From Parcubacteria group bacterium GW2011_GWC1_36_108 (GTDB lineage Bacteria; Patescibacteriota; Minisyncoccia; Moranbacterales; GWC2-37-73), in NCBI GenBank assembly GCA_000991245.1, contig LBRD01000003.1, positions 6,734-70,733 of the forward strand: a DNA stretch of 64,000 nucleotides. The letters are read 5' to 3'. A program made the translations under genes and the position numbers. This document shows, piece after piece, positions 1 to 64,000 of this stretch. Positions within the stretch are counted from its first letter, which is position 1; every line of letters begins with the position of its first letter. The notes under the pieces are model-generated. The model did not search any database. It was given only the letters and a program-made list of their open reading frames with translations, and had not been told where the DNA came from.

Positions 1-408
1 ACAAGACCACAATATTGTTTGCAATATTGAATGTCTTCGGCTTCTTCAAAATCCTTGCAACCATTTTTGCAATCGGAAGACAAAATTTCCAAAAAACTGT
101 TGTCTTCAATGATGATTGTGTCATCCAAATCTTCTTCGTCGATATCTTCGTCATCGAAATCTTCCGAATCGTCTTGGGTTTCATCTTCCTCATCTTCAAG
201 ATCGATTGCTTCGTCATCTTCAAATTCAGCTTCGCTTGTTTCGTCAAGAGATTCAGGAGTTGTTGTTTCTTCTGAAATAATTTCATTGGCCTCATTTTTT
301 TGCTCAGCAGGAAAATAGCGAGATTTCAAAACAGGAAATGCCAAAACAGAAAGGATAATAATAGCCAGACCGAAGATGATAAGAGGGGCTTTGGGAGGAA
401 GAGACATT
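1..408 (-). CDS. Partial CDS running off the window start: hypothetical membrane-anchored, highly acidic (D/E-rich) Cys-containing protein
   Basis: Minus-strand reading from ATG (complement of 406-408) gives MSLPPKAPLIIFGLAIIILSVLAFPVLKSRYFPAEQ... (N-terminal TM helix, then an acidic D/E-rich tract) with no stop before position 1. The plus-strand ORFs 15..275 and 31..318 in the track are antisense artefacts of this gene. Confidence 0.5.
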
Positions 409-415
409 GGATAAT

Positions 416-484
416 TTCAAATTAAAAATTAAAAATATCAAATAAATTAAAAACAAATTAAAAATTAAAAATATCAAATAAATT
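416..484. repeat. Tandem direct repeat (~31-34 bp x2) aaattaaaaattaaaaatatcaaataaatt in an AT-rich intergenic spacer
   Basis: Two near-identical copies are visible at 418-448 and 449-482. Confidence 0.6.
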
Positions 485-499
485 TTAAATTACTAAATT

Positions 500-865
500 T
501 CAATTTTGTTTTGTCTTTGTAATTATTGCTGAAAATATTAGCGTAAGTTCTTGGCATTCCCGCCATAATTCTCTAGACTCGTTACTTACTTCCGAGTCTG
601 CAACAGCAATCATTCTGAGCCAATGCTTGGTCTCCTTGCTTTCTTTTTTGCAAATGCCTAATTTGTGGATAAAGTCTTTTCGAGATTCTGCACCGTCAGC
701 TTCCATATAATTTGCGCCAATACTTGTTCCGCTTCTTACAATTTGACTGATCAGTGGTTTTGTTACTTCGCTTTTGGAAATACATTTAGAAAATTTAATA
801 ATTTTTTCTCCAAAAATTGCTGTACGCTCCTCCAAGTCAAATTTTATTGGTTTTTCATTTGTCAT
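500..865 (-). CDS. Four-helix-bundle protein (23S rRNA intervening-sequence protein family, TIGR02436-like)
   Basis: 121 aa. Motif IVRSGTSIGANYMEADGAESRKDFIHKLGICKKESKETKHWLRMI is diagnostic of this family. Flanked by short direct repeats at 416-484 and 866-915. Confidence 0.85.
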   Translation of the reverse strand: MTNEKPIKFDLEERTAIFGEKIIKFSKCISKSEVTKPLISQIVRSGTSIGANYMEADGAESRKDFIHKLGICKKESKETKHWLRMIAVADSEVSNESRELWRECQELTLIFSAIITKTKQN

Positions 866-916
866 TTTTTTGGACTTTTATTTGAAATTTGATATTTGAA
901 ATTTGATATTCTAATA

Positions 917-2377
917 CTAGTATTCTTTGACGATGTTTATACCGGAATAGTAGTAGCTGAGGATGCGGGTCCATTGCCAAGAGTGGTCACTGGCAAGAAC
1001 TCTGGCTCCATTGGCTGAAAGTCCAACCATATGATTGCCAGCGCTAGGATTGGAGATTGCTCCATATGGATCTGCTACTGATTGCAGATATGGATGATTT
1101 GAAAGTCCCCAAGCTTCTTCGGCACTTTTTGTTCGACCGTCAGTGTTGCTGCAATATGCACCCAAAACAATGTCGCTGCCATATTTCATTATAATCCCGT
1201 TGGTTTTTTGCGCTGCATCTGGAATAAAAGAATGTGTCAGTTCATAATCATATCCGTTGTAAATTTGATTAACAGGACTGGCAATCAAATCGAAACCAGC
1301 CATATCCCATTTGGTGGCATATTCAACCCACCAACGAGCATATGAGCGAGCGGCGACCATCATTGTTTTTGCCAAATGCTCAATTCCACCGGTACTCATT
1401 TCTCCATAGCCCCAAAGGTATAATTCCAAAGGCAATTCGTTGATTACCCAAACTCTGCGGCAAGCATTTTCCGGATCCCAAGCTGGGAAAGTTGCATCTT
1501 GATACAAACTGCAATTTGCATTTCCATCATTTGGAAGATTAGGATCAAGACTGTGCTGAATTTTAATCTTGCCTCTATATTGATCATATCCTGATCCTGA
1601 ATCGCCATCATAAAGAAGTGGCCTGTTAACATCAAAAATCATATCCGAATTGTTTCCGTCAACTGCATCAAAACAAATTTTATCCCCAACATTAGCGTTG
1701 GCCAAAATCAAAGGATCTGAATTGTATGCATTTAAAACTCCATCTCCTGCATATGAAACTCTGACATTTTGTCCAATTGCAATTGAAGGAGCAACAACGG
1801 TTGCTGCGCAATTTGTCACGCGGAAAGCCTTGTTGGCTGTTATTTTGAACGGATTGGCAGCAAGATCGATGGTATTTGAACTCCAAAGTCCGACTTTGAT
1901 TTCTGGTCCTCGGTTGGTAGTAACATTATCAATGTCAGCCATAAAAACTTTGTATCGATTGTATCCGTCTTTGTATGCACTTGAGCCATAATTTTTGTAA
2001 TTGTCATATTCCTTCTTGTCATATTTTTTGTATTTGGAATATTTTTTCACAGGCACGTATTTTTCCTTGTAAGTTTTGTATTTTTTGTATTCCTTAAGAA
2101 GCCCAGCATATTTTTGATTTGCGGCTGGATTTTTTTTGTACAATCTGTAATTGTCGTAAGCTTTTTTGTATCTCAGTCTTTCCTCAGTATTCTTAAAGCC
2201 GTATTTTGCTTTTGCTTTCTTGTATTTTGAGTAATCTTTCTTTTTTTCGTATTTACTGTATAAAGGATATTTTTCATAGTAATTAGCATCGTCAGACAAA
2301 GCGGCATCAGCCTTAAAGGTTGGTGTTAACAAGAAAGAGAGGATAATTACTACTAATACTATTTTTATTTTTGACAT
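917..2377 (-). CDS. Secreted SpoIID/LytB-domain protein with N-terminal signal peptide and K/Y-rich repeat region
   Basis: Signal peptide MSKIKIVLVVIILSFLLTPTFKADA. Repeats KYxKYKK/YKKY over ~120 aa. C-terminal LELYLWGYGEMSTGGIEHLAKTMMVAARSYA, SPVNQIYNGYDYE and IIMKYGSDIVLGAYCSNTDGRT match SpoIID/LytB (amidase enhancer) motifs. Confidence 0.7.
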   Translation of the reverse strand: MSKIKIVLVVIILSFLLTPTFKADAALSDDANYYEKYPLYSKYEKKKDYSKYKKAKAKYGFKNTEERLRYKKAYDNYRLYKKNPAANQKYAGLLKEYKKYKTYKEKYVPVKKYSKYKKYDKKEYDNYKNYGSSAYKDGYNRYKVFMADIDNVTTNRGPEIKVGLWSSNTIDLAANPFKITANKAFRVTNCAATVVAPSIAIGQNVRVSYAGDGVLNAYNSDPLILANANVGDKICFDAVDGNNSDMIFDVNRPLLYDGDSGSGYDQYRGKIKIQHSLDPNLPNDGNANCSLYQDATFPAWDPENACRRVWVINELPLELYLWGYGEMSTGGIEHLAKTMMVAARSYARWWVEYATKWDMAGFDLIASPVNQIYNGYDYELTHSFIPDAAQKTNGIIMKYGSDIVLGAYCSNTDGRTKSAEEAWGLSNHPYLQSVADPYGAISNPSAGNHMVGLSANGARVLASDHSWQWTRILSYYYSGINIVKEY

Positions 2378-2467
2378 TATCTTTTATTTTTAAATTTAAA
2401 ATTGCAACAAAAACTGCCACAATACAATTGTAGCAGTTTTCCCAGCTTCTTCCAAGTTTATTTTTTT

Positions 2468-2545
2468 CAGAAGTTACGCATTTCGAAACATTTCTTTTTT
2501 GGCCAATTGTTGGCGACAGCGACTCTTTGAGCTTTTGGATACTCG
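2468..2545. repeat. Partial, inverted copy of the 130-bp palindromic repeat family (MITE-B) seen at 37443-37573 and 49102-49234
   Basis: ttcagaagttacgcatttcgaaacatttcttttttggccaattgttggcgacagcgactctttgag is the reverse complement of 49165-49240 with 2-3 mismatches. Confidence 0.65.
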
Positions 2546-2569
2546 CCCCGTCAAATTGTTCACAGATTT

Positions 2570-3208
2570 TTATTTAAATTTCTTTAAAAGTTTGCCATAT
2601 TTGCTTGATGGGTAATAGCAGTTTGGATTCGGTGTTTCGTCTGGGTCAAGACAACATTCCATATCCATATGTTTCTTTTTGCCCTTGTCACTTTTTTGAG
2701 GTTTGTCGTTTTTATTACTGCAAACTTTTTTGCCATCAGCATTTCTTTTAAAAATATAAGGTTCTGGCGCTTTTTTAATTGAAGGTGGTGCGGGAGTAAT
2801 TTTTTTTGTGTTAATATTTTCTTTGGGTTTGGGAATATCTTTTTTTGGAATTGTTTTTTCTGGGGATGCTATTGTTGGTGGTGTTACTGGTGTAATAATT
2901 TGAGTTTCTTGTGATTGATTTTCTTGTTCAGGTTCAGGCTGAGATTTTTTTTCATCATCAATGGTCGCGACAGGCGTGTTTTCAACTGGAATTTCTTTTT
3001 GCATATTTATGGCTGTTAAAAAAAACCCATTGATTGTCGATTCATTTATAAATTCAAGAAATGGTATAGAAACAGGCTTATCTTCTGAAACCTCAATATT
3101 TTGTGCCAGCAAAACTTTTGTTGGCAAGAAAACAATGAAAGACCCCAAAAAAATAAGTGGTAAAATTAGTGCTTGTTTTTTGATGTAAGATGTAGTCTTC
3201 ATAAACAA
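2570..3208 (-). CDS. Hypothetical membrane-anchored protein with Pro/Glu/Lys-rich linker and C-terminal Cys-rich segment
   Basis: 212-aa ORF. TM helix LILPLIFLGSFIVFLP, low-complexity PEPEQENQSQETQIITPVTPPTIASPEK. The start is TTG at 3208 or ATG at 3202. Confidence 0.5.
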   Translation of the reverse strand: MFMKTTSYIKKQALILPLIFLGSFIVFLPTKVLLAQNIEVSEDKPVSIPFLEFINESTINGFFLTAINMQKEIPVENTPVATIDDEKKSQPEPEQENQSQETQIITPVTPPTIASPEKTIPKKDIPKPKENINTKKITPAPPSIKKAPEPYIFKRNADGKKVCSNKNDKPQKSDKGKKKHMDMECCLDPDETPNPNCYYPSSKYGKLLKKFK

Positions 3209-3246
3209 AAGTTTTAAAGTTTTTAAAGTTATAAAGTTTTTAAAGT
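3209..3246. repeat. YATAAAGTT nonamer array (family R), copy 1
   Basis: aaagttttaaagtttttaaagttataaagtttttaaagt lies immediately upstream of the 2570..3208 gene start. Confidence 0.5.
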
Positions 3247-3434
3247 AAATTTCACACCTTTACCTTATGAACATTACAAACTTTACGAACAAATTAAAGA
3301 TTTAGCTCACCACAACTTCGGCTATGTTATAATTCATCCTCGTTTGTCTTGAAGGTAATACCAATAAAATTAGAAAATAGTTCAAAAAACTGCCACCCTA
3401 TTGGGCGGCAGTTTTTTTGTTTTTGCTATATTTT

Positions 3435-3863
3435 TTATTGTTGTGCTTTTTGAGCTTGCTTCAAGGCTTTTGCTGCGAGTCTGGCAGCTTTTTTGGCTTC
3501 TTTGGCTGCGATTCTTTCTGCTTTGATTTTTTGTCTTTCAGCAATTTTAGCTTCTTTTGCTAGTCTTTTTGCTTCTTGTTTTTTCAAACGCTCAGCTTTT
3601 TTGATTTGCTGTGCTAATCTTTTTTCTTCCTGCTTTTTCAAAAGAGCGGCTTTTTTTGCAATTTGCGCTAGTCTTTTTGCTTCTTGTTTGGCTTTGATTG
3701 CTGCCAATCTTTCTGCTTGGCGTGCTTTGTTTGCTGCGAGTCGTTGTTGTTTTTTTGCTTGCGTGGTTGTTTCGGTTGTTGTTGTCGTTTCGTTTGCGCT
3801 AACAAACGTCACTGGGAAAGCAAATGCAACCATAAGGGCAATTGCCACGAGTTTTTTCTTCAT
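3435..3863 (-). CDS. Secreted A/K/E/Q-rich repeat protein (coiled-coil, KAERLAAK-type repeats)
   Basis: Start chosen at MKKKLVAIALMVAFAFPVTFVSA (signal peptide) at 3863. The rest is a degenerate 11-mer repeat (KRLAQ/IKKAERL...). The antisense ORFs 3493..3984 and 3684..3878 are artefacts. Confidence 0.6.
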   Translation of the reverse strand: MKKKLVAIALMVAFAFPVTFVSANETTTTTETTTQAKKQQRLAANKARQAERLAAIKAKQEAKRLAQIAKKAALLKKQEEKRLAQQIKKAERLKKQEAKRLAKEAKIAERQKIKAERIAAKEAKKAARLAAKALKQAQKAQQ

Positions 3864-4058
3864 TGTTTTTATTTTTAATAAATTACATCTGTTATTATAC
3901 AGCTTTGAAGCGAGAGCCACAAGGGAGTTGTGCACACCCGTCCGCATCGTCACGCGAGCAAGCTCGTTTGCCAGGGTCACATAAAATTTTTTAAATATTG
4001 TCTATAAATCAAATTTGCGCTATACTGGATAGGTAAATATTGAATAAATCAAACAATT

Positions 4059-5000
4059 ATGGAAGGTCAAAAACCGTTTATCTCAGTTGTCGTGCCTTTG
4101 TATAATGAAGAAGGAAATGTGAGGGAATTACACAAGCGTATTTTAGATGCGTGTGAAAAACTGGGAAAACCATTTGAAATTATCTTTATTGATGACGGTT
4201 CTAAGGATGAGACAATCAAAAATGCCCAAGGCTTGACTCCTCTTACTTTAATCAAATTTCGCAAAAATTTTGGACAAACCGCAGCTTTTGATGCTGGTAT
4301 TAAGCAAGCGCAGGGTGAGATTGTGATCACAATGGATGGAGATTTGCAAAATGATCCTGCTGACATCGGGCTGCTGTTATCCAAAATGGAAGAAGGATTC
4401 GATGTTGTTTCGGGTTGGCGTTTCAAGCGAAAAGATTCGTTGAGCAAAAAAATATTTTCACGTACTGCCAATTTGCTGCGAAAAATTCTGATTCAGGACA
4501 CGATTCACGATAGCGGTTGTTCTCTGAAAGCGTATAAACGAAATTGTTTCGAAGACGTTGATCTTTTTGGAGAGATGCATCGTTTTATGCCGGCATTGCT
4601 GGAACTTCAAGGGTATAAAATTGGTGAAGTGAAAGTGAATCATTATCCTCGCGTGCATGGCGTGACCAAATATAATTGGAAACGTGGGATGAAGGGTTTT
4701 GTGGATATGATTTCGATTTGGTTTTGGCGCAAATATTCCAACAGGCCGCTGCATCTTTTTGGTGGAACCGGCATCGTTGTTTCATTTTTGGGGACATTGG
4801 TTCTTGTTTGGATGGTGGTTGAGAAAATTTTCTTTGGCGCATCACTTTCAGAAAAAATATGGCCTTTGGTGGGAATCTTTTTGGTTCTCGTTGGCATTCA
4901 ACTTTTCGTGTTCGGACTTTTGGCCGATATTATGCTTAAGAATTATTACAAAGGACAAAAGAGGATGAATTACAATATCAAAGAAATTAGTCAAAGCTAA
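4059..5000 (+). CDS. GT2 polyprenyl-phosphate glycosyltransferase (DPM1/GtrB/ArnC-like) with C-terminal TM helices
   Basis: ISVVVPLYNEEGNV, IFIDDGSKDET, TMDGDLQNDP (DxD), and two C-terminal TM segments typical of Dol-P/Und-P sugar synthases. Confidence 0.85.
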   Translation: MEGQKPFISVVVPLYNEEGNVRELHKRILDACEKLGKPFEIIFIDDGSKDETIKNAQGLTPLTLIKFRKNFGQTAAFDAGIKQAQGEIVITMDGDLQNDPADIGLLLSKMEEGFDVVSGWRFKRKDSLSKKIFSRTANLLRKILIQDTIHDSGCSLKAYKRNCFEDVDLFGEMHRFMPALLELQGYKIGEVKVNHYPRVHGVTKYNWKRGMKGFVDMISIWFWRKYSNRPLHLFGGTGIVVSFLGTLVLVWMVVEKIFFGASLSEKIWPLVGIFLVLVGIQLFVFGLLADIMLKNYYKGQKRMNYNIKEISQS

Positions 5001-5008
5001 TTTCTTAT

Positions 5009-5092
5009 TGTCATTCCCGTGAAAACGGGAATCCAGGACTGAGCCTAACTTGCGCGCAAACCTGGATCCCGGATCTGCTGTCCGGGACGACA
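5009..5092. mobile_element. MITE-like palindromic element, TGTCATTCC family, copy 1
   Basis: tgtcattcccgtgaaaacgggaatccaggactgag...gtccgggacgaca. The 5' hairpin cccgtgaaaacggg is shared with copies at 40849, 50655 and 53810. Confidence 0.7.
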
Positions 5093-5106
5093 CGAGTACA
5101 TGTCGA

Positions 5107-5175
5107 TTTCTTAACGCTCATCACTCGTTTTTTGCCTACGTACTTCATATGGTGCAAAGGGATGCGGGATACAAG
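5107..5175. repeat. Repeat element C (tttcttaacgctcatcactcg...catatggtgcaaagggatgcgggatacaag)
   Basis: Head repeated at 6672-6728. Tail (ggtgcaaagg[g/a]atgcggga) repeated at 9441-9470. Confidence 0.6.
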
Positions 5176-5203
5176 ATATATAATTAGTATAATATTTTAA
5201 ATT

Positions 5204-6529
5204 ATGAAAATTGGAGTTATTGGAACTGGATATGTGGGTAGTGTGACAGGAGCTTGTTTTGCGGAAATGGGGAACACTGTTATTTGCGTGGACAATGATC
5301 AAAAAAAAGTTGATCAGTTTTCTTCTGGCAAAGTTCCACTTCACGAAAAAGGTTTGGATGAATTGGTTTCTCGAAATTTGAAAAACAAAACTTTGACATT
5401 CACGACTGATCTTGAAGATACTTTGAAAAAATCTGACATTATTTTTATCGCTGTTGGGACACCTCCAAATGAAGATGGAAGCGCCGACCTTTCTCACGTG
5501 CTTGGCGTGGCAACCTCAATCGGGCAAATGATGGATCATAAACTTATCATCGTGGACAAATCAACTGTGCCGGTTGGAACTGCTGAAAAAGTTTCCAAAA
5601 ATATCGCTAAAGAGCTTAAGGATAGAGGGGTCGAGATTCCTTTTTCCGTGGTTAGTAATCCCGAGTTTTTGGCGCAAGGAACTGCTGTCAAAGATTTCTT
5701 GGAACCGAGTCGTATTGTTATTGGCGCAGATGATCCAAAAGTAATTGAAACGATGCGCGAACTGTATGAACCTTTTATGCGTCGTGAAGGACGTTTCTTT
5801 TCAATGGATGCAAAAACAGCCGAGATTGTGAAATATGCTTCAAACTGTTTCTTGGCTGCCAAAATTTCTGTGAACAATGAGTTGGCAAACATTTGCTCAA
5901 AGGCAGGAGCTGATTTTGACAATGTGCGCAAAGCGATGGGCGCCGATCCGCGCATTGGAGAACCTTTTATGTATGCGGGTCCCGGTTTTGGTGGATCTTG
6001 TTTTCCAAAAGATGTGAAAGCACTTGTCAAAACAGCCAAGGATTTTGGATATGACGCTGAAATGTTGAAACAAACACTGGGAACAAACGACAAGCAAAAA
6101 TTTGTGTTGTCTCAAATGGTTATTGATGAGCTTGGGGAGGATTTGAAAAACAAAGTTTTTGGTGTTTGGGGATTGGCTTTCAAAGCGGGAACTGATGATA
6201 TGCGCGAATCTTCAGCGCTTACTATTATCAGTGAACTCATCAAAAGAGGAGCCAAAATTCAAGCGCACGATCCAGAAGCAATGAAAATGGCGCAGCGCGA
6301 GGAATATTTTGGCGAAAATTCAAGCATTACATATTTTGAAAATAAATATGATGCACTTAAGGAAGCGGATGCGATGCTTGTTATTACTGAATGGAAAGAA
6401 TTTCGCACACCAGATTTTGATGAGATTAAAAAACTTTTGAAAACTCCTATGATTTTTGATGGCAGGCTTTTGTATGAACCCAAGAAAATGAAAGAAATGG
6501 GATTTGATTATAAATCGATAGGAAGATAA
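5204..6529 (+). CDS. ugd: UDP-glucose 6-dehydrogenase (UDP-glucose/GDP-mannose dehydrogenase family)
   Basis: N-terminal Rossmann MKIGVIGTGYVGSVTGACFAEMG, catalytic region GGSCFPKD, C-terminal UDP-binding domain. 441 aa. Confidence 0.9.
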   Translation: MKIGVIGTGYVGSVTGACFAEMGNTVICVDNDQKKVDQFSSGKVPLHEKGLDELVSRNLKNKTLTFTTDLEDTLKKSDIIFIAVGTPPNEDGSADLSHVLGVATSIGQMMDHKLIIVDKSTVPVGTAEKVSKNIAKELKDRGVEIPFSVVSNPEFLAQGTAVKDFLEPSRIVIGADDPKVIETMRELYEPFMRREGRFFSMDAKTAEIVKYASNCFLAAKISVNNELANICSKAGADFDNVRKAMGADPRIGEPFMYAGPGFGGSCFPKDVKALVKTAKDFGYDAEMLKQTLGTNDKQKFVLSQMVIDELGEDLKNKVFGVWGLAFKAGTDDMRESSALTIISELIKRGAKIQAHDPEAMKMAQREEYFGENSSITYFENKYDALKEADAMLVITEWKEFRTPDFDEIKKLLKTPMIFDGRLLYEPKKMKEMGFDYKSIGR

Positions 6530-6735
6530 ACTCATTTCCACATTTCTTTTTCCCGCAAAAAGAAACCTGGAGGAAAGAAAAGCTCGCACCTGATGAAGAT
6601 ACTGTGGCAAAAACTTCACTCTTCACTAAAATTTCTAACCGCCTCCGTCATTTTTGAAAATGACTCCGCGAAGAAATTTCTTAACGCTCATCACTCGTTT
6701 TTCGCCTATGTACTTCATATGGTGCAGATAGGCTC
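6530..6735. repeat. Composite repeat D + C-head downstream of ugd; contains terminator-like hairpin tttctttttCCCGCaaaaagaaa
   Basis: actcatttccacatttctttttcccgcaaaaagaaacctggaggaaagaaaagctcgcacc[t/g]gatgaagatactgtggcaaaaacttc... is repeated at 9341-9440 and truncated at 38945-38975. ORF 6593..6841 starts inside the repeat and is rejected. Confidence 0.65.
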
Positions 6736-6823
6736 AAAAAAATACAAACAGTTGCAGAATTTGAATGCAAATAAAAAAGACTTAGCGGGTTTTCTCGCTA
6801 AGCCTTTTGTTTATGTTAGGTCA

Positions 6824-7147
6824 CTAAGTCCATACGATTGAGTGACCTGGGTATATTTTTTGAATTTGTTTGATAAAATCCTCCTTTGAAATCGGAACGC
6901 AGAAGCGTTTGATTTTATCTATACCTCCAGAATAAAGAAGTGAAAATCCTGGAATATCAAACAGCGAAGCTTCGTTATGTTTCGTTGAAACATAAAGAAG
7001 AGGCGATCGTTTTGAGACCACAAAATCGTAGTCTTTTTGAAGTAGCGTTTTTTCTGTTGCTGTATCGGAAGCTTCTTTGATAATAATTGTTTTGCTCCTC
7101 CCGTCCTTCATAATCCTCCTCCTATTTTGTGAGATTTGAAGATACAA
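6824..7147 (-). CDS. Hypothetical small protein
   Basis: 107-aa ORF. No recognisable motifs. Overlaps the next gene by 26 nt (possible two-gene module). Confidence 0.35.
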   Translation of the reverse strand: MYLQISQNRRRIMKDGRSKTIIIKEASDTATEKTLLQKDYDFVVSKRSPLLYVSTKHNEASLFDIPGFSLLYSGGIDKIKRFCVPISKEDFIKQIQKIYPGHSIVWT

Positions 7148-7490
7148 TCATACACACTGCGTTTACGTGCGTGGAAGATACATCAAGGGCAATTTCCTTT
7201 ACTCGCTTGTGTGTTCTGAGTACAAGACTACACGCTCTTTCCTGAACCTTTTTGTCAGAGAGAGCTTTTACGCGCAGAGCCTGCATCATAATTCGTTGAG
7301 CGTGGTCGTCGTCTATCTCTTTCAAGTCGTATTCCTTAAAAGAGGCGATATGTATACTTATGCCAAAGTTAAGTTCAGGATTATCATTCAAAAATTCACC
7401 AACAATTGCGGACACGGATTTAACCGCGGAATCCTTGTTGAAATTTTTGAGTTTTAGCTCCGCTGCTGCGTCAATAGTTGTTCTTTTCAT
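7122..7490 (-). CDS. Hypothetical small protein (start probably MKRTTIDAAAE)
   Basis: ORF 7122..7526. No recognisable motifs. Lies in a repeat-bounded pocket between ugd and the four-helix-bundle gene. Confidence 0.35.
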   Translation of the reverse strand: MKRTTIDAAAELKLKNFNKDSAVKSVSAIVGEFLNDNPELNFGISIHIASFKEYDLKEIDDDHAQRIMMQALRVKALSDKKVQERACSLVLRTHKRVKEIALDVSSTHVNAVCMIVSSNLTK

Positions 7491-7657
7491 CGTATTACCC
7501 CCTAAGTTTTTAAAGTGCATGGGCACTTTTTGGTATTTCAGCTATTATACACCTAAACGGGCAACGTGTCAATATGGGCGCCATTTTGCCCGCCTGCAAC
7601 GCTGTAGCACTGCGGGCAGGCCCTTGAGAAAGCGGAGAAAAGGTGGTAGGATGTAAT

Positions 7658-7785
7658 AGTTCATAAAGTTTTTAAAGTTCTTAAGGTTTATAAAGTAAAA
7701 TGCAAAAAGTTGTAAGGTTTTTAAGGTTTGTAAAGTTTATAATGTAAAATACAAAAAACTCCAAAGTTTATAAAGTTCATAAGGT
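7658..7785. repeat. YATAAAGTT nonamer array, copy 2 (longest; divergent intergenic region)
   Basis: gttcataaagtttttaaagttcttaaggtttataaagt...gtttataaagttcataaggt. About 12 degenerate units in the same orientation. Confidence 0.6.
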
Positions 7786-7793
7786 AAAACAAA

Positions 7794-8144
7794 ATGGCGA
7801 AATTTGAGACATTTGAAGATATTGTTGCTTGGCAAAAATCAAGAATTCTTGTAACTGATATTTATCAAGTATTCAGAAGCAGCAAGGACTATTCTTTTCG
7901 AGATCAAATACAGAGAGCTGCAGTTTCAATTATGAATAATATCGCCGAAGGTTATGAAAGAAAAGGAAATAAGGAATTTGCAAAGTTTTTATATATAGCA
8001 AAAGGTTCTTGCGCAGAGGTTCGTTCAATGCTTTATCTCGCTCTAGATTTAAGATATATTAATAGGGAAGAATTTAATAACTTTTCTGAACAATCACTTG
8101 TAATTTCTAAGATGTTATCAAGTCTCATAAAAACATTGTGTTAG
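7794..8144 (+). CDS. Four-helix-bundle protein (23S rRNA IVS protein family), second copy
   Basis: IAEGYERKGNKEFAKFLYIAKGSCAEVRSMLYLALDLRYI. 116 aa. Paralog of 500..865. Confidence 0.85.
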   Translation: MAKFETFEDIVAWQKSRILVTDIYQVFRSSKDYSFRDQIQRAAVSIMNNIAEGYERKGNKEFAKFLYIAKGSCAEVRSMLYLALDLRYINREEFNNFSEQSLVISKMLSSLIKTLC

Positions 8145-8172
8145 GGACTTTAAAAACTTTAAGAACTATACT

Positions 8173-9339
8173 ATGCGAATTTTATTCTTCAATTATGAAT
8201 TTCCACCGTTGGGTGGGGGAGCGGGAAATGCTTCTTTTTATTTGTTGCGCGAATATGCAAAAAATTCTGATTTGGAAGTTGATTTTGTGACAGCTTCAGT
8301 TGATGGGCAATATCATCTTTTGAAAATGGGAGAGAATGTTAATATTCATCGACTCCCGATTGGAAAAAATGCTGAAAATATTCATTATCAAACAAAGAAA
8401 GACTTGATTTTATACACTTGGAAAGCATATTGGTTTTCCAGAAAGTTGGCCAAGAAAAATCAATATGACTTGTCGCACTCATTTTTTTCTGTGCCTTGCG
8501 GAGCAATTTCATTGTTACTAAAATGGGAGTTCAAATTGCCATATATTGTTTCACTTCGTGGAAGCGACGTTCCTGGTTATAGTGAGCGATTTGTTGGGCT
8601 TTACAGGTGGATCACGCCGACTATTTTGAAAATTTGGAAAAATGCTTTTTTTGTGGTTGCCAACAGCCAAGGACTAAAAGAATTGGCAGTTAAATCTGAG
8701 CCGAAAAAAGAAATAGGTGTTATTTATAACGGCGTTGACGTCAAAGAATTTGTTGCTGATCCAAGCAAGCGCAATCCTGAGCACTTTACTATTATTTGTG
8801 TTTCACGTGTTACGCCGAGAAAAGGTATTCGTTTTTTGATTCAAGCTTTCAAGATGCTCTCTGGACGTTATGATAATGTGCAGCTTTTGATTGTGGGAGA
8901 TGGTAATGAAAAAAAATCACTTGAAGATTTGGTGCGAAGTCTTGAAATTGAAAACAGAGTTGAATTTGCAGGAGCGATTGATCACACAAATGTATTGGCA
9001 TATTATCAGCGAGCTGATGTTTTTGTGCTTCCGTCGCTTAATGAAGGAATGAGTAATGTGATGCTTGAAGCGTTGGCGGTTGGATTGCCAGTGGTTGCAA
9101 CTGATACGGGCGGTACCAAGGAACTTTTGACTGATAATGTGAATGGTTTGGTTGTTAAAATGAAAGATTCAAATGATTTGGCTGAAAAAATTGAAAAATT
9201 AATCGTGAATGATGAACTCAGAAAAACAATGAGTTTGGAGAGTCGCAAATTGGCGGAAAGGATGAGTTGGGAAAAAGTGGCAGGAGAATATGTTGAATTG
9301 TATAAAAAAATAGATAATTCGAGGAAGATGAAGGGGTAA
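8173..9339 (+). CDS. GT4 (group 1) glycosyltransferase
   Basis: RKGIRFLIQAF, GDGNEKKSLEDL, LPSLNEGMSNVMLEALAVGLPVVATDTGGTKELL (EX7E-type GT-B motif). Confidence 0.85.
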   Translation: MRILFFNYEFPPLGGGAGNASFYLLREYAKNSDLEVDFVTASVDGQYHLLKMGENVNIHRLPIGKNAENIHYQTKKDLILYTWKAYWFSRKLAKKNQYDLSHSFFSVPCGAISLLLKWEFKLPYIVSLRGSDVPGYSERFVGLYRWITPTILKIWKNAFFVVANSQGLKELAVKSEPKKEIGVIYNGVDVKEFVADPSKRNPEHFTIICVSRVTPRKGIRFLIQAFKMLSGRYDNVQLLIVGDGNEKKSLEDLVRSLEIENRVEFAGAIDHTNVLAYYQRADVFVLPSLNEGMSNVMLEALAVGLPVVATDTGGTKELLTDNVNGLVVKMKDSNDLAEKIEKLIVNDELRKTMSLESRKLAERMSWEKVAGEYVELYKKIDNSRKMKG

Positions 9340-9340
9340 G

Positions 9341-9470
9341 ACTCATTTCCACATTTCTTTTTCCCGCAAAAAGAAACCTGGAGGAAAGAAAAGCTCGCAC
9401 CGGATGAAGATACTGTGGCAAAAACTTCGTTCTTCACTAAAATTGGTGCAAAGGAATGCGGGATGCGGAA
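9341..9470. repeat. Repeat D (second copy) + C-tail, downstream of GT4 gene
   Basis: Near-identical to 6530-6640 with 3 substitutions. Has the same hairpin tttctttttcccgcaaaaagaaa. Confidence 0.65.
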
Positions 9471-10413
9471 TACAAATCCAATGAAAATATTGAATAATAA
9501 AATTGTGAAGTTTGTTGTAAAGTTAATAATCAGTCTTGCTTTTGTGGCTTGGTTGATTTTTGAGATTGATTGGTTGCAGGTTTGGGGGTATTTGAAAGAG
9601 CTTAGTCTTGTTTCGATTGTTTTATATGTGGCAGTGCTTCTTTTGGGGATGATGATTTCAGCTTGGAAGTGGAAAATGCTTTTGGCGCATAAAAATATTT
9701 CCATTAGTTTGAAGAAAAGTTTTCAACTTTATTTGACAGGCGCCTTCATTAATAATTTTATGCCCTCGACAATTGGAGGGGATACATATCGCGCATATCA
9801 AATTGGCAAAGACTCCAAAAGGTTTTCCGCGGTTAGTTCAAGTGTGGTTTTTGATCGTGTGACAGGACTTTTTGCAGTAATTCTTTTGACTGGGCTGATT
9901 GCGATTTTCCGGTGGAATGAAATTTCCAAATTTGCAGAATTGAAACTTGCTGTTATTGCTGTGCTTATCATTATGCACGCGATTATTTTTTTTGGTATTT
10001 TGACGAAGTTTTCTTTTTGGAAAAAAATTGCCGGCAAATTTCCAAAAATTGTGCAGGATTTTGCAATTGAGCTTGCACATTACAAAGAAGATGGGGCATA
10101 TTTGAGAGCAATTGGAATTTCAATTTTGTTCAGTGTTGTCGGTCTTGGATTGGTCAATTGGATTCTTTTTTCCGGACTTGGAATAACGGTGGGAATTTGG
10201 CAATATCTTTCAGTGATTTTTCTTATAAGCATAATTTCTGCTTTGCCAATCAGTATAAATAACATAGGGCTCAAAGAATGGGCCTATGTGACGTTCTTTG
10301 GTTTCTTTGGTGTTCCGGCCAGTGCTGTGGTTGCTGTGGCACTGATAAGCCGCGTGCTGCAAATGATTGTAAGTTTCACAGCACTGTCGATGTATTTGAG
10401 GAGCAAAAAATAG
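9463..10413 (+). CDS. Flippase-like / lysylphosphatidylglycerol-synthase-TM-region family membrane protein (UPF0104)
   Basis: Start moved to MRNTNPMKILNN because 9415-9462 lies in repeat D. 8 TM helices. YRAYQIGKDSKRFSAVSSSVVFDRVTGL is typical of the TIGR00374 flippase-like family. Confidence 0.65.
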   Translation: MRNTNPMKILNNKIVKFVVKLIISLAFVAWLIFEIDWLQVWGYLKELSLVSIVLYVAVLLLGMMISAWKWKMLLAHKNISISLKKSFQLYLTGAFINNFMPSTIGGDTYRAYQIGKDSKRFSAVSSSVVFDRVTGLFAVILLTGLIAIFRWNEISKFAELKLAVIAVLIIMHAIIFFGILTKFSFWKKIAGKFPKIVQDFAIELAHYKEDGAYLRAIGISILFSVVGLGLVNWILFSGLGITVGIWQYLSVIFLISIISALPISINNIGLKEWAYVTFFGFFGVPASAVVAVALISRVLQMIVSFTALSMYLRSKK

Positions 10414-10432
10414 TTTTGAATCTTTGTTCCTA

Positions 10433-13147
10433 TTAGTGAATTTCTTTTTCCAGATGGAATCCGTCTTTATTCCAAGTGAAATATGCCCAAGAGCCATTTG
10501 ATTTGCGAAATTCATCGATAATGTAATATTGAATGTTTCCTTGTTTTTCTTCGTGCCAAAGATGAGCTTCGCCGGAAATAGCCACGATTTCTTTTCCACT
10601 TTTTTCCAATAACTCTCTTACTTTGTCTCCATTGACGACATCATAAACTTTTTTTTGCGAGGTAAATTTGAACAATGGATGATCACTGAAGATAAGCACG
10701 CGGGAATGTTGCGTTGCGTTTATATCCGCAGAAAGCCAAGCCAATTCTTTTTCTAATATTTGCCCGCGATCACGAATACTCCATGAGCGGGTAATTTTTC
10801 TTGAATTATACATTTCTTGAAAAATAAAATTGAGAGCTTGTTTTTCTTCCGCGAGAGTTTTTTTCGAGTCAGTGTATTTCTGAGTGTATGTTTTAAATGA
10901 GATTTTGTTTAATTCTGAAAGACGATTTTCGATTAGTGTGCAATAAACATCCTCTTGGCAGGAAAGACCCATTGGTTCTCCTCCAAGAACTGTATCTAAA
11001 ATAATAATATGCAAATTTTTCAAATCAAAAGAATAGAATGTTTCATTTCTTTTGGTTGTTTCCAGCCAGTTTCGGTAGGATTTGACATTGCTTTCTATGT
11101 CATGATCTCCAAGAACAAAATGTGTCGGCAAGGCTGAATTTCTCAAATAATCGGCAACAAAGCGCGCATCCATATCTGCAGTTGTCGAGCAGCTTCTGAG
11201 ACGATGACTTGCATTATCTCCGAGACTGATTATAAAATCAGCTTTTTTTTCTCCACTAAAATCAATAAAAGCTTCAAGTTTTTCAGTTGAAACAGCTTCT
11301 CTTGAGGGACAGTGATCGATGTCTGTTATGATTGCAGCGCGCAGTTCATTATCGGAAATTTTTTTTATGTCTGACACCTTATTAAGGAGCGTTGAATTTA
11401 GGAATAAATCTTTCCATGAATGCATTTTTTCTATTGCTGAAAGTTGGCTCCTTTTTTGCATTGTTGTCTTGATATTGGCGTCATCTTCGATAGCAATTTT
11501 TGGTTTCAAATGCGTAACCTTCATTATCCCGAAATCTTTAATTTCAATAACATCAAAAAAATCAGAAAACTTTTCAGAATCGTTCTTTTTTTTGTTAGCA
11601 CTTAATTGTATTGAAAAATATTCTCCATTCTCACGTGGTTTTTCATTGTTAAATTCTTCAAAATAATTGTAGCCTTTATTTTGAAGAATAATCCAATATG
11701 TTGGTTCATATTCTGATTCTGATGAAATGAAAATTTTCGTGTTTTTGTTTGGAACTTGTTGTTCCATATAATCCGAAATTTTCTGATGTATGAATAGCGG
11801 AGTTCTATAATAATTGGGGAAGACATCTTCAGTTTCAATCTTAACCGCAACTTGCTGAGAATTTTTCAGTTGCCAAAAGCTGTCTGATATTTTTGTTGAA
11901 TTTATTATTACAATTAATAATGTAATCGTAATAATAAGGACAGTGTTGGTAAGTTTTTTTCTGAAAATTATTTTTTCAAATATTAGACCCAGAAGTATGA
12001 ACGCAAGTGGTGCAAGCACAAGATAAAACCTTGGGTATATGTACAATTTGTTTAAGGTTAAGGATATAAAATAAGCACTGCCGATGGATAGCCATAGTGC
12101 TGAAAGTATCAAAAAATCTTTTCTCTCTTCATTCTTTTCTTTTTTAATGTTCCACCCAAGAAGAAAAATGGATGTAATATATAAAAATAGTGCTGATAAT
12201 CTCCAGATGCGATCTTCTTTGCACGTGTTGCATAATATCCCCAGCGAATATCCATTTGGACGACTTGTGTTTATTCTGTCTTCTCCTGTGAGTATGAGAA
12301 AAAATTCTCCGGAATTGTAACGCAGATTCTGCACTATTTTTTCTGAAATATTTTTTTCTTCTGACTCTTCTTTTTCTTTCGAATTGCCTGAAATTTTTTC
12401 AATTAATAATTTTGAATTTGAAAAATCATATTTTAATTCATGCAATATAACAGGGGAATAGATGAGAATTGAAAATAAGACTGCATAAGCCCATGTTTTG
12501 ATGGGGAAGTGCGGTCTTTTTATTAGAAGAAAAATTACATATGCAGGGACAATAATAAAAAGACCGTTGAAATGCAATTGACTTATTATTGAAAGAATTG
12601 TTAATGAAGATATGAAAAAAACATCTCGTTTTTTTTCTTCGGGAGAAATGCTTCTTAGCAGTAAATAAAAGGTTGCTAGAACAAAAAAGGGTAAAACATT
12701 TGGATTCCAGGAAAAGCGAGCATATTGAATCAGATAAAATGAAGTGGCATATAAAGCCAGCAGCGATGCGGAAATTATTCGGGAAAAATAAAGACGCGCA
12801 AAAACAAGGAACAATGGCATAGCAGCAATAGCGAGAATTAAGTTTGGCGTGGCATGACCCTGTGGGGTGTTTCCAAAAATTTTTCCACCAAGATATTCAA
12901 TATAATAATATGCTGGTCCTATGCGCAATTCTTCTGCTCCAGCTCTTGGCCCAAGCAGCTTAAGATTTTCTATTCCATTTTGAATTGCGGGAGATGTTAT
13001 GAGATAATCATCTGTTTGATCGGTTTCAAAATGAATCCAATCGTTGAAATGATAAATTCGTAGAAATGAACCGGCAAGAATGATAAAAACTATGACAATA
13101 AGAAACCATTTTTTCTTCGTTAAGTCTAATATTTTTTTTGGGGTCAT
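10433..13147 (-). CDS. Fusion protein: N-terminal ArnT/PMT-like GT-C glycosyltransferase (family 39/83-like) + C-terminal calcineurin-like metallophosphoesterase
   Basis: 904 aa. N-terminus FLRIYHFNDWIHFETDQTDDY and ~11 TM helices, paralogous to 15551..17344. C-terminal ~330 aa has metallophosphoesterase motifs ITDIDHC, GDNASH, VLGDHDIE, ISGEAHLWHEE. Confidence 0.7.
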   Translation of the reverse strand: MTPKKILDLTKKKWFLIVIVFIILAGSFLRIYHFNDWIHFETDQTDDYLITSPAIQNGIENLKLLGPRAGAEELRIGPAYYYIEYLGGKIFGNTPQGHATPNLILAIAAMPLFLVFARLYFSRIISASLLALYATSFYLIQYARFSWNPNVLPFFVLATFYLLLRSISPEEKKRDVFFISSLTILSIISQLHFNGLFIIVPAYVIFLLIKRPHFPIKTWAYAVLFSILIYSPVILHELKYDFSNSKLLIEKISGNSKEKEESEEKNISEKIVQNLRYNSGEFFLILTGEDRINTSRPNGYSLGILCNTCKEDRIWRLSALFLYITSIFLLGWNIKKEKNEERKDFLILSALWLSIGSAYFISLTLNKLYIYPRFYLVLAPLAFILLGLIFEKIIFRKKLTNTVLIITITLLIVIINSTKISDSFWQLKNSQQVAVKIETEDVFPNYYRTPLFIHQKISDYMEQQVPNKNTKIFISSESEYEPTYWIILQNKGYNYFEEFNNEKPRENGEYFSIQLSANKKKNDSEKFSDFFDVIEIKDFGIMKVTHLKPKIAIEDDANIKTTMQKRSQLSAIEKMHSWKDLFLNSTLLNKVSDIKKISDNELRAAIITDIDHCPSREAVSTEKLEAFIDFSGEKKADFIISLGDNASHRLRSCSTTADMDARFVADYLRNSALPTHFVLGDHDIESNVKSYRNWLETTKRNETFYSFDLKNLHIIILDTVLGGEPMGLSCQEDVYCTLIENRLSELNKISFKTYTQKYTDSKKTLAEEKQALNFIFQEMYNSRKITRSWSIRDRGQILEKELAWLSADINATQHSRVLIFSDHPLFKFTSQKKVYDVVNGDKVRELLEKSGKEIVAISGEAHLWHEEKQGNIQYYIIDEFRKSNGSWAYFTWNKDGFHLEKEIH

Positions 13148-13164
13148 AGATAATTTTTAATTCA

Positions 13165-15471
13165 TCAGTTATTTTTGTATAGATCGAAAAATTCTTGATC
13201 AAGCTTGATCACTTTTATGAAATTTCTAGGACGCCCGTTTATTTCCAGTTTGTAGACAACTTTTTCATCATCTCTGTCATAAAGAGTGTCAAAGCGAATC
13301 AAATCTTTTTTGATGGTCAAAGGAGTGACCATTTTTTTTGTTCGGGCAGATCTGCCAGCCGAAACGATTGCATAATCAAGATTGGCAGCTCGCAGTTTTG
13401 GATAGGCAAAACCAGAATAACATTTCGCCTTGAGAAAAGGGCAGACACCTTTTTTATCGGTCCATACTTGCAACTCCTCAGGATTTGGCAGGGAATTGAT
13501 GAATTGCGCAGCCTCGTAACTTCCAGTGCCCATATCCTTAAGGTCCGTGTAATATTTTTCAGGCAAAAGAGGGGAATCATAACTTATGAAAAATGGTTTG
13601 GCAAAATAAAGAGTGCCGATACCTAGGATTAGAAATAGTAATACGGTAATGTTTTTCTTGTCGAGTTTGTTTTTGATGAATTTTTCATAAAAAATACCCA
13701 TACCGATGCCGCCCAATATCATAGCCAATGGAAAGACCATAATTTGATAGCGATTCATTGCCGCAACTTTGTTAACGGTCGTTGCTAAATAATAGAGAAA
13801 GATAAAAAGAGAAAGGGAGAAAATGGTTGAGCTTGTTCTGGTGGGAATATTTTTTCCAAATATACTTATAATGGCGGCGAAAACCAGAAAGATTAGTGAT
13901 AATGGAGCTATGCTGAAAACTAATGGAAAAAAGTTTGCAAAGAACAGTCCATCATATCCACCCGTGGTGTAGGCTGATTTTGGGGAAGATATGATTGCTT
14001 CAAAATCATACCAAGACATATTCGTGTAAGTGTTGGCAAAAGTAAACGCGATAAAAAAAAGAAAAAGAGCTGAAATTGAAATGAGAAAAACTTTGCTGTA
14101 TCTGGAAAGAAAATTTAAAACATATGAAGATATTTTTCCACCTATTGCTGCAATGTCAATCAAGAGGAGTGCAAAAAAACCAGCGAAAATCGGCCAAGTG
14201 CTTTCAAAAGCCTGACTGAGCAATGTTCCCTCGAGAAGTCTTGAGGGCTTTATCCAAACTGCAGGAAACAAGACATAAAAAACCACCAATGAAACAAAAA
14301 AGAGAATGAGATAATCAGTGAGAGATTCTTTAATATATCTTTTGAGTGTCATTTTCGCATAGTTTGCTTTGTGGAAAACATATTCGACGAAAATCAGACC
14401 CAAGAAGAAAACGGAAAGAATATTGGCGACATATTTTGTCAGAAGTGCTAGTCCGAGCAATATTCCTGATAAATACAGATAAAAAGGAGTTCTTCTTTTT
14501 TGATAAACCAAAAAGGATAGCAGTGAAAGAGGTGCAAAAACCCAAAGGATAGCATCAGGATTTATGATGCTTGCCATCCCAATCAAAAGCGGAGAAAGAC
14601 CAATTGAGATATAGGAAAAAAGAGCTGTTTTCTTTCCTAAAAGTCTTTCCATAAGAAAATAGAAAAATGGAAGCATCAAGATGGTAAACAGTAAAATTGG
14701 AAATCTGAAAGTAAAATTCAATTTTTCAAAATCAAAACGATTAAGTTCGGTTCCTATCAATCCTCTGCCATAAGCCGATTTGTATGTTTTTGGACTTTCA
14801 AACAGGAGTCCTGCTCCCGAGATTATTGCTACCGTTATGCCCGGCTTGTCACTGATTTTTGTGTTTCGCCAATCTCTTTCCTTGAGATTTTTCCAATAAC
14901 TTGGAATTCGATCAAATGTCCAAAGTGGTTCATCAACTGCTCCAAATTTTGCCAGATTATATGTTCCAAGCCCCAAATTTGTCAGCATCACAGCAAAAAT
15001 AACAAACCAAGCAACTTTTCCTTGCAGTTTTGCCCATATTTTGAAAGATGAAAATGTGTTTTTGACCTCGTTCTCTTTCCATATGAAATTTCTTCTACCA
15101 ATCAGAAAGAATCCTGCTAGGATTACGTATAGTCCTGATGCGATATAAAAAAGATAATGAAAATCGGTTGATTGACTGAGACCATAAAGCATCACGAATT
15201 CTGCTGGCAAAAAAGTCAGCAACAACTTTTCAATGGTCAGTTTCAAGCTTGTTTCTTTGGTATAAAAAAAAGCGATGATTCCAAACGTCAAAACAATGAG
15301 TATGAAATATGCCAAATAGTGATTTGTCGTGCGGCTGGAAATGTTGAACATTGAAAGATTCTTTACCTCGCGGGAAATGAAAAACAATGTGTTTATAGTG
15401 AAGGCAAAAGACAGAAAAGTCAGCAGCGCATCAAGTGTATTTTTAGGAATATTATTCAAGAAATTTTTCAT
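13165..15471 (-). CDS. Polytopic membrane protein, probable GT-C-fold glycosyltransferase with C-terminal soluble domain
   Basis: ~769 aa from MKNFLNNIP. About 16 TM helices, then a ~130-aa C-terminal soluble domain. Sits in the GT-C paralog row. No diagnostic motif recognised. Confidence 0.5.
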   Translation of the reverse strand: MKNFLNNIPKNTLDALLTFLSFAFTINTLFFISREVKNLSMFNISSRTTNHYLAYFILIVLTFGIIAFFYTKETSLKLTIEKLLLTFLPAEFVMLYGLSQSTDFHYLFYIASGLYVILAGFFLIGRRNFIWKENEVKNTFSSFKIWAKLQGKVAWFVIFAVMLTNLGLGTYNLAKFGAVDEPLWTFDRIPSYWKNLKERDWRNTKISDKPGITVAIISGAGLLFESPKTYKSAYGRGLIGTELNRFDFEKLNFTFRFPILLFTILMLPFFYFLMERLLGKKTALFSYISIGLSPLLIGMASIINPDAILWVFAPLSLLSFLVYQKRRTPFYLYLSGILLGLALLTKYVANILSVFFLGLIFVEYVFHKANYAKMTLKRYIKESLTDYLILFFVSLVVFYVLFPAVWIKPSRLLEGTLLSQAFESTWPIFAGFFALLLIDIAAIGGKISSYVLNFLSRYSKVFLISISALFLFFIAFTFANTYTNMSWYDFEAIISSPKSAYTTGGYDGLFFANFFPLVFSIAPLSLIFLVFAAIISIFGKNIPTRTSSTIFSLSLFIFLYYLATTVNKVAAMNRYQIMVFPLAMILGGIGMGIFYEKFIKNKLDKKNITVLLFLILGIGTLYFAKPFFISYDSPLLPEKYYTDLKDMGTGSYEAAQFINSLPNPEELQVWTDKKGVCPFLKAKCYSGFAYPKLRAANLDYAIVSAGRSARTKKMVTPLTIKKDLIRFDTLYDRDDEKVVYKLEINGRPRNFIKVIKLDQEFFDLYKNN

Positions 15472-15550
15472 ATAAAAATGGTTGATTTCACGGTGCAATT
15501 GTAATATAATACCGGTGTGATCAATTTAATGTTTATACTTATCATTATAC

Positions 15551-17344
15551 ATGAATAATCCAATAGATAAAGAGTCTTTGAAGTCTTTGGTTGGGAGCAG
15601 ATTTTTTGTTGGAGCAATCTTGATTGCGATTTTGGCAGTTGGTGTTTTTTTGCGCGCATATAACTTTTCTGACTGGCAACATTTTGAACTTGATCAATCT
15701 CGCGATGCAAAGGTTATAGATTTGGCGGTGGAAAACGGAGTGGGGGATCTTCCTCTTTTGGGACCAAAGGCAGCGGGGTCATTTTTGCGTCTCGGTCCAA
15801 TATTTTATTATTTCGGTTATGTGAGCGCAAAAGTATTTGGTAACACGCCTTCTGGGATTGCTGTCATTTCACTCATTTTTTCTTGTTTAACGCTGCCCCT
15901 GTTTTATTTGTTTGTCAGAAGATTTTTTTCAAAAAAAATAGGACTTATGCTTCTAGGAGTTTTTTCCGTTTCAATTTTTCTTGTTCTGTACTCACGTTTT
16001 TCATGGAATCCTAATAATTTGCCATTTTTCATTTTGGGTGCACTTTATGGTCTCCTTCGTGCAACGGATGAGAATGAAAAAAGAAAAGGCTGGTGGTTGA
16101 TTGTAGGAGTTGTTTCTTTGACTATTGCAACTCAACTTCACTTTGTGGCTTTTTTGGGCTTGCCGATGATTGCCGTCGCGTATCTTCTAATAAAAAGACC
16201 TTTAATAAACTGGAAATATTGGCTGGCTTCTATCGCATGCATTGTTTTTTTGTATATTCCTTCGATAATAAATGATTTCAAGACAGGTGGTTCAAATATT
16301 ATTGAATTTGAAAAAGTGTTCGCAAAAACATCCACCAAGGGCGAGCATACTCTTGTTGAAAAAATAATAAGAAACATCGACAAGAGTTCGGCTGGATATG
16401 TCTTGCTGATAAGTGGAAATTCACAGGCCGAATTGCCAAAGGTGAAGATTCCAAGAATACGACCAATTTTTACATGTGATGAGGATTGCAAAAAAGGTGT
16501 CCCAATGGGAATTTTTTCACTATTCTTTGCTATTATTGGAAGTGCACTTTTGGGTTGGAATATTTTCAAAACAAAAGAAACTTCGCGCAGAGATTTTTTG
16601 ATCATCGTGGCTATTTGGGTATTGGTTACGCTGGCACTTTTTACTCCGATTTCATATGATATGGCTCCAAGATTCTTTCTGCTGGTTGCTCCGATCCCAT
16701 TTGTTTATTTGGGGCTTATTTTGGATTTTTTTGAAAAAAGAAAAGCCAGTGTTCTTTCTTGGGTTTTCGTTTTGATTCTCTTGGCTTCAAATGGCTGGCT
16801 TGTTAAAGAAAGATTTAGCGAACTTGCAAATGCTCCCGTTAAAGAATTTGAGATATCTTCGGACAAAATTCTCAAAGAAAACGAACGAGTAACCCTTGAG
16901 CAACAGCTTCTGATTACCAAATATATTGAAAGTATTTATAATCAAAACAACTTTCCAGTTTATGTTAATAGTGAGGCATTTTATCGCAGATCATTTTTGT
17001 ATCATCTGGAACAACGTTTGATAGTTCGCGATGATTTTCGCAATACCAGAAGTGTTTATTCTGAGGGAAATTATTTTTTGGTGTATCCATCTTCTTCAAC
17101 TGTGGAAAAAATTTATGAAAATTATCAGGATAAATATGATATTGCTGAAATCAAGGAATTTGGCACGCTTAGAGTTGTGCGCTTGCTTCCAAAATTGCAA
17201 ATGATAACAGCGGTGCGTCAGGAATTTGCTCCAGCAAGAAAACCAATCAGCGCTCCTGGCGTGCCAGTGCGTTGTCGTTGGAATGAAATTTTTTCCCAAT
17301 GTAATAGTGACGGAACGGAGGCGGAGGATGAAAGTAGTTTATAA
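15551..17344 (+). CDS. ArnT/PMT-like GT-C glycosyltransferase (family 39/83-like)
   Basis: FLRAYNFSDWQHFELDQSRD...LLGPKAAGSFLRLGPIFYY parallels the N-terminus of 10433..13147. 597 aa, polytopic. Confidence 0.7.
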   Translation: MNNPIDKESLKSLVGSRFFVGAILIAILAVGVFLRAYNFSDWQHFELDQSRDAKVIDLAVENGVGDLPLLGPKAAGSFLRLGPIFYYFGYVSAKVFGNTPSGIAVISLIFSCLTLPLFYLFVRRFFSKKIGLMLLGVFSVSIFLVLYSRFSWNPNNLPFFILGALYGLLRATDENEKRKGWWLIVGVVSLTIATQLHFVAFLGLPMIAVAYLLIKRPLINWKYWLASIACIVFLYIPSIINDFKTGGSNIIEFEKVFAKTSTKGEHTLVEKIIRNIDKSSAGYVLLISGNSQAELPKVKIPRIRPIFTCDEDCKKGVPMGIFSLFFAIIGSALLGWNIFKTKETSRRDFLIIVAIWVLVTLALFTPISYDMAPRFFLLVAPIPFVYLGLILDFFEKRKASVLSWVFVLILLASNGWLVKERFSELANAPVKEFEISSDKILKENERVTLEQQLLITKYIESIYNQNNFPVYVNSEAFYRRSFLYHLEQRLIVRDDFRNTRSVYSEGNYFLVYPSSSTVEKIYENYQDKYDIAEIKEFGTLRVVRLLPKLQMITAVRQEFAPARKPISAPGVPVRCRWNEIFSQCNSDGTEAEDESSL

Positions 17345-17392
17345 AGTTTGTAAAGTTATAAAGTTCATAAAGTTTATAAAGTTCATAAAGTT
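17338..17392. repeat. YATAAAGTT nonamer array, copy 3
   Basis: gtttataaagtttgtaaagttataaagttcataaagtttataaagttcataaagtt runs up to 8 nt before the ATG at 17400. Confidence 0.6.
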
Positions 17393-17399
17393 AAAAAAT

Positions 17400-18926
17400 A
17401 TGAAAAAGACATTTCTTATCTTGTTTGCCATCATAATTCTGGGTGCTTTTTTGCGCTTTTATAAATTGGGAGAACTTTCTTTTGTGGCGGATGAATTTTT
17501 GGATATGAATTCTTCCTATGCTTATGCTCAAACTGGAACTTGGCAATCCTGGGATTTTAATCGTGGAGTTGTTAATGTGGAAAATGAATTTGCACCGCGC
17601 GATGAAAGAGCATGGCCATATAAGATTCAAGTTGCCAAACTGTTTGGTTTTTTTGCTCCGACTGAAGAGGTGGCAAGGAGTATTAGTGCGGTGTGGGGAA
17701 TCTTGAGTATTATCCTAATTTTTTTCGTGGCAAAATATTTTACTAGGAAAAATTCAATCGGACTTCTCAGTGCATTTTTGTTTGCAATAAGTGTCAGCGG
17801 AATCATTTTTGACAGACGTCTTCGAATGTATGCAATGTTCTTCCCATTTTTTCTGCTTTTCTCTTGGTTGACGTATAAATTTTTTGAGGAATCTTATGGA
17901 GGCAAGCTCAGGGTTTTTAAATATGTAAATGAAAAAATAGGTGTAAATTTGAAATATATCCTGCCAATGCTTCTGTCAGGATCGATGAGTCTGAAGATTC
18001 ATGATTTGACGGTCAGTATGGTTGCTATCTTTACTACATATGTCTTTATTATGACAACCAAGACTTTCTTGGAAAAAAAGACATTCATTTGGAATAAATA
18101 TTCTGTGACATTAAGCGTTGTCTTGGTCGCTGCTGCAGGAATTTTTACTTTTGCATCTGAAAAGATTGGAATGTATGCAGCTGGTATAAAATTTTTCAAC
18201 GACAATTTTAGTTATTTTTCAATAGTTACTTCGGACTATAGCCATCCATTGTTGGCACTTTTGTTTTTTGTTGCCGGTATTTATTATCTGGCGGTGCATA
18301 AAAAACTTTCCAAGGAGGGAATATGGCTGGCAGTTTCTTTTTTGGTTCCGCTTTTAATGGCAGTATTTTTGTGGAGGAGAAATGCGGGCGCCCAATATAT
18401 TTTCTTTGCTCAGTCTTTTGCTATTATCTTGATTGCATCTGGTGTTTACGGTGCAGCAAAATTTTTCAAAAATAATCTCGAGACTTTTTCTGCAAAAAAA
18501 GTATATTTCGTGACCATTGCCTTATCTCTGATGCTTTTGCCAAACTACGCATATTTTTTTCAGGAGAACAACGCTTACAGCCAGACTTCAGCAGCTGAAA
18601 ATCCGAATTATCGAAGCATCTTCACATATTTCAAGAAGAAAAAAATCGATGGCGATGTTCTGATAACAAGAAATTTTCGAAACTATTATTGGAGTGGACA
18701 AAATGTGAAAGTGATTGACTTTGGTGGGGAATTGGCTGAAGAAAAATTTTCATTAGCCCAACTTACAAATGTCGTGAATGAAAATAAGACAGGTTGGGTA
18801 ATTCTTTCCGACAATGATGACCGCTACATTTCAAATGAGGCTTCTGTTTATATGCAAGAAAATATGACCAAGATAAATGATATTGCAGTGCGAGGAAACG
18901 TGCTGGTTTACAGATGGGGGATGTAA
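17400..18926 (+). CDS. ArnT/PMT-like GT-C glycosyltransferase (family 39-like), fourth paralog
   Basis: Start set to MKKTFLILFAIIILGAFLRFYKLGELSFVADEFLD. ORF 17226 begins inside the nonamer array. Polytopic, 508 aa. Confidence 0.65.
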   Translation: MKKTFLILFAIIILGAFLRFYKLGELSFVADEFLDMNSSYAYAQTGTWQSWDFNRGVVNVENEFAPRDERAWPYKIQVAKLFGFFAPTEEVARSISAVWGILSIILIFFVAKYFTRKNSIGLLSAFLFAISVSGIIFDRRLRMYAMFFPFFLLFSWLTYKFFEESYGGKLRVFKYVNEKIGVNLKYILPMLLSGSMSLKIHDLTVSMVAIFTTYVFIMTTKTFLEKKTFIWNKYSVTLSVVLVAAAGIFTFASEKIGMYAAGIKFFNDNFSYFSIVTSDYSHPLLALLFFVAGIYYLAVHKKLSKEGIWLAVSFLVPLLMAVFLWRRNAGAQYIFFAQSFAIILIASGVYGAAKFFKNNLETFSAKKVYFVTIALSLMLLPNYAYFFQENNAYSQTSAAENPNYRSIFTYFKKKKIDGDVLITRNFRNYYWSGQNVKVIDFGGELAEEKFSLAQLTNVVNENKTGWVILSDNDDRYISNEASVYMQENMTKINDIAVRGNVLVYRWGM

Positions 18927-18975
18927 AACAAACAACAATCAACTTACAACAAACAACAAGAATTCATACTATTGG

Positions 18976-19005
18976 ATAACAAAAAAGACTCTTCACGAGT
19001 CTTTT
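18976..19005. terminator. Bidirectional rho-independent terminator between convergent genes
   Basis: aaaaaagactcttcacgagtcttttttt (perfect 8-bp stem, A-run/T-run on both sides). Confidence 0.6.
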
Positions 19006-19053
19006 TTTGGAATGCATTTTTTGCTATATGCTATATGCTATATGTTTTATGAT

Positions 19054-20583
19054 CTATGCGCTTGGTTCGTTACCAGAAAGTTCTTCTTGAATCTCAGTTT
19101 TCTTTTTCTTGGAGATGATGCTTTTTAAATATTCAAAATCTGTCAGCGTGATTTCTTTCAGCAAGATAAGGATAAAAATATAAAGGGAGAGCAGTGCGAC
19201 AGACCAGATTAGGAAGATGAAAGTTCCTTGAGAGAAAAATAGGGAAGCGAAATACATAATAATTCCTGCAAAAATCATTTTGAGCAAGCTTTTAATTTTA
19301 ATCAAAGTTCCGAAATCTTTTTGAATGTAATACAAGATTGCGAGCATTACCACAAAAGAAGTGATTGATGTTGCAATGGCGCTGCCAGCAAGAGCATATT
19401 TTTTGATCAAAATCACATTGAGGACGGTGTTGAGAATGACACCGAAGATTGAAATCCACATTGGAATTTTTGTTTTGCCGGCGCCGTTAGCCACAAAGCT
19501 CATCACATAAAAAATAGTGAGAAATCCCACACCATATGCCAAGATCGACATTGGATATGCTGCATCAAGATACTCAGCGGAATAAAAAAGTTTGATGATT
19601 GGAGCAGAAAATTGTGCCATCAAAATTACAGCTGGAATCAAGAAGATTAACATTAGTCGCAGGGAATGTTGAATGATCTGGTTGGTTTTGGCGCTGTCGT
19701 TTTCAGAAGTGCTTTTTGAAACCACTGGCAAAAGCATTATCGTGAGCGCATAAAAAATGTAATATGGGATGCGTCCAACAGTTAGAGCAGCGTTATAGAT
19801 TCCAGTTAGATGATCATTGTGCAAGATGCCTTTTACGAGGTACAAATCAATGCTGATAAGAAGCTCGTAGGCCAAAAAGAATAATATAACCTGCCAAGCG
19901 TAGTTAAGCAGTTTTTTGGTCTCAAATTCACTCTGTAGGCTCAAATTTTGCACCTTGGCGGCCTTTTTAATTTCTTTGGTATATTTGAGCTGATCAAGAG
20001 AAAAGGCAATTATAAAGACGCTTAATGCGGCTAGGGCATATCCCACAATCGATCCTGGCACTCCAAAAGCGTATGCAAGCCCTACGATTGCCACTACCTT
20101 CAAGATAGAGCGCAGGGTTTTGAGGATTGATTGGACATTGAACTTATGCAGGGCTGTATAGAAGGAAAAATAGAAAGAGGCCGCGGCAAAAGTAGGGATT
20201 ATGAGTGTTGAAATGCGAAATAGTGGCGTAAGCGTCTCATCTCCTAATGCTCTACTTATAAGTGGGGCACAAAAAAAGAAAATGACAGTGATTGATCCAA
20301 TAAGAAGAGATTGCAAAATAAGTGCTTTTCTTTTGATAACCAGCACTAGGCGCGGGTTGGTTTCAAAAATCTCGCTGATATATTTTGCCATCGCAGTCGG
20401 AATGCCATTGCCGATCAAAATAATGATCATTGTAGTCATTGTCACAACCAAACCATAGCGACCATAATCTGCCGGTCCCAAAATGCGCCCAACAAAAGAA
20501 TGGATGATATATCCGGAAAGATTGAAGATTATTTCACTGGCAATAAGCCACATTGTTGATTTTGCGAGATTTTTTGAGGTCAT
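19054..20583 (-). CDS. wzx: Oligosaccharide flippase (Wzx/MOP superfamily polysaccharide biosynthesis protein)
   Basis: 509 aa, 14 TM helices. N-terminus MWLIASEIIFNLSGYIIHSFVGRILGPADYGRYGLV is typical of Wzx/RfbX. Confidence 0.75.
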   Translation of the reverse strand: MTSKNLAKSTMWLIASEIIFNLSGYIIHSFVGRILGPADYGRYGLVVTMTTMIIILIGNGIPTAMAKYISEIFETNPRLVLVIKRKALILQSLLIGSITVIFFFCAPLISRALGDETLTPLFRISTLIIPTFAAASFYFSFYTALHKFNVQSILKTLRSILKVVAIVGLAYAFGVPGSIVGYALAALSVFIIAFSLDQLKYTKEIKKAAKVQNLSLQSEFETKKLLNYAWQVILFFLAYELLISIDLYLVKGILHNDHLTGIYNAALTVGRIPYYIFYALTIMLLPVVSKSTSENDSAKTNQIIQHSLRLMLIFLIPAVILMAQFSAPIIKLFYSAEYLDAAYPMSILAYGVGFLTIFYVMSFVANGAGKTKIPMWISIFGVILNTVLNVILIKKYALAGSAIATSITSFVVMLAILYYIQKDFGTLIKIKSLLKMIFAGIIMYFASLFFSQGTFIFLIWSVALLSLYIFILILLKEITLTDFEYLKSIISKKKKTEIQEELSGNEPSA

Positions 20584-20717
20584 CGAAGATGAAAAATTTT
20601 AAATGTCAAAATTAAAATTTCAAATAAATGACTAAATATTTAATTTATTAAAAAATATTTTTATCATTAAGGAATTTGAAATTTATTTGATATTTGTAAT
20701 TTTTAATTTGAAATTAT

Positions 20718-21305
20718 TTATGCTATCTGGGATTTTATAATGCTAAATATTTCTTCTTTATCTTTATTGCCGTCTACTATTTTTAAATTCCAGACAGTTG
20801 CTGCTTGGTCGAGAAGCGCTTTTTTCTTGTTTAAATATTCCAATCCTTGATCTGGCACGCGGTCACGTTGCATTATTTTTTCTGGAGAGGTGTTGAGATA
20901 AAAAGCAAAATCGGGAGTAGGAATTAGGTGGTAGGAATTAGGTGGTAGGGGGGAATTTTGAAGGTATAAAATATTAATAATGTTGTCGTAGAAATAGCGG
21001 TCGGAAAGAATGTAGTCGTAGCCGGAGTTACGTAGCTTGTTACGTAGCAAAACAAAACGCAGCAGGTCAATGTGCAGCGCAACTTTGCGCAGTTGGATTT
21101 GCAGCCAACCAGCCTTTGTTACACTTTTTGTTTCCTGTTGACCGTTGATTGTTGATTGTTGATTGTTAAGAACATTGGCGATTGAAAACTGGACAGCGTG
21201 AAAATAAAAAACTTTCTTGCCTTGTGATTCAAGATAATTTTTCAATAAATTTATTTGGGTCGATTTGCCGCTGCCGTCTAAACCTGAGATTGAAATTATT
21301 TTCAC
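20718..21305 (-). CDS. tmk: Thymidylate kinase-like (d)NMP kinase with low-complexity insertions
   Basis: P-loop SGLDGSGKSTQ, DRY motif LSDRYFYD. In-frame tandem duplications are visible in DNA (ggaattaggtggtag x2; gttgatt x4 encoding NNQQSTINGQQ). Confidence 0.6.
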   Translation of the reverse strand: MKIISISGLDGSGKSTQINLLKNYLESQGKKVFYFHAVQFSIANVLNNQQSTINGQQETKSVTKAGWLQIQLRKVALHIDLLRFVLLRNKLRNSGYDYILSDRYFYDNIINILYLQNSPLPPNSYHLIPTPDFAFYLNTSPEKIMQRDRVPDQGLEYLNKKKALLDQAATVWNLKIVDGNKDKEEIFSIIKSQIA

Positions 21306-21306
21306 A

Positions 21307-21390
21307 AAAGTTTATAAGGTTCATAAAGTTCTTAAGGTTCATAAAGTGTTTTTGTATTTACTTTATAAACTTTATAACTTTATAACTTTT
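21307..21390. repeat. YATAAAGTT nonamer array, copy 4, palindromic arrangement
   Basis: The left arm has ...ttcataaagt units. The right arm has actttataa units (reverse complement). Predicts a long imperfect hairpin between rtcB stop and tmk start. Confidence 0.6.
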
Positions 21391-21396
21391 TACTAT

Positions 21397-22896
21397 TTAG
21401 TACATTATTACTGCCACTGGTTGCATTTTGGCGACAATATGTGCGACGCCGTTGGCTTCAACTCCTTTGATCACTTCATCAATATTTTTATATTTGGCGC
21501 TGTCTTGGTTGATGACGATTGAGGACTGGGCATTGTAAAGTCTAACACCTTTTTCTTCCATTTTGGCAAAAAGTTCTTCCTTGTTGGAAATGCTTTTTTC
21601 GTTGTTGTTTTTTCCTTTGCCGGTTCCGTGTGGTGCAGAATAAAAACTTTGATCGTTTCTGTCAGTGCCGACACAGATGTATGCATCAGTGCTCATTGAA
21701 GAGGGGATAAATGCTGGTTCTCCTGTTTCTTTATAAATCGGATGGTGCGACATTTTTGCAGGACCAAAGGCGCGCGAAGTGTTGGAACGATGAATCATCA
21801 CATCTTTTCCGAAATGCTCCTCCTTGGTGATGGAAATGTGCGGCAGGTCATAAATTAAATCCATTTCAGGGTCGCGGCCGAGAATTTTTTTGATAGCCTG
21901 CGAAATGTTGTGCGTGATGACAGCTCGGTTGGCTGTTCCAAAATTGCTTGCAGCTGCTCGGGCGTTCATATACATTTCGCCATCTTCTCCGTTGGCATCA
22001 TATTTCAAAAGCGAATCATCTTTGGTCATATGCAGCTTTATTTTTTTCTGCATCTTTTTGTAAACATCTTTTTTGCGAGAACTGAATGTGAGGCGACCAA
22101 GCGCAACCATAAGAGCTTGCGAAAGATGTTCAGCTTTTTTGGCTGTGTGAGTATACATTGTGTATTGGCCAAGAATGCCACTTCCGGTGTGAATCATAAA
22201 AAGATATTGGCCCTTTTTAATTCCAAATTTTTCTGCCATCTCAGCATCAACAATGTCTCCAACTTTCATTAAGTCAAGAAAGTGATTGCCAGCAGCGCCA
22301 AGAACTCCCAATCGATATTTCGCAAAGTTTAAATATAGTTTCGGGATGACATCAAAAATATCTTGTCGGGTCATTTCTTTTTCAAAAAAACTTCCTCCAC
22401 TCTGGGTGTTTTCCAATTCATTTTTGGTGGTAATTCCAAGATGTTTGATGATGGCCTTTGTGCCTTGACGGCAGATGTCCACCACGACATTGAAGGGAAC
22501 TTTTGTGCCGACAAATTTCTTGGTGGGAACAACCGAAACTAATTCTTGAAATAGCTTATGAATTTCTTCCGGCGAAATGTTTTCATCGCTAAGATTTGTT
22601 TTGACAAGTCGCATTCCGCAATTAGGATCAGAGTCATTAACTTGCGGGAGAATATATTTTTCACTGGCGATTGTTGTGCCAGCAGCATTTTTTCTTCCTG
22701 GCTTGGAACAAACATCTGGCATAGCGACGGTGCTTCTAAAAAAAGTGTCTTTATTTGAAGCGATGTCTTCCACTTGAGAGAATGTTTCTTCTTCTGGCAA
22801 AAGATTTTGATTCATAAAAAAAAGTGCCGGCACAGACATTTTGTCGGTTTTAAATTCTTTTATGTTCTCAGAAAGTGATTTCGTTTCGTATTTCAT
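21397..22896 (-). CDS. rtcB: RtcB-family RNA 3'-phosphate ligase
   Basis: VAMPDVCSKPGRKNAAGT (PDxH-like metal site), GAAGNHFLDL (NHF), MIHTGSGILGQ, SAPHGTGK are RtcB motifs. 499 aa. Confidence 0.75.
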   Translation of the reverse strand: MKYETKSLSENIKEFKTDKMSVPALFFMNQNLLPEEETFSQVEDIASNKDTFFRSTVAMPDVCSKPGRKNAAGTTIASEKYILPQVNDSDPNCGMRLVKTNLSDENISPEEIHKLFQELVSVVPTKKFVGTKVPFNVVVDICRQGTKAIIKHLGITTKNELENTQSGGSFFEKEMTRQDIFDVIPKLYLNFAKYRLGVLGAAGNHFLDLMKVGDIVDAEMAEKFGIKKGQYLFMIHTGSGILGQYTMYTHTAKKAEHLSQALMVALGRLTFSSRKKDVYKKMQKKIKLHMTKDDSLLKYDANGEDGEMYMNARAAASNFGTANRAVITHNISQAIKKILGRDPEMDLIYDLPHISITKEEHFGKDVMIHRSNTSRAFGPAKMSHHPIYKETGEPAFIPSSMSTDAYICVGTDRNDQSFYSAPHGTGKGKNNNEKSISNKEELFAKMEEKGVRLYNAQSSIVINQDSAKYKNIDEVIKGVEANGVAHIVAKMQPVAVIMY

Positions 22897-23136
22897 AATT
22901 TTTTATTGTGTCAGGGTTGAGCTTCTTCAGAATTAAATTTTTTAAAAAATATTCTCGACGCTCCTTATTTTTTATCTGCACCCTCCGGGTATATATTATC
23001 CGGACAAAATCACAGATTTTGAAGGATGATTAAAATTTTCCCTCAATCAACACAATTATAGGAAAATTTTAGAAAAAATAAGGGCTTACTCAATCAAAAA
23101 ATATTTTTAAAAAAATTTATTCTTCAGTCGCTCCTC

Positions 23137-24249
23137 CTAGGATTTTAAAAGGTTGTTATAGACTTCTTGATATCTTTTGGCAACATCTTGAATGTCAAAA
23201 TTTTCCGCTACATAATTTCTTGCTACTGCACCTATTTTGGCACATTTTTCCTTATTTTCAAATAGATCAACAATTGCTGCATTAAGCTGGGACGAATCTT
23301 TAGGATTAATAACAATCGAATTTTCTTGAGAGGTAAATTCTTGCAGGATTGGAAGATTTGAGATTATTACGGGTTTGGCACAGGCCATTGCTTCAATGAC
23401 AGCAAGCGGCACGTCAAATTTTCCTTGCATATTTTGAACTGGAAAAATGACAATGTCAGAAAGGTTATATATTTTTGGCATATCAGAAAAAGTGTCTGTG
23501 AAGACAACTTTCTCCAAAATTCCTTTTTCCTTCAGTGTTGCGATAATTTCATCTTTTTTGCGTGCATCTTTTTCATTTTTTATGCGATTTGCAAAAACAA
23601 ATTTGGCGTTGGGAATTTTTGCAAAAAGCTCCGGCAGGGAAGAGACAATGTCATCAGTCGCGCCCAGGCGAGTGTATTCTCCTGGGTAGGAAATTACAAA
23701 ATCGGATTGCTTGATTTTGAAAATTTCCATTGCGGAGAAATCTTTTGGCTTGGGGAAAAATAATTCAATATCGATACCGGGATAAATTCGCACAACATTT
23801 TTAAAACCAATTTTTTCAAGTTTGTTTTTTGCATAGTCGGAATATGTGATAATCAGGTCAGCAAAAATAATTTTTTTGAAATCTTCATCGGAAAAAAGAT
23901 CTTCGCGCAAAGTGGCGATGGTTTGGATCGTCTTTGTTTGTTTGTTTGTTAAAAAAGTTTTGAAAGCCCAGGTGTTGAGTTTGTTGGGCGTGAGCATAAA
24001 GTGGGCGATGTCAAAATTTTTGATCATCGGTGCAATTTTTAGTAGTCGCAAACGCTCGCTCCAATCCAAGTGATTTTTTGAATAAATTGGAATTTGACTT
24101 ATTTTTTCCGGAAAGTCGCTGATAATTTTTGGAGTTAGCAAGCTAAAATCAAAACCGTCAACGCTTTTGGCGAGATAGTATGCGAAATTTTTGGATGCTT
24201 CATCCCACGGTGGAGCGATGGGGCGGGTAATTAGCAGAATTTTTTTCAT
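23137..24249 (-). CDS. GT4 (group 1) glycosyltransferase
   Basis: VIFPVQNMQGKFDVPLAVIEAMACAKPVIISNLPILQEF; GT-B fold C-terminal domain. Confidence 0.8.
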   Translation of the reverse strand: MKKILLITRPIAPPWDEASKNFAYYLAKSVDGFDFSLLTPKIISDFPEKISQIPIYSKNHLDWSERLRLLKIAPMIKNFDIAHFMLTPNKLNTWAFKTFLTNKQTKTIQTIATLREDLFSDEDFKKIIFADLIITYSDYAKNKLEKIGFKNVVRIYPGIDIELFFPKPKDFSAMEIFKIKQSDFVISYPGEYTRLGATDDIVSSLPELFAKIPNAKFVFANRIKNEKDARKKDEIIATLKEKGILEKVVFTDTFSDMPKIYNLSDIVIFPVQNMQGKFDVPLAVIEAMACAKPVIISNLPILQEFTSQENSIVINPKDSSQLNAAIVDLFENKEKCAKIGAVARNYVAENFDIQDVAKRYQEVYNNLLKS

Positions 24250-24259
24250 AAATAGTGTT

Positions 24260-24346
24260 TGTCATTCCGGACTTGATCCGGAATCCCGAGTTTTAGCTTA
24301 TAAGCCGTTCTGCTGCGAGAGATCCTGAAACAAGTTCAGGATGACA
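24260..24346. mobile_element. MITE-like element, TGTCATTCC family, copy 2
   Basis: tgtcattccggacttgatccggaatccc...ggatcctgaaacaagttcaggatgaca. The terminal hairpins are reverse complements of those in copies 4 and 5. Confidence 0.7.
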
Positions 24347-24356
24347 CAATATAAAA

Positions 24357-24710
24357 TTACAAACTCTTATATATTTCCTTAGTGTTTCCGTCACTTGTAA
24401 TAATCACGGTGATTTTTTTGTTTGTGATTCCATCAGAGGAAACGGGAATTGTTTTTTTTGCTCCGTTTGTAATCACGCTGTTGCCTTGGGTGACGCTGTC
24501 CTTGTCTGCCAAAATTTCCCAGTGAAAATTTGTACTGAGTGAATGATTTTCAATGGTAAAATTCAATGATTTGTCTTTAGGGTTTTCAAAATAAATCATC
24601 CACACATTTTTAGTGTTGATGTCTGCTTGTTTTCTTTCAACAAATGACAAAAAAACAAAACTTGTCAGGAGAAAAAAACTTGTTGCTAGGATGATGAGTT
24701 TATTGTTCAT
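24357..24710 (-). CDS. Small membrane-anchored/secreted hypothetical protein
   Basis: 117 aa, N-terminal TM helix LIILATSFFLLTSFVFLSFV. Flanked on both sides by MITE-like elements. Confidence 0.4.
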   Translation of the reverse strand: MNNKLIILATSFFLLTSFVFLSFVERKQADINTKNVWMIYFENPKDKSLNFTIENHSLSTNFHWEILADKDSVTQGNSVITNGAKKTIPVSSDGITNKKITVIITSDGNTKEIYKSL

Positions 24711-24724
24711 GTATGTGTAGTTGT

Positions 24725-24841
24725 TGTCATCCTGAGCGAAATTGAGACTGATAAGTCGAAATGTAGTCGAAGGATCTGAGCCCAGATTTCTCGACTGCGC
24801 TAATCTTCCCCATGGTTAGATTAGCTTCGCTCGAAATGACA
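24725..24841. mobile_element. MITE-like element, TGTCATCC variant, copy 3
   Basis: tgtcatcctgagcgaa...ttcgctcgaaatgaca (16-bp terminal inverted repeat). Confidence 0.65.
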
Positions 24842-24850
24842 TAGTGATGT

Positions 24851-26782
24851 TTAATTTGCTTTATAAAATATGCCAATGTCGTCGGCTGAGTAGACTTGCC
24901 AAAATTCTTTTAGACGAGAAAATTGCGAGCTGTCTATTTTTGGGTTTATCATAATGAAATCAGTGCCAGTGCCGTCGTAACATTGTTTGGCTTCTTTTGC
25001 GGTTGGGGTGGATATCATAAAATTGGTACACTGTTCACGTGGTTTTGTTTCATCTTCATATCGCTTGAAATATCCTCTTGAAAGGGGATAGCTGTAGCCG
25101 CGCATTGTGAAAAGTTTGATCCAAGAATCACCAGCGAGATAGTTGTGATCTTTGAGAATCATATCTTTGGCATCGCTGCGTTTGGTAATATATTCGGAAG
25201 CATTATACGTTTGCAAGGCTTTATTGGCGCTGCTAGCATCATTAAGAGCAAGGGCGTTGTCATAAAGTCCGCTTGTTGCAATGAATGATAAGAAAATAAA
25301 AAAAGTGGCCAATAGAAAAATCGGGTTGAGATAATTTTTTCCTTCTGATTTGAGTGCGGTTAAAATTTTTATCAGTGCATATGCTGCAATGATGGTTATT
25401 GGAAATACAATATAACTGGCGACGCGATTGGAAGGAATGTCCACAAAGAGCCAATTGGGACGAAGCGACATAATGGTCAGTGCGACAATCCATCCAATTA
25501 AAAAAGCTTGATTGTATTTTCCCAAACTGCGAGCAAAAAATAATATTACAATTCCGAGAAGTGCAAATGCAAAACGTGCTTCGCCAGCTGTTGACTTGAA
25601 TTGGTCAAATGTAAGTCCAGTGCGGGTGGCCTTGCTTGGCGCGCCAACTGCAGTGTCGATGGCTGTAGTGTTTAGATAGGTTGGGGTATATAAGAAGAAA
25701 ATAAAAATAATTCCTGCCGTAAGCACACCCAAAACCCAAGGAGAAATTATTAATTTCATCCATCCTTTTGCATCTTGTAAGAGTGTTTTGGGGTTGATTA
25801 TTGCATATGCAATGATTGTGAAAAAGAAAATAAATGCAAAAACAAAAGTGCTGAGATGATGCGTATATGCCAATCCAAAACTTAAAAATAGTGCGTAGGC
25901 AAGAATCTTTGATTTTTTTTCAATAAGCGCTTTCAAAAAAAGTAAGATAATCAAGGGTATTAAAAGGTTGCCAATATTATTTCCAATAACTCCACCGCTG
26001 GCGAATTTTGCTTGAGGCGAAGCAATTGCCCAAAGAGGACCAACGAGAAAAAGGGTCGCAGTAGCAATGGCGTTTTGGTGTTTTGAATTTTTAAACAGAG
26101 CTTGAGTGAGAACAAAAATAGCCAAAACAGACATAAGATGAATCAAAAATAGCGTGATGGCAGGGAATGCAGAAATGACACTGGCGCTTGAGATTATTGC
26201 AATGGCTGCAAATGGCAAGTGTTCGCCAATAATAAAATCAGCAATAGGCGACGGTTCTTCCAATGTGAAATCTTCTTGAATTTCAACCTTTTCATATTTT
26301 GGCAGTTCTCCAGTGACGGCAATAACTTTCGTCCAATACATATGATGTCCAAGATCAGTCGAGGTTGGGAAAATAGCATCTTTGAAATAAATTGTTTTGA
26401 TAAAGATTGTCAAAAGTAAAAGAGTGATGACCAAAATTGTGGAATGTTTTTTTATTCTTGATGATGAAATTGCTGGGGCTGGAATCGAAGGTTCGCTGTT
26501 GTTTTTTTTGTTAAAAATAAAATAAACGGTAAGGCAAATAACACTAAAAAGAACGATTCCACCCACGATGCTATTTCGAGTGATGCCAAGAGGGGATTTG
26601 CCAAGTATGATTACAAGAAAATCAATCAAGGCTATGCTGCTTCCAAATGACAAAACGAACAATTCCAACAGTGAAAATTCCTTGTGCATTCTTGTGCCCA
26701 GAATCAGAAAAAACCCAGGGACAAAAAGCACCAGGATTAGTGTTAAATAAAGTATTGTTTGTGAGAAGATGAAATCGAACAT
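24851..26782 (-). CDS. Large polytopic membrane protein of the glycan locus (possible GT-C glycosyltransferase/polymerase)
   Basis: 643 aa, ~14 TM helices, then a ~140-aa C-terminal soluble domain. No diagnostic motif. Call rests on context. Confidence 0.45.
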   Translation of the reverse strand: MFDFIFSQTILYLTLILVLFVPGFFLILGTRMHKEFSLLELFVLSFGSSIALIDFLVIILGKSPLGITRNSIVGGIVLFSVICLTVYFIFNKKNNSEPSIPAPAISSSRIKKHSTILVITLLLLTIFIKTIYFKDAIFPTSTDLGHHMYWTKVIAVTGELPKYEKVEIQEDFTLEEPSPIADFIIGEHLPFAAIAIISSASVISAFPAITLFLIHLMSVLAIFVLTQALFKNSKHQNAIATATLFLVGPLWAIASPQAKFASGGVIGNNIGNLLIPLIILLFLKALIEKKSKILAYALFLSFGLAYTHHLSTFVFAFIFFFTIIAYAIINPKTLLQDAKGWMKLIISPWVLGVLTAGIIFIFFLYTPTYLNTTAIDTAVGAPSKATRTGLTFDQFKSTAGEARFAFALLGIVILFFARSLGKYNQAFLIGWIVALTIMSLRPNWLFVDIPSNRVASYIVFPITIIAAYALIKILTALKSEGKNYLNPIFLLATFFIFLSFIATSGLYDNALALNDASSANKALQTYNASEYITKRSDAKDMILKDHNYLAGDSWIKLFTMRGYSYPLSRGYFKRYEDETKPREQCTNFMISTPTAKEAKQCYDGTGTDFIMINPKIDSSQFSRLKEFWQVYSADDIGIFYKAN

Positions 26783-26842
26783 TGTTGAAATAATTTTAAG
26801 TTTTAAGTTTTAAATTTAAAATTGAACCATCGTCCTCTGTGC

Positions 26843-27967
26843 TTATGATCGCTTATTATTTATAGCCTTCTCTATCTCACTTAAATATATCTGTGAAATT
26901 CTTTTCCATTGATAATTTTCAATAACGAAATCGCGAACTTTTTGACCATATGTTTCGCGAGGACTTCCATTTGTGAAAAGCTCGTTGATTTTTTGAACAT
27001 AAGCTTCGGCATTTTCTGATTCAACCAAAAATCCATTTTTACCTTCCTTGATGGCATCTTTCAATCCTTCCATATTAGAAGCGAGTACAGGCAGGCGACA
27101 GGCGCCAGCTTCAATAACGGAGATGCCGAATCCTTCCATATCGCCAGCAATTTTGATGTTTGGTTGCACAAAAAGATCTGCAGTTGCCCAAAGAATGTTC
27201 CGATCTTCGTCTGGAATATATCCAAGCATTGCTACACGATTTTCAAGGCGATTGTTTTTAATCGCTTGGCTTATGTTTTCCTTGTCAGGGCCAGCGCCTG
27301 CAACAACGTATAAAAAGTTTTCATCCAGTTTTGGCATCACATTTGAAATAAACCACGCCACACCTTTTCTTTTGGCGAGTCTCCCGGAAGTCATTAAAAC
27401 TTTTTTGTCTGCAGTCGATTTCCCAATGATTTTCTCAAGATCAGTTTGCGTCGCTTGGACAAGATGTTTTTCAGTGTCGACTCCGTTAGGAATGAAAACA
27501 AATTTTTCTGCAGGAATATTTTTTTCTATGCCAACTTTTATAGTCTCATTGCCAACGGCGATTAATTTATCAAAGCTTTTAATGAAAACACCAATCCAAA
27601 AGGTTTGATATAATTTAATAAGAATTTTCTCATACCAGACGCCAAGGGAGGATGATCCATAATTTATATCTAGTCCGTGCACTACACACAATGTTGGTTT
27701 CTTATAAAACAATTTTATAATCCAACTTAAAATTGCTAGGGTACCATCTCCAATGAGCAGTGCATCATATCTTGGCATCAAAAATAATGCCCGTAGTAGT
27801 GCATAGGGTGCAAAAACAGGAAGAAATTTTCGTCCTCTAGTGTTGGCAATAATTTTTATTTCTGCAATTTCTCCTAGCCATGTTGCTAGTTCATAATTTT
27901 GGTTTTCAATGCCGCCAACAGTTGGAGGATAAGCCCTTGAAATGAAGAGTATTTTTAGATTATTCAT
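26843..27967 (-). CDS. GT4 (group 1) glycosyltransferase
   Basis: Start at MNNLKILFISRAYPPTVGGIE. EGFGISVIEAGACRLPVLASNMEGLKDAIKEGKNG. Confidence 0.85.
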   Translation of the reverse strand: MNNLKILFISRAYPPTVGGIENQNYELATWLGEIAEIKIIANTRGRKFLPVFAPYALLRALFLMPRYDALLIGDGTLAILSWIIKLFYKKPTLCVVHGLDINYGSSSLGVWYEKILIKLYQTFWIGVFIKSFDKLIAVGNETIKVGIEKNIPAEKFVFIPNGVDTEKHLVQATQTDLEKIIGKSTADKKVLMTSGRLAKRKGVAWFISNVMPKLDENFLYVVAGAGPDKENISQAIKNNRLENRVAMLGYIPDEDRNILWATADLFVQPNIKIAGDMEGFGISVIEAGACRLPVLASNMEGLKDAIKEGKNGFLVESENAEAYVQKINELFTNGSPRETYGQKVRDFVIENYQWKRISQIYLSEIEKAINNKRS

Positions 27968-28064
27968 ATACCTTATTCTAGCGCAAAAACAAATTAATTT
28001 CAACCTATTATAAAGAAAAAATGTCATAAGACATTTTTTCTAAAAAACGTAATTTTTTGTGTTT

Positions 28065-29015
28065 TTATCTCTTGTATTTTTCGACTTTCATCATATACAT
28101 CTGATCCTCAGTAAGTTTTCTGCTGGATTTGATCATATCAGCGATAAGTGCAAAAACCAAGAACTGAAGGCCAATAAGAAAACTTGAAATTGAAAAAATT
28201 AAATAATTGCGGTAAGGAGATATTTTGAATTCTTGAAAATATAACATTATGAAATATCCAAATACCGCTAAAGAGATGATTATTAAGAATAATCCAGGAA
28301 CACCAAAAAATTTCATTGGGCGCACATCGCGCACAGCCTTGAGAATTATTTTTGCGCTGTTGTTTACATATTTATAAATGCTGCGAACAACGCGAGATTT
28401 TCTTCCTTCAAAGTAAGTAACCTCCACTGGAATCCATTTAATTTTTAAATTTTTTCCAAGCGCATCAATAATAACTTCTTGTGTGTAAGTGAAAGCACCC
28501 GGAAGGTTTAATCGTAGCAATGTCTCTTTGTTATAACCGCGAAAACCACAAGTAAGATCCTTGATTGGATAATTCATAAACCAGCCTATGATCCAAGCGG
28601 CGAAACGGTTTAGATAATATTTGGCAGCCGGCATGTTTTTGGCTTTGTGCTTGCCAAAACGATCAGCGCTGGTCATATCAACCTCGCCATTTAAAATAGG
28701 TTCAATTATTTTTGAAATATCATTGGGATTGAATTGTCCGTCAGCGTCAATATTTACCATTATGTCAGCTCCATTTTCGAGAGCTTTTTCGGTGGCTGTT
28801 CTGAATGTTATGCCTAGTCCACGATTTACTTTATGTGAAAAAACAAAATCAGCTCCAGCTTCTTTTGCCTTTGTGGCTGTTTGATCTTTTGAGCCATCAT
28901 CAATAACCTGAACCAAAACCTCATCGATACCCTTGATTGTGCGTGGAATGCTTTTAATGGTTTCTGCAATTTTTTCTTCTTCATTAAATGCTGGAAGGTT
29001 TACAATCAGTCTCAT
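28065..29015 (-). CDS. GT2 polyprenyl-phosphate glycosyltransferase (DPM1/ArnC-like), second copy
   Basis: LIVNLPAFNEEEKI, VIDDGSKDQT, NIDADGQFNP, and two C-terminal TM helices. Confidence 0.85.
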   Translation of the reverse strand: MRLIVNLPAFNEEEKIAETIKSIPRTIKGIDEVLVQVIDDGSKDQTATKAKEAGADFVFSHKVNRGLGITFRTATEKALENGADIMVNIDADGQFNPNDISKIIEPILNGEVDMTSADRFGKHKAKNMPAAKYYLNRFAAWIIGWFMNYPIKDLTCGFRGYNKETLLRLNLPGAFTYTQEVIIDALGKNLKIKWIPVEVTYFEGRKSRVVRSIYKYVNNSAKIILKAVRDVRPMKFFGVPGLFLIIISLAVFGYFIMLYFQEFKISPYRNYLIFSISSFLIGLQFLVFALIADMIKSSRKLTEDQMYMMKVEKYKR

Positions 29016-29016
29016 A

Positions 29017-29247
29017 CTATTGTTTTTCGATTATTAATTTAGGATCAACACAATTGAGATCACATTTGGCATTCTGAGTTCCTTGTTTGATAAATTCTTT
29101 TGAACAATCGTTTAATTTCTGTTGACAAACAGATTTGCTTTCATTGAAATAATTCAAATTAACTTCATATCCAAAATAGGGAAGCGTGAAATATGCGACA
29201 ACTGCGATTCCTGCGAGCCAGATTGCAAATTTAATGAGATGAAACAT
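29017..29247 (-). CDS. Small membrane protein with Cys-rich C-terminus
   Basis: 76 aa, one TM helix, C-terminal CQQKLNDC...CDLNC. Start overlaps the stop of the GT2 gene (operonic). Confidence 0.45.
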   Translation of the reverse strand: MFHLIKFAIWLAGIAVVAYFTLPYFGYEVNLNYFNESKSVCQQKLNDCSKEFIKQGTQNAKCDLNCVDPKLIIEKQ

Positions 29248-29257
29248 AGAAAAGTCA

Positions 29258-29342
29258 AAAAGTTTTTAAGGTTCTTAAGGTTTTTAAAGTATAAGCAGGT
29301 GTATGCCTTATGAACTTTATAACTTTATGAACTTTATAACTT
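29258..29342. repeat. YATAAAGTT nonamer array, copy 5, palindromic
   Basis: agtttttaaggttcttaaggtttttaaagtataag / cttatgaactttataactttatgaactttataac. Confidence 0.6.
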
Positions 29343-29349
29343 GTTTTTA

Positions 29350-30633
29350 TTATCGTCCGATTCCTTTATAGATTATACCACGTTTTTGAATTTCAGCCTT
29401 ATCGAGACAATTTTTTCCGTCAGTGATAACTTTGATGTTATTTTGTACAAATTTTTCAACAGGAATATCAATAAATTCTTGATGATTGGTAGCAAGTAGG
29501 ACAGCTTCACTTTTTTCCAATAGATCATCAATATTCTTAGCACTTGACATTGCAGGTACGAAAGGATCAAAGGTAACAACCTTGGCTCCATTTTTTTCCA
29601 AAAGCTTAATCAGTTCAAATGAAGGACTTTCTCTGAGGTCTCCAACGTTGGCTTTGTATGATAATCCTAATACTCCAACAGTTGTTCCTTTGAGAGATTT
29701 TTCAATTTCATTAAGTTGATCTTGCAAAAGTTCGATTGTGTATTCCGGCATACTGTTGTTTATTTTTCTGGCAGCTCGCAAAAACACGTGGTCGAAATCG
29801 TTTTCTTTGGCTTTTTCAATTAGGTAATATGGATCAACTGGAATGCAGTGACCACCAACTCCGCAGCTTGGCCAGTGTGCCAAAAATGAAAACGGTTTGG
29901 TGGATGCACCTTTAATCACGTTGGTAACATCTATATCCATTCGCTCAAAAGACCTGGCCAACTCATTTACAAAGGCAATATTGATATCACGGAAAGAGTT
30001 TTCGGTAATTTTCACAGCTTCTGCTTCTCGGATTGTTGCCATTGGCATAATTGGGGCATCCACAATGCTTTCATAAAACTCTTGTGAACGTTTCAAGCCA
30101 ATTTCATCAAAAGATCCAACCACACGCGGAATGTTTGAAACATTCCATTTTGGATCGCCGGGATTAACACGCTCTGGGCAGTGTGAAATAAAAACATCCT
30201 TACCAACTTCATAGCCTGCTTTTTCAAAAATTGGTTTGACGACTTCCTCACTAACTCCGGGATTGACGGTTGATTCAAGAATGACAAGCGAACCCTTCTT
30301 CATATTCTTAGCAACCGTTTCTGATGCACTTATAACTGGACTAAGATCTGGAAAATATTTATCATCTACTGGGGTTGGAACACATATGATATGGATATCA
30401 CACTGCGACATTAATTTTGGATCGCTGAAAACGTTTATTTTGACCTTTGGTAAGAGTTCCTCTAAAAATTCCTCCTTAAAAGGGGATATGCCTTGCTTGA
30501 TTAAATCTAATTTTTTCTGGTCATTATCAAAACCATATACTTCGTAACCCTTATTTGCGGCAACTGCGGCTAATGGTAAGCCCACATACCCCATTCCAAC
30601 AACGCACACTACTGGTTTTTCATTTTGATTCAT
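29350..30633 (-). CDS. Nucleotide-sugar dehydrogenase (UDP-N-acetyl-D-mannosamine/UDP-GlcNAc 6-dehydrogenase-like, WecC/WbpA type)
   Basis: VVCVVGMGYVGLPLAAVAANKGYEVYGFD, GGHCIP, and C-terminal UDP-binding domain. 427 aa. Confidence 0.85.
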   Translation of the reverse strand: MNQNEKPVVCVVGMGYVGLPLAAVAANKGYEVYGFDNDQKKLDLIKQGISPFKEEFLEELLPKVKINVFSDPKLMSQCDIHIICVPTPVDDKYFPDLSPVISASETVAKNMKKGSLVILESTVNPGVSEEVVKPIFEKAGYEVGKDVFISHCPERVNPGDPKWNVSNIPRVVGSFDEIGLKRSQEFYESIVDAPIMPMATIREAEAVKITENSFRDINIAFVNELARSFERMDIDVTNVIKGASTKPFSFLAHWPSCGVGGHCIPVDPYYLIEKAKENDFDHVFLRAARKINNSMPEYTIELLQDQLNEIEKSLKGTTVGVLGLSYKANVGDLRESPSFELIKLLEKNGAKVVTFDPFVPAMSSAKNIDDLLEKSEAVLLATNHQEFIDIPVEKFVQNNIKVITDGKNCLDKAEIQKRGIIYKGIGR

Positions 30634-30727
30634 ATTTTTTTGAAATTAAAAAATTTTTTTATTACATAGGCAAAAAAGCCAATGTGTATAGTATATCTTT
30701 CTATAGAAATTAGGTCAATTGTGATAG

Positions 30728-30839
30728 GGTTGACCCCGTTAGAGATTTCACATTTATTGTTTAGTTTGAATATTGTACTTTATCTCTCAAAATAGACATA
30801 TTATTTGAGTTTACTTTTGAAATCTCTAACGGGGTTGAC
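30728..30839. promoter_or_regulatory. Perfect 22-bp inverted repeat (gttgaccccgttagagatttca ... tgaaatctctaacggggttgac) separated by ~68 bp; right arm overlaps a -35 box
   Basis: Arms at 30728-30749 and 30818-30839, read directly from the sequence. Confidence 0.6.
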
Positions 30840-30863
30840 AAAAGTGCTATTTGGGTGTATAAT
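30835..30863 (+). promoter_or_regulatory. Consensus sigma70-type promoter TTGACA-17-TATAAT
   Basis: ttgaca (30835-30840), 17-bp spacer, tataat (30858-30863). Lies 28 nt upstream of the ATG at 30891. Confidence 0.6.
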
Positions 30864-30890
30864 AGATTGTTAATTTGTAAGTACAAAATT

Positions 30891-31028
30891 ATGCATAGAC
30901 AGCACCATAAAATGCACAAAGAGGAAATTATTTTCCATTTAATAGTCCCTGTGGTTATATTCGCGACAGTTGCGGCAATGGGATATTATGTGGTTATGCT
31001 TGTTACTGATATTATGAAAATGGCATAA
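30891..31028 (+). CDS. Small (45 aa) His-rich/hydrophobic membrane peptide
   Basis: MHRQHHKMHKEEIIFHLIVPVVIFATVAAMGYYVVMLVTDIMKMA. Not in the ORF track (<60 aa). Driven by the consensus promoter, followed by a terminator. Confidence 0.45.
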   Translation: MHRQHHKMHKEEIIFHLIVPVVIFATVAAMGYYVVMLVTDIMKMA

Positions 31029-31045
31029 AGATTCAAAAAATTTAA

Positions 31046-31082
31046 AGACACTGGTTGCTGTTTGGCGATTAGTGTCTTTTTT
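31046..31082 (+). terminator. Rho-independent terminator
   Basis: agacactggttgctgtttggcgattagtgtcttttttgtt (7-bp stem plus T-run). Confidence 0.6.
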
Positions 31083-31096
31083 GTTATACTTACAAC

Positions 31097-32311
31097 ATGA
31101 TTAAAGTAGGAATAAATGCGTCATTTTTGCGCAAACAAAATACGGGGATAGGGCAAGTAAACATCAATTTTATTAAAAAATTGATGGAATTTCGAATTCC
31201 TGCCCGAAATGCTTCGCATAACGAAGCAGGCGGGTCGAATTTTGAATTTCTAAACAATAAGGAAGTTGAGTTTGTTTTGTATCTTGAAGAAGATGTTGAT
31301 TTAGATTTGCCGGATGGGTTCAGTAAAAAAGTTTTTTTGCCTGTATATAAGAGGGATGATTTGATACGTAAAATTTGGTGGGAAATGTTTTCACTCCCGA
31401 GAATTGCAAAAAGGGATAAATGTGATGTTTTTCTTAGTCTTTATCAGTCGCCAACAGTAATGCCAAAGAAAATAAAGCATATTATTGTTGCGCATGATAT
31501 TATTCCAAAACTTTTTCCAGAATATTTAAATAATTGGCGAAAAAAGATTTACCAATGGCTCATAGAACGAGCTATGAAAAAAGCTAATAAAATTATTGCG
31601 GTTTCGCATCGCACAGAAAAAGATTTGATTGCTCACTTAGAAATTGATGCCAAGAAAATTACAGTTTGCCATGTTGATGTGGATGAGATTTATAAAAAAG
31701 AAATTTCAGAAAAAGAAAGTCAGCGCGTTTTGAAAAAATATAATTTAGAAGCGGGATATATTTATTCCGGAGGGGGATTGGAAGTTAGAAAAAACACGGA
31801 GAATGTCCTTAGAGCCTATAAGATTTTGTTTGAAGCCTATGGTCATGCTAGTTGGCTTCCGAAAGTTGTTGTTTCTGGAAAAATGATGCCGCAGCTTGCT
31901 CCGTTGGTTACTGATGTTGAAGCTGTTGTGAAAGGTCTTGAACTCGAAAGCGAAGTTTCCTTATTGGATTTTGTACCGCAGGAAGATTTGCCGGCGCTAT
32001 ATAAAAATGCCAAAGTTTTTGTGTATCCATCATTATATGAGGGATTTGGACTTCCCGTTTTGGAAGCAATGAGTCAGGGCACTCCCGTGATAACATCAAA
32101 AACATCTTCACTGCCTGAGATTGGTAGTGACAGTGTTGTTTATTGCGACCCAAAGAGTGTGGACGACCTGGCGATGGTGATGAAGAATGTTTTGATGAGT
32201 AATCATTTGCTCAGTTCACTTTCAATAAAAGGCAAAGAGCGTGCTACGCATTTTTCATGGGATAAGTTTACTGAAAAGATGATAAATATAATAATTGATT
32301 TGAAAAAATAG
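31097..32311 (+). CDS. GT4 (group 1) glycosyltransferase
   Basis: VFVYPSLYEGFGLPVLEAMSQGTPVITSKTSSLPEIG. Confidence 0.85.
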   Translation: MIKVGINASFLRKQNTGIGQVNINFIKKLMEFRIPARNASHNEAGGSNFEFLNNKEVEFVLYLEEDVDLDLPDGFSKKVFLPVYKRDDLIRKIWWEMFSLPRIAKRDKCDVFLSLYQSPTVMPKKIKHIIVAHDIIPKLFPEYLNNWRKKIYQWLIERAMKKANKIIAVSHRTEKDLIAHLEIDAKKITVCHVDVDEIYKKEISEKESQRVLKKYNLEAGYIYSGGGLEVRKNTENVLRAYKILFEAYGHASWLPKVVVSGKMMPQLAPLVTDVEAVVKGLELESEVSLLDFVPQEDLPALYKNAKVFVYPSLYEGFGLPVLEAMSQGTPVITSKTSSLPEIGSDSVVYCDPKSVDDLAMVMKNVLMSNHLLSSLSIKGKERATHFSWDKFTEKMINIIIDLKK

Positions 32312-32461
32312 TGTTGCGTGTTTAAAATTCCGTACAAATATATATTTTTTGTTTGCCTTTCCCTCGCCAGCCAAGGAAAAAACATGGCATCGGCCGGACT
32401 GCACAAAAAATAATATTTGTACGAAATTTTAAAAGTTATTATCAAGCGACAATAAAAAGAT

Positions 32462-34165
32462 ATGCCAATCATTAAACAAATTTTGGATCAAATTTTTAAA
32501 AATCCAACAAAGCTGTATCTCATTTTGGCCAATGTTGTTTTGGTTTCTTTTGCTATTTGGTTTTCAAATGTTGGACTTTTGCCGTTTAAAAACTTTGGAG
32601 ACTTTGCAGTTTTTGCAGTGTTGACTTTGATTTTGGGATTGTATCGTCCTGGTTGGACATTTCTTTTTTTTGTGGGAGCATTGGCCTTGAAGAATATTAA
32701 TCTTGTGCCAAAGGAGATTGGTTTGTCACTCAGACCATATCAATTTTTTGGGTTCATCACGATAATCGCGCTCTTGGTTCAGACTTTGTCAAAACGTCTT
32801 GCATTTTCATTGCCAAAATTTGCTTGGTATGACGCAATGCCTGTTGTTTTTGCTGTGGCTGGTTTTTTGAGCGCCTTGGGTGCAACAAACAAAGGGATGA
32901 GTTTCAAACAATCAATAATCGCTCTTACATTTGTCGCTTTGTATTTTTTAACCAGGATTTATGTGCAATCTTTTGATGATGCGAAACGCGTTCTGCCATT
33001 TTTTCTGAGCAGTGGATTGGTAGTGATGATATATTCTATTTGGCAAAATATCAGATTTTTAACTGGTGGAAATTCTTTTGAGGTAATGCCCGGCAGACCC
33101 AATGGAACTTTTACCGAGGCTGACTGGCTAGGAATATTTGTCACTTTTATTTTAGCTGTTTTATTAACAATATTGTATGCGCTTAATAGAAATTATATAA
33201 AAGATAGTGCTGGTCAAATTTCCAATTTCCAATTTCCAATTTCCAATAAATTCTTAAATTTACAAATTTTTAAAAAAGTAAGTGCTTATGTTTTTATTAC
33301 ACTTACGTTAATAACACTCATTCTGACTGTTTCTCGTAGTGCTTGGGTGGGGGCGGTGTTTGTGGCGGTTGTTTTTCTTAAATTTGTTCTCCTTGGAAAT
33401 TATGCGGAGCTTGGAGAAGGAGATCGAAGTAAATGGAAAAGATTGCTAAACATTTTGAAAATGCAAAAGTGGCAATGGAAAAAAGCCGGAACTCAGCTGC
33501 TGTTTGTTTTGCTTGCACTTGCTGTTGCACTTGCAATTGCAATGCCTCTGACACGTTTTCAATTGGCAAGCAGAGCAGCGAGCACAGCAGGATTTCAGAA
33601 AATAACGGTTGCGTGTCATAGTAGCGCTGACAATATTGTACCGCAAAAAATTCTCAGTGTTGATGAATTGGGAGGCTATGGTTGCAGACACATTAATCTG
33701 GAAGATATTGAAAAAGAAAAAGCTCTTGGCAATATGGTTATTGAAGTTGACAGGCCTGATCCAAATGTGAACATTCGCGCTGAAATTTATCAAAAATCTT
33801 GGCAGCAAATAAAATCACATCCTGTTTTTGGAATTGGGTGGGGAAGCATCTCGCAAGTTTTAGGCACAGACGAGCGTGGTGCGGGACTTAATGCGAGCAA
33901 TATCTTTTTGGAAGTCTGGCTGGGAAGTGGACTGCTTGGAATATTGTCGTTTGTGGTATTGCTTGGATATATTCTTGTATCATCAATCGGTGTGTTTTTG
34001 GATAATGGTAATAAGAATAAAAATGGTGCAGCACTTCTTTTTGTGATGGCCGGCTGGGCGGCTGTTGTTTTTCCAAATCTTTTTAATTCCGGAATATTCT
34101 TAGGATTCGTCTGGGTGTATTTAGGAGTAGCGGTGAGCTTATTACGAAATCATAAAAACATATAA
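32462..34165 (+). CDS. O-antigen ligase/polymerase-like (Wzy_C domain) polytopic membrane protein
   Basis: 567 aa, ≥12 TM helices. LTVSRSAWVGAVFVAVVFL matches the O-antigen-ligase (Wzy_C) signature, with an extracytoplasmic loop after it. Contains an in-frame tccaatt x3 tandem (ISNFQFPISNK). Confidence 0.65.
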   Translation: MPIIKQILDQIFKNPTKLYLILANVVLVSFAIWFSNVGLLPFKNFGDFAVFAVLTLILGLYRPGWTFLFFVGALALKNINLVPKEIGLSLRPYQFFGFITIIALLVQTLSKRLAFSLPKFAWYDAMPVVFAVAGFLSALGATNKGMSFKQSIIALTFVALYFLTRIYVQSFDDAKRVLPFFLSSGLVVMIYSIWQNIRFLTGGNSFEVMPGRPNGTFTEADWLGIFVTFILAVLLTILYALNRNYIKDSAGQISNFQFPISNKFLNLQIFKKVSAYVFITLTLITLILTVSRSAWVGAVFVAVVFLKFVLLGNYAELGEGDRSKWKRLLNILKMQKWQWKKAGTQLLFVLLALAVALAIAMPLTRFQLASRAASTAGFQKITVACHSSADNIVPQKILSVDELGGYGCRHINLEDIEKEKALGNMVIEVDRPDPNVNIRAEIYQKSWQQIKSHPVFGIGWGSISQVLGTDERGAGLNASNIFLEVWLGSGLLGILSFVVLLGYILVSSIGVFLDNGNKNKNGAALLFVMAGWAAVVFPNLFNSGIFLGFVWVYLGVAVSLLRNHKNI

Positions 34166-34205
34166 TATAACATAAAACATGTAACAATAAATACAAGAAT
34201 GTTAC

Positions 34206-35372
34206 ATGCTATATGCTACATGCTTCATGGATATTGGAATCGACATTAGATTAATAGGGAAGAAGAGGACTGGCGATGAGGTGGTTGTTTTTAATTTGGT
34301 CAAGAACTTCGTACGGATAAATACGGATCACAAATTCAGACTTTTTACGGATGTTACAGATAAGGTGGTGCTTGAGAAAATCAGTGAGCAATTGGGAATT
34401 ATTGAAAGAGAAAATTTTGAAATTATTTCACTTCCAACCAAAAATAAATTCGTTTGGAATTTTTGGACGCTGCCAAAATATCTCAAAAAAAATCCGGTTG
34501 ATGTATATCACACGCAATACATCACACCGTTTTTTGTTTCAAGAAAAGTTAAGATTGTGACGATTGTGCACGACATTTCCTTTAATTTTTTTCCGCAGTT
34601 TATAAAATTTTCAGATTTATTTTTTTTGAAAACATTGATTCCGCTGAGTTTGAAACGCGCAGATAAAATTGTTGGTGTTTCGCAATTTACCAAAGATGAA
34701 ATTATTAAATATTATAAAGTTAATCCTGAAAAAGTTGAGTGGATTCACAATTCGATTAGTGATGAATTTGCAAAAACGATAGAGGCGCAAAATCTTGCGT
34801 CTGTGCGCGAAAAATATCACTTGCCTGAAAAATTCATTTTATATTTGGGCACTTTGCAGCCGCGAAAAAACGTTTCGCACCTAGTTTCCGCCTTTGCTCG
34901 TATTAAAGATAGTCTTGATGGCACAAAGCTTGTTATTTGTGGCAACATTGAAGGACACAATGCTGACAGTCAAATCAAGAAAAACGTGGTTAAGTTCAAT
35001 CTTGAGGAAGATGTGTTGTTTCCTGGTTTTATTGATGAACAAGACAAGGTGGCAGTTTTTGCTTTGGCGCATTCTTTTGTTTTTCCTTCATTGTATGAAG
35101 GATTTGGTATTCCTGTGCTTGAGGCGATGAGTCAAGGTGTGCCAGTGCTTTGCTCTGATATTCCAAGTTTGAAAGAAATTGCCGAGAATGGCGCATTATT
35201 CTTTGATTTGCAAGACCTTGATGATTTTTCAAAAAAGTTGTATGATATATCTATGAATTTGGACCTTCGAAGTGAGCTAATTCGATTGGGAAAACAGCGA
35301 GTTAGCTTTTTTTCTTGGGAAAAATCAGCACATAGGATGCTTGCAATTTATGAAAATATGCGGCATAATTAA
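34206..35372 (+). CDS. GT4 (group 1) glycosyltransferase
   Basis: FVFPSLYEGFGIPVLEAMSQGVPVLCSDIPSLKEIAENG. Confidence 0.85.
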   Translation: MLYATCFMDIGIDIRLIGKKRTGDEVVVFNLVKNFVRINTDHKFRLFTDVTDKVVLEKISEQLGIIERENFEIISLPTKNKFVWNFWTLPKYLKKNPVDVYHTQYITPFFVSRKVKIVTIVHDISFNFFPQFIKFSDLFFLKTLIPLSLKRADKIVGVSQFTKDEIIKYYKVNPEKVEWIHNSISDEFAKTIEAQNLASVREKYHLPEKFILYLGTLQPRKNVSHLVSAFARIKDSLDGTKLVICGNIEGHNADSQIKKNVVKFNLEEDVLFPGFIDEQDKVAVFALAHSFVFPSLYEGFGIPVLEAMSQGVPVLCSDIPSLKEIAENGALFFDLQDLDDFSKKLYDISMNLDLRSELIRLGKQRVSFFSWEKSAHRMLAIYENMRHN

Positions 35373-35419
35373 GCAGATTGTTTAGAAAATTTTAATTAAC
35401 GTAAAAAATAATATTTTGT

Positions 35420-36622
35420 ATGGAAAATGAACAGGGTTTTGGCCGAAATTCAAAGGCTGAATTGAAAAAAACAACTAAAAAAAGGTGGTTAAAGCCACTT
35501 CTTGTTATTATTGTCTTATTATTGCTTATTGGTGGTGTTTTTGCTTGGAAAGCAGGTAGCATTTTTGATAAAATTTCGACAGATGGTAATGTTTTTGGAA
35601 GTCTTACCCGTATGATTCCGGGTGTGGATAATGAATTGATAGGTGAAAAGGAGGGGAGAGTGAATATTTTGCTTTTGGGAATGCGAGGAGAGGAATTGAC
35701 CGGTGGTGGTCTTTTGGCTGACACCATTATGGTTGCAAGCATCGCACCTGCAGAAAACAAAATATCATTGTTTTCTTTGCCGCGAGATTTGTATGTTCAA
35801 AATCCCGGGACGGAATCAAGAAGCAAAATCAACGCCGTATATGCTTATGGCGAAGAAAAAAGAAAAGGAGGAGGAATGGAGGATATGAAAACAGTTGTTA
35901 GTGAGATTGTTGGTCAGCCAATCGGATATGCTTTGGCGATTAACTTTAAAGGCTTCACTGACTTGGTCAATGCTATTGATGGTGTGGAAGTTGATTTGAA
36001 GCAACCGTTTGAAGAGAATATGCAATTCAATGAAGAGCGTGCGTGTGATTCATATACTTTCACTAAGCCAACTGGAAAATTTGAAAATAAATATTACACC
36101 AGAAGTGAGGGAACTAAATATCTCGCAAAAAGTTATCCTCTTTGCACAAATCCAAATGTTGAATGTGGCGGCGATTTCAAATTGCCAGCCGGCAAGCAGA
36201 CTCTAAGTGGAGAGCAAGCTCTTTGCTACGCTCGTTCAAGAAAGACCTCAAGTGATTTTGAACGCGCAAAAAGACAACAACTTGTGATTCAGAAAATAAA
36301 AGAAAAAGCTCTTTCATTGGGAACATTGACTGATTTCAATAAGGTAAATGGAATAATTGATAGTCTTGGTAATAATGTTAGAACCGATATGCAAGCTTGG
36401 GAAATGAAACGTCTCTATGAAATTGAAAGAGGCCTGGAAAATCCGCAAATGGCTCAAAGAGTTTTGGAAAATTCAGAGGAAGGGTTGCTTTATAATCCTG
36501 AACAACGACCAGAAACGGGATACATTTTGCTTCCAATTGGTGATAACTATGACAAAATAAGAGAAGTGTTTAAGAATATTTTCACACTTCCTGCTCAGTC
36601 TGACATTGAACCAAAAGCATAA
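35420..36622 (+). CDS. LytR-CpsA-Psr (LCP) family glycopolymer phosphotransferase
   Basis: N-terminal TM anchor. NILLLGMRGEELTGGGLLADTIMVASIAPAENKISLFSLPRDLYV is the LCP core motif. Confidence 0.85.
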   Translation: MENEQGFGRNSKAELKKTTKKRWLKPLLVIIVLLLLIGGVFAWKAGSIFDKISTDGNVFGSLTRMIPGVDNELIGEKEGRVNILLLGMRGEELTGGGLLADTIMVASIAPAENKISLFSLPRDLYVQNPGTESRSKINAVYAYGEEKRKGGGMEDMKTVVSEIVGQPIGYALAINFKGFTDLVNAIDGVEVDLKQPFEENMQFNEERACDSYTFTKPTGKFENKYYTRSEGTKYLAKSYPLCTNPNVECGGDFKLPAGKQTLSGEQALCYARSRKTSSDFERAKRQQLVIQKIKEKALSLGTLTDFNKVNGIIDSLGNNVRTDMQAWEMKRLYEIERGLENPQMAQRVLENSEEGLLYNPEQRPETGYILLPIGDNYDKIREVFKNIFTLPAQSDIEPKA

Positions 36623-36627
36623 ACTTA

Positions 36628-37437
36628 ATGGAACTTTCTATAATCGTAACAAGTTATCGCAATCCCGAACTCCTACGAGTTTGCTTGGATTCAATCAGAA
36701 AATGCGTCACTGGGATCGCGTATGAGTTAATTGTGGCTGATAGTGCAACCCAGGAGGATATGGAGATGATGATGCGTGAAGATTATGCTGATGTTAAGTT
36801 TTTTTCTTTTGAAAAGAACGTTGGATTTCAAGCTTTGGTAAAAATAGGACTTGATAATTCTGTGGGCAAATATATATTAATGCTTAATGGGGATATTCTT
36901 GTTACGCCAGATTCTGTGACCAAGATGTTAGAATTTTTGAAAACGGATGCTTCAATTGGAATGGTTGGTCCAAAGCTGCTTAATTTTAATGGCACACTTC
37001 AACCTTCCTGTTTTCGTTTTTATAAGCCGATTACAATTGTTTATCGCAGAACATTTTTAAGCAAATTTTCTTTTGCAAAAAAACATTTGGATTGGTTTTT
37101 GATGAAAGACTATGATCACAGTGAGCCAAAGGAAGTTGATTGGATTATGGGAAGTGCGGTTATGATTTCAAGATCTGCTTTGGAAAAAGTAGGGATTATG
37201 GATCCTCGATATTTTATGTATATGGAAGATGTTGATTGGTGTCGCAGGTTTTGGGAGAATGGCTTTAAGGTGATATATTTTCCATTGGTTAGTATGCATC
37301 ATTATCACGGCAAAGGAAGTGCCAAGGGTGGCGTGATAAGATCACTATTGTTTAACAAATATACCTGGATTCATATTGCAAGTGGAATTAAATATTTCAA
37401 AAAGTTTTTAGGAAAACCGCTCCCAATTCATAATTAA
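36628..37437 (+). CDS. GT2 glycosyltransferase (rhamnosyl/galactofuranosyl-transferase-like, soluble)
   Basis: MELSIIVTSYRNPELLRVCLDSI, LNGDILV (DxD region), DWCRRFWENGFKVIY. Confidence 0.8.
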   Translation: MELSIIVTSYRNPELLRVCLDSIRKCVTGIAYELIVADSATQEDMEMMMREDYADVKFFSFEKNVGFQALVKIGLDNSVGKYILMLNGDILVTPDSVTKMLEFLKTDASIGMVGPKLLNFNGTLQPSCFRFYKPITIVYRRTFLSKFSFAKKHLDWFLMKDYDHSEPKEVDWIMGSAVMISRSALEKVGIMDPRYFMYMEDVDWCRRFWENGFKVIYFPLVSMHHYHGKGSAKGGVIRSLLFNKYTWIHIASGIKYFKKFLGKPLPIHN

Positions 37438-37442
37438 TAGGA

Positions 37443-37573
37443 TTAGGACTTACGCATTTTCTCAACGATTTCTTTTTTGGCACGTTTTTGACCCAAGACT
37501 ATGGTTAAAAACTCAAAGAATTGCTGTCGCAATAATTGGCTAAAAAAGAAATGTTTCGAAATGCGTAACCTCT
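37443..37573. mobile_element. 130-bp palindromic repeat element (MITE-B), copy 1
   Basis: ttaggacttacgcattttctcaacgatttcttttttggc ... gccaaaaaagaaatgtttcgaaatgcgtaacctc. The whole element can fold as one long hairpin. ~90% identical to 49102-49234. Confidence 0.65.
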
Positions 37574-37594
37574 AAGTATTACAAAATTAATAAT

Positions 37595-38881
37595 ATGTCA
37601 GATTTTCAGCAGTCGAAAGATTTTCCGGAAGAATTTCAACTTTATAAAAAAAGAATGTTGAAATATTTCGTCCAAATATTTGCAATTATCTTGTTGGGCG
37701 GGGGAGTATTCTGGATGGGTTTTGAAAATGGAAAGAATAGTGGGCAATTAGAAGCTCCAATTTCAATTGAAGGTGCAATGTTTAAAAATAAAGATCAAGG
37801 TGCTGATGGCGCCATCGATTTTTCTTTGTTTTGGAGCGTCTGGGACTTGCTCAAGAGCAAATATGTTGATGCGGGAAGTTTGGATGCGAAAAAGCTATAC
37901 TACGGAGCTATAAAGGGTATGCTTGCAGCCACGGGAGATCCGTATACAACATTTCTTGATCCTATTGAAAATCAAAAATTTGGCGAGGATATTTCCGGAA
38001 ATTTCGAAGGAATTGGAGCTGAACTTGGAATAAAGAGTGGAATCCTTACGGTTATTGCACCACTTCAGGGAACACCAGCGGAAAAAGCGGGGATTCGCAG
38101 TGGTGACAAGATAATAAAAATTGATGGCAAATCTTCTGGCGATATGACAATTGAAGAAGCTGTCGATCATATTCGTGGGAAAAAGGGAACCAGTGTGGTG
38201 CTAACTGTTTATCGAGAAGGAAATGCTGATGCGCAGGATATTACCGTGCAAAGAGGTATAATCAATGTTAAGAGTGTGACTTTTGAGGTTAAAGAAAATA
38301 ATATTGCCTATATAAAAATTACGCGTTTTGGAGATGACACGAACAAGCTTTTTGCAGAAGCTATTAAAAAAGTTTCTACTGCAAAAAATCAGGGACTTGT
38401 GATTGATTTGCGGAATAATCCTGGTGGATATCTTGAAACATCAATAGATGTTGCCAGCAAATTATTGCCAAAAGGTAAAATCGTGGTTATTGAAGAGAGT
38501 GGCAACAAGAGTCAAAAGAAAATGTATACCCGAGGAGGTGATGTGGCCAGCGAGATTGAAACTGTGGTGCTTATCAACGAGGGAAGTGCTAGTGCCTCAG
38601 AAATTTTGGCAGGAGCGCTTAAAAATAATCGCAGCAATATAACCTTGGTTGGAAAAAAATCATTTGGCAAAGGATCGGTGCAGGAATTTATTGAAATGCC
38701 ACAAGGCACAGCTGCCAAAATAACAGTTGCGCGTTGGCTCACACCTGATGGCACGCAAATCAATGAGCAAGGCATCAAACCTGACAATGAAGTTGAGTTT
38801 AGTGACGAAGACTATGAAAATAATCGCGATCCTCAATTGGATGAAGCATTGAAGATATTGAAAGAAAAACTTTCTTTATAA
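37595..38881 (+). CDS. ctpA: Carboxyl-terminal processing protease (S41 family, PDZ domain)
   Basis: N-terminal TM anchor, PDZ domain (GIRSGDKIIKIDGK), S41 catalytic region VLINEGSASASEILAGALK ... GKGSVQ. Confidence 0.85.
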   Translation: MSDFQQSKDFPEEFQLYKKRMLKYFVQIFAIILLGGGVFWMGFENGKNSGQLEAPISIEGAMFKNKDQGADGAIDFSLFWSVWDLLKSKYVDAGSLDAKKLYYGAIKGMLAATGDPYTTFLDPIENQKFGEDISGNFEGIGAELGIKSGILTVIAPLQGTPAEKAGIRSGDKIIKIDGKSSGDMTIEEAVDHIRGKKGTSVVLTVYREGNADAQDITVQRGIINVKSVTFEVKENNIAYIKITRFGDDTNKLFAEAIKKVSTAKNQGLVIDLRNNPGGYLETSIDVASKLLPKGKIVVIEESGNKSQKKMYTRGGDVASEIETVVLINEGSASASEILAGALKNNRSNITLVGKKSFGKGSVQEFIEMPQGTAAKITVARWLTPDGTQINEQGIKPDNEVEFSDEDYENNRDPQLDEALKILKEKLSL

Positions 38882-38944
38882 ATAAGTTACTTGTTTTGTA
38901 AGAGATAAAAACACTCAGTTTCAACTGAGTGTTTTGCGTTTCAA

Positions 38945-38975
38945 ACTCATTTCCACATTTCTTTTTCCCGTAAGC
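38945..38975. repeat. Truncated copy of repeat D
   Basis: actcatttccacatttctttttcccg then diverges. Confidence 0.5.
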
Positions 38976-38987
38976 GGAATATAAATA

Positions 38988-39821
38988 CTATTTTACTAGT
39001 GGGAATCCTTTGTCTTTCCAGCCGGTCATCGCTGTGCGCATTACGTAGGGAGAAACAAGTAGCATATCATACATTTGAACCGAAGCTTGAAATTCCTGCA
39101 GTTCATTTAAGCCGACCACGATAACCTTTTTTTCTGTGATTTCGTTACGTCTTTTTTCAAGTTCTTCGAATGGAATGTTTTTTGCTTCTGCTATATGACC
39201 CTCGGCAAATTGCTCTTTGGAGCGAACGTCTATAATATAGATAGGAACTTTTTGCGTTATTGCATCATTGAGCTCAGCTGGATCAAGATATAAAACCTTT
39301 GCTTGATCCACAAATGATTTTGGATCGCCATAAGTAACAGTTGCTCCGATAATTTGAGTCCAAGAAGACATTCCTCCAGCCAGAACAATAATATTTTTGC
39401 AATCTTCTTCCTTAAGTTTTTCCAGTGCTGTGGAGATGTTTTTATCGGCGCTGTCACTTCCGATGACAACAATAAGATTTTTGGTGTTTATTTTTTCTTT
39501 TACTGGAAATTCATCAAGCGGAATGTTGATTGCGTCCACAATGTGTTCTTGAATGTATTCATTAAAAGGTCTGATGTCCAGCAAAGTAAATTCTTCTTTT
39601 GTTCCAATGCCTAGAATTTTTTTGTTAAGATCTTTTGCGCCGATTGTTTCATACGGCAGTGATGTTGAAAGCTGCGAATTTAAGTTGCTTTGCTTGGAGT
39701 CGGAATTATCTTTTTTTGTAAAATCAGAATTGCGAAGCAGTGTAAAAACAATAACAAAAAGAATCAAACCAAAACCAAGACCGATAATCATTTTTTCTTT
39801 TTTGTCTTTTTCTATTTCCAT
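38988..39821 (-). CDS. Membrane-anchored tandem rhodanese-domain protein
   Basis: TM helix, then two rhodanese-homology domains (LLDIRPFNEYIQEHIVDAINIPLDEF; IIDVRSKEQFAEGHIAEAKNIPFEEL). A Cys lies in the first domain (MSSWTQ region; ...LAGGMSSW). Confidence 0.6.
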   Translation of the reverse strand: MEIEKDKKEKMIIGLGFGLILFVIVFTLLRNSDFTKKDNSDSKQSNLNSQLSTSLPYETIGAKDLNKKILGIGTKEEFTLLDIRPFNEYIQEHIVDAINIPLDEFPVKEKINTKNLIVVIGSDSADKNISTALEKLKEEDCKNIIVLAGGMSSWTQIIGATVTYGDPKSFVDQAKVLYLDPAELNDAITQKVPIYIIDVRSKEQFAEGHIAEAKNIPFEELEKRRNEITEKKVIVVGLNELQEFQASVQMYDMLLVSPYVMRTAMTGWKDKGFPLVK

Positions 39822-39857
39822 ATTTACTTGTGATTATATTCAATTTATAATATTGAA

Positions 39858-40820
39858 TTATTGCAAAATACTGCCGATAAAATTTGGATAACCGTTGATA
39901 AATTCTTTTATGGTTGCAGTTTTTTTGCCTTCTTTTTGAATTTCCTTGAGAATGACGATGCCTTCTTCGGTTTGAATTCCAATATCATCTCCCAATTCGA
40001 AAATCTCGCCAACCTGATGTTTTTCGATCGGATTAATTTTTTGTAGCTCGATGGAAATTAATTTCAGCCTGATGTTTTCCGCAGAGTTTTTCCAAAAAGT
40101 GAAAATGCCCGGCCAAGGAGTGAGGGCGCGATATTTGTTGAAGATATCCTGAGCACTGTCTGTCCAAAATATTCTACCATCTTCGCGTTCAATCAATTGG
40201 CAAAGCGTTGCCTGGCTGTGATCTTGAGCAGTGGGCTGGATTTTGCGTTCAATCCAAAGAGGAATAGTTTTTAACAATAGCGCTGCGCCTATAAAAGACA
40301 ATTTTTCCATTAAAATTGCAGTTGTGTCGTTTTGCTGGATGGTTACTTTTTCCTGAGTCAAAATATCTCCCGTATCAACACCTTCATCCATCAGCATTAT
40401 GGTCACGCCAGTCTCTGTTTCACCTGAAAGCAAAGCATTTTGGATAGGAGATGGACCGCGATATTTTGGCAAGAGCGAAACGTGCACATTGATGCAACCA
40501 AAACCTGGGATTTCCAAGGCTTCCTTGGGGATTATTTTTCCATATGCCGCTACGATAATAAGATCGGGTTTTAGTTTTTTCAATTCCTCAACTGCATCAG
40601 TTTTAAATTTGACAGGTTGAAAAACGGGGATGCTGCTTTGCTCAGCCAGTTGTTTTACCAAAGGTTTTTCAATTTCTTGTTTGCGTCCAACCTTGGTGTC
40701 AGGTTTCGTGAAAACCCCCACGATGTTATATTCATCGTCAATTAAGGCTCTGAGAACTTTTTCCGACAAATCGGAAGTTCCCATAAAAACAACCCGCAGT
40801 TTTATTTTTTTTGAATCCAT
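39858..40820 (-). CDS. fmt: Methionyl-tRNA formyltransferase
   Basis: LRVVFMGTSDLS, INVHVSLLPKYRGPSPIQNALLSGETETGVTIMLMDEGVDTGDIL (formyltransferase SLLP/HxSLLP motif), C-terminal domain. Confidence 0.9.
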   Translation of the reverse strand: MDSKKIKLRVVFMGTSDLSEKVLRALIDDEYNIVGVFTKPDTKVGRKQEIEKPLVKQLAEQSSIPVFQPVKFKTDAVEELKKLKPDLIIVAAYGKIIPKEALEIPGFGCINVHVSLLPKYRGPSPIQNALLSGETETGVTIMLMDEGVDTGDILTQEKVTIQQNDTTAILMEKLSFIGAALLLKTIPLWIERKIQPTAQDHSQATLCQLIEREDGRIFWTDSAQDIFNKYRALTPWPGIFTFWKNSAENIRLKLISIELQKINPIEKHQVGEIFELGDDIGIQTEEGIVILKEIQKEGKKTATIKEFINGYPNFIGSILQ

Positions 40821-40848
40821 TTTATTTTTTATAAAAATATTTTCACAT

Positions 40849-40930
40849 TGTCATTCCCGTGAAAACGGGAATCCAGGACTGAGTCTGACTGAAGAGCTAA
40901 ACTGGATCCTGAAACAAGTTCAGGATGACA
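40849..40930. mobile_element. MITE-like element, TGTCATTCC family, copy 4 (between fmt and def)
   Basis: tgtcattcccgtgaaaacgggaatccaggactgag...ggatcctgaaacaagttcaggatgaca. Confidence 0.7.
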
Positions 40931-40940
40931 AACAATTAAT

Positions 40941-41429
40941 TTATTTTTTATTTTTAACATCATTCGGTTTAATTTTAGGTTGACGTGTTTTTTTCACTCT
41001 ATCAATAATGAGCATACCATCAAGATGATCAAGTTCGTGCTGAATGGCTCTGGCCAGTAAATCGCGACCCTTGAGCTTGCTTGCCTTGCCGTTTTCGTCA
41101 ATATATCTAACTTGCACTTCCTTGTAACGAGAAATCGGAAAAAATTTCCCCGGGAAACTAAGACAACCTTCTTCAGAAACAACCTTAATTTTTGATTTGG
41201 CGGTGATTTGGGGATTAATGAGGACATATTGAACACCTTCCGTTTCAATCACGCACACGCGCAAATTTGAGCCAACCTGCGTCGCTGCCAAGCCAACACC
41301 ATTATTGGCATACATCGTTTCAATCATATTTAAAACAAGCTCCTGCACATCTTTAGCAAGAGGATCTTTAATTTTCACCGTTTTCACCCGCAAAAGGGGA
41401 TTGGGATCTTTTAGGATTTTTAACTTCAT
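40941..41429 (-). CDS. def: Peptide deformylase
   Basis: GVGLAATQVG (motif I), EGCLSFPG (II), HELDHLDG (III). 162 aa. Confidence 0.9.
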   Translation of the reverse strand: MKLKILKDPNPLLRVKTVKIKDPLAKDVQELVLNMIETMYANNGVGLAATQVGSNLRVCVIETEGVQYVLINPQITAKSKIKVVSEEGCLSFPGKFFPISRYKEVQVRYIDENGKASKLKGRDLLARAIQHELDHLDGMLIIDRVKKTRQPKIKPNDVKNKK

Positions 41430-41444
41430 ATTTATAGCTAGTGT

Positions 41445-42263
41445 TTAAAATGGGCTTTTGATGTTTCTAAGCATTGGATTAGTTACTTTCGTGTATATCT
41501 GTGTTGTTCTTATATTAGCATGTCCAAGCAATTCTTGTACATATCGCACATCAACCCCATTTTCAAGCAGATGAGTGGCAAAAGAATGTCTAAGTGAGTG
41601 AAAAGTGGCTTCTTTTTGAACCTCAGCTTTTTGCAGAGCATTTTCAAAAACTTTTTGTGCGCTACGCTCATCTAATTTTCCTCCGCGATTACTGGCAAAA
41701 ACATAATCATTTAAATCTCTAAGCGCAATCATATTAAGCAATTGTGGTTTCAATTTTTCTGAAATTACACTTATTCTATCCTTGTTTCCTTTAGCTCCTT
41801 TTATATGAATTGTTAATTCGTCTAAATTGATGTCTTTAATCTTTAAATTTATTGCTTCACTGACGCGAAAACCTGCGCCATAGGAAAGGGAAATGAGCAG
41901 CTTATGTTTCGGATTGCTTATGGAATCAATCATTCTTCCAATCTCATCCCTAGAAAGTACTACGGGCAATTTGCTGGCAGTTTTGGCAAATTTGATATCA
42001 ATTTCAATATTATTTTTAAAAACTTCTCTATAAAAGTATTTAATAGCTTGAAGATGCACATTCATCGTCTGTGAGGATTGTCCACGAGCTTGTTTTTCTA
42101 ATAAATATTTCTTAATTACTTCAATTTCCGGTTCGCGCTTAATAATTTTAATGTATTTGAAATATTCATTCAGACAAGACAAATAACTCTCAATTGTCCT
42201 TGGACTGTAATTTCGAAGTTTCAGTTCGTTTTTGATTTTTTCCAGCAACTCTTGGAGATTCAT
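41445..42263 (-). CDS. Xer-type tyrosine site-specific recombinase (272 aa; lacks the integron-integrase additional domain)
   Basis: Catalytic residues. R in LSYGAGFRVSEAINLKIKDI. KGAKGNKDRISVISEKL. HSLRHSFATHLLENGVDVRYVQELLGHANIRTTQIYTKV (H-x-x-R ... Y). Only ~45 aa lie between patch III and HSLRHSF, so there is no room for the IntI-specific domain. Transcribed divergently from the downstream cassette-like array. Confidence 0.85.
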   Translation of the reverse strand: MNLQELLEKIKNELKLRNYSPRTIESYLSCLNEYFKYIKIIKREPEIEVIKKYLLEKQARGQSSQTMNVHLQAIKYFYREVFKNNIEIDIKFAKTASKLPVVLSRDEIGRMIDSISNPKHKLLISLSYGAGFRVSEAINLKIKDINLDELTIHIKGAKGNKDRISVISEKLKPQLLNMIALRDLNDYVFASNRGGKLDERSAQKVFENALQKAEVQKEATFHSLRHSFATHLLENGVDVRYVQELLGHANIRTTQIYTKVTNPMLRNIKSPF

Positions 42264-42375
42264 AAAAAATATGCTATATTTTATTCATAAATCAGTGATG
42301 GTTGTATTATACTAAAAGTTCGCATAACCTGCAACTTTCAACATACTATCAAACACTAAGTTCGTATATAAAGGA

Positions 42376-42384
42376 GTTATGTGC
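42376..42384 (+). promoter_or_regulatory. attI-like recombination core site G^TTATGTGC, ~110 bp upstream of the recombinase start codon
   Basis: GTTATGTGC is the exact reverse complement of the inverse core GCACATAAC (43157-43165) of the first attC-like element. Same G^TT context as the three downstream elements. Confidence 0.55.
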
Positions 42385-42489
42385 AATAGCCAGAAATACC
42401 CCATTATCTTTTAGAATTTTTTTTGGCGAAATGCAGGGTCGAATAACTCAAGGTAAAATTAATATTAATTAAATTAAACAACAAACATT

Positions 42490-43110
42490 ATGAAAGAAAT
42501 GTATCAACCATCGCAAGCTGAAATAAAAAAAGCAGAAGATGTCATGACTGAAGAACAAAAACTTGAGAGCATGACGAGAGAAAATGCTGTTCACGCAGGG
42601 GAAGCATCTTTCAGTGATTATGATGAAACAAAAAAAATTAACCCAGAAAAAACCCATAAAATTGAGATAGAACTGCAAGCCACAATTTATAAGGAATTCA
42701 ATGATCGAGTTAAAGAATTAGTTAAATCATATACAGAAAGCCTATCTGCCCTAAAAAGAGAAGCTAACTATGAAGACGACGAGCAGCTTGATGAGATAGA
42801 TAAAAAAATAAATGAATTAACAAAAAAATTATTTGAAGACTTTGGAGAACAGTATATGCGCTTAAGCAAGGTTGTAATAGACACCACAATAACAATATCA
42901 GATTTTGTAATTCATAAAAAAGACATGTTATTACAGCAAGAAGAAGATCAACAAAAAAGACAGGAGTTAGAAGCCAGCATACTTAAAAGCGAAAATGCAA
43001 AAATACAAAGAGCGGAAGCTGTCATAGCAAATCTTGAAAAATATATAAACGATGTTAAAAACAATTTTGAAAAAGGTGCTGAAGAATTAATGAAAGAAAT
43101 AAAGAAATAA
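42490..43110 (+). CDS. Cassette 1 cargo: hypothetical acidic coiled-coil protein
   Basis: 206 aa, E/K-rich, predicted coiled coil. No recognisable domain. Confidence 0.5.
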   Translation: MKEMYQPSQAEIKKAEDVMTEEQKLESMTRENAVHAGEASFSDYDETKKINPEKTHKIEIELQATIYKEFNDRVKELVKSYTESLSALKREANYEDDEQLDEIDKKINELTKKLFEDFGEQYMRLSKVVIDTTITISDFVIHKKDMLLQQEEDQQKRQELEASILKSENAKIQRAEAVIANLEKYINDVKNNFEKGAEELMKEIKK

Positions 43111-43156
43111 GAAAAATTCGCCAAAAAAAATTAAACACAAATAAGGAATGGGTATT

Positions 43157-43364
43157 TCTAGCTACAGCACATAACAGCCCATATCTGGCTACAGGAAATT
43201 GACGCTAGTAAAAACAATATTGAGTGTCAATTTCCCTCCGCCCAAATTTTCATCCCTTGGTTTGATGAAGGTTTAGGCGGAGTGCATTAAAAAAAATATC
43301 AGCCTGTAATTAAAGTTTATCCTGCTAAACGGGATGAAAACTTCAGATATGGGCGACGTTGTGC
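43157..43364 (+). other. attC-like imperfect palindromic recombination element 1 (inverse core GCACATAAC ... core acG^TTGTGCG)
   Basis: 5' cccatatctgg pairs with 3' ccagatatggg. Internal hairpin gaaattgac/gtcaatttc. Conserved cccaaat and aacttcagat. The 3' GTTGTGCG is complementary to the next element's inverse core CGCACAAC. Confidence 0.6.
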
Positions 43365-43527
43365 GAAATAAATTTTTTATCTATACTAATATTAGCGTTT
43401 AGTGATGCTAGTAAGGACAGAAAATTTGATTTTTTAATTATTTTAAGAGGGGTAATATGTGTTTTTCTGCTCTTTGGGGAGCAGAAAAAATTAATTCATT
43501 TGTAATTTATTTTTAAGCAATAAAACT

Positions 43528-44430
43528 ATGAGCATGGAACAACCAAAATTTAATCCACACAATCCTGAATATAAAAAAGTTGAGGATTTACCAAAAGAAG
43601 AACAAGTAAATTATTCTGACGTTGAAGGTGGTTTTGTTCAAAAAGAAGCAGCTGAGTTTTATAAAATAGCGCAGGACATTGAAAGAATTACAGAGCGCGA
43701 AAGTGGCTCAATGAGTGCTGACAAATTCATGATGCTTCTCGCGCAAGATGAGGACACGAAAAGAGAATGGGATGCGCTTACTGGAAAACAAAAGCTCAAT
43801 GTTCTCATGGGAAATCCTAAAAAAGAGGACATGGATTTATCGACTTGGAACACGAATAGGTCTGCGATAGAGAAAACTCTTGAAGAACATCCTGAACTTA
43901 GAGATAACAAGAAGCTTATGCTTAAATTGATTATTTCAGGTACCAGTCAGGCACCAGGGCTTGCTTCTGAAAAAGTGCGTAATGATAAGGGTTACGCTTT
44001 GGAGGCGGTAAAACGAAACGGAATGGCTCTCGGGTATCTTCCAGAGGAGATGCAAGACGATGAAGATGTTGTTATGGCAGCAGTTACTACGCGTGGATTA
44101 GCTCTTAGAGAGGCTTCTCCACGATTGCAGAACAATAGAGAAATTGTTGCTGCAGCAATCACCTCAGAGGATGGAGACTTTGGAGACATAATATATGCCT
44201 CCTCAGATGAGGTAATTGAAAGTTTATTGGATGAAAATAACCCAGCCAATAAGGATATTCTTTTAAAAGCGATGAATAACAAGCATGTCAATGATAATTA
44301 TAAAAGAATTGCCAGCTATAATCCAAATCATCCAGACTACCAGGGTGGGCAGTACGATGAAGTTTTCAAGAGATATGAGCATCTGCACATGCGTGAGAAA
44401 ATAGAGAAAATATTGGGAGAGAATTTATAA
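43528..44430 (+). CDS. Cassette 2 cargo: DUF4116 repeat-containing protein
   Basis: KGYALEAVKRNGMALGYLPEEMQDDEDVVMAAVTTRGLALREASPRLQNNREIVAAAITS is two DUF4116-type repeats (VxxNGxALxYaS). 300 aa. Confidence 0.55.
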   Translation: MSMEQPKFNPHNPEYKKVEDLPKEEQVNYSDVEGGFVQKEAAEFYKIAQDIERITERESGSMSADKFMMLLAQDEDTKREWDALTGKQKLNVLMGNPKKEDMDLSTWNTNRSAIEKTLEEHPELRDNKKLMLKLIISGTSQAPGLASEKVRNDKGYALEAVKRNGMALGYLPEEMQDDEDVVMAAVTTRGLALREASPRLQNNREIVAAAITSEDGDFGDIIYASSDEVIESLLDENNPANKDILLKAMNNKHVNDNYKRIASYNPNHPDYQGGQYDEVFKRYEHLHMREKIEKILGENL

Positions 44431-44572
44431 ATATCCAAAAAAATACCAATAAGGAGTCTTGAAAAAAGGAATTCACCCCTTACCCCTCTTCCTTTTTTCA
44501 AGACAAAAATCAAATTTTCTTAGACGCAACACAACGTTTAGTTTAATAAAAAACGAGATAAAAAATTTACAT

Positions 44573-44701
44573 CGCACAACAACTCATATCTGGCTCAAGA
44601 AATTGACACTTTAATGTTTCAGATGAAAGTCAATTTCTTTCGACCCAAATTTTTGTGCAATTACATTGCGCAAAAACTTCAGATATGAGTAACGTTAGCT
44701 G
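44573..44701 (+). other. attC-like element 2 (inverse core CGCACAAC ... core acG^TTAGCTG)
   Basis: The stem is ctcatatctgg / ccagatatgag. Against element 1 the pairs C:G>T:A co-vary. Same internal hairpin gaaattgac/gtcaatttc. 3' core is complementary to element 3's inverse core CAGCTAAC. Confidence 0.6.
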
Positions 44702-44853
44702 AAATATTTTTTTGTCTTTAGTAGTGATTTTTAGATTTGTGATTTAAATAGGGACAGAAAATTTGATTTTTAATTTATTTAAAGAGGGGTAATGGGATAT
44801 TTTTTTGCTCCTGGAATCGCAAAAAAAAGATTTATTTTATTTTTAAAAACAGT

Positions 44854-46431
44854 ATGGAAAAATATTCATTAGAAAATGCCCAGAGCGAAGCTACTGTTAT
44901 TAGAAATGATGCACAAGAGGCAAAACAAAAAAGAGTGCTAGAGGGCGAAAAAAGCGGTGAGCCAAATAGAGATGATTATGACAAAGCCGACAAAGCGATT
45001 GATAGCATTGGCATAAGTAATAGAAAAGAATTTGAGCAAAAACAAGCTGAGATACAAAATAAATATTCAACCGTATTGGAGGGGTCAAAAAATAGCGGTA
45101 ATCAAGAATCTGTAAAATTGCTTCAAGATAACATGAGTCAAGAACTATCTTTTATTGATAGCCAATCAAAGAAATTTAATAGTTTGGAATTTAAAAAGGG
45201 AGAGAAGGCGACGCGTGAATATATTAAAAAAAATAATCTTGATAAATTAGTAGAAGAATTCGGAATTGAGCCAATGAAAGAGGGTTGTCGTCTTTCATTG
45301 GTCATTCCAGCATGCAACGAGGGGCGTGATATTCAAAAAACATTACAATCCTTAGCAGAGCAGAAAGATGAAAATGGTGAAGGTATTAATCCTGATGAAT
45401 TTGAGGTTTTGATTACAGTCAATCAAAAAGAGCAATCAAGCGAGGAAATAAAAAAATCAAATCAACAAACACTTGAAGCAATAGAAGAATTCAAAAGGAA
45501 TAATCCATCTTTAAATATCCATGCTATTTTAAAAGAATTTACGGGCGAGCAAGGTGGTGTTGGTTGGGCAAGAAAATTAGGAAGTGATTTGGTACTTGCA
45601 AGAAGTTTTAGCAGAAATCAAGAATCTGAACGAGAACCGATGTATATTGCAGGAACTGACGCTGATACAATTGTTGGTGAGCAATATGTATCAGAAATTA
45701 TCAAGGCAGCAAATAAGTATGGCGATGCCGCCTATGGCGGTGGTGTTATTTTTGATGAGAATTGGGAAAAAGCATTGGGAAAAAATGCGTCCGACAAGCT
45801 CAGGGTATTCATGGAAGATATGCGTGGATTTCTATTAAAGGCATTAAATGGCGGTTTGCAAGGTGCAAACTTTGCCATACGCGAAGATATCTATGCTCGC
45901 ATGGAAGGAAGCTCAACAAAAGTACATAGCGAAGATGCGGAAAATGATGAACGATTACGAAGTTTGAAAAAAAATGTAACATTTTTAAATTCTGACCATA
46001 TCACTAGCTCTCGTAGGATGATTGGAGAATTCGAAAACTATATTGCTGGAATGCGAGGGCAAAAAATAGACTGGGAAACACGAAACAAGACTTATGGAAA
46101 GTCTGTCCCTACGGGAGAAAAAATTGACTTTACTGAATCCGAGCTTGATGAGGTAATTGCTTACCACAAATTACATAGATCAGATCTAATTATAGACAGT
46201 ATAACTTCGGAAAACGTAAATAATCCAGAGATGGTGCAATTGATTGGAGAAAAATATCATTCTGATTTTAAAGATTTAAAAACTGAAGAATTTAAGACAC
46301 TATTGAATGATAAAAATTTTAGAAAAAAATTACAAATTGAGATAGCATACAATATGTCTAAATTATTTGCATCGAAAATTTCATATACAGAAAAAGATAA
46401 ATTCATCATCGGAATTCCAGAAAAACAATAA
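44854..46431 (+). CDS. Cassette 3 cargo: GT-A-fold (GT2-like) glycosyltransferase-like protein with long acidic N-terminal extension
   Basis: LSLVIPACNEGRDIQKTLQSLAEQ (GT2 N-terminal signature) and YIAGTDADTIVGEQY (DxD). 525 aa, no TM or signal peptide. Confidence 0.5.
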   Translation: MEKYSLENAQSEATVIRNDAQEAKQKRVLEGEKSGEPNRDDYDKADKAIDSIGISNRKEFEQKQAEIQNKYSTVLEGSKNSGNQESVKLLQDNMSQELSFIDSQSKKFNSLEFKKGEKATREYIKKNNLDKLVEEFGIEPMKEGCRLSLVIPACNEGRDIQKTLQSLAEQKDENGEGINPDEFEVLITVNQKEQSSEEIKKSNQQTLEAIEEFKRNNPSLNIHAILKEFTGEQGGVGWARKLGSDLVLARSFSRNQESEREPMYIAGTDADTIVGEQYVSEIIKAANKYGDAAYGGGVIFDENWEKALGKNASDKLRVFMEDMRGFLLKALNGGLQGANFAIREDIYARMEGSSTKVHSEDAENDERLRSLKKNVTFLNSDHITSSRRMIGEFENYIAGMRGQKIDWETRNKTYGKSVPTGEKIDFTESELDEVIAYHKLHRSDLIIDSITSENVNNPEMVQLIGEKYHSDFKDLKTEEFKTLLNDKNFRKKLQIEIAYNMSKLFASKISYTEKDKFIIGIPEKQ

Positions 46432-46551
46432 GGAGTTTTGTTTCAAAAAAATTCACCCCTACCCCTCTTTTTTTGAAACAAAACGAAAAATCAAATTTTC
46501 TTAGTAATAAAACAAAGTTTGTATTAATAAAATAGAAGACAAAAAAATACA

Positions 46552-46744
46552 TCAGCTAACACGGCATATCTGGTTCAGAAATTTTTCACTTTTATACTTT
46601 TTAACGCCAAGGTTTGAAAAATTTCCTCTCCCAAATTGCGCTGTGATATGGCAAAGTTTAGTGATATAATTAAGGCAGGCAGAAAGTTGAAGTTTTAGCC
46701 AATGAATATGGGCGCAACTTCAGATGATGCCGATACGTTGTCGG
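46552..46744 (+). other. attC-like element 3 (inverse core CAGCTAAC ... core acG^TTGTCGG)
   Basis: The stem is cggcatatctgg / cagatGatgccg, with one extra unpaired G in the 3' arm (an extrahelical base). Conserved cccaaatt and aacttcagat. Confidence 0.55.
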
Positions 46745-46806
46745 AAATATCAAAAAACAAATTCATTAATATTTTTTTCAAGCCCTTTTGAAATTCAGGT
46801 AAAGAA

Positions 46807-46835
46807 AAAACCGCACAGTATTCTGTGCGGTCGTA
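46807..46835 (-). terminator. Rho-independent terminator for the minus-strand small ORF
   Basis: aaaaaaccgcacagtattctgtgcggtcg. On the minus strand this reads as an 8-bp-stem hairpin followed by a T-run. Confidence 0.6.
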
Positions 46836-46848
46836 ATTACATTTGTCA

Positions 46849-47019
46849 TTATATCGCCCTCGACATTTCCTGAATTGAAGCCTCGCTTAGTTTGTTGTGT
46901 TCTTTTTCGTCACAAGAAGCTATCAAGTACGTGCACAAGATTATAGTACCACCAAATCCATTGGGAAAATGTTGGGCATGTCTACAGTCATCATCTTCGT
47001 ATGGACAACGCTTTTCCAT
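46849..47019 (-). CDS. Small (56 aa) Cys/His-rich protein, possible zinc ribbon; inverted relative to the array
   Basis: MEKRCPYEDDDCRHAQHFPNGFGGTIILCTYLIASCDEKEH... Preceded by a strong SD GGAGGTGA at 47024-47031. Not in the ORF track (<60 aa). Confidence 0.45.
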   Translation of the reverse strand: MEKRCPYEDDDCRHAQHFPNGFGGTIILCTYLIASCDEKEHNKLSEASIQEMSRAI

Positions 47020-47105
47020 ATTAATCACCTCCTTGTTTAATGTGCTAGTATACTATTATTAGATAAATTATCAATATTGTCAAGCGGGGAAAAACTTCTC
47101 ATACT

Positions 47106-47120
47106 TAGATATGTTGTGCG
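47106..47120 (+). other. Degenerate attC 3' end / terminal core site tagatatG^TTGTGCG
   Basis: Resembles the 3' end of element 1 (cagatatgggcgacGTTGTGCGaaat) with a 7-nt deletion. Followed by the same gcgaaat(t)tttt context. No matching 5' arm found. Confidence 0.35.
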
Positions 47121-47212
47121 AAATTTTTTAAAAATGCTGTGGATAAGTTACGGTGTACGGTTTTTAATTATAATGATACAATATCACTATAATTAAATAA
47201 AGAATAAAACTT

Positions 47213-48040
47213 ATGCAAAATCCAGAAAGTCACATTGCCATTTTCAAGGGAAAAACTATCAGAAAAATCATTTTTCAAAAGGAATGGTGGTTTTCTGTTG
47301 TGGATATTATACAGGTCATAACGGACAGTCCAACTCCAAGGCAATATTGGGGCAAGGTTAAGCAGCGTGAATTTACTGATCTTCAGTTGTCCCCAATTTG
47401 GGTACAACTGAAATTGGAAGCTTCTGATGGCAAAAAATATGAAACAGATTGTGCAAATACAGAAGGAATGCTTCGTATTATTCAATCAATACCATCTCCT
47501 AGGGTTGAACCATTGAAACGTTGGCTAGCAAAGGTTGGTTATGAGCGCATTCAAGAGGTAGAAAACCCAGAACTTGCCAGCAAACGGACAAGATTATTAT
47601 ATAAACTAAAAGGTTATCCTGAAGATTGGATTGAAATGCGTATGCGTGGTATTGCAATTCGCGAAGAATTGACAGATGAATGGCAAAAAAGAGGTGCAAA
47701 ATATAAACAAGATTACGAAATTTTAACTGCAGAAATATCTGAGGCCACATTTGGACTAAAACCAAATGAATATAAAAAAGTAAAAAGTCTGAAGCGTGAA
47801 AATCTTCGTGACCACATGGATGACTTCGAATTAATTTTGACTATGCTGGGCGAGCGAACCACAAAAGAAATTCATAAAACCAAAGATTCCAAAGGTATAC
47901 AAAGATTGAAAGATGATGCTAGACTTGGCGGAGAAGTAGCAGGAACAGCTAGAAAACAAATTGAAAGAAGAATTGGCAGACCAGTGATTTCAGAAAAGAA
48001 TTTTCTGAAATCTAACAATAGGAAGAAAATTAAAAAATAG
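47213..48040 (+). CDS. Bro-N domain protein (phage antirepressor-like)
   Basis: N-terminal IRKIIFQKEWWFSVVDIIQVITDSPTPRQYWGKVKQRE matches the BRO-N family. The C-terminal half is K/E-rich. Confidence 0.65.
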   Translation: MQNPESHIAIFKGKTIRKIIFQKEWWFSVVDIIQVITDSPTPRQYWGKVKQREFTDLQLSPIWVQLKLEASDGKKYETDCANTEGMLRIIQSIPSPRVEPLKRWLAKVGYERIQEVENPELASKRTRLLYKLKGYPEDWIEMRMRGIAIREELTDEWQKRGAKYKQDYEILTAEISEATFGLKPNEYKKVKSLKRENLRDHMDDFELILTMLGERTTKEIHKTKDSKGIQRLKDDARLGGEVAGTARKQIERRIGRPVISEKNFLKSNNRKKIKK

Positions 48041-48077
48041 AATATTTTCAAAAATAATAATAAGCAATCTTAATCTT

Positions 48078-48539
48078 ATGAAATATAAACACACTCAAAT
48101 TGGTTATCTGATGTTAGTTGTTACGTTGGCTGTGGCGGTGCTTTTCGCACGGATTTATATTATGGCTGCTGCCGAGCCACCTTCGGCTGATTCGGGCACA
48201 AATCTTCTTGTTACTGCTGTAATGTTATTAATCCTGTCTGTTCTTGCTTCCTTCGGGTCACTTCAAGTAATTATTGATGAAGAAAATTTAAGAATAAAAT
48301 TTGGCTACGGTATTTTTAGAAAAAAGTTTTCGCTTGATGATATAATTTCTGCTAAAACAGTGAAGAATCATTGGTATTATGGATGGGGAATAAAGATGTG
48401 GCTCTGGCCAAAAATGTGGATTTACAACGTTTCCGGTTTTGATGCGGTTGAAATAAAAATGAAGAATGGTAAAATGTATAGAATAGGCACGGATGAACCT
48501 GGAAAATTAGAACAAGCAATTTTGCAATCAATTAAATAA
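48078..48539 (+). CDS. Hypothetical membrane protein (2 TM helices)
   Basis: 153-aa ORF, hydrophobic N-terminal segments. Confidence 0.4.
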   Translation: MKYKHTQIGYLMLVVTLAVAVLFARIYIMAAAEPPSADSGTNLLVTAVMLLILSVLASFGSLQVIIDEENLRIKFGYGIFRKKFSLDDIISAKTVKNHWYYGWGIKMWLWPKMWIYNVSGFDAVEIKMKNGKMYRIGTDEPGKLEQAILQSIK

Positions 48540-48574
48540 TTAAGACTAGGTAAAAAAATAAAAAAACAAAAACT

Positions 48575-48781
48575 ATGTTTAAACATCACAAAAAGAAAAA
48601 CCCATTCTTGTATCATTTAATATCAGGAATTGGGCTTATTATTTTTTGGCGAGGAATTTGGGGGATTATGGATCTGTATCTCTTTCCCGGAAATCCAACG
48701 CTGAGTCATTCTTTTGCAATTACACTTGGGCTTGTTATTTTATATTTCAATGATTTTTCAATATCAGAGTTGATCAAATAA
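48575..48781 (+). CDS. Hypothetical small membrane protein
   Basis: 68 aa, two hydrophobic helices. Confidence 0.3.
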   Translation: MFKHHKKKNPFLYHLISGIGLIIFWRGIWGIMDLYLFPGNPTLSHSFAITLGLVILYFNDFSISELIK

Positions 48782-49064
48782 GTGGCTCGGTTTTGACTTT
48801 CGGCGCATCTGATTTCTTGCCAATAATTTTGAAGAAGTAATTCCACTTTTGTCCTGTTTTGCAAAGCTCTTTGGTGTCGTTCATTGCGCGCTCAACGATT
48901 TGTTTGTTGTATTGCTTGCAGACACGAAAGATGGAACCGCGTTTGTCATTGGGAACATCAAAATCTTTGATAATTTTAAGTGCCAGCTCTTGCCACTGAT
49001 AAGCAGGAGCTTTTTGAACAACTCTTTTTTTCATTAATTCTCCAAAGGTTTTTAAATCTTTCAT
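48774..49064 (-). CDS. Hypothetical protein
   Basis: 96-aa ORF, basic. No motif recognised. Confidence 0.35.
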   Translation of the reverse strand: MKDLKTFGELMKKRVVQKAPAYQWQELALKIIKDFDVPNDKRGSIFRVCKQYNKQIVERAMNDTKELCKTGQKWNYFFKIIGKKSDAPKVKTEPLI

Positions 49065-49101
49065 ATGTTTTTGCGGGGATTATCTTAATAATTTTTTATT
49101 G

Positions 49102-49234
49102 TTAGGACTTACGCACTTTCTCAACGATTTCTTTTTTGGCACGCTTTTGGATAAATACTCACTATCCAAAAACTCAAAGAGTCGCTGTCGCCAACAATTG
49201 GCCAAAAAAGAAATGTTTCGAAATGCGTAACTTC
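49102..49234. mobile_element. 130-bp palindromic repeat element (MITE-B), copy 2
   Basis: ~90% identical to 37443-37573. A partial inverted copy lies at 2468-2545. Confidence 0.65.
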
Positions 49235-49326
49235 TGAATTTGTTTATTTTACCAGTAGGGGATGGTAAAAGCAAAGATGTTATTCAAAAAGGTTGATTTA
49301 ACGCTAAAAGCTGTTATAATAGGGCA

Positions 49327-49866
49327 ATGCAAAAGAAAAAAATATTTGTTGAAATAGAGGTTCCCGGACAGTTAAAAAGACGGTTGGCTCAGATTATAGC
49401 CAAGTGGTCTGATTTGCCGATCAAATGGATGAAAGAGGAAAATTTGCACATCACTGTGTCTTTTGTGGGATATGTTGATGAAAGCGTGCTGCCTGAAATT
49501 TGTCAAAAAGTCAGAGTGGCTGTGGAAAACTTTGAAGCTTTTGATTTGGAATTTGACCGCATCGAACTTGGACCAAATCCTGCTGATCCCAAAACAGTTT
49601 GGCTCACGGGACAGCCTTGCAGTGAGCTTGGCGTGCTTAATGAACAAGTCGAGCGAGCTCTTGGAATGAGACCGGAAACACACAAGGAATTTCGACCGCA
49701 CATCACGCTGGGGCGCATTCGCAAGCTGAAATGGGATGAACTTGTCGAAAAGCCTGAAATTTCTGAGAAAATTAATGTTTCAATGACGGTGGACAGTCTT
49801 TCGATTATGGAAAGTAAAGGCGGGGGAGCGGAATATGTTTCGTTGGAAGAATGTTCGCTGGCGTAA
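49327..49866 (+). CDS. thpR: RNA 2',3'-cyclic phosphodiesterase (2H phosphoesterase, LigT/ThpR family)
   Basis: Two H-x-T/S-x motifs: HITVSF and HITLGR. 179 aa. Confidence 0.8.
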   Translation: MQKKKIFVEIEVPGQLKRRLAQIIAKWSDLPIKWMKEENLHITVSFVGYVDESVLPEICQKVRVAVENFEAFDLEFDRIELGPNPADPKTVWLTGQPCSELGVLNEQVERALGMRPETHKEFRPHITLGRIRKLKWDELVEKPEISEKINVSMTVDSLSIMESKGGGAEYVSLEECSLA

Positions 49867-49869
49867 AAT

Positions 49870-49906
49870 AGTTCGTAAGGTTATAAGGTTTGTAAAGTTC
49901 ATAAAG
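49870..49906. repeat. YATAAAGTT nonamer array, copy 6
   Basis: gttcgtaaggttataaggtttgtaaagttcataaagt ends 2 nt before the tagA ATG. Confidence 0.55.
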
Positions 49907-49908
49907 TA

Positions 49909-50646
49909 ATGCAGATACTTGGTGTGAGGATTGATAATTTTTCTAAAAAAGAAATTCTTGAAAAAATAGAATTTTTTTTGAATGAAGAAAATCTTCATCA
50001 AATTGCTACTGTTAATCCGGAGTTTATTTTGAGAGCTCAAAAAGATTTGGAATTTAAAAATATTTTGAATAAATCTGATTTGAATGTGGCTGATGGCGTT
50101 GGAATTTGGTATGCATTTTTGAGGTATGGGGGTCGCCTTAAAAACAGAATCGCGGGAGTTGATCTGATGGATATGATACTTAAAATGGCAGATGAAAAAA
50201 ACCTCAGTTTGTTTTTGGCAATACATAAAAATGGTTTGAGCTCGTTTGATGAGATTAAAAAGGTTTTAAATGAAAAATATCCCAACATTGAAGTTTTTGG
50301 TGGAGATATTGATTCTCGAAGGAATAAAAAGATTATACCTAATGTTGATCAGACATTAGTCCTGTGCAACTTTGGTTTTCCGGCGCAGGAAAAATTTATA
50401 AATTTACTCAAAAACAAACAAAATTCAAGCTTGCAGTTAAATAGCTGTCGGGGTAAAATAAGATTGGCTATAGGAGTTGGTGGCAGTTTTGATTTTGTCA
50501 CTGGAAAAATTTCGCGCGCTCCACATTGGATGCAAAAAATTGGTTTAGAATGGCTATGGAGATTTGCTCAAGAGCCAAAATATAGATTTAAAAGAATTAT
50601 AAACGCAGTTATTGTTTTTCCGATTAGAGTTTTGTTTAATAAGTAG
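49909..50646 (+). CDS. tagA: WecB/TagA/CpsF-family glycosyltransferase (GT26; UDP-ManNAc transferase-like)
   Basis: MQILGVRIDNFSKKEILEKIEFFL...ATVNPEFILRAQKDLEFKNILNKSDLNVADGVGIWYAF is typical of TagA/WecG. Confidence 0.85.
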   Translation: MQILGVRIDNFSKKEILEKIEFFLNEENLHQIATVNPEFILRAQKDLEFKNILNKSDLNVADGVGIWYAFLRYGGRLKNRIAGVDLMDMILKMADEKNLSLFLAIHKNGLSSFDEIKKVLNEKYPNIEVFGGDIDSRRNKKIIPNVDQTLVLCNFGFPAQEKFINLLKNKQNSSLQLNSCRGKIRLAIGVGGSFDFVTGKISRAPHWMQKIGLEWLWRFAQEPKYRFKRIINAVIVFPIRVLFNK

Positions 50647-50654
50647 TTAAAAAA

Positions 50655-50736
50655 TGTCATTCCCGTGAAAACGGGAATCCAGAACCGAGTCTAGCTGAAG
50701 AGCTAAACTAGATTCCGGATCAAGTCCGGAATGACA
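50655..50736. mobile_element. MITE-like element, TGTCATTCC family, copy 5
   Basis: tgtcattcccgtgaaaacgggaatccagaaccgag...ggattccggatcaagtccggaatgaca. The 3' end is the reverse complement of copy 2's 5' end. Confidence 0.7.
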
Positions 50737-50743
50737 ATGAAAT

Positions 50744-52291
50744 ATGACTGAATCAGAAAAAAAAGTTCGTGTGCGTTTTGCGCCATCGCCGACGGGCTAT
50801 ATGCACGTGGGAAATTTCAGGACGGCTTTGTATAATTATTTGTTTGCCAAAAAAACTAGTGGCGACTTTTTGATACGTATTGAGGACACTGATCAAACAC
50901 GGTTTGTTAATGGTGCTGCTGAACAGTTGTTGCAATCTATGAATGAGATGGGAATTATTTGGAGCGAAGGAAATTATTTAAAATCTCAAGTTAAAGATTC
51001 TGAATCTCAAAAATTAGTAGAATCAAAAACATATCCTAATACTGTAGAAATTGGTGAATTTGGACCATATGCTCAGTCAGAAAGAACTGAAATTTACAAG
51101 AAATATGCACAACAACTAGTTAATGATGGTCATGCCTACTATTGTTTTTGTGAGCCAGCTAGATTAAATGAGATGCGTGAGAATCAACAAAAAGAAAAGC
51201 GTGCGCCAATGTATGATCGTTATTGCTTGGCAAATCTTAGTCCTGATCAAATAAATCAAAAATTGAAAGAAAAATGTCCCGCAACTATCAGATTAAAAGT
51301 TCCAAAAGATGAAATTGTGGAATTTGATGATATGATTCGTGGAAAAGTTTCATTTAATACTAGTAATATTGACGATCAAGTTCTCTTAAAATCTGATGGT
51401 TTTCCAACTTATCATTTGGCGAATGTGGTTGACGATCATTTGATGCAAATTACACATGTTATTCGTGGAGAAGATTGGCTTCCTAGTACGCCTAAGCATA
51501 TTTTGTTGTATCGAGCTTTTGGTTGGGAAATTCCTGTTTTTGCACATTTGCCATTATTATTAAATCCGGACAGGTCAAAACTTTCTAAGCGACAAGGAGA
51601 CGTCGCTGTGGAGGATTATTTAGCTAAGGGATATCTTAAGGAGGCAATTTTGAATTTTGTGGCGATGCTTGGTTGGAATCCTGGAGAGGGAAGTGTGCAG
51701 GAAATTTTTTCAATGGAGGAATTGATTGAAAAATTTGAATTGGAAAAAGTGCACAAAGCTGGCGCAGTTTTTGATATTAAAAAATTGGATTGGATTAATG
51801 GGCAATATATTAAAAAACTTTCTGCAGATGATTTGCTTGAAAATGCACTGCCATTTTTTACCGAGAAAGATTTTTTTGCGAAAGCATCTGATGAAAAAAA
51901 AACTGATGATTATTTAAAAAGGGTTTTGACTGTAGAAAAAGAGCGTTTGGCAAAATTTACTGACGTGGGCGAGGAAAACAAATTCTTTTTTCAAGATATT
52001 TCTTATGAAAAAGAAATGTTACACTGGAAAACAAATACGAGTGAGGAAACAATAGCATCATTGAATACTGCGCAAACAGTGCTTGATGAAATTCCTGAAA
52101 ATGATTGGATGCTTGCAAAAATTGAAGAAAAACTATTGGCAGTAGCAGGGGATAAGCGCGGGGACTTGCTTTGGCCACTTCGTATGGCATTAACTGGTGC
52201 GCAAAAATCGCCATCACCATTTGAATGTGCTTGGGTGCTGGGAAAAATTGAAACGTTAAAAAGAATAGCTGAAGCGATAAAAAAGCTTTAA
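50744..52291 (+). CDS. gltX: Glutamate--tRNA ligase
   Basis: RFAPSPTGYMHVGN (HIGH-class motif), KLSKRQ (KMSKS), DHLMQITHVIRGEDWL. 515 aa. Confidence 0.9.
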   Translation: MTESEKKVRVRFAPSPTGYMHVGNFRTALYNYLFAKKTSGDFLIRIEDTDQTRFVNGAAEQLLQSMNEMGIIWSEGNYLKSQVKDSESQKLVESKTYPNTVEIGEFGPYAQSERTEIYKKYAQQLVNDGHAYYCFCEPARLNEMRENQQKEKRAPMYDRYCLANLSPDQINQKLKEKCPATIRLKVPKDEIVEFDDMIRGKVSFNTSNIDDQVLLKSDGFPTYHLANVVDDHLMQITHVIRGEDWLPSTPKHILLYRAFGWEIPVFAHLPLLLNPDRSKLSKRQGDVAVEDYLAKGYLKEAILNFVAMLGWNPGEGSVQEIFSMEELIEKFELEKVHKAGAVFDIKKLDWINGQYIKKLSADDLLENALPFFTEKDFFAKASDEKKTDDYLKRVLTVEKERLAKFTDVGEENKFFFQDISYEKEMLHWKTNTSEETIASLNTAQTVLDEIPENDWMLAKIEEKLLAVAGDKRGDLLWPLRMALTGAQKSPSPFECAWVLGKIETLKRIAEAIKKL

Positions 52292-52300
52292 AACTCGTAG

Positions 52301-53668
52301 GTGGATATGAAAATCAATATAAAACAAAAAAAGAAATATATAAGTTTGTTTTTAATTGCAGCGCTTGGCGTTGGAATATCTTTTTTGTTTTGGCAAAATA
52401 TTAAAGCTGAAACTGATAGCATTGAAAATGAGATTACTGAGGCGCAAGAAGAAACGCAGGAAAAAATAGAGGAATTGGAAAAACGCGCGGATGTCTATCG
52501 CGAGATTATTGATATTAAAAAGAAGCAAGGCGAAACATTGAACAATCAGTTGGCTATAACTGATACTAGTATTCAACAGGTTCAAGCTCAAATAGAAGTC
52601 AGCAAACAACAAATTGATGATTATAACAGCCAAATAACACGCATTGAAGCGCAAATCAAAGAAAAGAGTGAAACAATTTTGTCACAGAAAGAAATGTTGG
52701 CAAATTTGATGCAAGCATATTATGAAGTGAATTTGGCAAGTCCAATTGTTTCATATTTAACTAGTGGTAACATCGCTTCTTTTATTGTTGAAAAAGACAG
52801 GCTTTCGCAGACTGGGGATAAAATCAAGGATTTGGTTGTTTCCGTTAAGGAAATTAGGGATGATCTTGAGGTTCAAAGCAAAGAACTTGATAAGAAAAAA
52901 GGAGAATTCGTGGTAACAAAAGAAAAATTGCAGAATCAAGGTTCTACTCTTGAGTCTGCAAAAAAACAAAAAGAAACTTTGCTAGCACAAACAAAGGGCG
53001 AAGAAGCACGCTATGCACAACTTCTTGAACGTGTTGAACAGCAAAAACAAGATTTGTTGAATATGGATCAACTCTTCTTGAGTGGAAATTTTAGTGTTGG
53101 TGGGCTTTCAGCAGATGAATATATTAAAAAAAATACGCCACCTTCATCAGTATTTGCTTCAACCAGTTGGTTTTTTTCTCAGAAAGATCCAAAATGGGCT
53201 GATGTGAATATTGGAAACTCAACTAGTGATATGAAAAACTGGGGATGCGCAGTGACTTCAGTTGCAATGGTTGCAAAATTTTATGGCGATAGTAAAATAA
53301 CCCCTGGAATATTGGCAAAAAAACCGATTTTTTCATTTGACCTTATGAAATGGCAAATGAATGAATGGTCAGATGCCAAAATAACACTTGTGGATACATA
53401 TGGGTCATCACATAGAAATTTGAGTTGGACAGCAATTGATTCACTTGTGAAAAACAAACAACCCGTAATTGTTTATATTGGAAAATCAGGTGGAAAAGGT
53501 GGTCACTATGTGGTTATTCATACGAAAGAATCTAAAACAGGGAAGTATGTTGTTCATGATCCATATTTTGGTGCTAATTTATATTTGGACACTTCTCGCG
53601 CTTTAGTTGGTGCTATGGGTACAAGCACAAGCACATATCTTGATCAAATGATTGTGTATAATGATTAG
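52301..53668 (+). CDS. Membrane-anchored coiled-coil protein with C-terminal peptidase C39-like (papain-fold) domain
   Basis: TM helix, ~250-aa coiled coil (EnvC-like), then KNWGCAVTSVAMVAKFYG ... GGHYVVIHTKES (Cys/His catalytic pair). Confidence 0.5.
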   Translation: MDMKINIKQKKKYISLFLIAALGVGISFLFWQNIKAETDSIENEITEAQEETQEKIEELEKRADVYREIIDIKKKQGETLNNQLAITDTSIQQVQAQIEVSKQQIDDYNSQITRIEAQIKEKSETILSQKEMLANLMQAYYEVNLASPIVSYLTSGNIASFIVEKDRLSQTGDKIKDLVVSVKEIRDDLEVQSKELDKKKGEFVVTKEKLQNQGSTLESAKKQKETLLAQTKGEEARYAQLLERVEQQKQDLLNMDQLFLSGNFSVGGLSADEYIKKNTPPSSVFASTSWFFSQKDPKWADVNIGNSTSDMKNWGCAVTSVAMVAKFYGDSKITPGILAKKPIFSFDLMKWQMNEWSDAKITLVDTYGSSHRNLSWTAIDSLVKNKQPVIVYIGKSGGKGGHYVVIHTKESKTGKYVVHDPYFGANLYLDTSRALVGAMGTSTSTYLDQMIVYND

Positions 53669-53809
53669 AAATGCAGCTTATTTTTTGTAGCCAAACTAAA
53701 CATATAAATTATTTTGTATTTATATGTTTTTATTTTTTATATACAAAGGGGTTGTGCGACATTAAAAAGGGCGGACCAATCTTAGTAGAGGATTGTTATT
53801 TATCGCCGC

Positions 53810-53879
53810 TGTCATTCCCGTAAAAACGGAAATCTGGAACTAGGCATCACTCTGGATCCCAGTTAAGCCGAAGATGACA
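53810..53879. mobile_element. MITE-like element, TGTCATTCC family, copy 6 (degenerate)
   Basis: tgtcattcccgtaaaaacggaaatctggaac...agccgaagatgaca. Confidence 0.55.
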
Positions 53880-54588
53880 ATGTGCGCTTAGCTCATTATT
53901 CAAATTATTTTTTGTAATTTTTCAAAAAATTTTAAAATTTATTTTTTTTAAATTTTTATAGATAATAACATTTAAATGTATGTCCGTAGTTGGTATATTA
54001 GAGATAGCAAAAAGACCTCTTATTTTGCTCTAGAAGCTTTGTATTTGATTAATCTATATACAGACACTAGAAGTAATAAAATATACAATCCTGGGGCAAA
54101 AACAGCTAAAATACACCCCAAAAAGAGCTTAAAATGACCTCCAAATTATGGCTTAAACAAGCCATAAAACGACGCTCAAAATTGACCTGTAAGGCCCCTT
54201 TGGGTAAAAAGTGGTATACGTATACCTCCTAATATGGCTTATCTTAGGCATTATTTCACGATTATGTTAAAAATGAGATATTATTTAAGAAATCTCAAAA
54301 AAGGAATATGATTATTGAAATTATCAGATATGGTTTTGGAGAGTATTTGATTGGTTGAGCAGAGTAATAGCATCAGTAGATTGATAGTAGGGTTAAATAT
54401 GAATACAAAAGATATTATTGGATAGTTGGTGGTATATGACTAACTGATGTTCTATTTGTATTATATGTCGTAAAAGATATAATGTGCGACATTGTATATA
54501 TTTATAAATAAGGTGTCTTCTACCCTATTTATATATCAAAATGTAGAGATGTGTGCAGATTGAAGTAATTAATTTTTGAATTTAAAAA

Positions 54589-55002
54589 CTAAAAAGTCAT
54601 TCTGAATGTGTCCGTGTTATGCTTAACGAAACCAACTGATTCGTATAACTTCTGCGCAGCAACTCGCATCGGATTACTTGTAAGATTTATTTGTTTTATT
54701 TTCCGCTGCTTTGCAATTTCAATTAATCCTAGGACTAATGCTCGTCCAAGACCTCTTCCTTGGTTATTATCGCCAATAACAATATCTTCAAGTCTAGCCA
54801 CCTCCCCTTTCGTTGGAACTTTGTGAATTATCAGGGACCCAAAGCCGATCAATTCATCTCCTTCTTCAAAAACCAAACAGACAGCATTTGCATCAGCAAC
54901 TAATGACGCATCATCAATAAGGATTTCTTTGCCGGTTAAAATCTTAAACAGTGGTTTTAATTTTTCCGCATCCCCTACTTTTAATTCTCTTAAATTTGGC
55001 AT
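54589..55002 (-). CDS. GNAT family N-acetyltransferase
   Basis: IGDNNQGRGLGRALVLGLIEIAKQ (motif A Q/RxxGxG/A). Confidence 0.8.
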   Translation of the reverse strand: MPNLRELKVGDAEKLKPLFKILTGKEILIDDASLVADANAVCLVFEEGDELIGFGSLIIHKVPTKGEVARLEDIVIGDNNQGRGLGRALVLGLIEIAKQRKIKQINLTSNPMRVAAQKLYESVGFVKHNTDTFRMTF

Positions 55003-55149
55003 AGGATTATTTTTTATTATCTAGTGAAACGAGCGAAATGATTCGTCAGCAGACGAGTATTTCCGAGTGAGCGACGATACCAAAAGGTTTAATACCTTCC
55101 CCGACTTTGTCGGGGTAAGCCCAAAGGGTCCAGGGCTTGCCCTGGGGTG

Positions 55150-55539
55150 TTAATACCTTTTATTTTTATAATTTTTAATAGCAGCGTGAAGCGCATCAGC
55201 AGCTAGGTTTGAACAGTGCATTTTTGCTGTTGGAAGTCCTCCTAGTTCTTCTGCCACACTCTTGTTGGTTATTTCCAAGGCTTGCTTGATGGTTTTCCCT
55301 TTTGCCAAATCAGTGGTCATTGATGATGTTGAAATGGCTGCACCACAACCCAGTGTTTCAAATTTCACATCTTTGATTATTTCTTGACCTTGTTTATCCT
55401 TGGAAACCTTGATGTATAGGCGCATAATGTCGCCACACTTTGGATTGCCAACAGTGCCAACACCGTCTGCATTTTTAATTTTCCCCTGATTATGGGGTTT
55501 GGTAAAGTGTTCTAAAACTTTTTTTGAATATTTTTGCAT
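55150..55539 (-). CDS. iscU: Fe-S cluster assembly scaffold (IscU/NifU N-terminal domain)
   Basis: GNPKCGDIMRL, LGCGAAISTS, KMHCSNLAADAL: the three conserved Cys of U-type scaffolds. Confidence 0.85.
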   Translation of the reverse strand: MQKYSKKVLEHFTKPHNQGKIKNADGVGTVGNPKCGDIMRLYIKVSKDKQGQEIIKDVKFETLGCGAAISTSSMTTDLAKGKTIKQALEITNKSVAEELGGLPTAKMHCSNLAADALHAAIKNYKNKRY

Positions 55540-55705
55540 ATAAATTTCTAATTTTTATAATTACCAAAATAATAAGTAAATTAATTGTGGTGAGAATATT
55601 TTTTATTTTTTCACTTAAAACAAGTCTCATTGGCTGTTAATTTCAAAAGTTGCAATTGTTTTTCTGTGACAAAAATAAAAATATATTCGAACCACAAACT
55701 CAATA

Positions 55706-56926
55706 CTATTGGAAGTCTGCGAGGACGTTGCCGGAAATTTTTCGCAGGCGTTTTACAACTTCTTTTATTTTTTCAATGACAGTGTCTAGTTCTTTTTTGG
55801 TGGTATGTTTTCCTAAGGTTAGTCTGAGACTGCCGTGAGCTTGCTCGTGCTTAAGTCCCAAAGAAAGCAAAACGTGCGATGGATCAAGTGCTCCAGATGA
55901 GCAAGCAGAGCCCGTAGAAGCCGCGATGCCGTCTAAATCAAGTGAGAGTATTAATCCCTCTCCTTCAACATCATCAAAACGAAAATTGGCATTATTTGGA
56001 GATCTTTTTTCTAATGAGCCATTAAGATATGATTTAGGGATTTCTTTTAGTACACGTTTGATAAGATAATCTCGCAGCTTGGTTATTTCAATAATATTTT
56101 TTTGCGCGGCTGGAGTTTTGATCATATTAATTGCTTCTCCAAGACCAACTATTGCTGGAACGTTGTGCGTTCCTGCGCGCAGCCTGAATTCTTGATCGCC
56201 GCCATCTTGCACACGTTTAATCAAAGTGCCTTTTCTAACATACAAAAGTCCAATCCCCTTTGGACCATATATTTTGTGCGCCGACATTGAAAGCAAATCA
56301 ACTCCAAGTTCATTCACATCACAATCAAAATAGTTTATAGCTTGAGTGGCGTCAGTATGAAATGAGATGCGCGGCAGCTTGTTTTCTGCTCGCTCAACAT
56401 TTATTTTTTTTAGCAACTTCCCTATTTCAGCAATCGGCTGAACTGTGCCAATTTCATTATTAACGTACATCACGGAAATTAAAATCGTGTTAGGTTTGAT
56501 GGCTGCTTTGATATCTTTAACTGCGATTAAGCCTTCTTTATTGGGCGCAACGAATGTCACATCAGCAAGTCCATCTTTTTCGGCAAATTTGCAAGCATCT
56601 AAAACGCAATGATGTTCAAATTTGCTGGTAATGATATGTGGTTTTTCTCCTGCTTTTCTGGCAATGGAATAATATGAACGCAAACCTCCCTTTACAACAA
56701 GATTATTACTCTCCGTGGCTCCAGAGGTAAAAATTATTTCAGAAGCATTAGCGCGGAAAAAAAGTGCAGCTTTAGCTCTGGCATCATCAACTGCTTCTAA
56801 GGCTTCTTGACCAAAACTATGCACACTCATTGCATTACCAAAATTCTGCGAAAAATATGGCAACATTTTTTCAAACACTTTAGCATCAACTGGAGTTGTG
56901 GCTGCGTAATCTAAATATATTTTCAT
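55706..56926 (-). CDS. Cysteine desulfurase (NifS/IscS class, PLP-dependent)
   Basis: SAHKIYGPKGIGLLYV (PLP-Lys), SGATESNNL, C-terminal SACSSGA (active-site Cys). 406 aa. Confidence 0.9.
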   Translation of the reverse strand: MKIYLDYAATTPVDAKVFEKMLPYFSQNFGNAMSVHSFGQEALEAVDDARAKAALFFRANASEIIFTSGATESNNLVVKGGLRSYYSIARKAGEKPHIITSKFEHHCVLDACKFAEKDGLADVTFVAPNKEGLIAVKDIKAAIKPNTILISVMYVNNEIGTVQPIAEIGKLLKKINVERAENKLPRISFHTDATQAINYFDCDVNELGVDLLSMSAHKIYGPKGIGLLYVRKGTLIKRVQDGGDQEFRLRAGTHNVPAIVGLGEAINMIKTPAAQKNIIEITKLRDYLIKRVLKEIPKSYLNGSLEKRSPNNANFRFDDVEGEGLILSLDLDGIAASTGSACSSGALDPSHVLLSLGLKHEQAHGSLRLTLGKHTTKKELDTVIEKIKEVVKRLRKISGNVLADFQ

Positions 56927-56992
56927 AATAGGTTTTAGGTATTAGGTTTTAGTTTTTAGGTTGCTCACTCTAAATGCTAATTTCTAATTAAG

Positions 56993-57385
56993 CTAGTTTT
57001 TTATTAGGTCACTTAATTTCATCCCGTACAGTGTTTTTTTAATTTGCACTCCTAATTTATTCCAAACAACACTTGATGGACATTTATGCTCGCTGGAACA
57101 GAATTTTCCTACACAGCGCATTGGCGCAATATCTCCATCCAAAAGTTCTATGATCTCGCCAACCGGAATTTTTTTTGGGTCTTTCGATAACACATAACCA
57201 CCCTGTTTTCCTTTTGAGCTTTGTACCACTTCCCCATTTCGAAGGATTCCCATCAGTCTCTCAAGATATTTTTGAGAAATATTTTCTTGACTGGCAATCT
57301 CGCCTATTGTTTTTTGGGCTGGATAACATTGAGCCAGGTTAGTCATAGCCTTAAGTCCATATTCTGCTTTAGTGGAGAATCTCAT
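56993..57385 (-). CDS. Rrf2-family transcriptional regulator (IscR-like)
   Basis: Start at MRFSTKAEYGLKAM. wHTH region followed by Cys cluster CVGKFCSSEHKC. Heads the iscR-cysteine desulfurase-iscU operon. Confidence 0.85.
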   Translation of the reverse strand: MRFSTKAEYGLKAMTNLAQCYPAQKTIGEIASQENISQKYLERLMGILRNGEVVQSSKGKQGGYVLSKDPKKIPVGEIIELLDGDIAPMRCVGKFCSSEHKCPSSVVWNKLGVQIKKTLYGMKLSDLIKN

Positions 57386-57461
57386 ATTTTTATTAATGTC
57401 TACTAAATTAGTATACATTCATAATAATAGGCTTTATACAAATTGTCAAATCGTATCATTC

Positions 57462-57489
57462 TTGCTTAAAAGTTAACATTTAGTATAAT
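57462..57489 (+). promoter_or_regulatory. Sigma70-like promoter TTGCTT-16-TATAAT
   Basis: Upstream of the small zinc-ribbon ORF, read directly from sequence. Confidence 0.45.
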
Positions 57490-57538
57490 TACAGTAGAAA
57501 AATATCATCATAGTACCTTAGTAAGAAGGAGGAGATGT

Positions 57539-57745
57539 ATGGAAAAAATTTTATTGTGTCCAGATTGTCTGGACAATGATGAAAGAAAAATCATAGGGTG
57601 TGAGGATAGTGGAAGAAAAAAAGAGTGTCTTTGGTGTAGCGCTAAAGACAAGGCAAATTGTCCCCAGCACAAGACACCCCTTATTTTCTTTGCTAATCCA
57701 GGTTTGCGATGTGATCCTTGTGATGAAATAAGGAATATTTGGTAA
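57539..57745 (+). CDS. Small Cys-rich (zinc-ribbon-like) protein
   Basis: 68 aa with CPDC, C-x8-C, CLWC, CPQH, CDPC pairs. SD GGAGGAG 7 nt upstream. Confidence 0.5.
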   Translation: MEKILLCPDCLDNDERKIIGCEDSGRKKECLWCSAKDKANCPQHKTPLIFFANPGLRCDPCDEIRNIW

Positions 57746-57748
57746 AAA

Positions 57749-57776
57749 GGCTGTGCAGCGACACAGCCTTTTTTTC
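57749..57776 (+). terminator. Rho-independent terminator
   Basis: ggctgtgcagcgacacagcctttttttc (9-bp stem plus T7). Confidence 0.7.
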
Positions 57777-57861
57777 TTGCTCAAAAACTCTTATTTGTTA
57801 TAATAAATTAAGTTATCATATCACCTAAAACCTAGCACCTAATCACCTAAAACCTATTCTT

Positions 57862-58992
57862 ATGCGTTTATCATATTCAGCACTCGATAGTTTTCAAAAT
57901 TGTAGTTTGAAATATAAATTTCAAAATATCGACAAAATTAAAGAACCCAAAAGCAAAGAAGCTGTTTTTGGAACGCTTGTTCATGGCACGATGAAATTTA
58001 TTCATAATCCTTCTTTACTACCCCCGAAATTGGAAGATGCTTTGGATTATTTTTCCAAAAATTGGAACAGTGATGTTTTTGAAGATGAACTTGAAGAACG
58101 CAGCGCTTTTTCAATGGGTGTGGCGATGATTCAACAATATTATAAAAATAATATTGTTTCTGAATATAATATTGTTGATTTGGAAAGCAGGTTTGCTATT
58201 GAAATAATAGATCCTAAAAATGGAGCTAACCATACTATTTCCGGTATTATTGACCGTATTGATAAAACAGAAGATGGCTATGAAATTATTGATTATAAGA
58301 CAACCAAAAAAATGCCTTCGCAAGACAAGGTGGATAATGATTTGCAGCTATCAGTTTACTTGAACGCATTTTTGGCTCGCTACCCAAAAGAAGCTGCAAA
58401 TCTGGATAAGATTACCGTTAGCCTTTATTATCTCAAGCACGGCGTAAAATTGAGCTCACAGCGTTCACTTGAACAACTTAAAAATGCAAACCAACTTTTC
58501 CTAGATGTTATTGCGGAAATTGAAAAAGGAATTTTCGTGCCTAATGTTACTCCACTTTGCGATTGGTGTGGTTTTCAAAAGATTTGTCCGATGTGGAAGC
58601 ATAAATTTAAGGAGGAGAGAAAAATTGATAGTGAAGAAATTAATGCTGCCATTGGTGATTATATCAATCTTAAATCAGCTATTGCTTCTACCAAAACTCA
58701 GTTTGCTGAGCTGCAAGAAAAAATTACCAAATATATGGAGCAAGAAGGTGTTGAAAGAGTTTTTTCTGATGAAGGAATCATTGCTCAGACACTGCGCAAG
58801 ACCTATAAATATGATGAAAAACAACTTCGTGAAATTCTGGAGCCTCTGGATAAATGGGAGTCAGTCCTCAAGGTTGATGGCATCGCACTGAAAAATATTA
58901 TGAGTGTGCTGCCGGTCAGCACGCGGCAGGACGTTGAACGCGCCCGCGTTTTAGATAAAGAAAGCAAGAGTTTGACTATCAAGAAGAAATGA
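57862..58992 (+). CDS. PD-(D/E)XK nuclease with Cas4/AddB-type Fe-S cluster cysteines (RecB-family exonuclease)
   Basis: N-terminal SYSALDSFQNCSLKY (first Cys). IIDRIDKTEDGYEIIDYKTTKK (D...E-x-K). C-terminal CDWCGFQKICPMW (three Cys). Confidence 0.7.
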   Translation: MRLSYSALDSFQNCSLKYKFQNIDKIKEPKSKEAVFGTLVHGTMKFIHNPSLLPPKLEDALDYFSKNWNSDVFEDELEERSAFSMGVAMIQQYYKNNIVSEYNIVDLESRFAIEIIDPKNGANHTISGIIDRIDKTEDGYEIIDYKTTKKMPSQDKVDNDLQLSVYLNAFLARYPKEAANLDKITVSLYYLKHGVKLSSQRSLEQLKNANQLFLDVIAEIEKGIFVPNVTPLCDWCGFQKICPMWKHKFKEERKIDSEEINAAIGDYINLKSAIASTKTQFAELQEKITKYMEQEGVERVFSDEGIIAQTLRKTYKYDEKQLREILEPLDKWESVLKVDGIALKNIMSVLPVSTRQDVERARVLDKESKSLTIKKK

Positions 58993-59042
58993 TTTAAGCT
59001 GTATAATCTTCTTTAAAAACTAAATCCAAGGAGGTATTGCAA

Positions 59043-59199
59043 ATGGAAACTGATCCTGTTGTTTGTGAGTATAATTCTAATGACGAAGTTCTAAAAGAAC
59101 TAGTAAGTATTTTCAAAGAAGATCTTTACAATAGTGGTTATATCGATAAAGAAGGAAATATAATTGGCGTTGGATTACAAGGCGAAGACTTTACCTGAT
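59043..59199 (+). CDS. Small acidic hypothetical protein (51 aa)
   Basis: METDPVVCEYNSNDEVLKELVSIFKEDLY... Strong SD ccaaggaggt. Not in track. Confidence 0.3.
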
Positions 59200-59218
59200 C
59201 TCCAAGGAGGTGTTACCA

Positions 59219-59536
59219 ATGGAAAAACAATTCTTTAAGAAATATTTTCTGGATTATTGGTTTGGCTTTTTCGTTTGGATTGTTCTTGCGGTGCTAATTT
59301 TCCTAGTTACTCCAAGCGCAATCATGTTTTTTCTTGTTTTAGTACTTTTAACTTCCGTTTGGTTAATCCCCTATGCGGATTACGTTTCTAAAACCGCAGT
59401 GGAATCGTATATAGAACGTATACGAAGGGAAACATACCCAACAACCAAAGATATCAATGAGGACACAGATCTTATTATTTTAGGATTTGATAATGGACTA
59501 TTAAAGACCAGCAAGCTTAGCAGAAAAATAAAATAA
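59219..59536 (+). CDS. Small membrane protein (2 TM helices)
   Basis: Start at MEKQFFKKYF with SD ccaaggaggtg, nearly identical to the preceding gene's translation-initiation region. Confidence 0.45.
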   Translation: MEKQFFKKYFLDYWFGFFVWIVLAVLIFLVTPSAIMFFLVLVLLTSVWLIPYADYVSKTAVESYIERIRRETYPTTKDINEDTDLIILGFDNGLLKTSKLSRKIK

Positions 59537-59575
59537 TTGAATATATTTCAAAAAAGCCGATCAATTGATCGGCTT

Positions 59576-60286
59576 TTAAAATTTTAAATATTTTTCCCAA
59601 TATTGATACAGCGCCTTGGTGGCTTGCAAGTCCCCTACATTATATTTTGCAATGTCGAGAAATCTTTTTTCCTTGAAAAGTTGACCAACGTCATCGCTGG
59701 AAATCCCTTCTTCTTTGGGACTTTTGATGCCAAAAGCTTTGCTCCAGAGATGCAAGTTTCCTTTGCGACGAACTGCACCATAAAAAGTTAATTGATCGAG
59801 TAAATCGATATGTTTGGCATTTTGCGGCTGGCTTGAGAGATATCGATTAGCCATTAAATTTTTAGTCGGACGTATTTTATTAATAGCACTTCTGACAAAT
59901 AAAAAAGGCACATCGAATGTGCGCCCGTTAAAGCTGACAAATTCATCATACTTTTCAGCCAAGTTCCAAAATTGCGCCAGCATTTCTTTTTCGCCCAAAA
60001 CTCTGAATTTTATATTGCCATCTTCATAATCAGAAACGCCACCATCTGGCGCTTGAAAATACACTGCGCCTTTGTCCTTTTCAACATCATACACTCCAAT
60101 AGCCACAATTTGCCCCGTAAGTGGCGAAAAACAAAGCCCATTTTTCACTTCTGCCAATTCTTTTTCGTATTCTTCATCCGAAGTTGTCTCTTTCTTGATC
60201 CAACGGGTAAGCGCTTCCTGTGAAATTTCATCCAGCAAGTTAAAATCATCCCCGATTGTTTCAATATCAAATACTAATTTCCCCAT
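59576..60286 (-). CDS. Predicted 3'-5' exonuclease, RNase H-like fold (PolB-exonuclease-related, COG3298-like)
   Basis: LVFDIETIG (Exo I D-x-E), later acidic motifs (VSFNGRTFDVPFL). 236 aa. Confidence 0.5.
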   Translation of the reverse strand: MGKLVFDIETIGDDFNLLDEISQEALTRWIKKETTSDEEYEKELAEVKNGLCFSPLTGQIVAIGVYDVEKDKGAVYFQAPDGGVSDYEDGNIKFRVLGEKEMLAQFWNLAEKYDEFVSFNGRTFDVPFLFVRSAINKIRPTKNLMANRYLSSQPQNAKHIDLLDQLTFYGAVRRKGNLHLWSKAFGIKSPKEEGISSDDVGQLFKEKRFLDIAKYNVGDLQATKALYQYWEKYLKF

Positions 60287-60422
60287 ATTGTTTTTCTATA
60301 GCTTAAACATATCAATTAATACCTGCTTGCACAAGTATTGACACAAAATACATAATATGTCACAATACAGCCTTCGCACATTAACAATAAAATATAAAAT
60401 ACATACAGGAAAGGGGTACGAA

Positions 60423-61475
60423 ATGGAAGAAAATAGAATGTTTAATGATTTAATGGGTCACTTATCAGTACTTGTGTTTTTTACTGATGAGCAGCTGTGT
60501 TTCACAAAGGTTAGTCAAGCAATGGCTAATTATTTGAATACAGATATGGAAAGTATGATTGGTAAATCAATCTTTGAATGCTTTCCTGAAAAAGAGGGTG
60601 ACCAAAATTGGTTGGCGCACATTAAGAATACTGGCAAATCCATTCGCGGTAAGCTTAAAAAATTAGCTGATTCTGATGGGAATGAAAGTTATTTAACTAT
60701 GGATATAGACTCAAGATATAATGAGGAACGTAAATTCCTTGGTCTAATGGGTTTTGCCATGGATGTAACAAAAATGATGGAATATGAACAAGCGTTAACA
60801 GATCTCGTGTTAAACGAATCACATGGGATTAAGGAGCCAATCATATCAGCAACAGGTTTTCTTTCAAGAATTATTGAAGGTAAATATGGTACGATGAATG
60901 ATGAAATTTTCAATAGAGTAAAGTTGGTTCATAAGACTAACACTTTTGCTCAGTTGAAAGTTATGAGTTCATTGACTCAATTGGCTATGATCAGTCCTGG
61001 TGAAAATAATTTTTTGATACGCAAAGTTAGAACAAATATTCAGCAAAGCATATTAGGACCTATTTTATATGCTTACTCTGAAAAAATAAAAGAGAGGAAT
61101 ATTAAAGTAGTAAATAAAATTGAGAACCAAGATATTCTTATCAGAACAAATAAGGATTGGATATCTTCTATTTTTGATAATTTTGTAGATAACGAAGTAA
61201 AATATCTTGAATATGGAGGAACGGTCGTAATAGATTCATATATGGAAGATAGTAAGGTTTATTTTTGCGTATCTGATTCCGGAAAACTTCTCGACGAAGA
61301 TTTCGTTCGCAACAGATTGTTTGGAAAATTTCAGCAGGAAAATGAAGACCAAGATGGTAGCGGAATTGGTTTGTATGCTAACAGAAAAACCATTCGTCTA
61401 CTAGGTGGTGATCTTGGTTATCGTATAAACGAAAATGGCCAAAATGAATTTTATTTCTGGCTGCCAATGCAATAA
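60423..61475 (+). CDS. PAS-domain sensor histidine kinase (orphan)
   Basis: PAS region, H-box LNESHGIKEPI, HATPase_c (DNFVDNEVKY...; GSGIGLYANRKTIRLLGGDL). No response regulator within the window. Confidence 0.7.
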   Translation: MEENRMFNDLMGHLSVLVFFTDEQLCFTKVSQAMANYLNTDMESMIGKSIFECFPEKEGDQNWLAHIKNTGKSIRGKLKKLADSDGNESYLTMDIDSRYNEERKFLGLMGFAMDVTKMMEYEQALTDLVLNESHGIKEPIISATGFLSRIIEGKYGTMNDEIFNRVKLVHKTNTFAQLKVMSSLTQLAMISPGENNFLIRKVRTNIQQSILGPILYAYSEKIKERNIKVVNKIENQDILIRTNKDWISSIFDNFVDNEVKYLEYGGTVVIDSYMEDSKVYFCVSDSGKLLDEDFVRNRLFGKFQQENEDQDGSGIGLYANRKTIRLLGGDLGYRINENGQNEFYFWLPMQ

Positions 61476-61493
61476 AAGCAACAACATTAAAAA

Positions 61494-61536
61494 GAGCTCT
61501 GCGCGAGAATCATCGTGCAGAGCTCTTTAATTTTTC
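61494..61536 (+). terminator. Rho-independent terminator
   Basis: gagctctgcgcgagaatcatcgtgcagagctctttaattttt. Confidence 0.6.
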
Positions 61537-61617
61537 AAAAAAAGAAAAAAGGCAACAGAGAAATCTCTATTTGCCTTTTCGTTCGCCTTAGCATAGTTTT
61601 TTGATGAAATCTAGGGT

Positions 61618-61740
61618 GAGATCGCTCAAACCTTAAATTGCGGGTTCAATTGATGCAGGCCGTTCGAATCATGCTTACTATACTGGCTTCCACGTTCGTG
61701 GAAAATACGTTTAATCTCACCCCTATTTTTTATTTTTCCC
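61618..61740. ncRNA. Possible structured non-coding element (long-range stem tagggtgagat / atctcaccccta enclosing internal hairpins)
   Basis: Outer arms at 61612-61627 and 61715-61730. Internal ttccacgttcgtggaa hairpin. Only a low-complexity 98-aa ORF overlaps. Speculative. Confidence 0.2.
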
Positions 61741-61855
61741 CAATACTTGGGCTGGCAGTCCAGTTTCCATCATTCAGGGTGAGTAAGACAGAGTTCGCCA
61801 ACTCGATCGTCTTAAAACGATATTATAACATTACTAGAAAATATGCAAATTTAAT

Positions 61856-62440
61856 TTATTCCCACTTGCCTACCTTAAAAAATGAAAGTCTGAGGGTTTT
61901 ATCGATGCTATCCTCATTGAAAGTTATAATGTAATCAACTTCCACGTTGTTAGGAAAATTTTTCAATGCAAGATTTTCATTTATTGATTTATCCGTATGA
62001 ATCCAGCAATATTGGTAATTCTTTACAACAAGAAGCGCGGCATCTGTTTCTTGTAGTGTTTTAGGATTATCAAAAGCACTAGGCTGAATACCTCCAAATT
62101 TACTTACGCGAATATTTTTCCACTTGGATTTATTTTGCATATCACAAATAGAACTTGCTATGTTAAATGTCAACCCCTGTTTCTTTTTATGATCAACGAT
62201 AGAATTTACACTGTTGCCCCAAAGAAGATCAAAAAAATCCCCGAATTTATTAAGCAGCTCCGGATAATTTCTGCTTAAAAAATAGAAAAATTTAGCTTCC
62301 TCCATGATTTCATACACAAAACATTCCATCCTTTTCATTAACCTTATTCGCATTTTACCTTCCAAGATTATGCCTATTAGTTTTAAAAGAGCCTTTGCCA
62401 ATTTTTCCGAACATCCGTCCATGCGGTTCGTTGTTTCCAT
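61856..62440 (-). CDS. Hypothetical protein
   Basis: 194-aa ORF with SD ccaaggaggca. No motifs recognised. Confidence 0.4.
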   Translation of the reverse strand: METTNRMDGCSEKLAKALLKLIGIILEGKMRIRLMKRMECFVYEIMEEAKFFYFLSRNYPELLNKFGDFFDLLWGNSVNSIVDHKKKQGLTFNIASSICDMQNKSKWKNIRVSKFGGIQPSAFDNPKTLQETDAALLVVKNYQYCWIHTDKSINENLALKNFPNNVEVDYIITFNEDSIDKTLRLSFFKVGKWE

Positions 62441-62558
62441 TTTGTGCCTCCTTGGGCAATGGGATTTTTACTTCTGAATACAAACTAGCATAGATACACA
62501 AAAAAACAACCCTCTTGAGTTGTTTTTCTAGAAAGCTAAGAAGCTAATGCCTAATAAG

Positions 62559-63251
62559 CTATTTTATCATTGTTCCCACAAATTTCTCCCCATCCAAATA
62601 TCTCTGAAAGTTGTTCATTTTTTTGCCGTTTAAAATTGCAACCTCAATCCCCTCTTTGGCTGCCATTTTGGAAGCGATTGGATCAAATGGAACATTGGAG
62701 CCTGGATCCCAAGTTTCGCCGACTATTTTTTGAAAATCATTCCAATTTATTTCTTTGATTCTTTTGGCATCTTTGTGTTTCTTTGGATCTTTGTCACAAA
62801 CGTAATCAATATTGGAAAGGTTGGCAATTTTTTTAACATCAAAATGCTTAGCCAGCAGCACTGCAATATAATCCGTGGAATTTCCAGGTTTATATCCAGC
62901 CGCAACCAAAACTGATTCTTTGGCTTTTAAAAAACTTTCCAAATCATATGGATTTTTGTTAATCGTCGGATGTGCATATTTCTTGAAAATAGTTCGGATG
63001 AAATGTGCATTCATTCTGGTGGCATGAATCCCAATCCAATCCTTGTCTTCATCATCAATATCGCCCACTTTTGCGCCAGCTTCAATATATTTTCTTGCAG
63101 TCTTCCCCCCGCCAGTAATGATAATAAAACGAAAACCTTTGACAATTCCATCCTCAATAACTTTTTTAAATTGCTTAACAAATTTCCAATCAATTTCTTC
63201 CGGTACAATTAATGAACCACCAAGTGAAATAACGATTGTTTTTTTGTTCAT
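62559..63251 (-). CDS. pyrH: UMP kinase, archaeal/eukaryotic-like short form (amino-acid kinase family)
   Basis: TIVISLGGSLIVPEE ... FIIITGGGKTARKYIEAG ... IHATRMNAHF. The GGGKxARKYIE motif matches archaeal-type PyrH rather than the E. coli GGGNLFRG type. Confidence 0.75.
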   Translation of the reverse strand: MNKKTIVISLGGSLIVPEEIDWKFVKQFKKVIEDGIVKGFRFIIITGGGKTARKYIEAGAKVGDIDDEDKDWIGIHATRMNAHFIRTIFKKYAHPTINKNPYDLESFLKAKESVLVAAGYKPGNSTDYIAVLLAKHFDVKKIANLSNIDYVCDKDPKKHKDAKRIKEINWNDFQKIVGETWDPGSNVPFDPIASKMAAKEGIEVAILNGKKMNNFQRYLDGEKFVGTMIK

Positions 63252-63346
63252 AAGGTATAGTTGTAAAGTTCATAAAGTTTGTAAGGTTCATAAAGTATTT
63301 TTGTAATTCCACTTTATAAACTTTTGACTTTATAACTTTATAAACT
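63249..63346. repeat. YATAAAGTT nonamer array, copy 7, palindromic
   Basis: aaagttcataaagtttgtaaggttcataaagt ... actttataaacttttgactttataactttataaactt. Confidence 0.6.
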
Positions 63347-63352
63347 TTTTTA

Positions 63353-63676
63353 TTATTTAATATGCTCGTCGGCTTTGGCTTTTGTTTCAGTAAGCTTGGC
63401 TAAAGTGTTTTCCATCTCTTCCTTGATCCCTAAAAACATTTCCAAGCCCTTTTGCAATTTCTCAATATCATTTTTATACTTAGCAATGATTTCTTCGTTT
63501 TTAACTGGGCTTCCCTCTTGCAGCTTTCTTTCTTTTTCCAAAAGTTCTTCTCCCAATTTCAAAAAATTCTCAATCTCCCCAATCTCCATTCCAATCTGAA
63601 TCAAATTAGTCCTCAAATGCTCCTCAATTTCCTCAAATGTTTTAACCCGTTTATTTTCCATATTATTTTGTTCCAA
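63353..63676 (-). CDS. Hypothetical coiled-coil protein
   Basis: 107 aa, E/K-rich heptad-like repeats. Confidence 0.4.
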   Translation of the reverse strand: MEQNNMENKRVKTFEEIEEHLRTNLIQIGMEIGEIENFLKLGEELLEKERKLQEGSPVKNEEIIAKYKNDIEKLQKGLEMFLGIKEEMENTLAKLTETKAKADEHIK

Positions 63677-64000
63677 TTATTTGCATAAAATATTTCGTAC
63701 CGCCATTACCAAAGTCAAATGGCTCAATTGAATTTATTATTAAACCATTCTCTTTAAATGATTCATCGATTTCCTTCATTGAATGCTTATAAAAAGTGTT
63801 TCTTGTGAGTGGTGTTATAGGGGTATTTGCTTTTCCGATAATTTTTTTACCATTTTCTTCTATATTATCATACGATTTTATCCAGCCCTCATATTCATCG
63901 GGATTTACAGTAATAATCATAAACTTGCCTGCCGGTTTTAATATTCGTGCAAGTTCTTTTGCGGCTTGGTTAAGATTTTCTAAATGAAACCAAACATTAA
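63663..64000 (-). CDS. Class I SAM-dependent methyltransferase, 5'-partial (N-terminus beyond window end)
   Basis: Minus-strand frame open to position 64000: ...VWFHLENLNQAAKELARILKPAGKFMIITVNPDEYEGW (methyltransferase motif post-II/III). Confidence 0.65.
   Translation of the reverse strand, partial: NVWFHLENLNQAAKELARILKPAGKFMIITVNPDEYEGWIKSYDNIEENGKKIIGKANTPITPLTRNTFYKHSMKEIDESFKENGLIINSIEPFDFGNGGTKYFMQIIGTK

Follow-up and report, generated by a model that had tools for sequence, protein, structure and literature searches.

Nonamer arrays between Parcubacteria genes as candidate repeat arms of IVS-type elements linked to a PF05635 protein clade

Introduction

In a 64,000-nucleotide stretch of the genome of Parcubacteria group bacterium GW2011_GWC1_36_108, analysed here in full and called the window, several gaps between genes are occupied by tandem copies of one nonamer, raising the question of what these arrays are and whether they act on the genes beside them. 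An earlier note on this DNA had described seven arrays and read them as a repeated binding site for a protein or as a promoter/terminator combination specific to this lineage. We hold with moderate confidence that the arrays are the repeat arms of a family of selfish elements of the intervening-sequence (IVS) type, tied to one clade of PF05635 four-helix-bundle proteins.

Classical IVSs sit in helices 9, 25 or 45 of 23S rRNA, for example in Leptospira and Coxiella burnetii. They carry an S23p ORF, their terminal inverted repeats pair into a 28-bp stem, and RNase III excises them (PMC4990558). ORFs of the 23S_rRNA_IVP family are known in 16S and 23S insertions of CPR bacteria (bioRxiv 10.1101/2024.02.27.582315) and also between cas genes (PMC3936711).

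Results

Nonamer arrays in the window

The array unit is TAARGTT-Y-D, a 7-bp core followed by 2 (sometimes 1) variable bases, with a period of 9 and occasionally 8. The two-unit pattern TAARGTTNNTAARGT, allowing at most one mismatch, matched the window 35 times compared to 0.69 matches expected from shuffles, and none of 100 shuffles reached 35. The seven arrays of the earlier note all lie at their stated positions. Extragenic copies of the unit are dispersed over 8 sites in 64 kb, with 2 more just outside the window; the eighth site, reverse units at 8147-8170, had been missed, as had the reverse units at 3262-3290. All arrays were 100% intergenic in a window that is ~86% coding. Rfam 15 models gave no match in the window at gathering score, no rRNA was found there, and every window copy lies between protein-coding genes. 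Several other short tandem arrays sit in intergenic gaps of the same genome. The features are:

413..914, - strand: sister cassette with a second PF05635 gene (500-865, -; Pfam E = 2.1e-16) and inverted arrays at 413-484 and 864-914
3207..3290, no strand: weak palindrome made of a forward array (3207-3246) and reverse units (3262-3290), immediately upstream of gene 2570-3202 (-)
7658..7785, + strand: forward nonamer array, 5' arm of a full cassette, three blocks with a 49-bp super-period, ending 8 nt before the ATG at 7794
7794..8144, + strand: PF05635 (23S rRNA intervening-sequence protein, four-helix bundle) gene, 116 aa, Pfam E = 4.6e-36
8147..8170, - strand: reverse units (ACTTTA type), 3' arm of the cassette
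17338..17392, + strand: solo forward array of ~6 units, ending 8 nt before the ATG at 17400
20584..20717, no strand: ORF-less palindrome of sister-family units (tttcaaattaaaaattacaaatatcaaat ... atttgaaattttaattttgacatttaaaattt), downstream of tmk
21306..21390, no strand: ORF-less palindrome, forward 21306-21347, reverse 21360-21390
29258..29342, no strand: ORF-less palindrome, forward 29258-29290, reverse 29305-29342
49870..49907, + strand: solo forward array of ~4 units, ending 1 nt short of the TagA/WecG start codon (ATG at 49909)
63249..63349, no strand: ORF-less palindrome, forward 63261-63296, reverse 63311-63349

The window copies occupy short gaps between co-directional genes. The palindrome at 21306-21390 fills the gap between RtcB (21397-22896, -) and tmk (20718-21305, -), and that at 29258-29342 lies between a UDP-glucose dehydrogenase gene (29350-30633, -) and a 76-aa ORF (29017-29247, -). 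The palindrome at 63249-63349, identical in ten contigs from other samples, separates a 102-aa ORF (63353-63661, -) from pyrH (62559-63251, -), and its first unit overlaps the pyrH start codon. At five window sites the array end that faces away from the start codon abuts the upstream gene's stop codon or overlaps it. The TAA of the first unit of the solo array at 17338-17392 (17342-17344) is the stop codon of gene 15551-17344, and the array at 49870-49907 begins 4 nt past the stop of a LigT-like gene (49327-49866). Among the gene labels given earlier, four-helix-bundle (PF05635), tmk, TagA/WecG and pyrH held up, whereas 'GT-C' (17400-18926) and 'secreted' (2570-3202) had no Pfam match.

PF05635 genes bracketed by inverted arrays

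The gene at 7794-8144 occupies the 'loop' of the cassette at 7658-8170, between its forward and reverse arms, which gave an inverted-repeat score of 41 (7658-7785 against 8147-8170) compared to a shuffle maximum of 28. This cassette is the window example of the full element layout, [TAAAGTT-Y-D]n, PF05635 ORF, [reverse units]n. Arms of a different unit, TCAAAT/ATTTGA type, flank the gene in the sister cassette at 413-914, where the inverted repeats found span 34 nt (76% complementary) and 18 nt (89% complementary); the arm alignment score of 33 lies below the shuffle maximum of 39 because the sequence is very AT-rich. A PF05635 ORF between repeats is present in these two cassettes and absent at six ORF-less or solo nonamer sites. 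The compact palindromes at 3207-3290, 21306-21390, 29258-29342 and 63249-63349 are the same arms without the ORF, and 17338-17392 and 49870-49907 are single arms alone, or half copies.

Homologues of the two cassette proteins served as prospective tests, four for clade 1, chosen independently, and four for clade 2. All four clade-1 homologues (69-77% identical to the 7794-8144 product) had [TAAAGTT]n-ORF-[AACTTTA]n arms in unrelated neighbourhoods, and all four clade-2 homologues had TCAAAT/ATTTGA arms on both sides; the neighbours in both clades were unrelated housekeeping genes. Inverted tandem arrays bracket 9 of the 12 PF05635 genes examined, with a unit that differs from case to case. Proteins with TAAAGTT arms share 52-64% identity with each other and only 17-34% with proteins that have other units, and the array unit type tracks the protein clade. 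This correlation could stem merely from joint inheritance of arms and ORF. Relatives of the 7794-8144 product in the PDB are 2gsc and 2rld, each with five chains per entry. Genes for an RT, a transposase, a Y1 nuclease or RNase III were absent from the window proteins scanned.

The unit recurs across phyla and inside RNA genes

The unit recurs in at least five phyla with its variable bases in the same places, which contradicts the view that it is specific to this lineage. More than 120 genomic stretches match, from Patescibacteria, Bacteroidota, Ignavibacteria, Firestonebacteria and Elusimicrobia, and the Bacteroidota matches include isolates of Butyricimonas and Plebeiibacterium. Free spacer positions fall within the window's own base set in 89% of cases in other genomes, compared to 94% in the window itself and 22% in unrelated viral matches.

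One locus has two palindromes within a 16S gene (1377 bits with Rfam SSU) and a third between tRNA-Val and tRNA-Ile, and a complete Campbellbacteria genome has one palindrome inside its 23S gene. Thus, at least these copies lie within transcribed RNA genes. The palindromes in RNA genes extend helices (-52 to -75 kcal/mol, z -9 to -12), and the 16S and 23S copies are placed at helix tips.

Polarity, placement and turnover

The polarity of the palindromes is fixed, with 27 in forward-then-reverse order and 1 in reverse-then-forward order, such that forward units lie outside-left and reverse units outside-right. The earlier description of arrays immediately upstream of genes applies to the window, where array-to-start distances are 0-60 nt, but not to 120 other loci, where the outer array end lies a median of 11 nt after the upstream co-oriented stop codon and the downstream start a median of 152 nt from the array. 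In 34 of 52 cases (~17 expected) the stop codon shared the register of the units, and roughly one in two solo arrays runs antisense to the gene beside it. Such tight in-register contact of the outer array end with upstream stop codons is not predicted by the IVS-type model.

Close relatives differ by gain, loss and replacement of arrays. At the RtcB-tmk junction, relatives with 83-98% identical RtcB have a nonamer array, another heptamer array, an unrelated palindrome or only 22 nt, and other orthologous junctions likewise swap or lose arrays, which argues against a role of the arrays in regulating the genes downstream. Close strains also differ in the number of units and in their length (8 or 9 bp). 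Comparison of filled and empty RtcB-tmk junctions revealed no recognisable target-site duplication or clean empty site, and no parent IS for the array elements was found.

Folding, terminators and promoters

The palindromic layout described earlier for three copies was reproduced: 21306-21390, 29258-29342 and 63249-63349 each consist of a forward array, a loop and a reverse array, with computed folding energies of about -19 to -25 kcal/mol and z of -2.5 to -5.5 on either strand. The weak palindrome at 3207-3290 folds at -12.6 kcal/mol on the + strand and -16.9 kcal/mol on the - strand, and predicted stems of the terminal inverted arms across the window hairpins range from -13 to -25 kcal/mol. 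For three of the four window palindromes, folding is more favourable on the antisense (+) strand than on the mRNA-sense one (-22.4 vs -18.9, -24.8 vs -14.6 and -24.9 vs -23.6 kcal/mol), and selection on the sense RNA is not favoured by this result. The variable spacer positions of the two arms are not complementary, so the stems run for 6-8 bp at a time before a small internal loop interrupts them. Such stems are at least as compatible with arrays of protein-binding sites as with an RNase III substrate.

Searching for sigma-70-like promoters (-35 and -10 hexamers at 16-18-bp spacing) placed no match of at least 9 of 12 positions inside any array, among the matches listed for the window. None of the array hairpins is among the 19 terminator-like window sites, even under a lenient rule, because their stems have no G-C pairs. 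TTGACA-17-TATAAT promoters (e.g. 7572-7544) and GC-rich terminators occur elsewhere in the window. These results, together with the copies embedded in 16S and 23S genes, in which termination would do harm, speak against the promoter/terminator combination that had been suggested.

Discussion

In the IVS-type model, the element would be co-transcribed with its host genes, and the arms would pair as an AU-rich hairpin or as a long-range stem enclosing the ORF. By analogy to classical 23S IVSs, RNase III may cut the arm stem, which would remove the insert from rRNA. In operons such a cut would detach the upstream cistron from the downstream one and release the start codon next to the stem. The tandem 9-nt units may be recognised by the PF05635 protein that the element itself encodes, with each subunit probably taking one unit; members of this family crystallise as pentamers and are related to the RNA-binding protein Avd. 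Such recognition would explain both the core conserved across phyla and the clade-specific units. The solo arrays are unable to form hairpins, and the model covers them only by the label of half copies. A mobility mechanism, a target-site duplication or a catalytic protein for the element was not found among the window proteins or in the junction comparison.

A different reading, which we consider possible but rather doubtful, is that the elements move as DNA, like REPIN/RAYT systems or MITEs, with the arrays as terminal inverted binding-site arrays that PF05635 or an enzyme acting in trans would bind in order to move or copy the element; the RNA hairpins would then be incidental. The fixed inside/outside polarity (27 to 1) is as expected for transposon ends, the conserved core with variable, non-complementary spacers is as expected for protein-binding sites, and one ORF-containing copy beside many ORF-less ones recalls RAYT and REPINs. 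Presence, absence and replacement at orthologous junctions fit this reading as well, and occurrence across phyla suggests horizontal transfer. It is weakened by the lack of a transposase, RT or Y1 nuclease in the window and of a recognisable target-site duplication or clean empty site, by unit-number changes between strains that resemble slippage rather than transposition, and by tolerance inside rRNA genes, which it leaves unexplained by itself. To our knowledge, PF05635 has no catalytic or DNA-binding activity. It is improbable that the arrays are operator-like sites and the genes downstream a regulon whose transcription is controlled by a DNA-binding protein, possibly PF05635. Every window array ends 0-60 nt from a start codon, the unit has a conserved core and a gene for a candidate cognate protein lies beside one array, but the genes downstream share no function (pyrH, tmk, TagA, GT4, a membrane ORF), the RtcB-tmk junction loses the array or swaps repeats in relatives, and across genomes the arrays lie far closer to upstream stops than to downstream starts. 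The copies inside rRNA genes and between tRNAs, and the antisense orientation of about half of the solo arrays, also count against a regulon.

We give still less credence to promoter and/or intrinsic-terminator modules that separate transcription units, which would account for arrays that begin right after stop codons across genomes and for palindromes between co-directional genes that have an A-run (AAAAGTT) on one side and a T-run (AACTTTT) on the other. Besides the lack of a sigma-70-like match of at least 9 of 12 positions in arrays among the matches listed and of any hairpin under the lenient terminator rule, the same window has textbook promoters and GC-rich terminators, the solo arrays have no stem, and efficient termination in the 16S and 23S copies would abort rRNA synthesis. 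Passive AT-rich microsatellites, arising by replication slippage and recognised by no factor, would match the varying unit number and 8/9-bp length between close strains and the other short tandem arrays in intergenic gaps of the genome. This idea is already disfavoured and we regard it as barely credible, since it must contend with a unit that keeps the same allowed spacer bases in several phyla, the 27 to 1 polarity, the link between PF05635 clade and unit in all eight prospective cases, and the in-register stop codons at about twice the expected frequency. What stands of the earlier protein-binding proposal is a non-random, strictly intergenic array with a conserved core, as a target of sequence-specific recognition would have, and a candidate cognate protein encoded inside one copy; a regulatory role for the downstream genes does not. 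On the IVS-type reading the arrays would thus not serve to regulate pyrH, tmk, tagA or the other neighbouring genes specifically, and any effect on those genes would be a by-product.

The elements most resemble IVSs with an S23p (PF05635) ORF: both behave as selfish and sporadically distributed, the ORF is enclosed in stem-forming terminal inverted repeats, and relatives of the window copies do sit in 16S and 23S rRNA genes. Unlike classical IVSs, the window copies lie between protein-coding genes outside rRNA, most have no ORF or a single arm, and their arms are tandem 7-9-bp units specific to the protein clade instead of a unique 28-bp inverted repeat. The arrays resemble REP/REPIN sequences with RAYT as short extragenic palindromes in intergenic gaps, often near stop codons, with one repeat-flanked protein gene and with different protein clades having different cognate repeats in one genome. 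They differ in having a four-helix bundle without a Y1-transposase domain, with only PF05635 flanked, in being tandem arrays and not single 20-40-nt palindromes, in much faster turnover between close strains, and in their rRNA-gene copies. Set against MITEs, the elements have inverted arms, but no target-site duplication was recognisable at the junctions compared and no parent IS was found. Long imperfect stems that fill gaps with a start codon at the stem foot recall the RNase III intercistronic hairpins of phage T7 early R1-R5 and rRNA operon stems, a functional analogy only, in which cleavage would uncouple cistrons and expose the start, whereas in the window the stems are highly AU-rich, with an interruption every 6-8 bp. 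Avd, the accessory protein of diversity-generating retroelements, forms a pentameric barrel that resembles S23 proteins, and it recognises a specific RNA element (bioRxiv 10.1101/2023.10.23.563531), which it binds. It shares the PF05635-like fold family and a positively charged pentameric barrel, but the PF05635 proteins here are stand-alone, with no reverse transcriptase or template/variable repeat pair nearby. TRAP and similar ring proteins, from an unrelated family, offer a purely hypothetical parallel in the proposed binding of one short repeat per subunit with 2-3-nt spacers tolerated. With the nonamer arrays, the PF05635 family, which is of unknown function, would gain a testable partner.

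Tandem nonamer arrays in intergenic gaps

An envelope-polysaccharide gene cluster occupies most of the window, which is part of a Parcubacteria/Moranbacteria genome from Rifle aquifer groundwater. Reading the sequence at each of the seven sites named in the earlier note confirmed tandem arrays at all of them, with a unit of 9 bp (occasionally 8 bp) composed of TAARGTT, then Y, then A, G or T. At each site, Tandem Repeats Finder returned a period of 9, with variants of 8, 17 and 18 and 3-6 copies per block. When the window was scanned with a two-unit pattern allowing one mismatch, 35 matches were obtained compared to 0.69 expected from dinucleotide shuffles, and the scan added reverse units at 3262-3285 as well as a reverse array at 8147-8170 that had not been listed before. 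All eight array sites are entirely intergenic, in a window that is ~86% coding.

Array elements in the window
413-914: clade-2 cassette, PF05635 gene 500-865 (minus strand) between inverted arms of TCAAAT/ATTTGA-type units
3207-3290: ORF-less nonamer palindrome
7658-8170: clade-1 cassette, PF05635 gene 7794-8144 bracketed by forward array 7658-7785 and reverse units 8147-8170
17338-17392: solo nonamer array
20584-20717: ORF-less palindrome of TCAAAT/ATTTGA-type units, downstream of tmk
21306-21390: ORF-less nonamer palindrome
29258-29342: ORF-less nonamer palindrome
49870-49907: solo nonamer array
63249-63349: ORF-less nonamer palindrome

The palindromic sites fold at -13 to -25 kcal/mol on either strand, the antisense strand folding better in three of four hairpins, and spacer positions do not pair between the two arms. 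No Rfam match at gathering thresholds and no tRNA was found in the window. An apparent association of forward-only arrays with plus-strand genes and of palindromes with minus-strand genes was dropped, as a forward-only array in L001, a locus extending past the right end of the window, precedes an opposite-strand gene.

PF05635 cassettes carry clade-specific units

Thousands of PF05635 proteins are spread over the bacteria, encoded within rRNA genes as well as in a wide range of operons, those of cas genes included. To our knowledge, the function of this four-helix bundle family ("23S rRNA IVS protein / S23p") has remained unknown for ~30 years. The layout at 7658-8170 is that of a classical intervening sequence (IVS), with inverted repeats on both sides of an ORF pairing into a stem that RNase III cuts out (PMC4990558). 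S23p ORFs within IVSs are known already, and PF05635 ORFs have been described in CPR rRNA insertions (bioRxiv 10.1101/2024.02.27.582315) and between cas genes (PMC3936711). Our search of the literature on the IVS protein and repeats found no account of arms made of tandem 7-9-bp units, and no description of clade-specific units or dispersed ORF-less arrays; the literal repeat sequence returned only an unrelated primer-like match.

Across the window and the fetched loci, inverted tandem arrays bracket 9 of 12 PF05635-like genes, with a unit that differs case by case. Proteins with TAAAGTT arms share 52-64% identity among themselves, even between Patescibacteria and a Paludibacter, compared to only 17-34% with proteins that have other arms. 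For a prospective test, clade-1 homologues (69-77% identity) were picked for long contigs only and had unrelated neighbourhoods; in each of the four, TAAAGTT units extended as far as the ATG and ACTTTA units followed the stop. Likewise, all four clade-2 homologues, one of them from a deltaproteobacterial MAG, had TCAAAT-type units upstream and ATTTGA-type units downstream. The element occurs as a cassette whose unit is specific to the protein clade, and as ORF-less and half copies. The core unit is kept over protein divergence to about 55% identity. Co-inheritance alone could produce the correlation between protein clade and unit.

Copies inside RNA genes

Two palindromic arrays lie within the 16S rRNA gene of a Magasanikbacteria contig (L050), a third lies between tRNA-Val and tRNA-Ile on the same contig, and a complete Campbellbacteria genome has one in the 5' part of its 23S gene. 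These copies are transcribed with their genes, since they are located inside structural RNA genes. They cap longer G+C-rich stems (-52 to -75 kcal/mol, z -9 to -12) and resemble intervening sequences or helix extensions. When sense and antisense folding are compared through G-U pairs, the window slightly favours antisense, whereas the rRNA copies fold equally well or better in the sense direction. The Magasanikbacteria 16S gene (L050 1864-3705) is ~309 nt longer than the Rfam model and, besides the two array hairpins, contains a 110-nt insertion near model position 80.

Polarity, placement and turnover

Paired arrays were forward-then-reverse in 27 cases and reverse-then-forward in one, and therefore the inner and outer ends of the element are distinct. 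When distances were measured in the forward orientation of the array, the median gap from the end of a co-oriented upstream ORF to the array was 11 nt (20 nt or less in 29 of 43 cases), compared to a median of 152 nt from the array to the start of a co-oriented downstream ORF. An array unit often supplies the upstream stop codon through its TAA or a degenerate form of that triplet, and stop and units shared a register in 34 of 52 cases versus about 17 expected. The earlier description of arrays immediately upstream of genes holds for the window, where the very short gaps of this compact genome make arrays touch both neighbours, but across loci it is the upstream stop that is nearer. A role for the TAA every 9 nt as in-frame back-up stop codons was discarded because the phase bias is weak (24, 15, 13) and heptamer array families cannot function in this way.

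At the junction between RtcB and tmk, the palindrome is retained, with a different unit number and sequence, in relatives at 98%, 94% and 90% RtcB identity. TAGGTnn heptamers replace it in relative L134 (RtcB 93%), an unrelated palindrome occupies the junction at 86%, and only 22 nt are present at 83%. Other orthologous junctions showed similar replacement among array families and MITE-like palindromes, and comparing filled with empty RtcB-tmk junctions revealed no target-site duplication. The element combines fixed polarity and rapid turnover with presence in transcribed RNA genes.

Spread across phyla

When genomes, one for each species, were searched for three units in a row with two positions per unit left free, at least 120 stretches matched. 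Among the matches listed, roughly 50 are from Bacteroidota, including cultured Butyricimonas and Plebeiibacterium, ~29 from Patescibacteria and 14 from Ignavibacteria or FCB, the remainder being Firestonebacteria, Elusimicrobia and scattered others; the suggestion that the motif is specific to this lineage was thus not borne out. One array-carrying Bacteroidota isolate is Butyricimonas synergistica DSM 23225. Spacers fell within the window's small set in 89% of cases for the bacterial matches listed, compared to 94% in the window itself, even though two unit positions were free; the bacterial matches are therefore one family. Viral contigs also gave many pattern matches, but their spacers agreed with the family in only 22% of cases. 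Many of these matches lay in coding sequence or were perfect repeats of an unrelated kind, and the scan turned up no PF05635 ORF, so it gave no evidence for a viral vector.

Other repeats and neighbouring features

Additional repeats in the window
5012-5034, 24250-24356, 24711-24850, 40852-40929, 50658-50736: MITE-like palindromic elements with common modules GTCATCCTGAACTTGTTTCAGGATC, CATTCCCGTGAAAACGGGAATCC, TCCGGATCAAGTCCGGAATGACA
2473-2503 (-), 37539-37569 (+), 49201-49231 (+): conserved element of ~31-40 nt, GCCAAAAAAGAAATGTTTCGAAATGCGTAAC(TTCTGA)
56929-56962 (plus): TAGGTTT heptamer array
57821-57856 (complement): AAACCTA/CACCTAA heptamer array
20918-20952: TAGG-type heptamer array (TAGGAATTAGGTGG x2.5)

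The 140-nt MITE-like copy at 24711-24850 is missing in relative L132, which has only 2 nt there between flanking genes that are ~92% identical. The GCCAAAAAAGAAATGTTTCGAAATGCGTAAC(TTCTGA) element recurs in 5' regions of unrelated genes, has a looser copy near 49080-49130 (-) and gave no Rfam match. The inverted heptamer arrays at 56929-56962 and 57821-57856, about 860 nt apart, enclose an Rrf2 gene and a 68-aa ORF and adjoin start codons at 56926 (minus strand) and 57862 (plus strand); their TAGGTnn unit is the one present at the L134 RtcB-tmk junction. The array at 20918-20952 is within the ORF assigned as tmk (20718-21305, minus), where Pfam recognises thymidylate kinase only over residues 6-51 of 195; the array may be an insertion in a coding region or mark a degraded gene. 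In the relatives L132 (junction J3) and L151 (1010-1130), a G+C-rich hairpin (cccgtgaaatt...aatttcactggg or similar) has TAAAGTT units on both sides, which suggests that elements of different types inserted into one another or as composites.

RtcB RNA ligase (21397-22896, -) and a LigT-like 2',5'-ligase/phosphoesterase (49327-49866, +) each lie directly upstream of a nonamer array, and this pairing of two RNA-repair-type genes may be coincidence. The region 41445-48600 may include an integrated element: next to a gene of the Xer/phage-integrase family (41445-42263, minus), AT skew is reversed (+0.14 to +0.18) and G+C is lower over a stretch that contains Bro-N and DUF4116 genes as well as two nearly identical upstream regions, one before 43528 and one before 44854. 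About 1.3 kb past the window's right end, 75 intergenic nt (L001 7831-7905) match E. coli 23S rRNA 2108-2182, in the L1-stalk region, and may be an L1-binding mimic.

A putative RNA-level element and its alternatives

A promoter/terminator combination, one of the functions first suggested, was rejected because a consensus scan of the window placed no terminator match in the arrays, nor any of the listed sigma-70-like matches (at least 9 of 12 positions); array stems lack G-C pairs, and textbook promoters and terminators occur elsewhere in the window. The other suggestion, a binding site controlling downstream genes, is unlikely to define a regulon, as adjacent genes share no function and array positions are not conserved. 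The reverse unit may resemble the T7 "epsilon" translational enhancer, a reading that was set aside as both unit orientations adjoin starts. A passive microsatellite does not explain the unit shared across phyla, the polarity or the link to a protein.

We propose instead that the element would be co-transcribed with host genes, its arms forming hairpins or a stem that encloses the ORF. By analogy to IVSs, RNase III may cleave this stem, which would render insertion harmless in rRNA and operons. The PF05635 protein would recognise the tandem units, given the conserved core, the five chains in each of two PDB relatives, and the relative Avd, whose pentamer is a barrel binding one particular RNA element (bioRxiv 10.1101/2023.10.23.563531). 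Solo arrays remain outside this mechanism. A DNA-level, REPIN/RAYT-like element is a serious rival because of the antisense folding, the unpaired spacers, the solo arrays, possible co-inheritance and our finding no enzyme for mobility.

We consider it possible, though rather doubtful, that PF05635 proteins are sequence-specific binders of short tandem repeats that form, with their clade-specific arrays, a new class of paired autonomous and non-autonomous elements colonising intergenic gaps, operons and rRNA genes in many bacterial phyla, with fast turnover in CPR genomes. Such a class would be analogous to RAYT-REPIN pairs, except that the protein would be a non-enzymatic pentamer. The interest of the arrays is that PF05635 function becomes testable: with each clade having its own unit, and ORF-less copies in gaps and rRNA helices, both binding of protein to unit and processing of the stem can be tested directly. 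Such arrays should not be taken for gene-specific regulatory sites or CRISPR-like repeats. They explain some of the unusual insertions in the rRNA genes of CPR bacteria, and they indicate that these streamlined genomes have a layer of intergenic elements that evolves fast.

Follow-up and report, generated by a model that had tools for sequence, protein, structure and literature searches.

Ssn-related motifs (SRMs), a class of repeats that includes the Neisseria Transformation Sequence (NTS) and the dRS3 contained in it, were published in 2025 from Neisseria and many other bacteria as sites recognised by small Ssn nucleases (Nat Commun 2025, PMC11893778). According to that report, the Neisseria protein SsnA is a small GIY-YIG nuclease that cuts the NTS/dRS3 repeat as single-stranded DNA; Ssn binding and cleavage are specific to one strand and confined to single-stranded DNA. 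The GTC upstream of the palindrome is critical for cleavage and the C immediately after it is critical for binding; an analogy with REP/RAYT systems is drawn there by the authors, and Ssn-driven transposition is raised as a hypothesis only, not as a demonstrated process (PMC11893778). NIME arrays, which are composed of dRS3-RS-dRS3 units, have been described as Neisseria-specific (PMC1797815). No SRM from the candidate phyla radiation (CPR) was found in the literature on Ssn motifs, as covered by the accessible part of PMC11893778 and a literature search. The elements described below, from a CPR bacterium of the Moranbacteria, are a known repeat class in a new host and not a new kind of system.

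Six inverted hairpin pairs

The window (the whole 64-kb stretch of DNA that was analysed) had been assigned six palindromic elements in the initial annotation, and reading the sequence confirmed the coordinates of all six (Table 1). The inverted TGTCAT…ATGACA termini reported for them were also present: each element starts with TGTCAT and five of the six end with ATGACA, the end of c1 being ACGACA. These palindromes are short intergenic inverted pairs of one hairpin motif, and they occur far above chance. TGTCATYCY is found 12 times in the window against 2.0 expected, a count reached in none of 100 shuffles, and a scan for structure alone (GTCRT, a stem of 5 bp or more without mismatches, TC) returned 10 matches, of which eight are element ends, where shuffled sequence gave 0.67±0.74.

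Table 1. Coordinates and end types of the elements in the window (top and bottom denote strands).
Element	Position	Left module	Right module	Basis and remarks
c1	5009..5092	A, 5009-5036, top (TGTCATTCCCGTGAAAACGGGAATCCAG)	D, 5062-5092, bottom (TGTCGTCCCGGACAGCAGATCCGGGATCCAGG)	Sequence reading; variable core
c2	24260..24346	B, 24260-24288 (TGTCATTCCGGACTTGATCCGGAATC)	C, 24318-24346, bottom (TGTCATCCTGAACTTGTTTCAGGATC)	Sequence reading, structural scan
c3	24725..24841	E, ~24725-24780	F, ~24785-24841, bottom	Long E/F hairpin class; sequence reading
c4	40849..40930	A, 40849-40876	C, 40902-40930, bottom	Sequence reading; SRM regular expression match
c5	50655..50736	A, 50655-50682	B, 50708-50736, bottom	Sequence reading; SRM regular expression match
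c6	53810..53879	Mutated A (TGTCATTCCCGTAAAAACGGAAATCTGG)	ATGACA without stem	Decayed copy; sequence reading
c1-associated flank	5093..5180			~80 nt, co-copied with c1-type elements; part of a larger composite repeat, outside the hairpin pair

All six elements are intergenic within the 64-kb window, as had been claimed, and the claim that most lie just downstream of genes also held, five of the six starting 8-10 nt past the stop codon of the upstream gene. The neighbouring genes are co-directional for five of the six, and in these the next start codon is 7-28 nt away, or 111 nt in the case of c1. The c1 element starts 8 nt past the stop of a GT2 gene (4059-5000). The c2 element occupies a 107-nt spacer between ORF117 (stop 24357) and GT1 (start 24249) and stops 10 nt short of the start codon of GT1; c2 and c3 together flank ORF 24357-24710, as previously noted. 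The c4 site is the spacer between def and fmt (genes assigned by Pfam), while c5 runs from 8 nt past the stop of a WecG-type glycosyltransferase gene to 7 nt short of the gltX ATG.

In each element, a short core of variable sequence separates two hairpin modules that are inverted relative to each other. The modules share the frame TGTCA / T-Y-C… stem, loop, stem …G-R-A / TC, which takes the hairpin form 5'-(T/C)GTCAT, stem, loop, stem, ATC-3'; (T)GTC(A/G)T, stem, loop, stem, ATC can be read at 11 of the 12 ends. Ten of the 12 are perfect 7-bp hairpins or longer E/F-type hairpins, the remaining two being those of c6 (a mismatched left stem and a stemless right end); the left end of c6 is 79% identical to that of c1 (family D6). 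The modularity proposed in the initial annotation is retained, with at least six end types (A-F) in place of the two alternatives it had recognized. The E/F class follows the pattern GTCAT-YYY-GAGCGAA-[insert]-GTCGA-RRR-ATC and was also found in 34 viral contigs, YYY and RRR being complementary in 38 of 41 cases. In the B/C class, covariation maintains Watson-Crick pairing at 23 of 24 variable pair positions.

Whole elements are predicted to fold into a closing TGTC/GACA stem with three hairpins. The z-scores of these folds range from -3 to -9 with RNA parameters and from -3.2 to -7.5 with DNA parameters (c1, -4.8 and -4.6; c3, -9.2 and -7.5, respectively), c6 being the exception at about -1, and stable hairpins are predicted in DNA. 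The window contains no Rfam match at gathering level and no tRNA.

Relation to the Ssn-related motif and its nuclease gene

Module A (TGTCATTCCCGTGAAAACGGGAATCCAG), the commonest end, corresponds to the Neisseria NTS (CGTCATTCCCGCGMAVGCGGGAATCYRG) except for its loop, and it retains both critical positions, GTC before the palindrome and C after it. When the degenerate SRM motif, HGTCWYN(0-2)YYVSBRHN(0-5)WNVSBRGN(0-2)RNCYNB, was used as a regular expression, three exact matches were obtained (module A of c1, c4 and c5) against 0.045 expected from 200 shuffles; modules B-F have the frame as well but are not matched by the expression. The oriented, non-palindromic flanks of an SRM (GTC before and C after the hairpin) were found, with a stem that covaries inside a constant frame. 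The ends that had been called terminal inverted repeats are indeed inverted, but they are not generic repeats of that type: they are SRM hairpins of the NTS/dRS3 class.

The exact 31-mer was found in 85 stretches, which represent over ten phyla and range from Thermodesulfobacteriota to CPR bacteria; most of its occurrences belong to inverted pairs of 58-115 bp that contain no gene. Of the 58 distinct right ends beside it, 36 form perfect hairpins, in which seven different 7-bp stems occupy one constant frame. In 99 metagenome contigs, GTCATTCCCGTRAAAACGGGAATCC is followed 40-70 nt on by NGTLY codons; module A in these contigs lies ~10-25 nt upstream of a GIY-YIG gene of ~95-105 amino acids. 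Intact frames match Pfam GIY-YIG (PF01541) and some frames are truncated or frameshifted. An inverted hairpin follows 4-29 nt past the stop codon in 49 of 67 complete units, and these post-stop hairpins include types one stem base pair away from module B. Modules C and E/F were never seen beside a GIY-YIG gene in a small viral collection. The elements in the window consist of the same pair of ends, with no gene between.

The physical association between SRM and ssn applies to the motif variant in metagenomes, not to this genome. A profile search that detects the gene elsewhere found no GIY-YIG gene in the 64-kb window, in the 20 kb of adjoining contig or in the related Moranbacteria loci, and neither an ssn gene nor a transposase was found in the ~84 kb covered of this genome. 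No Y1 transposase is listed among the precomputed Pfam assignments of genes in the window, and there is no RAYT or TnpA gene. The earlier statement that the window holds no transposase was upheld and can be extended to the nuclease partner. The description of the elements as non-autonomous also stands; a transposase-type partner does not, as the full-length counterpart carries a gene for a GIY-YIG single-stranded DNA nuclease and not for a DDE transposase. Among the best 120 homologues of the low-GC Ssn proteins there were no CPR proteins, the nearest named homologues being from Omnitrophota, Kiritimatiellae, Latescibacterota and Dadabacteria.

Turnover and conservation among related Moranbacteria

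Copies are also present on other contigs of related genomes, which agrees with the MITE-like, dispersed, modular, non-autonomous inverted-repeat family that had been proposed. The alternative that the elements are only local structured spacers fails, given the copies elsewhere and the presence/absence and replacement seen at orthologous spacers. In the related loci L294-L297, L217 and L139 these spacers are empty, filled or occupied by a different element (insertion polymorphism). The c3 element is missing from the orthologous spacer in four of four relatives, whose spacers measure 9-65 nt; the c2 spacer holds a different hairpin pair in L294 and is empty (31 nt) in L295; and L294 carries a pair at a spacer where the window has none. 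ORF 24357-24710 was considered as cargo of c2 and c3 and rejected, as it is a conserved Moranbacteria gene whose flanking spacers are empty in relatives.

In strain L217 the c1 site is occupied by another repeat family, and a c1-like copy lies at a different locus in GW2011_GWE2_36_40 (L139), where positions 2696-2863 are 91% identical to window positions 5007-5173 at a non-orthologous site. Window positions 5106-5180 recur in L183 and L217, and the flank to which they belong (5093..5180) has no Rfam match. Part of the apparent movement is the copying of larger composite segments (c1 plus 80 nt), for which ordinary recombination could suffice. No target-site duplication was found at any of the six copies, the flanks of which share no direct repeat. 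An ATTTCTT repeat at the c1 site belongs to the neighbouring repeat family.

Retained copies (c4 and c5) are 94-97% identical between relatives, compared with 76-83% for neighbouring coding sequence. At the orthologous c4 site in GW2011_GWD2_38_11 (L146), the left module and core are identical at 58 of 60 positions, against 78-80% for the coding flanks, and the right module has been replaced by a different, longer hairpin. The c5 ortholog in L169 is identical at 77 of 82 positions, against 83% and 76% for its coding flanks, and carries a compensatory stem change from CCGGATCAAGTCCGG to CCGGGTCAAGCCCGG. Such conservation, above that of the adjoining genes, is easier to reconcile with a role in the host or with homogenisation among copies than with an element that is purely selfish. 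In one assembly a spurious 44-amino-acid product had been called across c4.

Origin of the gene-less pairs and comparison with known systems

The six elements are probably gene-less, non-autonomous miniatures of hairpin-ssn-hairpin units, as suggested jointly by the match to the published motif, the occurrence of the same end beside GIY-YIG genes elsewhere, the turnover, the compensatory stems and the absence of target-site duplications. By analogy with Neisseria SsnA, each strand would extrude one forward motif, at that strand's own 5' end of the element, whenever replication, repair or DNA uptake leaves the DNA single-stranded, and an Ssn-type GIY-YIG nuclease acting in trans would bind the hairpin and nick a few nucleotides 5' of GTCAT. 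As there is one forward motif per strand and the nick would fall 5' of GTCAT, the two strands would be cut at opposite ends of the element. With such cuts, the elements could be excised, copied or recombined locally, as in IS200/IS605 and REP/RAYT systems. It is possible, albeit doubtful, that the hairpin-ssn-hairpin units are true mobile elements, with the ~100-amino-acid GIY-YIG nuclease as their ‘transposase’ and the gene-less pairs as their MITEs. If so, these elements would cross phylum boundaries and persist in ultra-small Moranbacteria genomes that have no resident nuclease, either by being seeded and mobilised in trans, for example via uptake of DNA from neighbouring or host cells, or by co-option as conserved structures in operons.

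The pairs might be structural elements of polycistronic mRNAs, kept by the host in the manner of REP/BIME and only incidentally of Ssn-motif origin. The transcribed, cloverleaf-like fold would then shield the cistron upstream of it from attack by 3' exonucleases, or serve as a signal for processing or for the coupling of translation. The position of five of the six elements between co-directional genes, close after a stop codon, with c4 inside def-fmt, is consistent with this explanation, as are the strongly non-random RNA folds, the compensatory changes in orthologous copies that outconserve their coding flanks, and the presence of an SRM hairpin in the Northern-verified Francisella sRNA FtrB. 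However, these hairpins are found in all contexts and phyla, also beside nuclease genes, and the same operon lacks c3 in four relatives and c2 in some. In addition, the two imperfect stems (the closing stem of c1, and ATCCAG/CTAGAT in c5) would be G·U-paired in the non-transcribed strand and A·C-mismatched in the transcribed one. We regard a role in mRNA structure as unlikely, although it is compatible with the elements being miniatures. The related suggestion of the initial annotation, that the elements are intrinsic terminators or insulators, draws on their G+C-rich hairpins and their location just past stop codons. It is very improbable, as a T-run follows the terminal hairpin in the direction of transcription in none of the six (the sequences there are cgagtaca, aacactat, acaactac, atgtgaaa, atgaaata and atgtgcgc) and the elements lie inside operons: c4 splits def and fmt, and c2 and c5, at 10 and 7 nt from start codons (that of gltX for c5), leave no room for a new promoter.

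Two further explanations were considered. The perfect dRS3 consensus, ATTCCC-N8-GGGAAT, is held by module A, and dRS3 is a known integration target; a module or whole element has been swapped at two spacers with unchanged flanks, and the gene for a tyrosine recombinase (41445-42263) is found just past def, ~0.5 kb away from c4. That the elements are dRS3-type targets for integration or recombination is nevertheless improbable, since no hairpin here is interrupted by an integrated element, the recombinase resembles an ordinary single-copy XerC/D-type gene with synteny conserved across strains, and no IS110-type or Piv-type gene is present in 84 kb. Classical MITEs, mobilised through recognition of TGTCAT…ATGACA termini by a DDE transposase, would share the inverted termini, small size, multiple copies and non-coding nature of the elements, and a Thermodesulfobacteriota genome has multiplied the same pair inside a true ~250-bp MITE with its own terminal repeats and a ~9-bp duplication. 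For the window elements this origin is largely refuted: none of the six has a target-site duplication, the GIY-YIG nuclease gene is the sole gene repeatedly found between such ends, and the ends vary in sequence while keeping the hairpin, unlike terminal repeats that bind a transposase.

With the Ssn-motif repeats extended to a CPR bacterium, a class of intergenic palindromes gains a name and a biochemical partner that can be tested; gene callers otherwise translate such palindromes into spurious small ORFs. The analysis adds to the published description one exact variant common to more than ten phyla, which flanks ssn genes in an IS-like layout, as well as the turnover of gene-less pairs at operon spacers without target-site duplications and the retention of copies that outconserve adjacent genes. 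With these findings, the published hypothesis of a present or former mobility of Ssn units can be tested directly. Modules A-F are ready-made substrates for mapping Ssn specificities, and are of interest for single-stranded DNA tools.

Of the described systems, Francisella FtrB (Rfam RF02748), an abundant 115-nt intergenic transcript with an SRM hairpin (AGTCATTCCCGCGTAGGCGGGAATCTC), was the sole sub-threshold Rfam match. Membership of that family was rejected, as module A of c1 scored 18.7 bits against a gathering threshold of 66 and the hairpin alone is shared. NIMEs resemble the window elements in their short, variable RS cores bounded by inverted hairpin repeats, in being mosaic, modular and strain-variable at syntenic sites, and in the fit of module A to the dRS3 consensus (PMC1797815). 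They differ in forming long arrays beside surface-antigen genes (PMC1797815), whereas the window elements are solitary in operon spacers, with a second end that is usually not dRS3. NIME membership, which requires dRS3 at both ends of an RS core of ~50-150 bp, was rejected: the B, C and D ends do not fit and all six elements are solitary. REP/BIME sequences and RAYT (relatives of IS200/IS605-type Y1 enzymes) share hairpins that are recognised as single-stranded DNA and often occur as inverted pairs in operon spacers, the absence of target-site duplications, and a cognate nuclease gene flanked by the repeats. Their enzymes are of another class (HUH/Y1, as against GIY-YIG), and membership was rejected because the ends start with GTCAT and not with the conserved 5' GTAG and because the Pfam lists for the window genes show no Y1 enzyme.

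The SRM/NTS repeats themselves differ from the window elements in their loop (GCGMAVGC versus TGAAAA), in their abundance (hundreds in ssn-linked genomes, according to PMC11893778, versus one to three exact 31-mers per Moranbacteria genome) and in their host, here a CPR bacterium from a lineage in which no ssn gene was found in the data searched. The likeness lies in the 28-nt hairpin with the same oriented frame (GTCAT upstream, ATC-YRG downstream), in the intergenic location, and in the use of the same hairpin to flank small single-domain GIY-YIG genes in a hairpin-gene-hairpin arrangement.

Six paired-hairpin elements and their setting

The window matched part of a 107.6-kb contig from a groundwater metagenome, and also NCBI MAG contigs, at 100% identity. 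The named relatives nearest to it were Candidatus Moranbacteria GW2011_GWE2_36_40, at about 91% nucleotide identity, and Parcubacteria-group GW2011_GWD2_38_11, at about 80%. The G+C content is about 36%, and the genes are mainly envelope-polysaccharide glycosyltransferases together with housekeeping genes; no transposase or GIY-YIG gene was found among them.

The coordinates given in the initial annotation for six short palindromic elements (c1-c6) proved exact when the sequence was read, and its description of them was accurate. Their termini are far above chance. All six begin with TGTCAT, and five end with ATGACA (c1 ends with ACGACA); TGTCATYCY was observed 12 times in the window against 2.0 expected, a count reached in none of 100 shuffles. 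A structural scan blind to stem sequence (GTCRT followed by at least 5 bp of perfect stem and then TC) gave 10 matches, eight of which were element ends, against 0.67±0.74 by chance. Each end follows a common frame, from outside to inside, of TGTCA, T-Y-C… stem, loop, stem' …G-R-A and TC-YNRG. The end types are module A (TGTCATTCCCGTGAAAACGGGAATCCAG), B (TGTCATTCCGGACTTGATCCGGAATC), C (TGTCATCCTGAACTTGTTTCAGGATC), D (TGTCGTCCCGGACAGCAGATCCGGGATCCAGG) and the E and F modules (GTCAT-YYY-GAGCGAA…GTCGA-RRR-ATC).

All six elements are intergenic; in five cases the neighbouring genes are co-directional and the element lies 8-10 nt past a stop codon. c4 is located between def and fmt, while 7 nt separate the end of c5 from the gltX ATG and 10 nt that of c2 from the GT1 ATG. 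No target-site duplication was detected in the flanks of any copy. An earlier suggestion that the elements serve as terminators or insulators was unsupported, as no T-run follows any of the six. The gene ORF117 (24357-24710) is indeed bracketed by c3 and c2. It was rejected as cargo or as a gene for Ssn, a small GIY-YIG single-stranded DNA nuclease, as it has no Pfam domain and its synteny is kept in 4/4 relatives checked; its 108 homologues are apparently confined to Moranbacteria.

Positions of the elements and of other features, with copies in relatives and in other genomes
Feature	Window position	Modules	Position elsewhere
c1	5009-5092	A left, D right	
c2	24260-24346	B left, C right	
c3	24725-24841	E, F	
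c4	40849-40930	A left, C right	
c5	50655-50736	A left, B right	
c6	53810-53879	A left, decayed	
9-bp arrays	3206-3249, 7637-7796, 17317-17407, 21290-21412, 29233-29362, 49866-49918, 63248-63377		
Second repeat family	6530-6633, 9341-9444, 38943-38973		L217 about 6976-7283; L183 2086-2181; L139 (GW2011_GWE2_36_40) about 2675-2695
Third repeat	2466-2541 (-), 49163-49238 (+), 37530-37588		L146 (GW2011_GWD2_38_11) 197-309
80-nt module	5100-5180		L139 2775-2863; L183 2225-2299; L217
36-nt AT-rich unit	418-489, 20589-20721		
23S_rRNA_IVP genes	500-865 (-), 7794-8144 (+)		
Strain-level indels	54217-54448, 55546-55706		
Yes70-18 MITE			L131 6759-7048; others in L132, L157, L166, L195, L203, L184, L192

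Structure and turnover

The whole-element fold consists of a closing TGTC/GACA stem and three hairpins. In RNA folding the z-scores run from -3 to -9 and in DNA folding from -3.2 to -7.5; c6, which is decayed, is the exception (z about -1). The hairpin structure is under selection, because pairing was seen in three patterns that did not impose it. Of 24 variable pair positions among the eight distinct 26-mers of the B/C class, 23 were Watson-Crick, and in the E/F class YYY was complementary to RRR in 38 of 41 cases. c5 differs from its GW2011_GWD2_38_11 counterpart at 5 of 82 positions. Two of these changes compensate each other in the right stem, and another restores ATCCAG/CTGGAT pairing.

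Four relatives share the gene order of the operon GT4-DUF6541-ORF117-GT1-RtcB-Tmk, and their ORF117 proteins are 87% (L294), 69% (L295), 62% (L296) and 61% (L297) identical to that of the window. The GT4-DUF6541 spacer is 60 nt without a pair in the window, holds an A plus B-like pair in L294, measures 5 nt in L295 and 16 nt in L297, and in L296 (157 nt) contains other AT-rich repeats. Between DUF6541 and ORF117, the window has c3 within 140 nt; the spacers of L294 (65 nt) and L295 (52 nt) are without a pair, and those of L296 and L297 are 9 and 28 nt. Between ORF117 and GT1, the window has c2 (C + B), L294 a different pair with a c1-like core, L295 an empty spacer of 31 nt, and L296 (173 nt) and L297 (157 nt) other AT-rich repeats. 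The c1 site of the closer strain L217 is occupied by a member of another repeat family, and GW2011_GWE2_36_40 carries a c1-like copy with 80 nt of flank at a different locus, occupied in the window by 9-bp periodic repeats. The elements would have been regarded as local structured spacers had they been restricted to this locus and free of polymorphism; spacers were found empty, filled or swapped, and a copy was found at another locus.

At two sites shared with GW2011_GWD2_38_11, element identity exceeds that of the coding flanks: 94% for c5 (flanks 83% and 76%) and 97% for the left module and core of c4 (flanks 80% and 78%). The right module of c4 is swapped for a different hairpin in that genome.

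Other repeats were also observed. At least seven intergenic regions of the window contain a 9-bp periodic unit, (T)AAAGTTNAT, in arrays; at about 21350, 29305 and 63310 a forward array is set opposite a reverse-complement one, and a single unit is present in an operon spacer of L295. These could be protein-binding or promoter-associated arrays. The second of two 23S_rRNA_IVP genes (PF05635, four-helix-bundle proteins), at 7794-8144, lies directly downstream of the largest. A second dispersed family, starting with AAACTCATTTCCACATTTCTTTTTCCCGCAAAAAGAAACCTGGAGG, is the occupant of the orthologous c1 site in L217, and in GW2011_GWE2_36_40 its start lies ahead of the c1-like copy. A third dispersed repeat (about 76-110 nt), also found in GW2011_GWD2_38_11, has two inverted copies in the window that are 99% identical and a third at about 83-85%. 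About 80 nt of conserved sequence (TTAACGCTCATCACTCGTTTTTTGCCTACGTACTTCATATGGTGCAAAGGGATGCGGGATACA) accompanies c1-type elements as a module and is also found alone; the copy beside c1 had no Rfam match, and the module may be a promoter, leader or small RNA. A 36-nt AT-rich unit (CAAATTAAAAATTAAAAATATCAAATAAATTAAAAA) is present as two tandem copies, with a related inverted copy 20 kb off. At strain level, NCBI MAG contig DOMA01000021 lacks 232 bp (54217-54448), and in ANAN16-1 scaffold_336 the NifU/cysteine-desulfurase spacer is shorter by about 118 nt; past this gap identity falls from 99.8% to 91% in what looks like a recombination breakpoint.

The Ssn-related motif and hairpin-nuclease units

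A published account (PMC11893778) describes the Neisseria NTS as CGTCATTCCCGCGMAVGCGGGAATCYRG, with the old dRS3 repeat inside, and SsnA as a GIY-YIG protein of roughly 100 aa reported to bind and nick NTS solely as single-stranded DNA; the GTC 5' of the palindrome is described as important in cutting and the C 3' of it in binding. The same 2025 account gives a degenerate Ssn-related motif (SRM) covering such hairpins across many phyla, and describes ssn genes as typically having these hairpins on both sides, an IS-like layout. Module A matched the SRM exactly at 5009, 40849 and 50655 (three matches in the window against 0.045 expected) and also conforms to dRS3, ATTCCC-N8-GGGAAT. On viral contigs, the pattern GTCATTCCCG-N6-CGGGAATCC was found in more than 120 stretches among the matches listed, against fewer than one expected.

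The 31-mer TGTCATTCCCGTGAAAACGGGAATCCAGRAC was present in 85 stretches of species-representative genomes, among them those of Thermodesulfobacteriota, Verrucomicrobiota, Planctomycetes, Omnitrophota, Ignavibacteria, Dehalococcoidia, Nitrospirota, Alpha- and Gammaproteobacteria and several candidate-phyla-radiation (CPR) lineages; Moranbacteria representatives hold only 1-3 exact copies per genome. These stretches are mostly gene-less inverted pairs too (58-115 bp), and of 58 distinct sequences, 36 have a perfect hairpin at the far end, with seven different 7-bp stems within a constant frame.

Metagenomes were scanned for module A followed 40-70 nt on by NGTLY codons, which yielded 99 contigs. 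Intact reading frames encode a GIY-YIG protein of roughly 95-105 aa that starts about 10-25 nt past the hairpin (both proteins checked against Pfam were PF01541); some frames are truncated or frameshifted. An inverted hairpin follows the stop codon by 4-29 nt in 49 of 67 complete units, and in some it is module B but for one stem base pair. The unit of locus L388, for example, reads TGTCATTCCCGTGAAAACGGGAATCCAG-aagaaat-ATG … TAA-atact-GGATTCCCGTTTTCACGGGAATGACA.

By motif, frame, covariation and the gene association of the module A variant, the elements are members of the SRM/NTS class. They appear to be both ends of such nuclease units with the gene missing, and the initial view of them as MITE-like, modular and non-autonomous was essentially right.

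In the Thermodesulfobacteriota MAG Yes70-18, a MITE of about 250 bp is present seven times or more, inserted into CCCCC…GGGGG palindromes. It has terminal repeats of its own (CTGATCGTGTCC…GGATCAG), along with a duplication of about 9 bp. An A-type hairpin pair lies inside this MITE, so the pair has there been multiplied by hitch-hiking too.

The elements were ruled out as tRNA or a known RNA family: ARAGORN detected no tRNA in the window, Rfam gave no match at gathering thresholds, and sensitive runs over c1 and c2/c3 returned only a chance-level match to FtrB (RF02748, a Francisella sRNA; window 4994-5053, plus strand; 18.7 bits, E = 0.98, sub-threshold). The published FtrB probe includes AGTCATTCCCGCGTAGGCGGGAATCTC, so this Northern-verified sRNA is built around an Ssn-type hairpin. 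The SRM hairpin inside FtrB shows elements of this sort to be capable of forming stable transcripts.

Nuclease genes and known systems

With tblastn and a profile made from the sequences of four genuine GIY-YIG genes, no ssn gene was found in the window, in the 10 kb on either side of it or in the relatives' loci; the profile works, because it recovered the four viral contigs from which those sequences came. Each of two protein searches gave over 8000 family members, and the absence of CPR names among the best 120 is uninformative about CPR; the best named homologues (120 of more than 8000) belong to non-CPR phyla that overlap those with the 31-mer. Low-GC ssn contigs from metagenomes had no convincing similarity to Moranbacteria loci, neither B/C nor E/F modules were seen beside a GIY-YIG gene in the viral collection, whose small size gives this little weight, and no solved structure for these nucleases was found. 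From the published biochemistry, we infer that the window hairpins would be recognized by an Ssn nuclease. The copies may be active, may be mobilized in trans, or may be orphans kept for a structural role at the RNA or DNA level.

The relation of the window elements to the hairpin-nuclease units is that of a MITE to an insertion sequence. The elements are neither DDE-type MITEs nor intrinsic terminators. They resemble single dRS3-RS-dRS3 units of the Neisserial NIME (PMC1797815), but are not arrays and usually have just one dRS3-type end. On paper they work like REP/BIME-RAYT systems, without the GTAG and the Y1 enzyme. The Ssn-motif class itself is already known, and the window elements are added members of it.

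Follow-up and report, generated by a model that had tools for sequence, protein, structure and literature searches.

Arrays of gene cassettes were found beside a conserved Xer-type recombinase gene in a Moranbacteria genome and in dozens of its relatives. The window was the whole stretch of DNA analyzed, 64,000 nt of contig LBRD01000003.1 of Parcubacteria group bacterium GW2011_GWC1_36_108. Judged from the sequence comparisons, the array is probably (roughly 75%) a Xer-driven analogue of integrons, i.e., a site-specific gene-cassette platform built on a Xer-type recombinase. This suggests integron logic without an integron integrase, and a second or ancestral route to a gene-capture device. 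An earlier description of such a system was not found in the literature. The earlier note on this DNA had proposed a cassette-capture system analogous to integrons that uses a Xer-like recombinase, and the related loci favored it, with the Xer protein as the presumed catalyst and single-stranded DNA as the presumed substrate.

The attI-like site and the three cassettes

All features of the layout given in the earlier note, a minus-strand recombinase gene divergent from three plus-strand genes, were present in the sequence (Table 1). The three co-oriented cassettes carried unrelated genes behind an attI-like site. Crossover at this site fell after G42376, with the R arm belonging to cassette A, and the distance from G42376 to the recombinase start codon was 113 nt (previously estimated as ~110 bp). 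In a search of 49 genome contigs and 34 metagenome contigs, attI was kept as TTCGCATATAAACGAG^TT in 78 loci, and the sequences diverged directly after GTT; eight of these contigs stopped no more than 30 nt past the G. Between the recombinase gene and attI, a conserved block contained ATTATACT, which reads TATAAT on the recombinase strand and is likely a -10 box. Box 1 of this block, AAAAGTTCGCATAACCTGCAACTTT, was an imperfect palindrome resembling an arm, and the block may serve as a binding site for accessory functions or autoregulation.

Table 1. Features of the recombinase locus and its cassette array (positions in the window).
Feature	Position	Strand	Description
Tyrosine recombinase	41445..42263	minus	272 aa; XerA-like ('Cand' Xer subgroup)
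Conserved block, recombinase gene to attI	42306..42338	.	conserved columns in 29-locus alignment A3
attI-like core	42358..42387	plus	L arm AAGTTCGTATAT, centre AAAGGAG, R arm TTATGTGCAAT
Cassette A	42377..43358	plus	982 nt; 5′ flank, ORF, 3′ flank
Cassette A ORF	42490-43110	plus	206-aa coiled-coil-like protein
Cassette A palindrome	43164-43358		195 nt; imperfect
Cassette A terminal element	43164-43358		R″ ACAGCACATAAC 43164-43175; L″ 43177-43188; variable middle; L′ 43343-43354; gac; G43358
Inverted repeat I2 (cassette A)	42376-42401/43150-43175		26 nt, 88%
Cassette B	43359..44694	plus	1336 nt
Cassette B ORF	43528-44430	plus	DUF4116 (Pfam)
Cassette B palindrome	44569-44694		126 nt; imperfect
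Cassette B terminal element	44569-44694		R″ ACATCGCACAAC 44569-44580; L″ 44582-44593; L′ 44679-44690; aac; G44694
Inverted repeat I3 (cassette B)	43358-43382/44556-44580		25 nt, 92%
Cassette C	44695..46737	plus	2043 nt
Cassette C ORF	44854-46431	plus	525 aa; Glycos_transf_2 (GT2 domain)
Cassette C palindrome	46549-46737		189 nt; imperfect
Cassette C terminal element	46549-46737		R″ ACATCAGCTAAC 46549-46560; L″ 46562-46573; L′ ~46720-46732; atac; G46737
Inverted repeat I4 (cassette C)	44694-44718/46536-46560		25 nt, 92%
Array end	46738..47124	plus	R arm TTGTCGGAAAT 46738-46748
Small ORF at array end	46849-47019	minus	promoter-like and terminator-like sites
Fourth, degenerate core	47094-47124	plus	ACTTCTCATAC-TTAGATATG^TTGTGCGAAAT; core pattern match at 47094

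Each gene was followed by an imperfect palindrome, described before as ~190 bp long. The left ends of the three elements were ...AAC and the right ends ...ACG^TT, which are the inverse core and 3′ core already recognized. The pairing of the junctions stood as first reported, and the second G was placed at 43358 instead of 43357. For the sequence ACGTTNNNNGAAAT, the window had four occurrences where 0.24 were expected, and three of the four were these junctions. In duplex form, attI and every junction consisted of an L arm (ACTTC-NNNN-AT), a 6–9-nt centre and an inverted R arm (TT-NNNN-GAAAT), which is the classical Xer core of an 11-bp arm, a 6–9-nt centre and an inverted 11-bp arm. The centres of attI were invariably AAACGAG-like; those of the attC sites were invariably complementary to their own L″. 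For the protein of cassette A, no Pfam family above the cut-off was found. No inverse core matching the R arm at the array end was present downstream (no CCGACAAC). The fourth core was absent from the earlier note, and neither a partner L″ nor R″ was seen for it in the sequence.

Complementarity within cassettes and reassortment between loci

The first 25–26 nt of each cassette were the reverse complement (88–92%) of the sequence at the left of its own terminal palindrome (I2–I4). The 8–9-nt core/inverse-core pairs named earlier were exact, and the complementarity around them reached 25–26 nt. Longer flank repeats were I8 and I14 in cassette B and I1 and I6 in cassette C. The 5′ and 3′ flanks of these two cassettes were complementary over >100 nt, which had been missed before. 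Complementarity between core and inverse core, on which the first proposal depended, was also present in homologous arrays: 23 of 34 adjacent junction pairs across related loci were complementary at 8/8 positions, whereas shuffling gave 2.7 expected and a maximum of 9 (10,000 shuffles). Within single elements, matches occurred in only 2 of 35. The mean duplex energy was -42 kcal/mol with the start of the own cassette and -13.8 with that of the next cassette.

The L stem covaried across about 35 elements. The proportion of paired cells was 95.8%, compared with 63% after shuffling and at most 49% after sliding, and compensatory changes were found in 18 of 23 stem pairs. Watson-Crick pairs filled 480 of 506 stem cells and G.T just five, which argues for a constraint at the DNA level rather than the RNA level. 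The stem mismatches had no strand bias (five G.T vs. nine A.C), and thus they did not mark the folding strand. The circular-junction site reconstructed for cassette B folded at -87.2 kcal/mol (z -11.4), vs. -64.6 kcal/mol (z -6.7) for the native chimeric junction, and L′ of cassette C had one extrahelical G. The sites were unlike ordinary attC: in reconstructed form they were ~360–465 nt long, several times longer than attC, with the crossover within the stem instead of at its base. There was no match to an Rfam family.

The layout recurred upstream of homologous recombinase genes throughout Patescibacteria/CPR. Further core sites were present in 33 of the 55 loci that extended for 1 kb or more beyond attI, and the arrays were short (0–3 further cores by the strict pattern). 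A total of 61 core-site matches were found in 683 kb, nearly all on the array strand beside the recombinase gene. The cargo ORFs had unrelated functions, and 41 of 47 were on the array strand. Duplicated intergenic regions of a paralogous gene family, a possibility named in the earlier note, were ruled out by the unrelated cargo and by the confinement of the cores to the recombinase-adjacent array.

The same three genes were not kept in the related genomes: proteins A, B, and C had no tblastn match in 55 related loci. The non-coding junction segments in these loci were 80–86% identical, e.g., 86% over 258 nt for cassette B in a Wolfebacteria locus (L030) and 83–84% over ~290 nt for cassette C in L016 and L041. 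The frame of cassette A (5′, ~130 nt; 3′, ~245 nt) enclosed different ORFs in L004 and L047. All 24 contigs with an identical recombinase carried the same A-B-C array; over short time scales this array is thus stable, a counterpoint to the integron-like reading.

Comparison of close relatives, proposed earlier as a check for cassette shuffling, revealed gain, loss and replacement precisely at the G. Loci L013 and L116 were 99.9–100% identical apart from one 181-nt cassette, present in one and absent in the other, exactly between ...AAACGAG^ and ^TTATACGCC. This cassette opened with AT, not TT, which placed the crossover directly after the G. In L084/L085 and in L009/L010/L100, the recombinase flanks were 96–100% identical and the first cassettes unrelated. 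L034 and L038 shared a NUDIX cassette (87% identity along all 810 nt) that followed a different first cassette in each, and a related cassette was first in L004 and third in L047.

The recombinase and the proposed exchange

The recombinase ORF matched Pfam Phage_integrase (1.9e-41) plus a SAM-like domain. It scored 224.5 bits against NCBIfam NF040815 (recomb_XerA_Arch), above the cut-off of 220, and 212.5 against the integron integrase model TIGR02249, below the cut-off of 265 and in two stretches. Among PDB sequences, the best match was IntI4/VchIntIA (2A3V, 160 bits in two stretches); XerA (4A8E) scored 151 bits. The scores against IntI and XerA were roughly equal in both comparisons. In the alignment to VchIntIA, IntI residues 186–240 stood opposite just 12 recombinase residues, and the ~55-residue stretch with the IntI-specific I2 helix was missing. 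The earlier claim that there is no IntI domain was confirmed by this alignment and by the model comparison. Integron integrases need the I2 helix for folded attC sites; its absence here is a counterpoint to the integron-like reading. Homologues were 55–89% identical across the CPR and syntenic with def-fmt. The recombinase thus looks like a conserved, syntenic housekeeping gene, so that its tie to the cassettes rests on adjacency and site resemblance.

In the proposed mechanism, the recombinase gene points away from the conserved attI, and mobile cassettes are stacked behind attI in a single orientation, each with a long imperfect palindrome that frames its cargo ORF. In a cassette that is excised as a circle or is single-stranded, the terminal element and 3′ flank would pair with the cassette's own 5′ end. 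The predicted hairpin would start at its base with a variable outer stem and an invariant 2×2 internal loop in which AA faces CA. An R stem of 8 bp (GTT-NNNN-G / C-NNNN-AAC) would come next, separated by an asymmetric loop from the 12-bp L stem, and the tip would again be variable. This folded single-stranded DNA would be the substrate on the cassette side, and the Xer protein would be the catalyst. The crossover lies solely at the centre/R-arm border, directly 3′ of the top-strand G, since attI and attC centres keep to their own types. Given the usual polarity of tyrosine recombinases, the bottom strand would be cut at AA^C by the R-arm monomer. Only one strand pair would be exchanged and replication would finish the process, as in integron attC × attI recombination and CTX-phage/dif.

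Alternative explanations and the closest known systems

A dual-use Xer/dif module is a possible explanation that we regard as tentative. Here attI would be the chromosome dimer-resolution site beside the only Xer gene, on the model of streptococcal xerS/difSL, and the cassettes small Xer-exploiting elements (IMEX-like) stacked at dif. It overlaps with the cassette platform, and the main difference is what the platform is 'for'. The XerA equivalog cut-off passed by the recombinase, its conservation and def-fmt synteny, the absence of a second tyrosine recombinase from the 64-kb window and the canonical 11/6–9/11 core at every junction fit this explanation. The 'Cand' subgroup has been regarded as Xer-related and as a possible substitute for Xer (Smyshlyaev et al., 2021, PMC8138268). 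The two identical junction copies in a chromosome dimer would also be fully homologous substrates. However, the GC skew did not change sign across the locus, either in the window or in the 12 long loci compared, indicating that the site is not at a skew-defined terminus. Known IMEX are, to our knowledge, phages or islands that bring functions of their own, whereas the cassettes had a single ORF or none.

As with CTX-phage at dif1 (XerC), a host Xer would join a core-mimicking single-stranded hairpin to duplex DNA at a chromosomal site, with replication completing the single strand exchange, and integrations would stack in tandem. IMEX bring their own genes to the terminus dif, whereas here varied single-gene cassettes lie at a site adjoining the recombinase gene, away from the GC-skew switch. 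Archaeal XerA/dif has the closest recombinase family by curated model; it shares with xerS/difSL one recombinase and a core of two inverted arms, and the streptococcal site also adjoins its gene. There, each chromosome has a single site and cassettes are absent, in contrast to the several direct-repeat cores and variable cargo described here.

It is unlikely that these are duplex-only Xer modules of the kind proposed for Acinetobacter pdif, in which cassettes would move by ordinary double-strand recombination between directly repeated cores and the flanking inverted repeats would be passenger half-sites instead of a folded substrate. Duplex DNA is the normal substrate of Xer enzymes, complete duplex cores were present at attI and every junction, all in direct orientation, and the inverse core (ACATC-NNNN-AAC) is arm-like. 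However, the centres differed between sites in length (6–9 nt) and sequence, which would block a complete two-step exchange, for which central-region homology is an established requirement. The centres never moved along with the R side, the left end of the element was an incomplete inverted core where ACTTC of the L arm had no partner, and the complementarity specific to each cassette, which spans 25 to >100 nt and shows compensatory changes, would be left unexplained. The pdif modules likewise have inverted Xer-type half-sites around genes, with one arm conserved and one variable, and occur in different contexts. These plasmid modules use complete XerC/XerD sites whose orientation alternates, whereas the present system combines one recombinase with an attI fixed in the chromosome, and has complete cores in direct repeat as well as the long cassette-specific complementarity.

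The proposed platform shares with integrons a recombinase gene divergent from a co-oriented array, an attI directly upstream of that gene, and cassettes that hold a single ORF or no ORF together with an imperfect palindrome with AAC/GTT cores and crossover at G^TT. In both, a cassette opens with bases that pair with the inverse core of the site it carries itself and not of the preceding site; the structure of the sites and their unpaired features are conserved while sequence varies, and the cargo is unrelated and variable among relatives. A genuine divergent integron, with an IntI-family integrase and ordinary attC sites missed by annotation, would account for these cores and the boundary rule, for VchIntIA as best PDB match and for the NCBI name of the relatives ('site-specific tyrosine recombinase/integron integrase'). 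It is nevertheless very improbable given a recombinase that falls below the integron-integrase cut-off and lacks the I2-containing insertion, the length and in-stem crossover of the sites, and the lack of any Rfam match. The platform further differs from integrons in a Xer-length recombinase that passes the XerA model, a stem running 14 to >100 bp past the R box, junctions that double as full duplex Xer-type cores, long conserved 5′ leaders, short arrays (1–4 cassettes) and a Patescibacteria/CPR host.

Least probable are per-gene invertible switches, whose inverted sites with a private 4–5-nt 'overlap' would let the recombinase flip single genes on or off: an inverted repeat whose core is specific to the cassette does bracket each gene, and similarity to tyrosine DNA invertases was weak (NCBIfam, 61 bits; cut-offs 221–222), but most cargo ORFs point in one direction, the left site has ACATC instead of the arm's ATTTC and no full L arm, and genomes differ by whole-cassette insertion, deletion or replacement at the G, not by inversions.

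The recombinase and the attI-like site

The recombinase of the array reached the cut-off of the NCBIfam XerA equivalog NF040815 (224.5 bits against 220). It was below the cut-offs of the integron-integrase model TIGR02249 (212.5 against 265) and of PRK15417 (132.5 against 435), and both matches fell into two stretches. The best match among solved structures was the Vibrio integron integrase 2A3V (160 bits, in two pieces), with archaeal XerA structures close behind (151 and 147 bits). In the 2A3V alignment, residues 186–240 of IntI, which include the IntI-specific helix, faced 12 residues of the query (184–195). This insertion (the I2 helix, between patch III and box II) was absent, and the HMM comparison that the earlier note had proposed agreed with its description of a Xer-type recombinase without an IntI domain.

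Homologs with 55–89% identity were found throughout Moranbacteria, Parcubacteria, Wolfebacteria, Uhrbacteria and other groups, usually followed by def-fmt. The recombinase fitted the "Cand" subgroup of Xer-related simple recombinases (Smyshlyaev et al., 2021; PMC8138268). No second tyrosine recombinase was found within the 64-kb window, and the viral contigs of IMG/VR contained neither a close relative of the recombinase (the best was 27% identical) nor core sites. The contigs of L007, L008, L018, L024, L031, L034, L038, L051, and L055 were labeled in their records as Bdellovibrionales, Cyanobacteriota or Gammaproteobacteria despite a typical CPR recombinase, attI and array; these labels were probably due to mis-binning or mislabeling of co-assembled MAGs. 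Two contigs of one MAG (Moranbacteria UBA4824; loci L014 and L017) each carried a recombinase gene 75–77% identical to that of the window. The two contigs were 92% identical over the 400 nt that adjoin attI toward the recombinase gene, and their arrays differed. Either two platforms are present within one genome, or two strains were binned together.

Features of the recombinase, the cassette array and the adjoining region
Feature	Position	Strand	Remarks
Tyrosine recombinase, 272 aa	41445–42263	-	Pfam Phage_integrase (1.9e-41) and N-terminal SAM-like domain
Gene A	42490–43110	+	No Pfam family above cut-off
Palindrome after gene A	43164–43358		Imperfect, terminal
Gene B	43528–44430	+	DUF4116
Palindrome after gene B	44569–44694		Imperfect, terminal
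Gene C	44854–46431	+	GT2 domain
Palindrome after gene C	46549–46737		Imperfect, terminal
Fourth core	47094–47124		ACTTCTCATAC-TTAGATATG^TTGTGCGAAAT; degenerate; no recognizable L'' (L stem half) or R'' (inverse core) partners
Bro-N domain gene	47213–48040		Between array and LigT-like gene
Small membrane-like ORF	48078–48539		Between array and LigT-like gene
Small membrane-like ORF	48575–48781		Between array and LigT-like gene
96-aa ORF	48774–49064	-	Between array and LigT-like gene
LigT-like gene	49327–49866

The crossover of the attI-like site (attI) was at G42376, 113 nt from the start codon of the recombinase gene, which is divergent from the array. The consensus ...(A/C)(C/G)TTCGCATATAAACGAG^TT was found upstream of almost every CPR homolog, and attI was conserved in 78 loci. 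The shared sequence ended exactly after GTT, and was followed by NNNN-RAAAT and then by unrelated DNA. An exact 21-mer of attI retrieved 34 further metagenome contigs with almost as many distinct continuations. Eight contigs among the 78 loci broke off within 30 nt beyond the G, which we infer to be the behavior of the assembler at a branch point. At least one further core site (one to three) was present in 33 of the 55 loci with at least 1 kb past attI, an undercount because the strict core pattern was used. The core pattern had 61 matches in 683 kb, nearly all of them on the array strand and adjoining the recombinase gene. Within the window, ACGTTGCCGGAAAT at 55725–55738 was the sole other match to ACGTTNNNNGAAAT; it had neither an inverse core nor an L arm next to it and was judged a chance match.

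A conserved ATTATACT, which reads TATAAT on the recombinase strand, was found at 42306–42338 and in the alignment of 29 recombinase-attI regions, with box 1, an arm-like palindrome, next to it. Ahead of the L arm of attI, a second clade had an inverted copy of that arm, TATACGAA-AACAC-TTCGTATA. We suggest that the TATAAT block, box 1 and the inverted L-arm copy may be accessory binding sites or may take part in autoregulation of the recombinase gene.

Cassette boundaries and predicted folding of the sites

The left ends of the three palindromes were conserved as (A)CATC-NNNN-AAC-A-NNNN-ATATCTGG, and the right ends as ACTTCAGATAT-NNNN-(N)AC-G^TT-NNNN-GAAAT. The three complementary pairs reported in the earlier note were exact, and their real length (26, 25, and 25 nt at 88–92%; inverted repeats I2–I4) went far beyond the one given there. 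In cassettes B and C, extra flank repeats (I1, I6, I8, and I14) took the pairing past 100 nt. The boundary rule of the same note, by which each cassette's own inverse core is complementary to the bases that follow G^TT, also held across the loci. GTT+5 and 5+AAC were exactly complementary at 23 of 34 adjacent junction pairs, compared with 2.7 after shuffling (maximum 9 in 10,000), and several of the non-matching pairs were put down to intermediate elements that had escaped detection. Within one element, the ends were complementary in only 2 of 35 cases. The 60 nt before AAC paired with the start of their own cassette at a mean of -42 kcal/mol, versus -13.8 with the start of the next one.

Elements were found by pairing-based detection, since a strict core regular expression lost attI and variant elements. 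Across 22 reconstructed sites, 95.8% of the cells in the outer and R stems were standard pairs, compared with 63% in shuffled and at most 49% in slid sequences. Compensatory changes were found in 18 of the 23 stem pairs, and the outer 14 pairs had played no part in selecting the sequences. Watson–Crick pairs made up 480 of the 506 stem cells and G.T pairs only 5, a pattern that favors a constraint at the DNA level over an RNA structure. An internal loop of 2 × 2 bases, AA opposite CA, was invariant (22/22). The 12-bp L stem, analyzed separately because MAFFT put its L' side out of register, showed covariation in the first four pairs. An extrahelical G occurred in one element subfamily, including the third element of the window, and the TT of the ACTTC motif was bulged in many elements. 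The reconstructed sites measured 361–465 nt, and their stem ran on beyond the R box. That of cassette B formed a single long hairpin of -87.2 kcal/mol (z -11.4), and the native chimeric junction at this cassette gave -64.6 kcal/mol (z -6.7). The comparison of G.T with A.C mismatches showed no bias toward either folding strand. Rfam searches of the whole window, of the array (at a permissive threshold) and of nine related loci returned nothing relevant, and a tRNA scan of the window found none; thus, neither the elements nor the GC-rich cassettes without ORFs described below are known RNA genes.

When aligned on the G, attI and every junction comprised an L arm ACTTC-NNNN-AT, a center of 6–9 nt ending in (A/C)G, and an R arm TT-NNNN-GAAAT, which is the inverted copy of the arm consensus AYTTC-NNNN-AW. 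With two inverted arms of ~11 bp around a center, each junction qualifies as a classical Xer-type core. Where a true arm would read ATTTC, the inverse core has ACATC, and the left end of the element, being without an ACTTC partner, therefore holds no complete inverted core. The centers varied in length and sequence among sites; those of attI were always AAACGAG-like, and those of the attC sites were always complementary to their own L''. The centers never move, so that exchange takes place solely at the R-arm border.

The established polarity of tyrosine recombinases assigns the strand cut at an arm border. On this basis, the monomer on the R arm would cut the bottom strand at AA^C. A single strand exchange at the R-arm border would follow and be completed by replication, as in the integron and CTX-phage solution. 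From the sequences, we infer that the recombinase would act as the catalyst of this single-strand exchange, with folded single-stranded DNA as the substrate. The covarying stems and the restriction of exchange to the R-arm border support a reaction of the folded bottom strand of attC with duplex attI only indirectly. A circle of cassette B would join ...CAGATATGAGTAACG to TTGTGCGAAATAAATTTTTT, and cassette deletions would join ...TATATAAAGGAG to TTGTGCG... or TTAGCTG...

Cassette mobility and relation to known systems

The mobility of the cassettes was visible among related loci. Across 1505 nt of the recombinase side and 679 nt of the far side, L013 and L116 had 99.9% and 100% identity, respectively, and their sole difference was a 181-nt cassette without an ORF, located in L013 between ...AAACGAG^ and ^TTATACGCC. 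This cassette opens with AT, not TT, which places the crossover immediately after the G. L084 and L085 shared 475 nt of the recombinase side at 99.4% identity (100% over the 400 nt nearest the G) and were unrelated past the G. The 400-nt flanks next to the G were 96–97% identical in L009, L010, and L100, which had three different first cassettes; between L009 and L010, backbone homology returned past arrays of 1.9 and 3.1 kb. A NUDIX cassette of 810 nt was 87% identical in L034 and L038, where the preceding first cassettes were unrelated, and a cassette related to it was the first in L004 and the third in L047. Cassette A of the window had only the 5' ~130 nt and the 3' ~245 nt in common with L004 and L047, the ORF being swapped exactly between the untranslated flanks. 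Non-coding junction segments were 80–86% identical even where the recombinases of the loci were only 62–65% identical.

Proteins A, B, and C had no homolog in the 55 related loci. The constant presence of the same three genes, which the earlier note had named as evidence against a cassette array, was thus not observed; the content varied and the platform was conserved. Cargo elsewhere included CbiM, SET, VTT/DedA, Na/Ca exchanger, nucleotidyltransferase, NUDIX, and SRPBCC proteins, and 41 of 47 cargo ORFs (at least 60 aa) were oriented with the array strand. No variation was found within the strain, as all 24 contigs with an identical recombinase contained A-B-C, which counts against recent activity in this strain.

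Short (80–190 nt), GC-rich cassettes without ORFs were found in these AT-rich genomes, as the first unit after attI in L013, L019, L022, L028, L033, L037, and L043, and as the last unit in L030. Each had its own hairpin, GTT-N5-AAAT-GTCGCTCC...GCTCC-ATTT-N5-AAC, without an Rfam match. The 181-nt unit of L013 that is absent in L116 was one of them.

Integrons are the textbook case of gene capture. The ability of their integrase to act on folded single-stranded sites is believed to have come from one extra helix added to a Xer-like ancestor, and this I2 helix is believed to be required for such sites. The present system has in common with integrons the layout, with attI upstream of a divergent recombinase gene, the boundary rule, the palindromes with ...AAC and G^TT... 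cores, the crossover position, sites conserved in structure but not in sequence, and variable cargo. However, its recombinase is without the I2 domain of IntI, and its sites of 361–465 nt, with a stem past the R box, differ in size and shape from canonical attC (~60–140 nt, with the R box at the stem base). A canonical integron was rejected on these two differences, on the scores of the IntI models and on the lack of an Rfam match. The system works like an integron, yet it falls outside the integron family when this is delimited by IntI and canonical attC.

The proposed action of a Xer enzyme on a hairpin imitating a duplex core has its counterpart in the CTX-phage/dif system. In pdif modules, genes are likewise bracketed by Xer half-sites. 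However, pdif modules have complete XerC/XerD sites at their boundaries, and these sites alternate in orientation, whereas the left ends here are only arm-like (ACATC-N4-AAC and a partial L arm) and the complete cores are all in direct orientation.

The XerA/dif system shares the XerA model, whose cut-off was reached, and inverted arms of ~11 bp around a center, which is 6–8 bp in XerA-type sites and 6–9 nt here. The identification of attI with the terminus dif was rejected because the GC skew had one and the same sign on either side of the locus, for the window as well as for 12 long loci, and only the arrays themselves deviated; attI is thus not at a skew-defined terminus. Instead of the single site of XerA-type systems, several cores occurred per locus. 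XerA-type enzymes need no FtsK, and the pair of junction copies carried by a dimer would be homologous throughout, which makes a dual role possible. We tentatively consider, at somewhat below even odds, that the single conserved Xer of CPR/Patescibacteria is both the housekeeping recombinase and a cassette-capture integrase that works at a site adjoining its own gene and handles folded cassette DNA without I2. The platform would in that case represent the ancestral state of integrons (Xer first, I2 later) or an independent invention of the device, made in a bacterial radiation that is among the largest and least studied.

An inversion switch (inverton or shufflon) was rejected, since 41 of 47 cargo ORFs were co-oriented and the differences between genomes were insertions, deletions, and replacements. 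Duplicated intergenic regions or a MITE-like family were dismissed because the cargo was unrelated and the cores were almost only beside the recombinase gene.

No account of such arrays in CPR turned up in the literature search, which yielded the "Cand" Xer subgroup alone, and this cassette system, a variant on the integron principle, has apparently not been described before. If the reading as a cassette-capture system is true, a Xer-type system that is widespread and follows the cassette logic of integrons without the helix would be a living comparison for the evolutionary gain of that helix, and integron-type capture would exist beyond what current detection tools, built around IntI and canonical attC, can reach. 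CPR bacteria have small genomes and depend on the uptake of foreign DNA, and their gene acquisition is an open question; the locus would be hypervariable and a likely route of gene gain in them. The compact recombinase and its structured site would be a candidate tool. With the site rules (arm consensus, crossover position, and invariant unpaired bases), the hypothesis lends itself to a direct test in a heterologous host.

Distal end of the array and cassette leaders

No matching inverse core was found downstream for the R arm TTGTCGGAAAT that follows G46737. The segment 46738–47113 was read as a decayed unit or as the original distal half of the site. This terminal degenerate unit contained a minus-strand ORF (46849–47019, 56 aa, rich in cysteine and histidine), the only opposite-strand gene of the array region. 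It was accompanied by a promoter-like TTGACA-17-AATAAT at 47083–47055 (11/12 matches, near consensus) and by a clean terminator-like hairpin at 46832–46809. The scan for promoters and terminators gave no excess over shuffled sequences, and thus carries no inference on cassette expression. The region 47213–49064 resembles accessory or mobile DNA that lacks cassette sites, and its gene arrangement was the same in the contigs with an identical recombinase.

The conserved 5' leaders of cassettes B and C (43457–43516 and 44792–44872) contained short upstream ORFs behind a strong Shine–Dalgarno-like AAGAGGGGTAAT. They read MCFSALWGAEKINSFVIYF and MGYFFAPGIAKKRFILFL..., respectively, and the second resembled the way in which the ORF of the first cassette of L009 begins, MFFAPGIAKKMITLFF. 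Such an upstream ORF may be a conserved leader peptide or a translational control element common to many cassettes.
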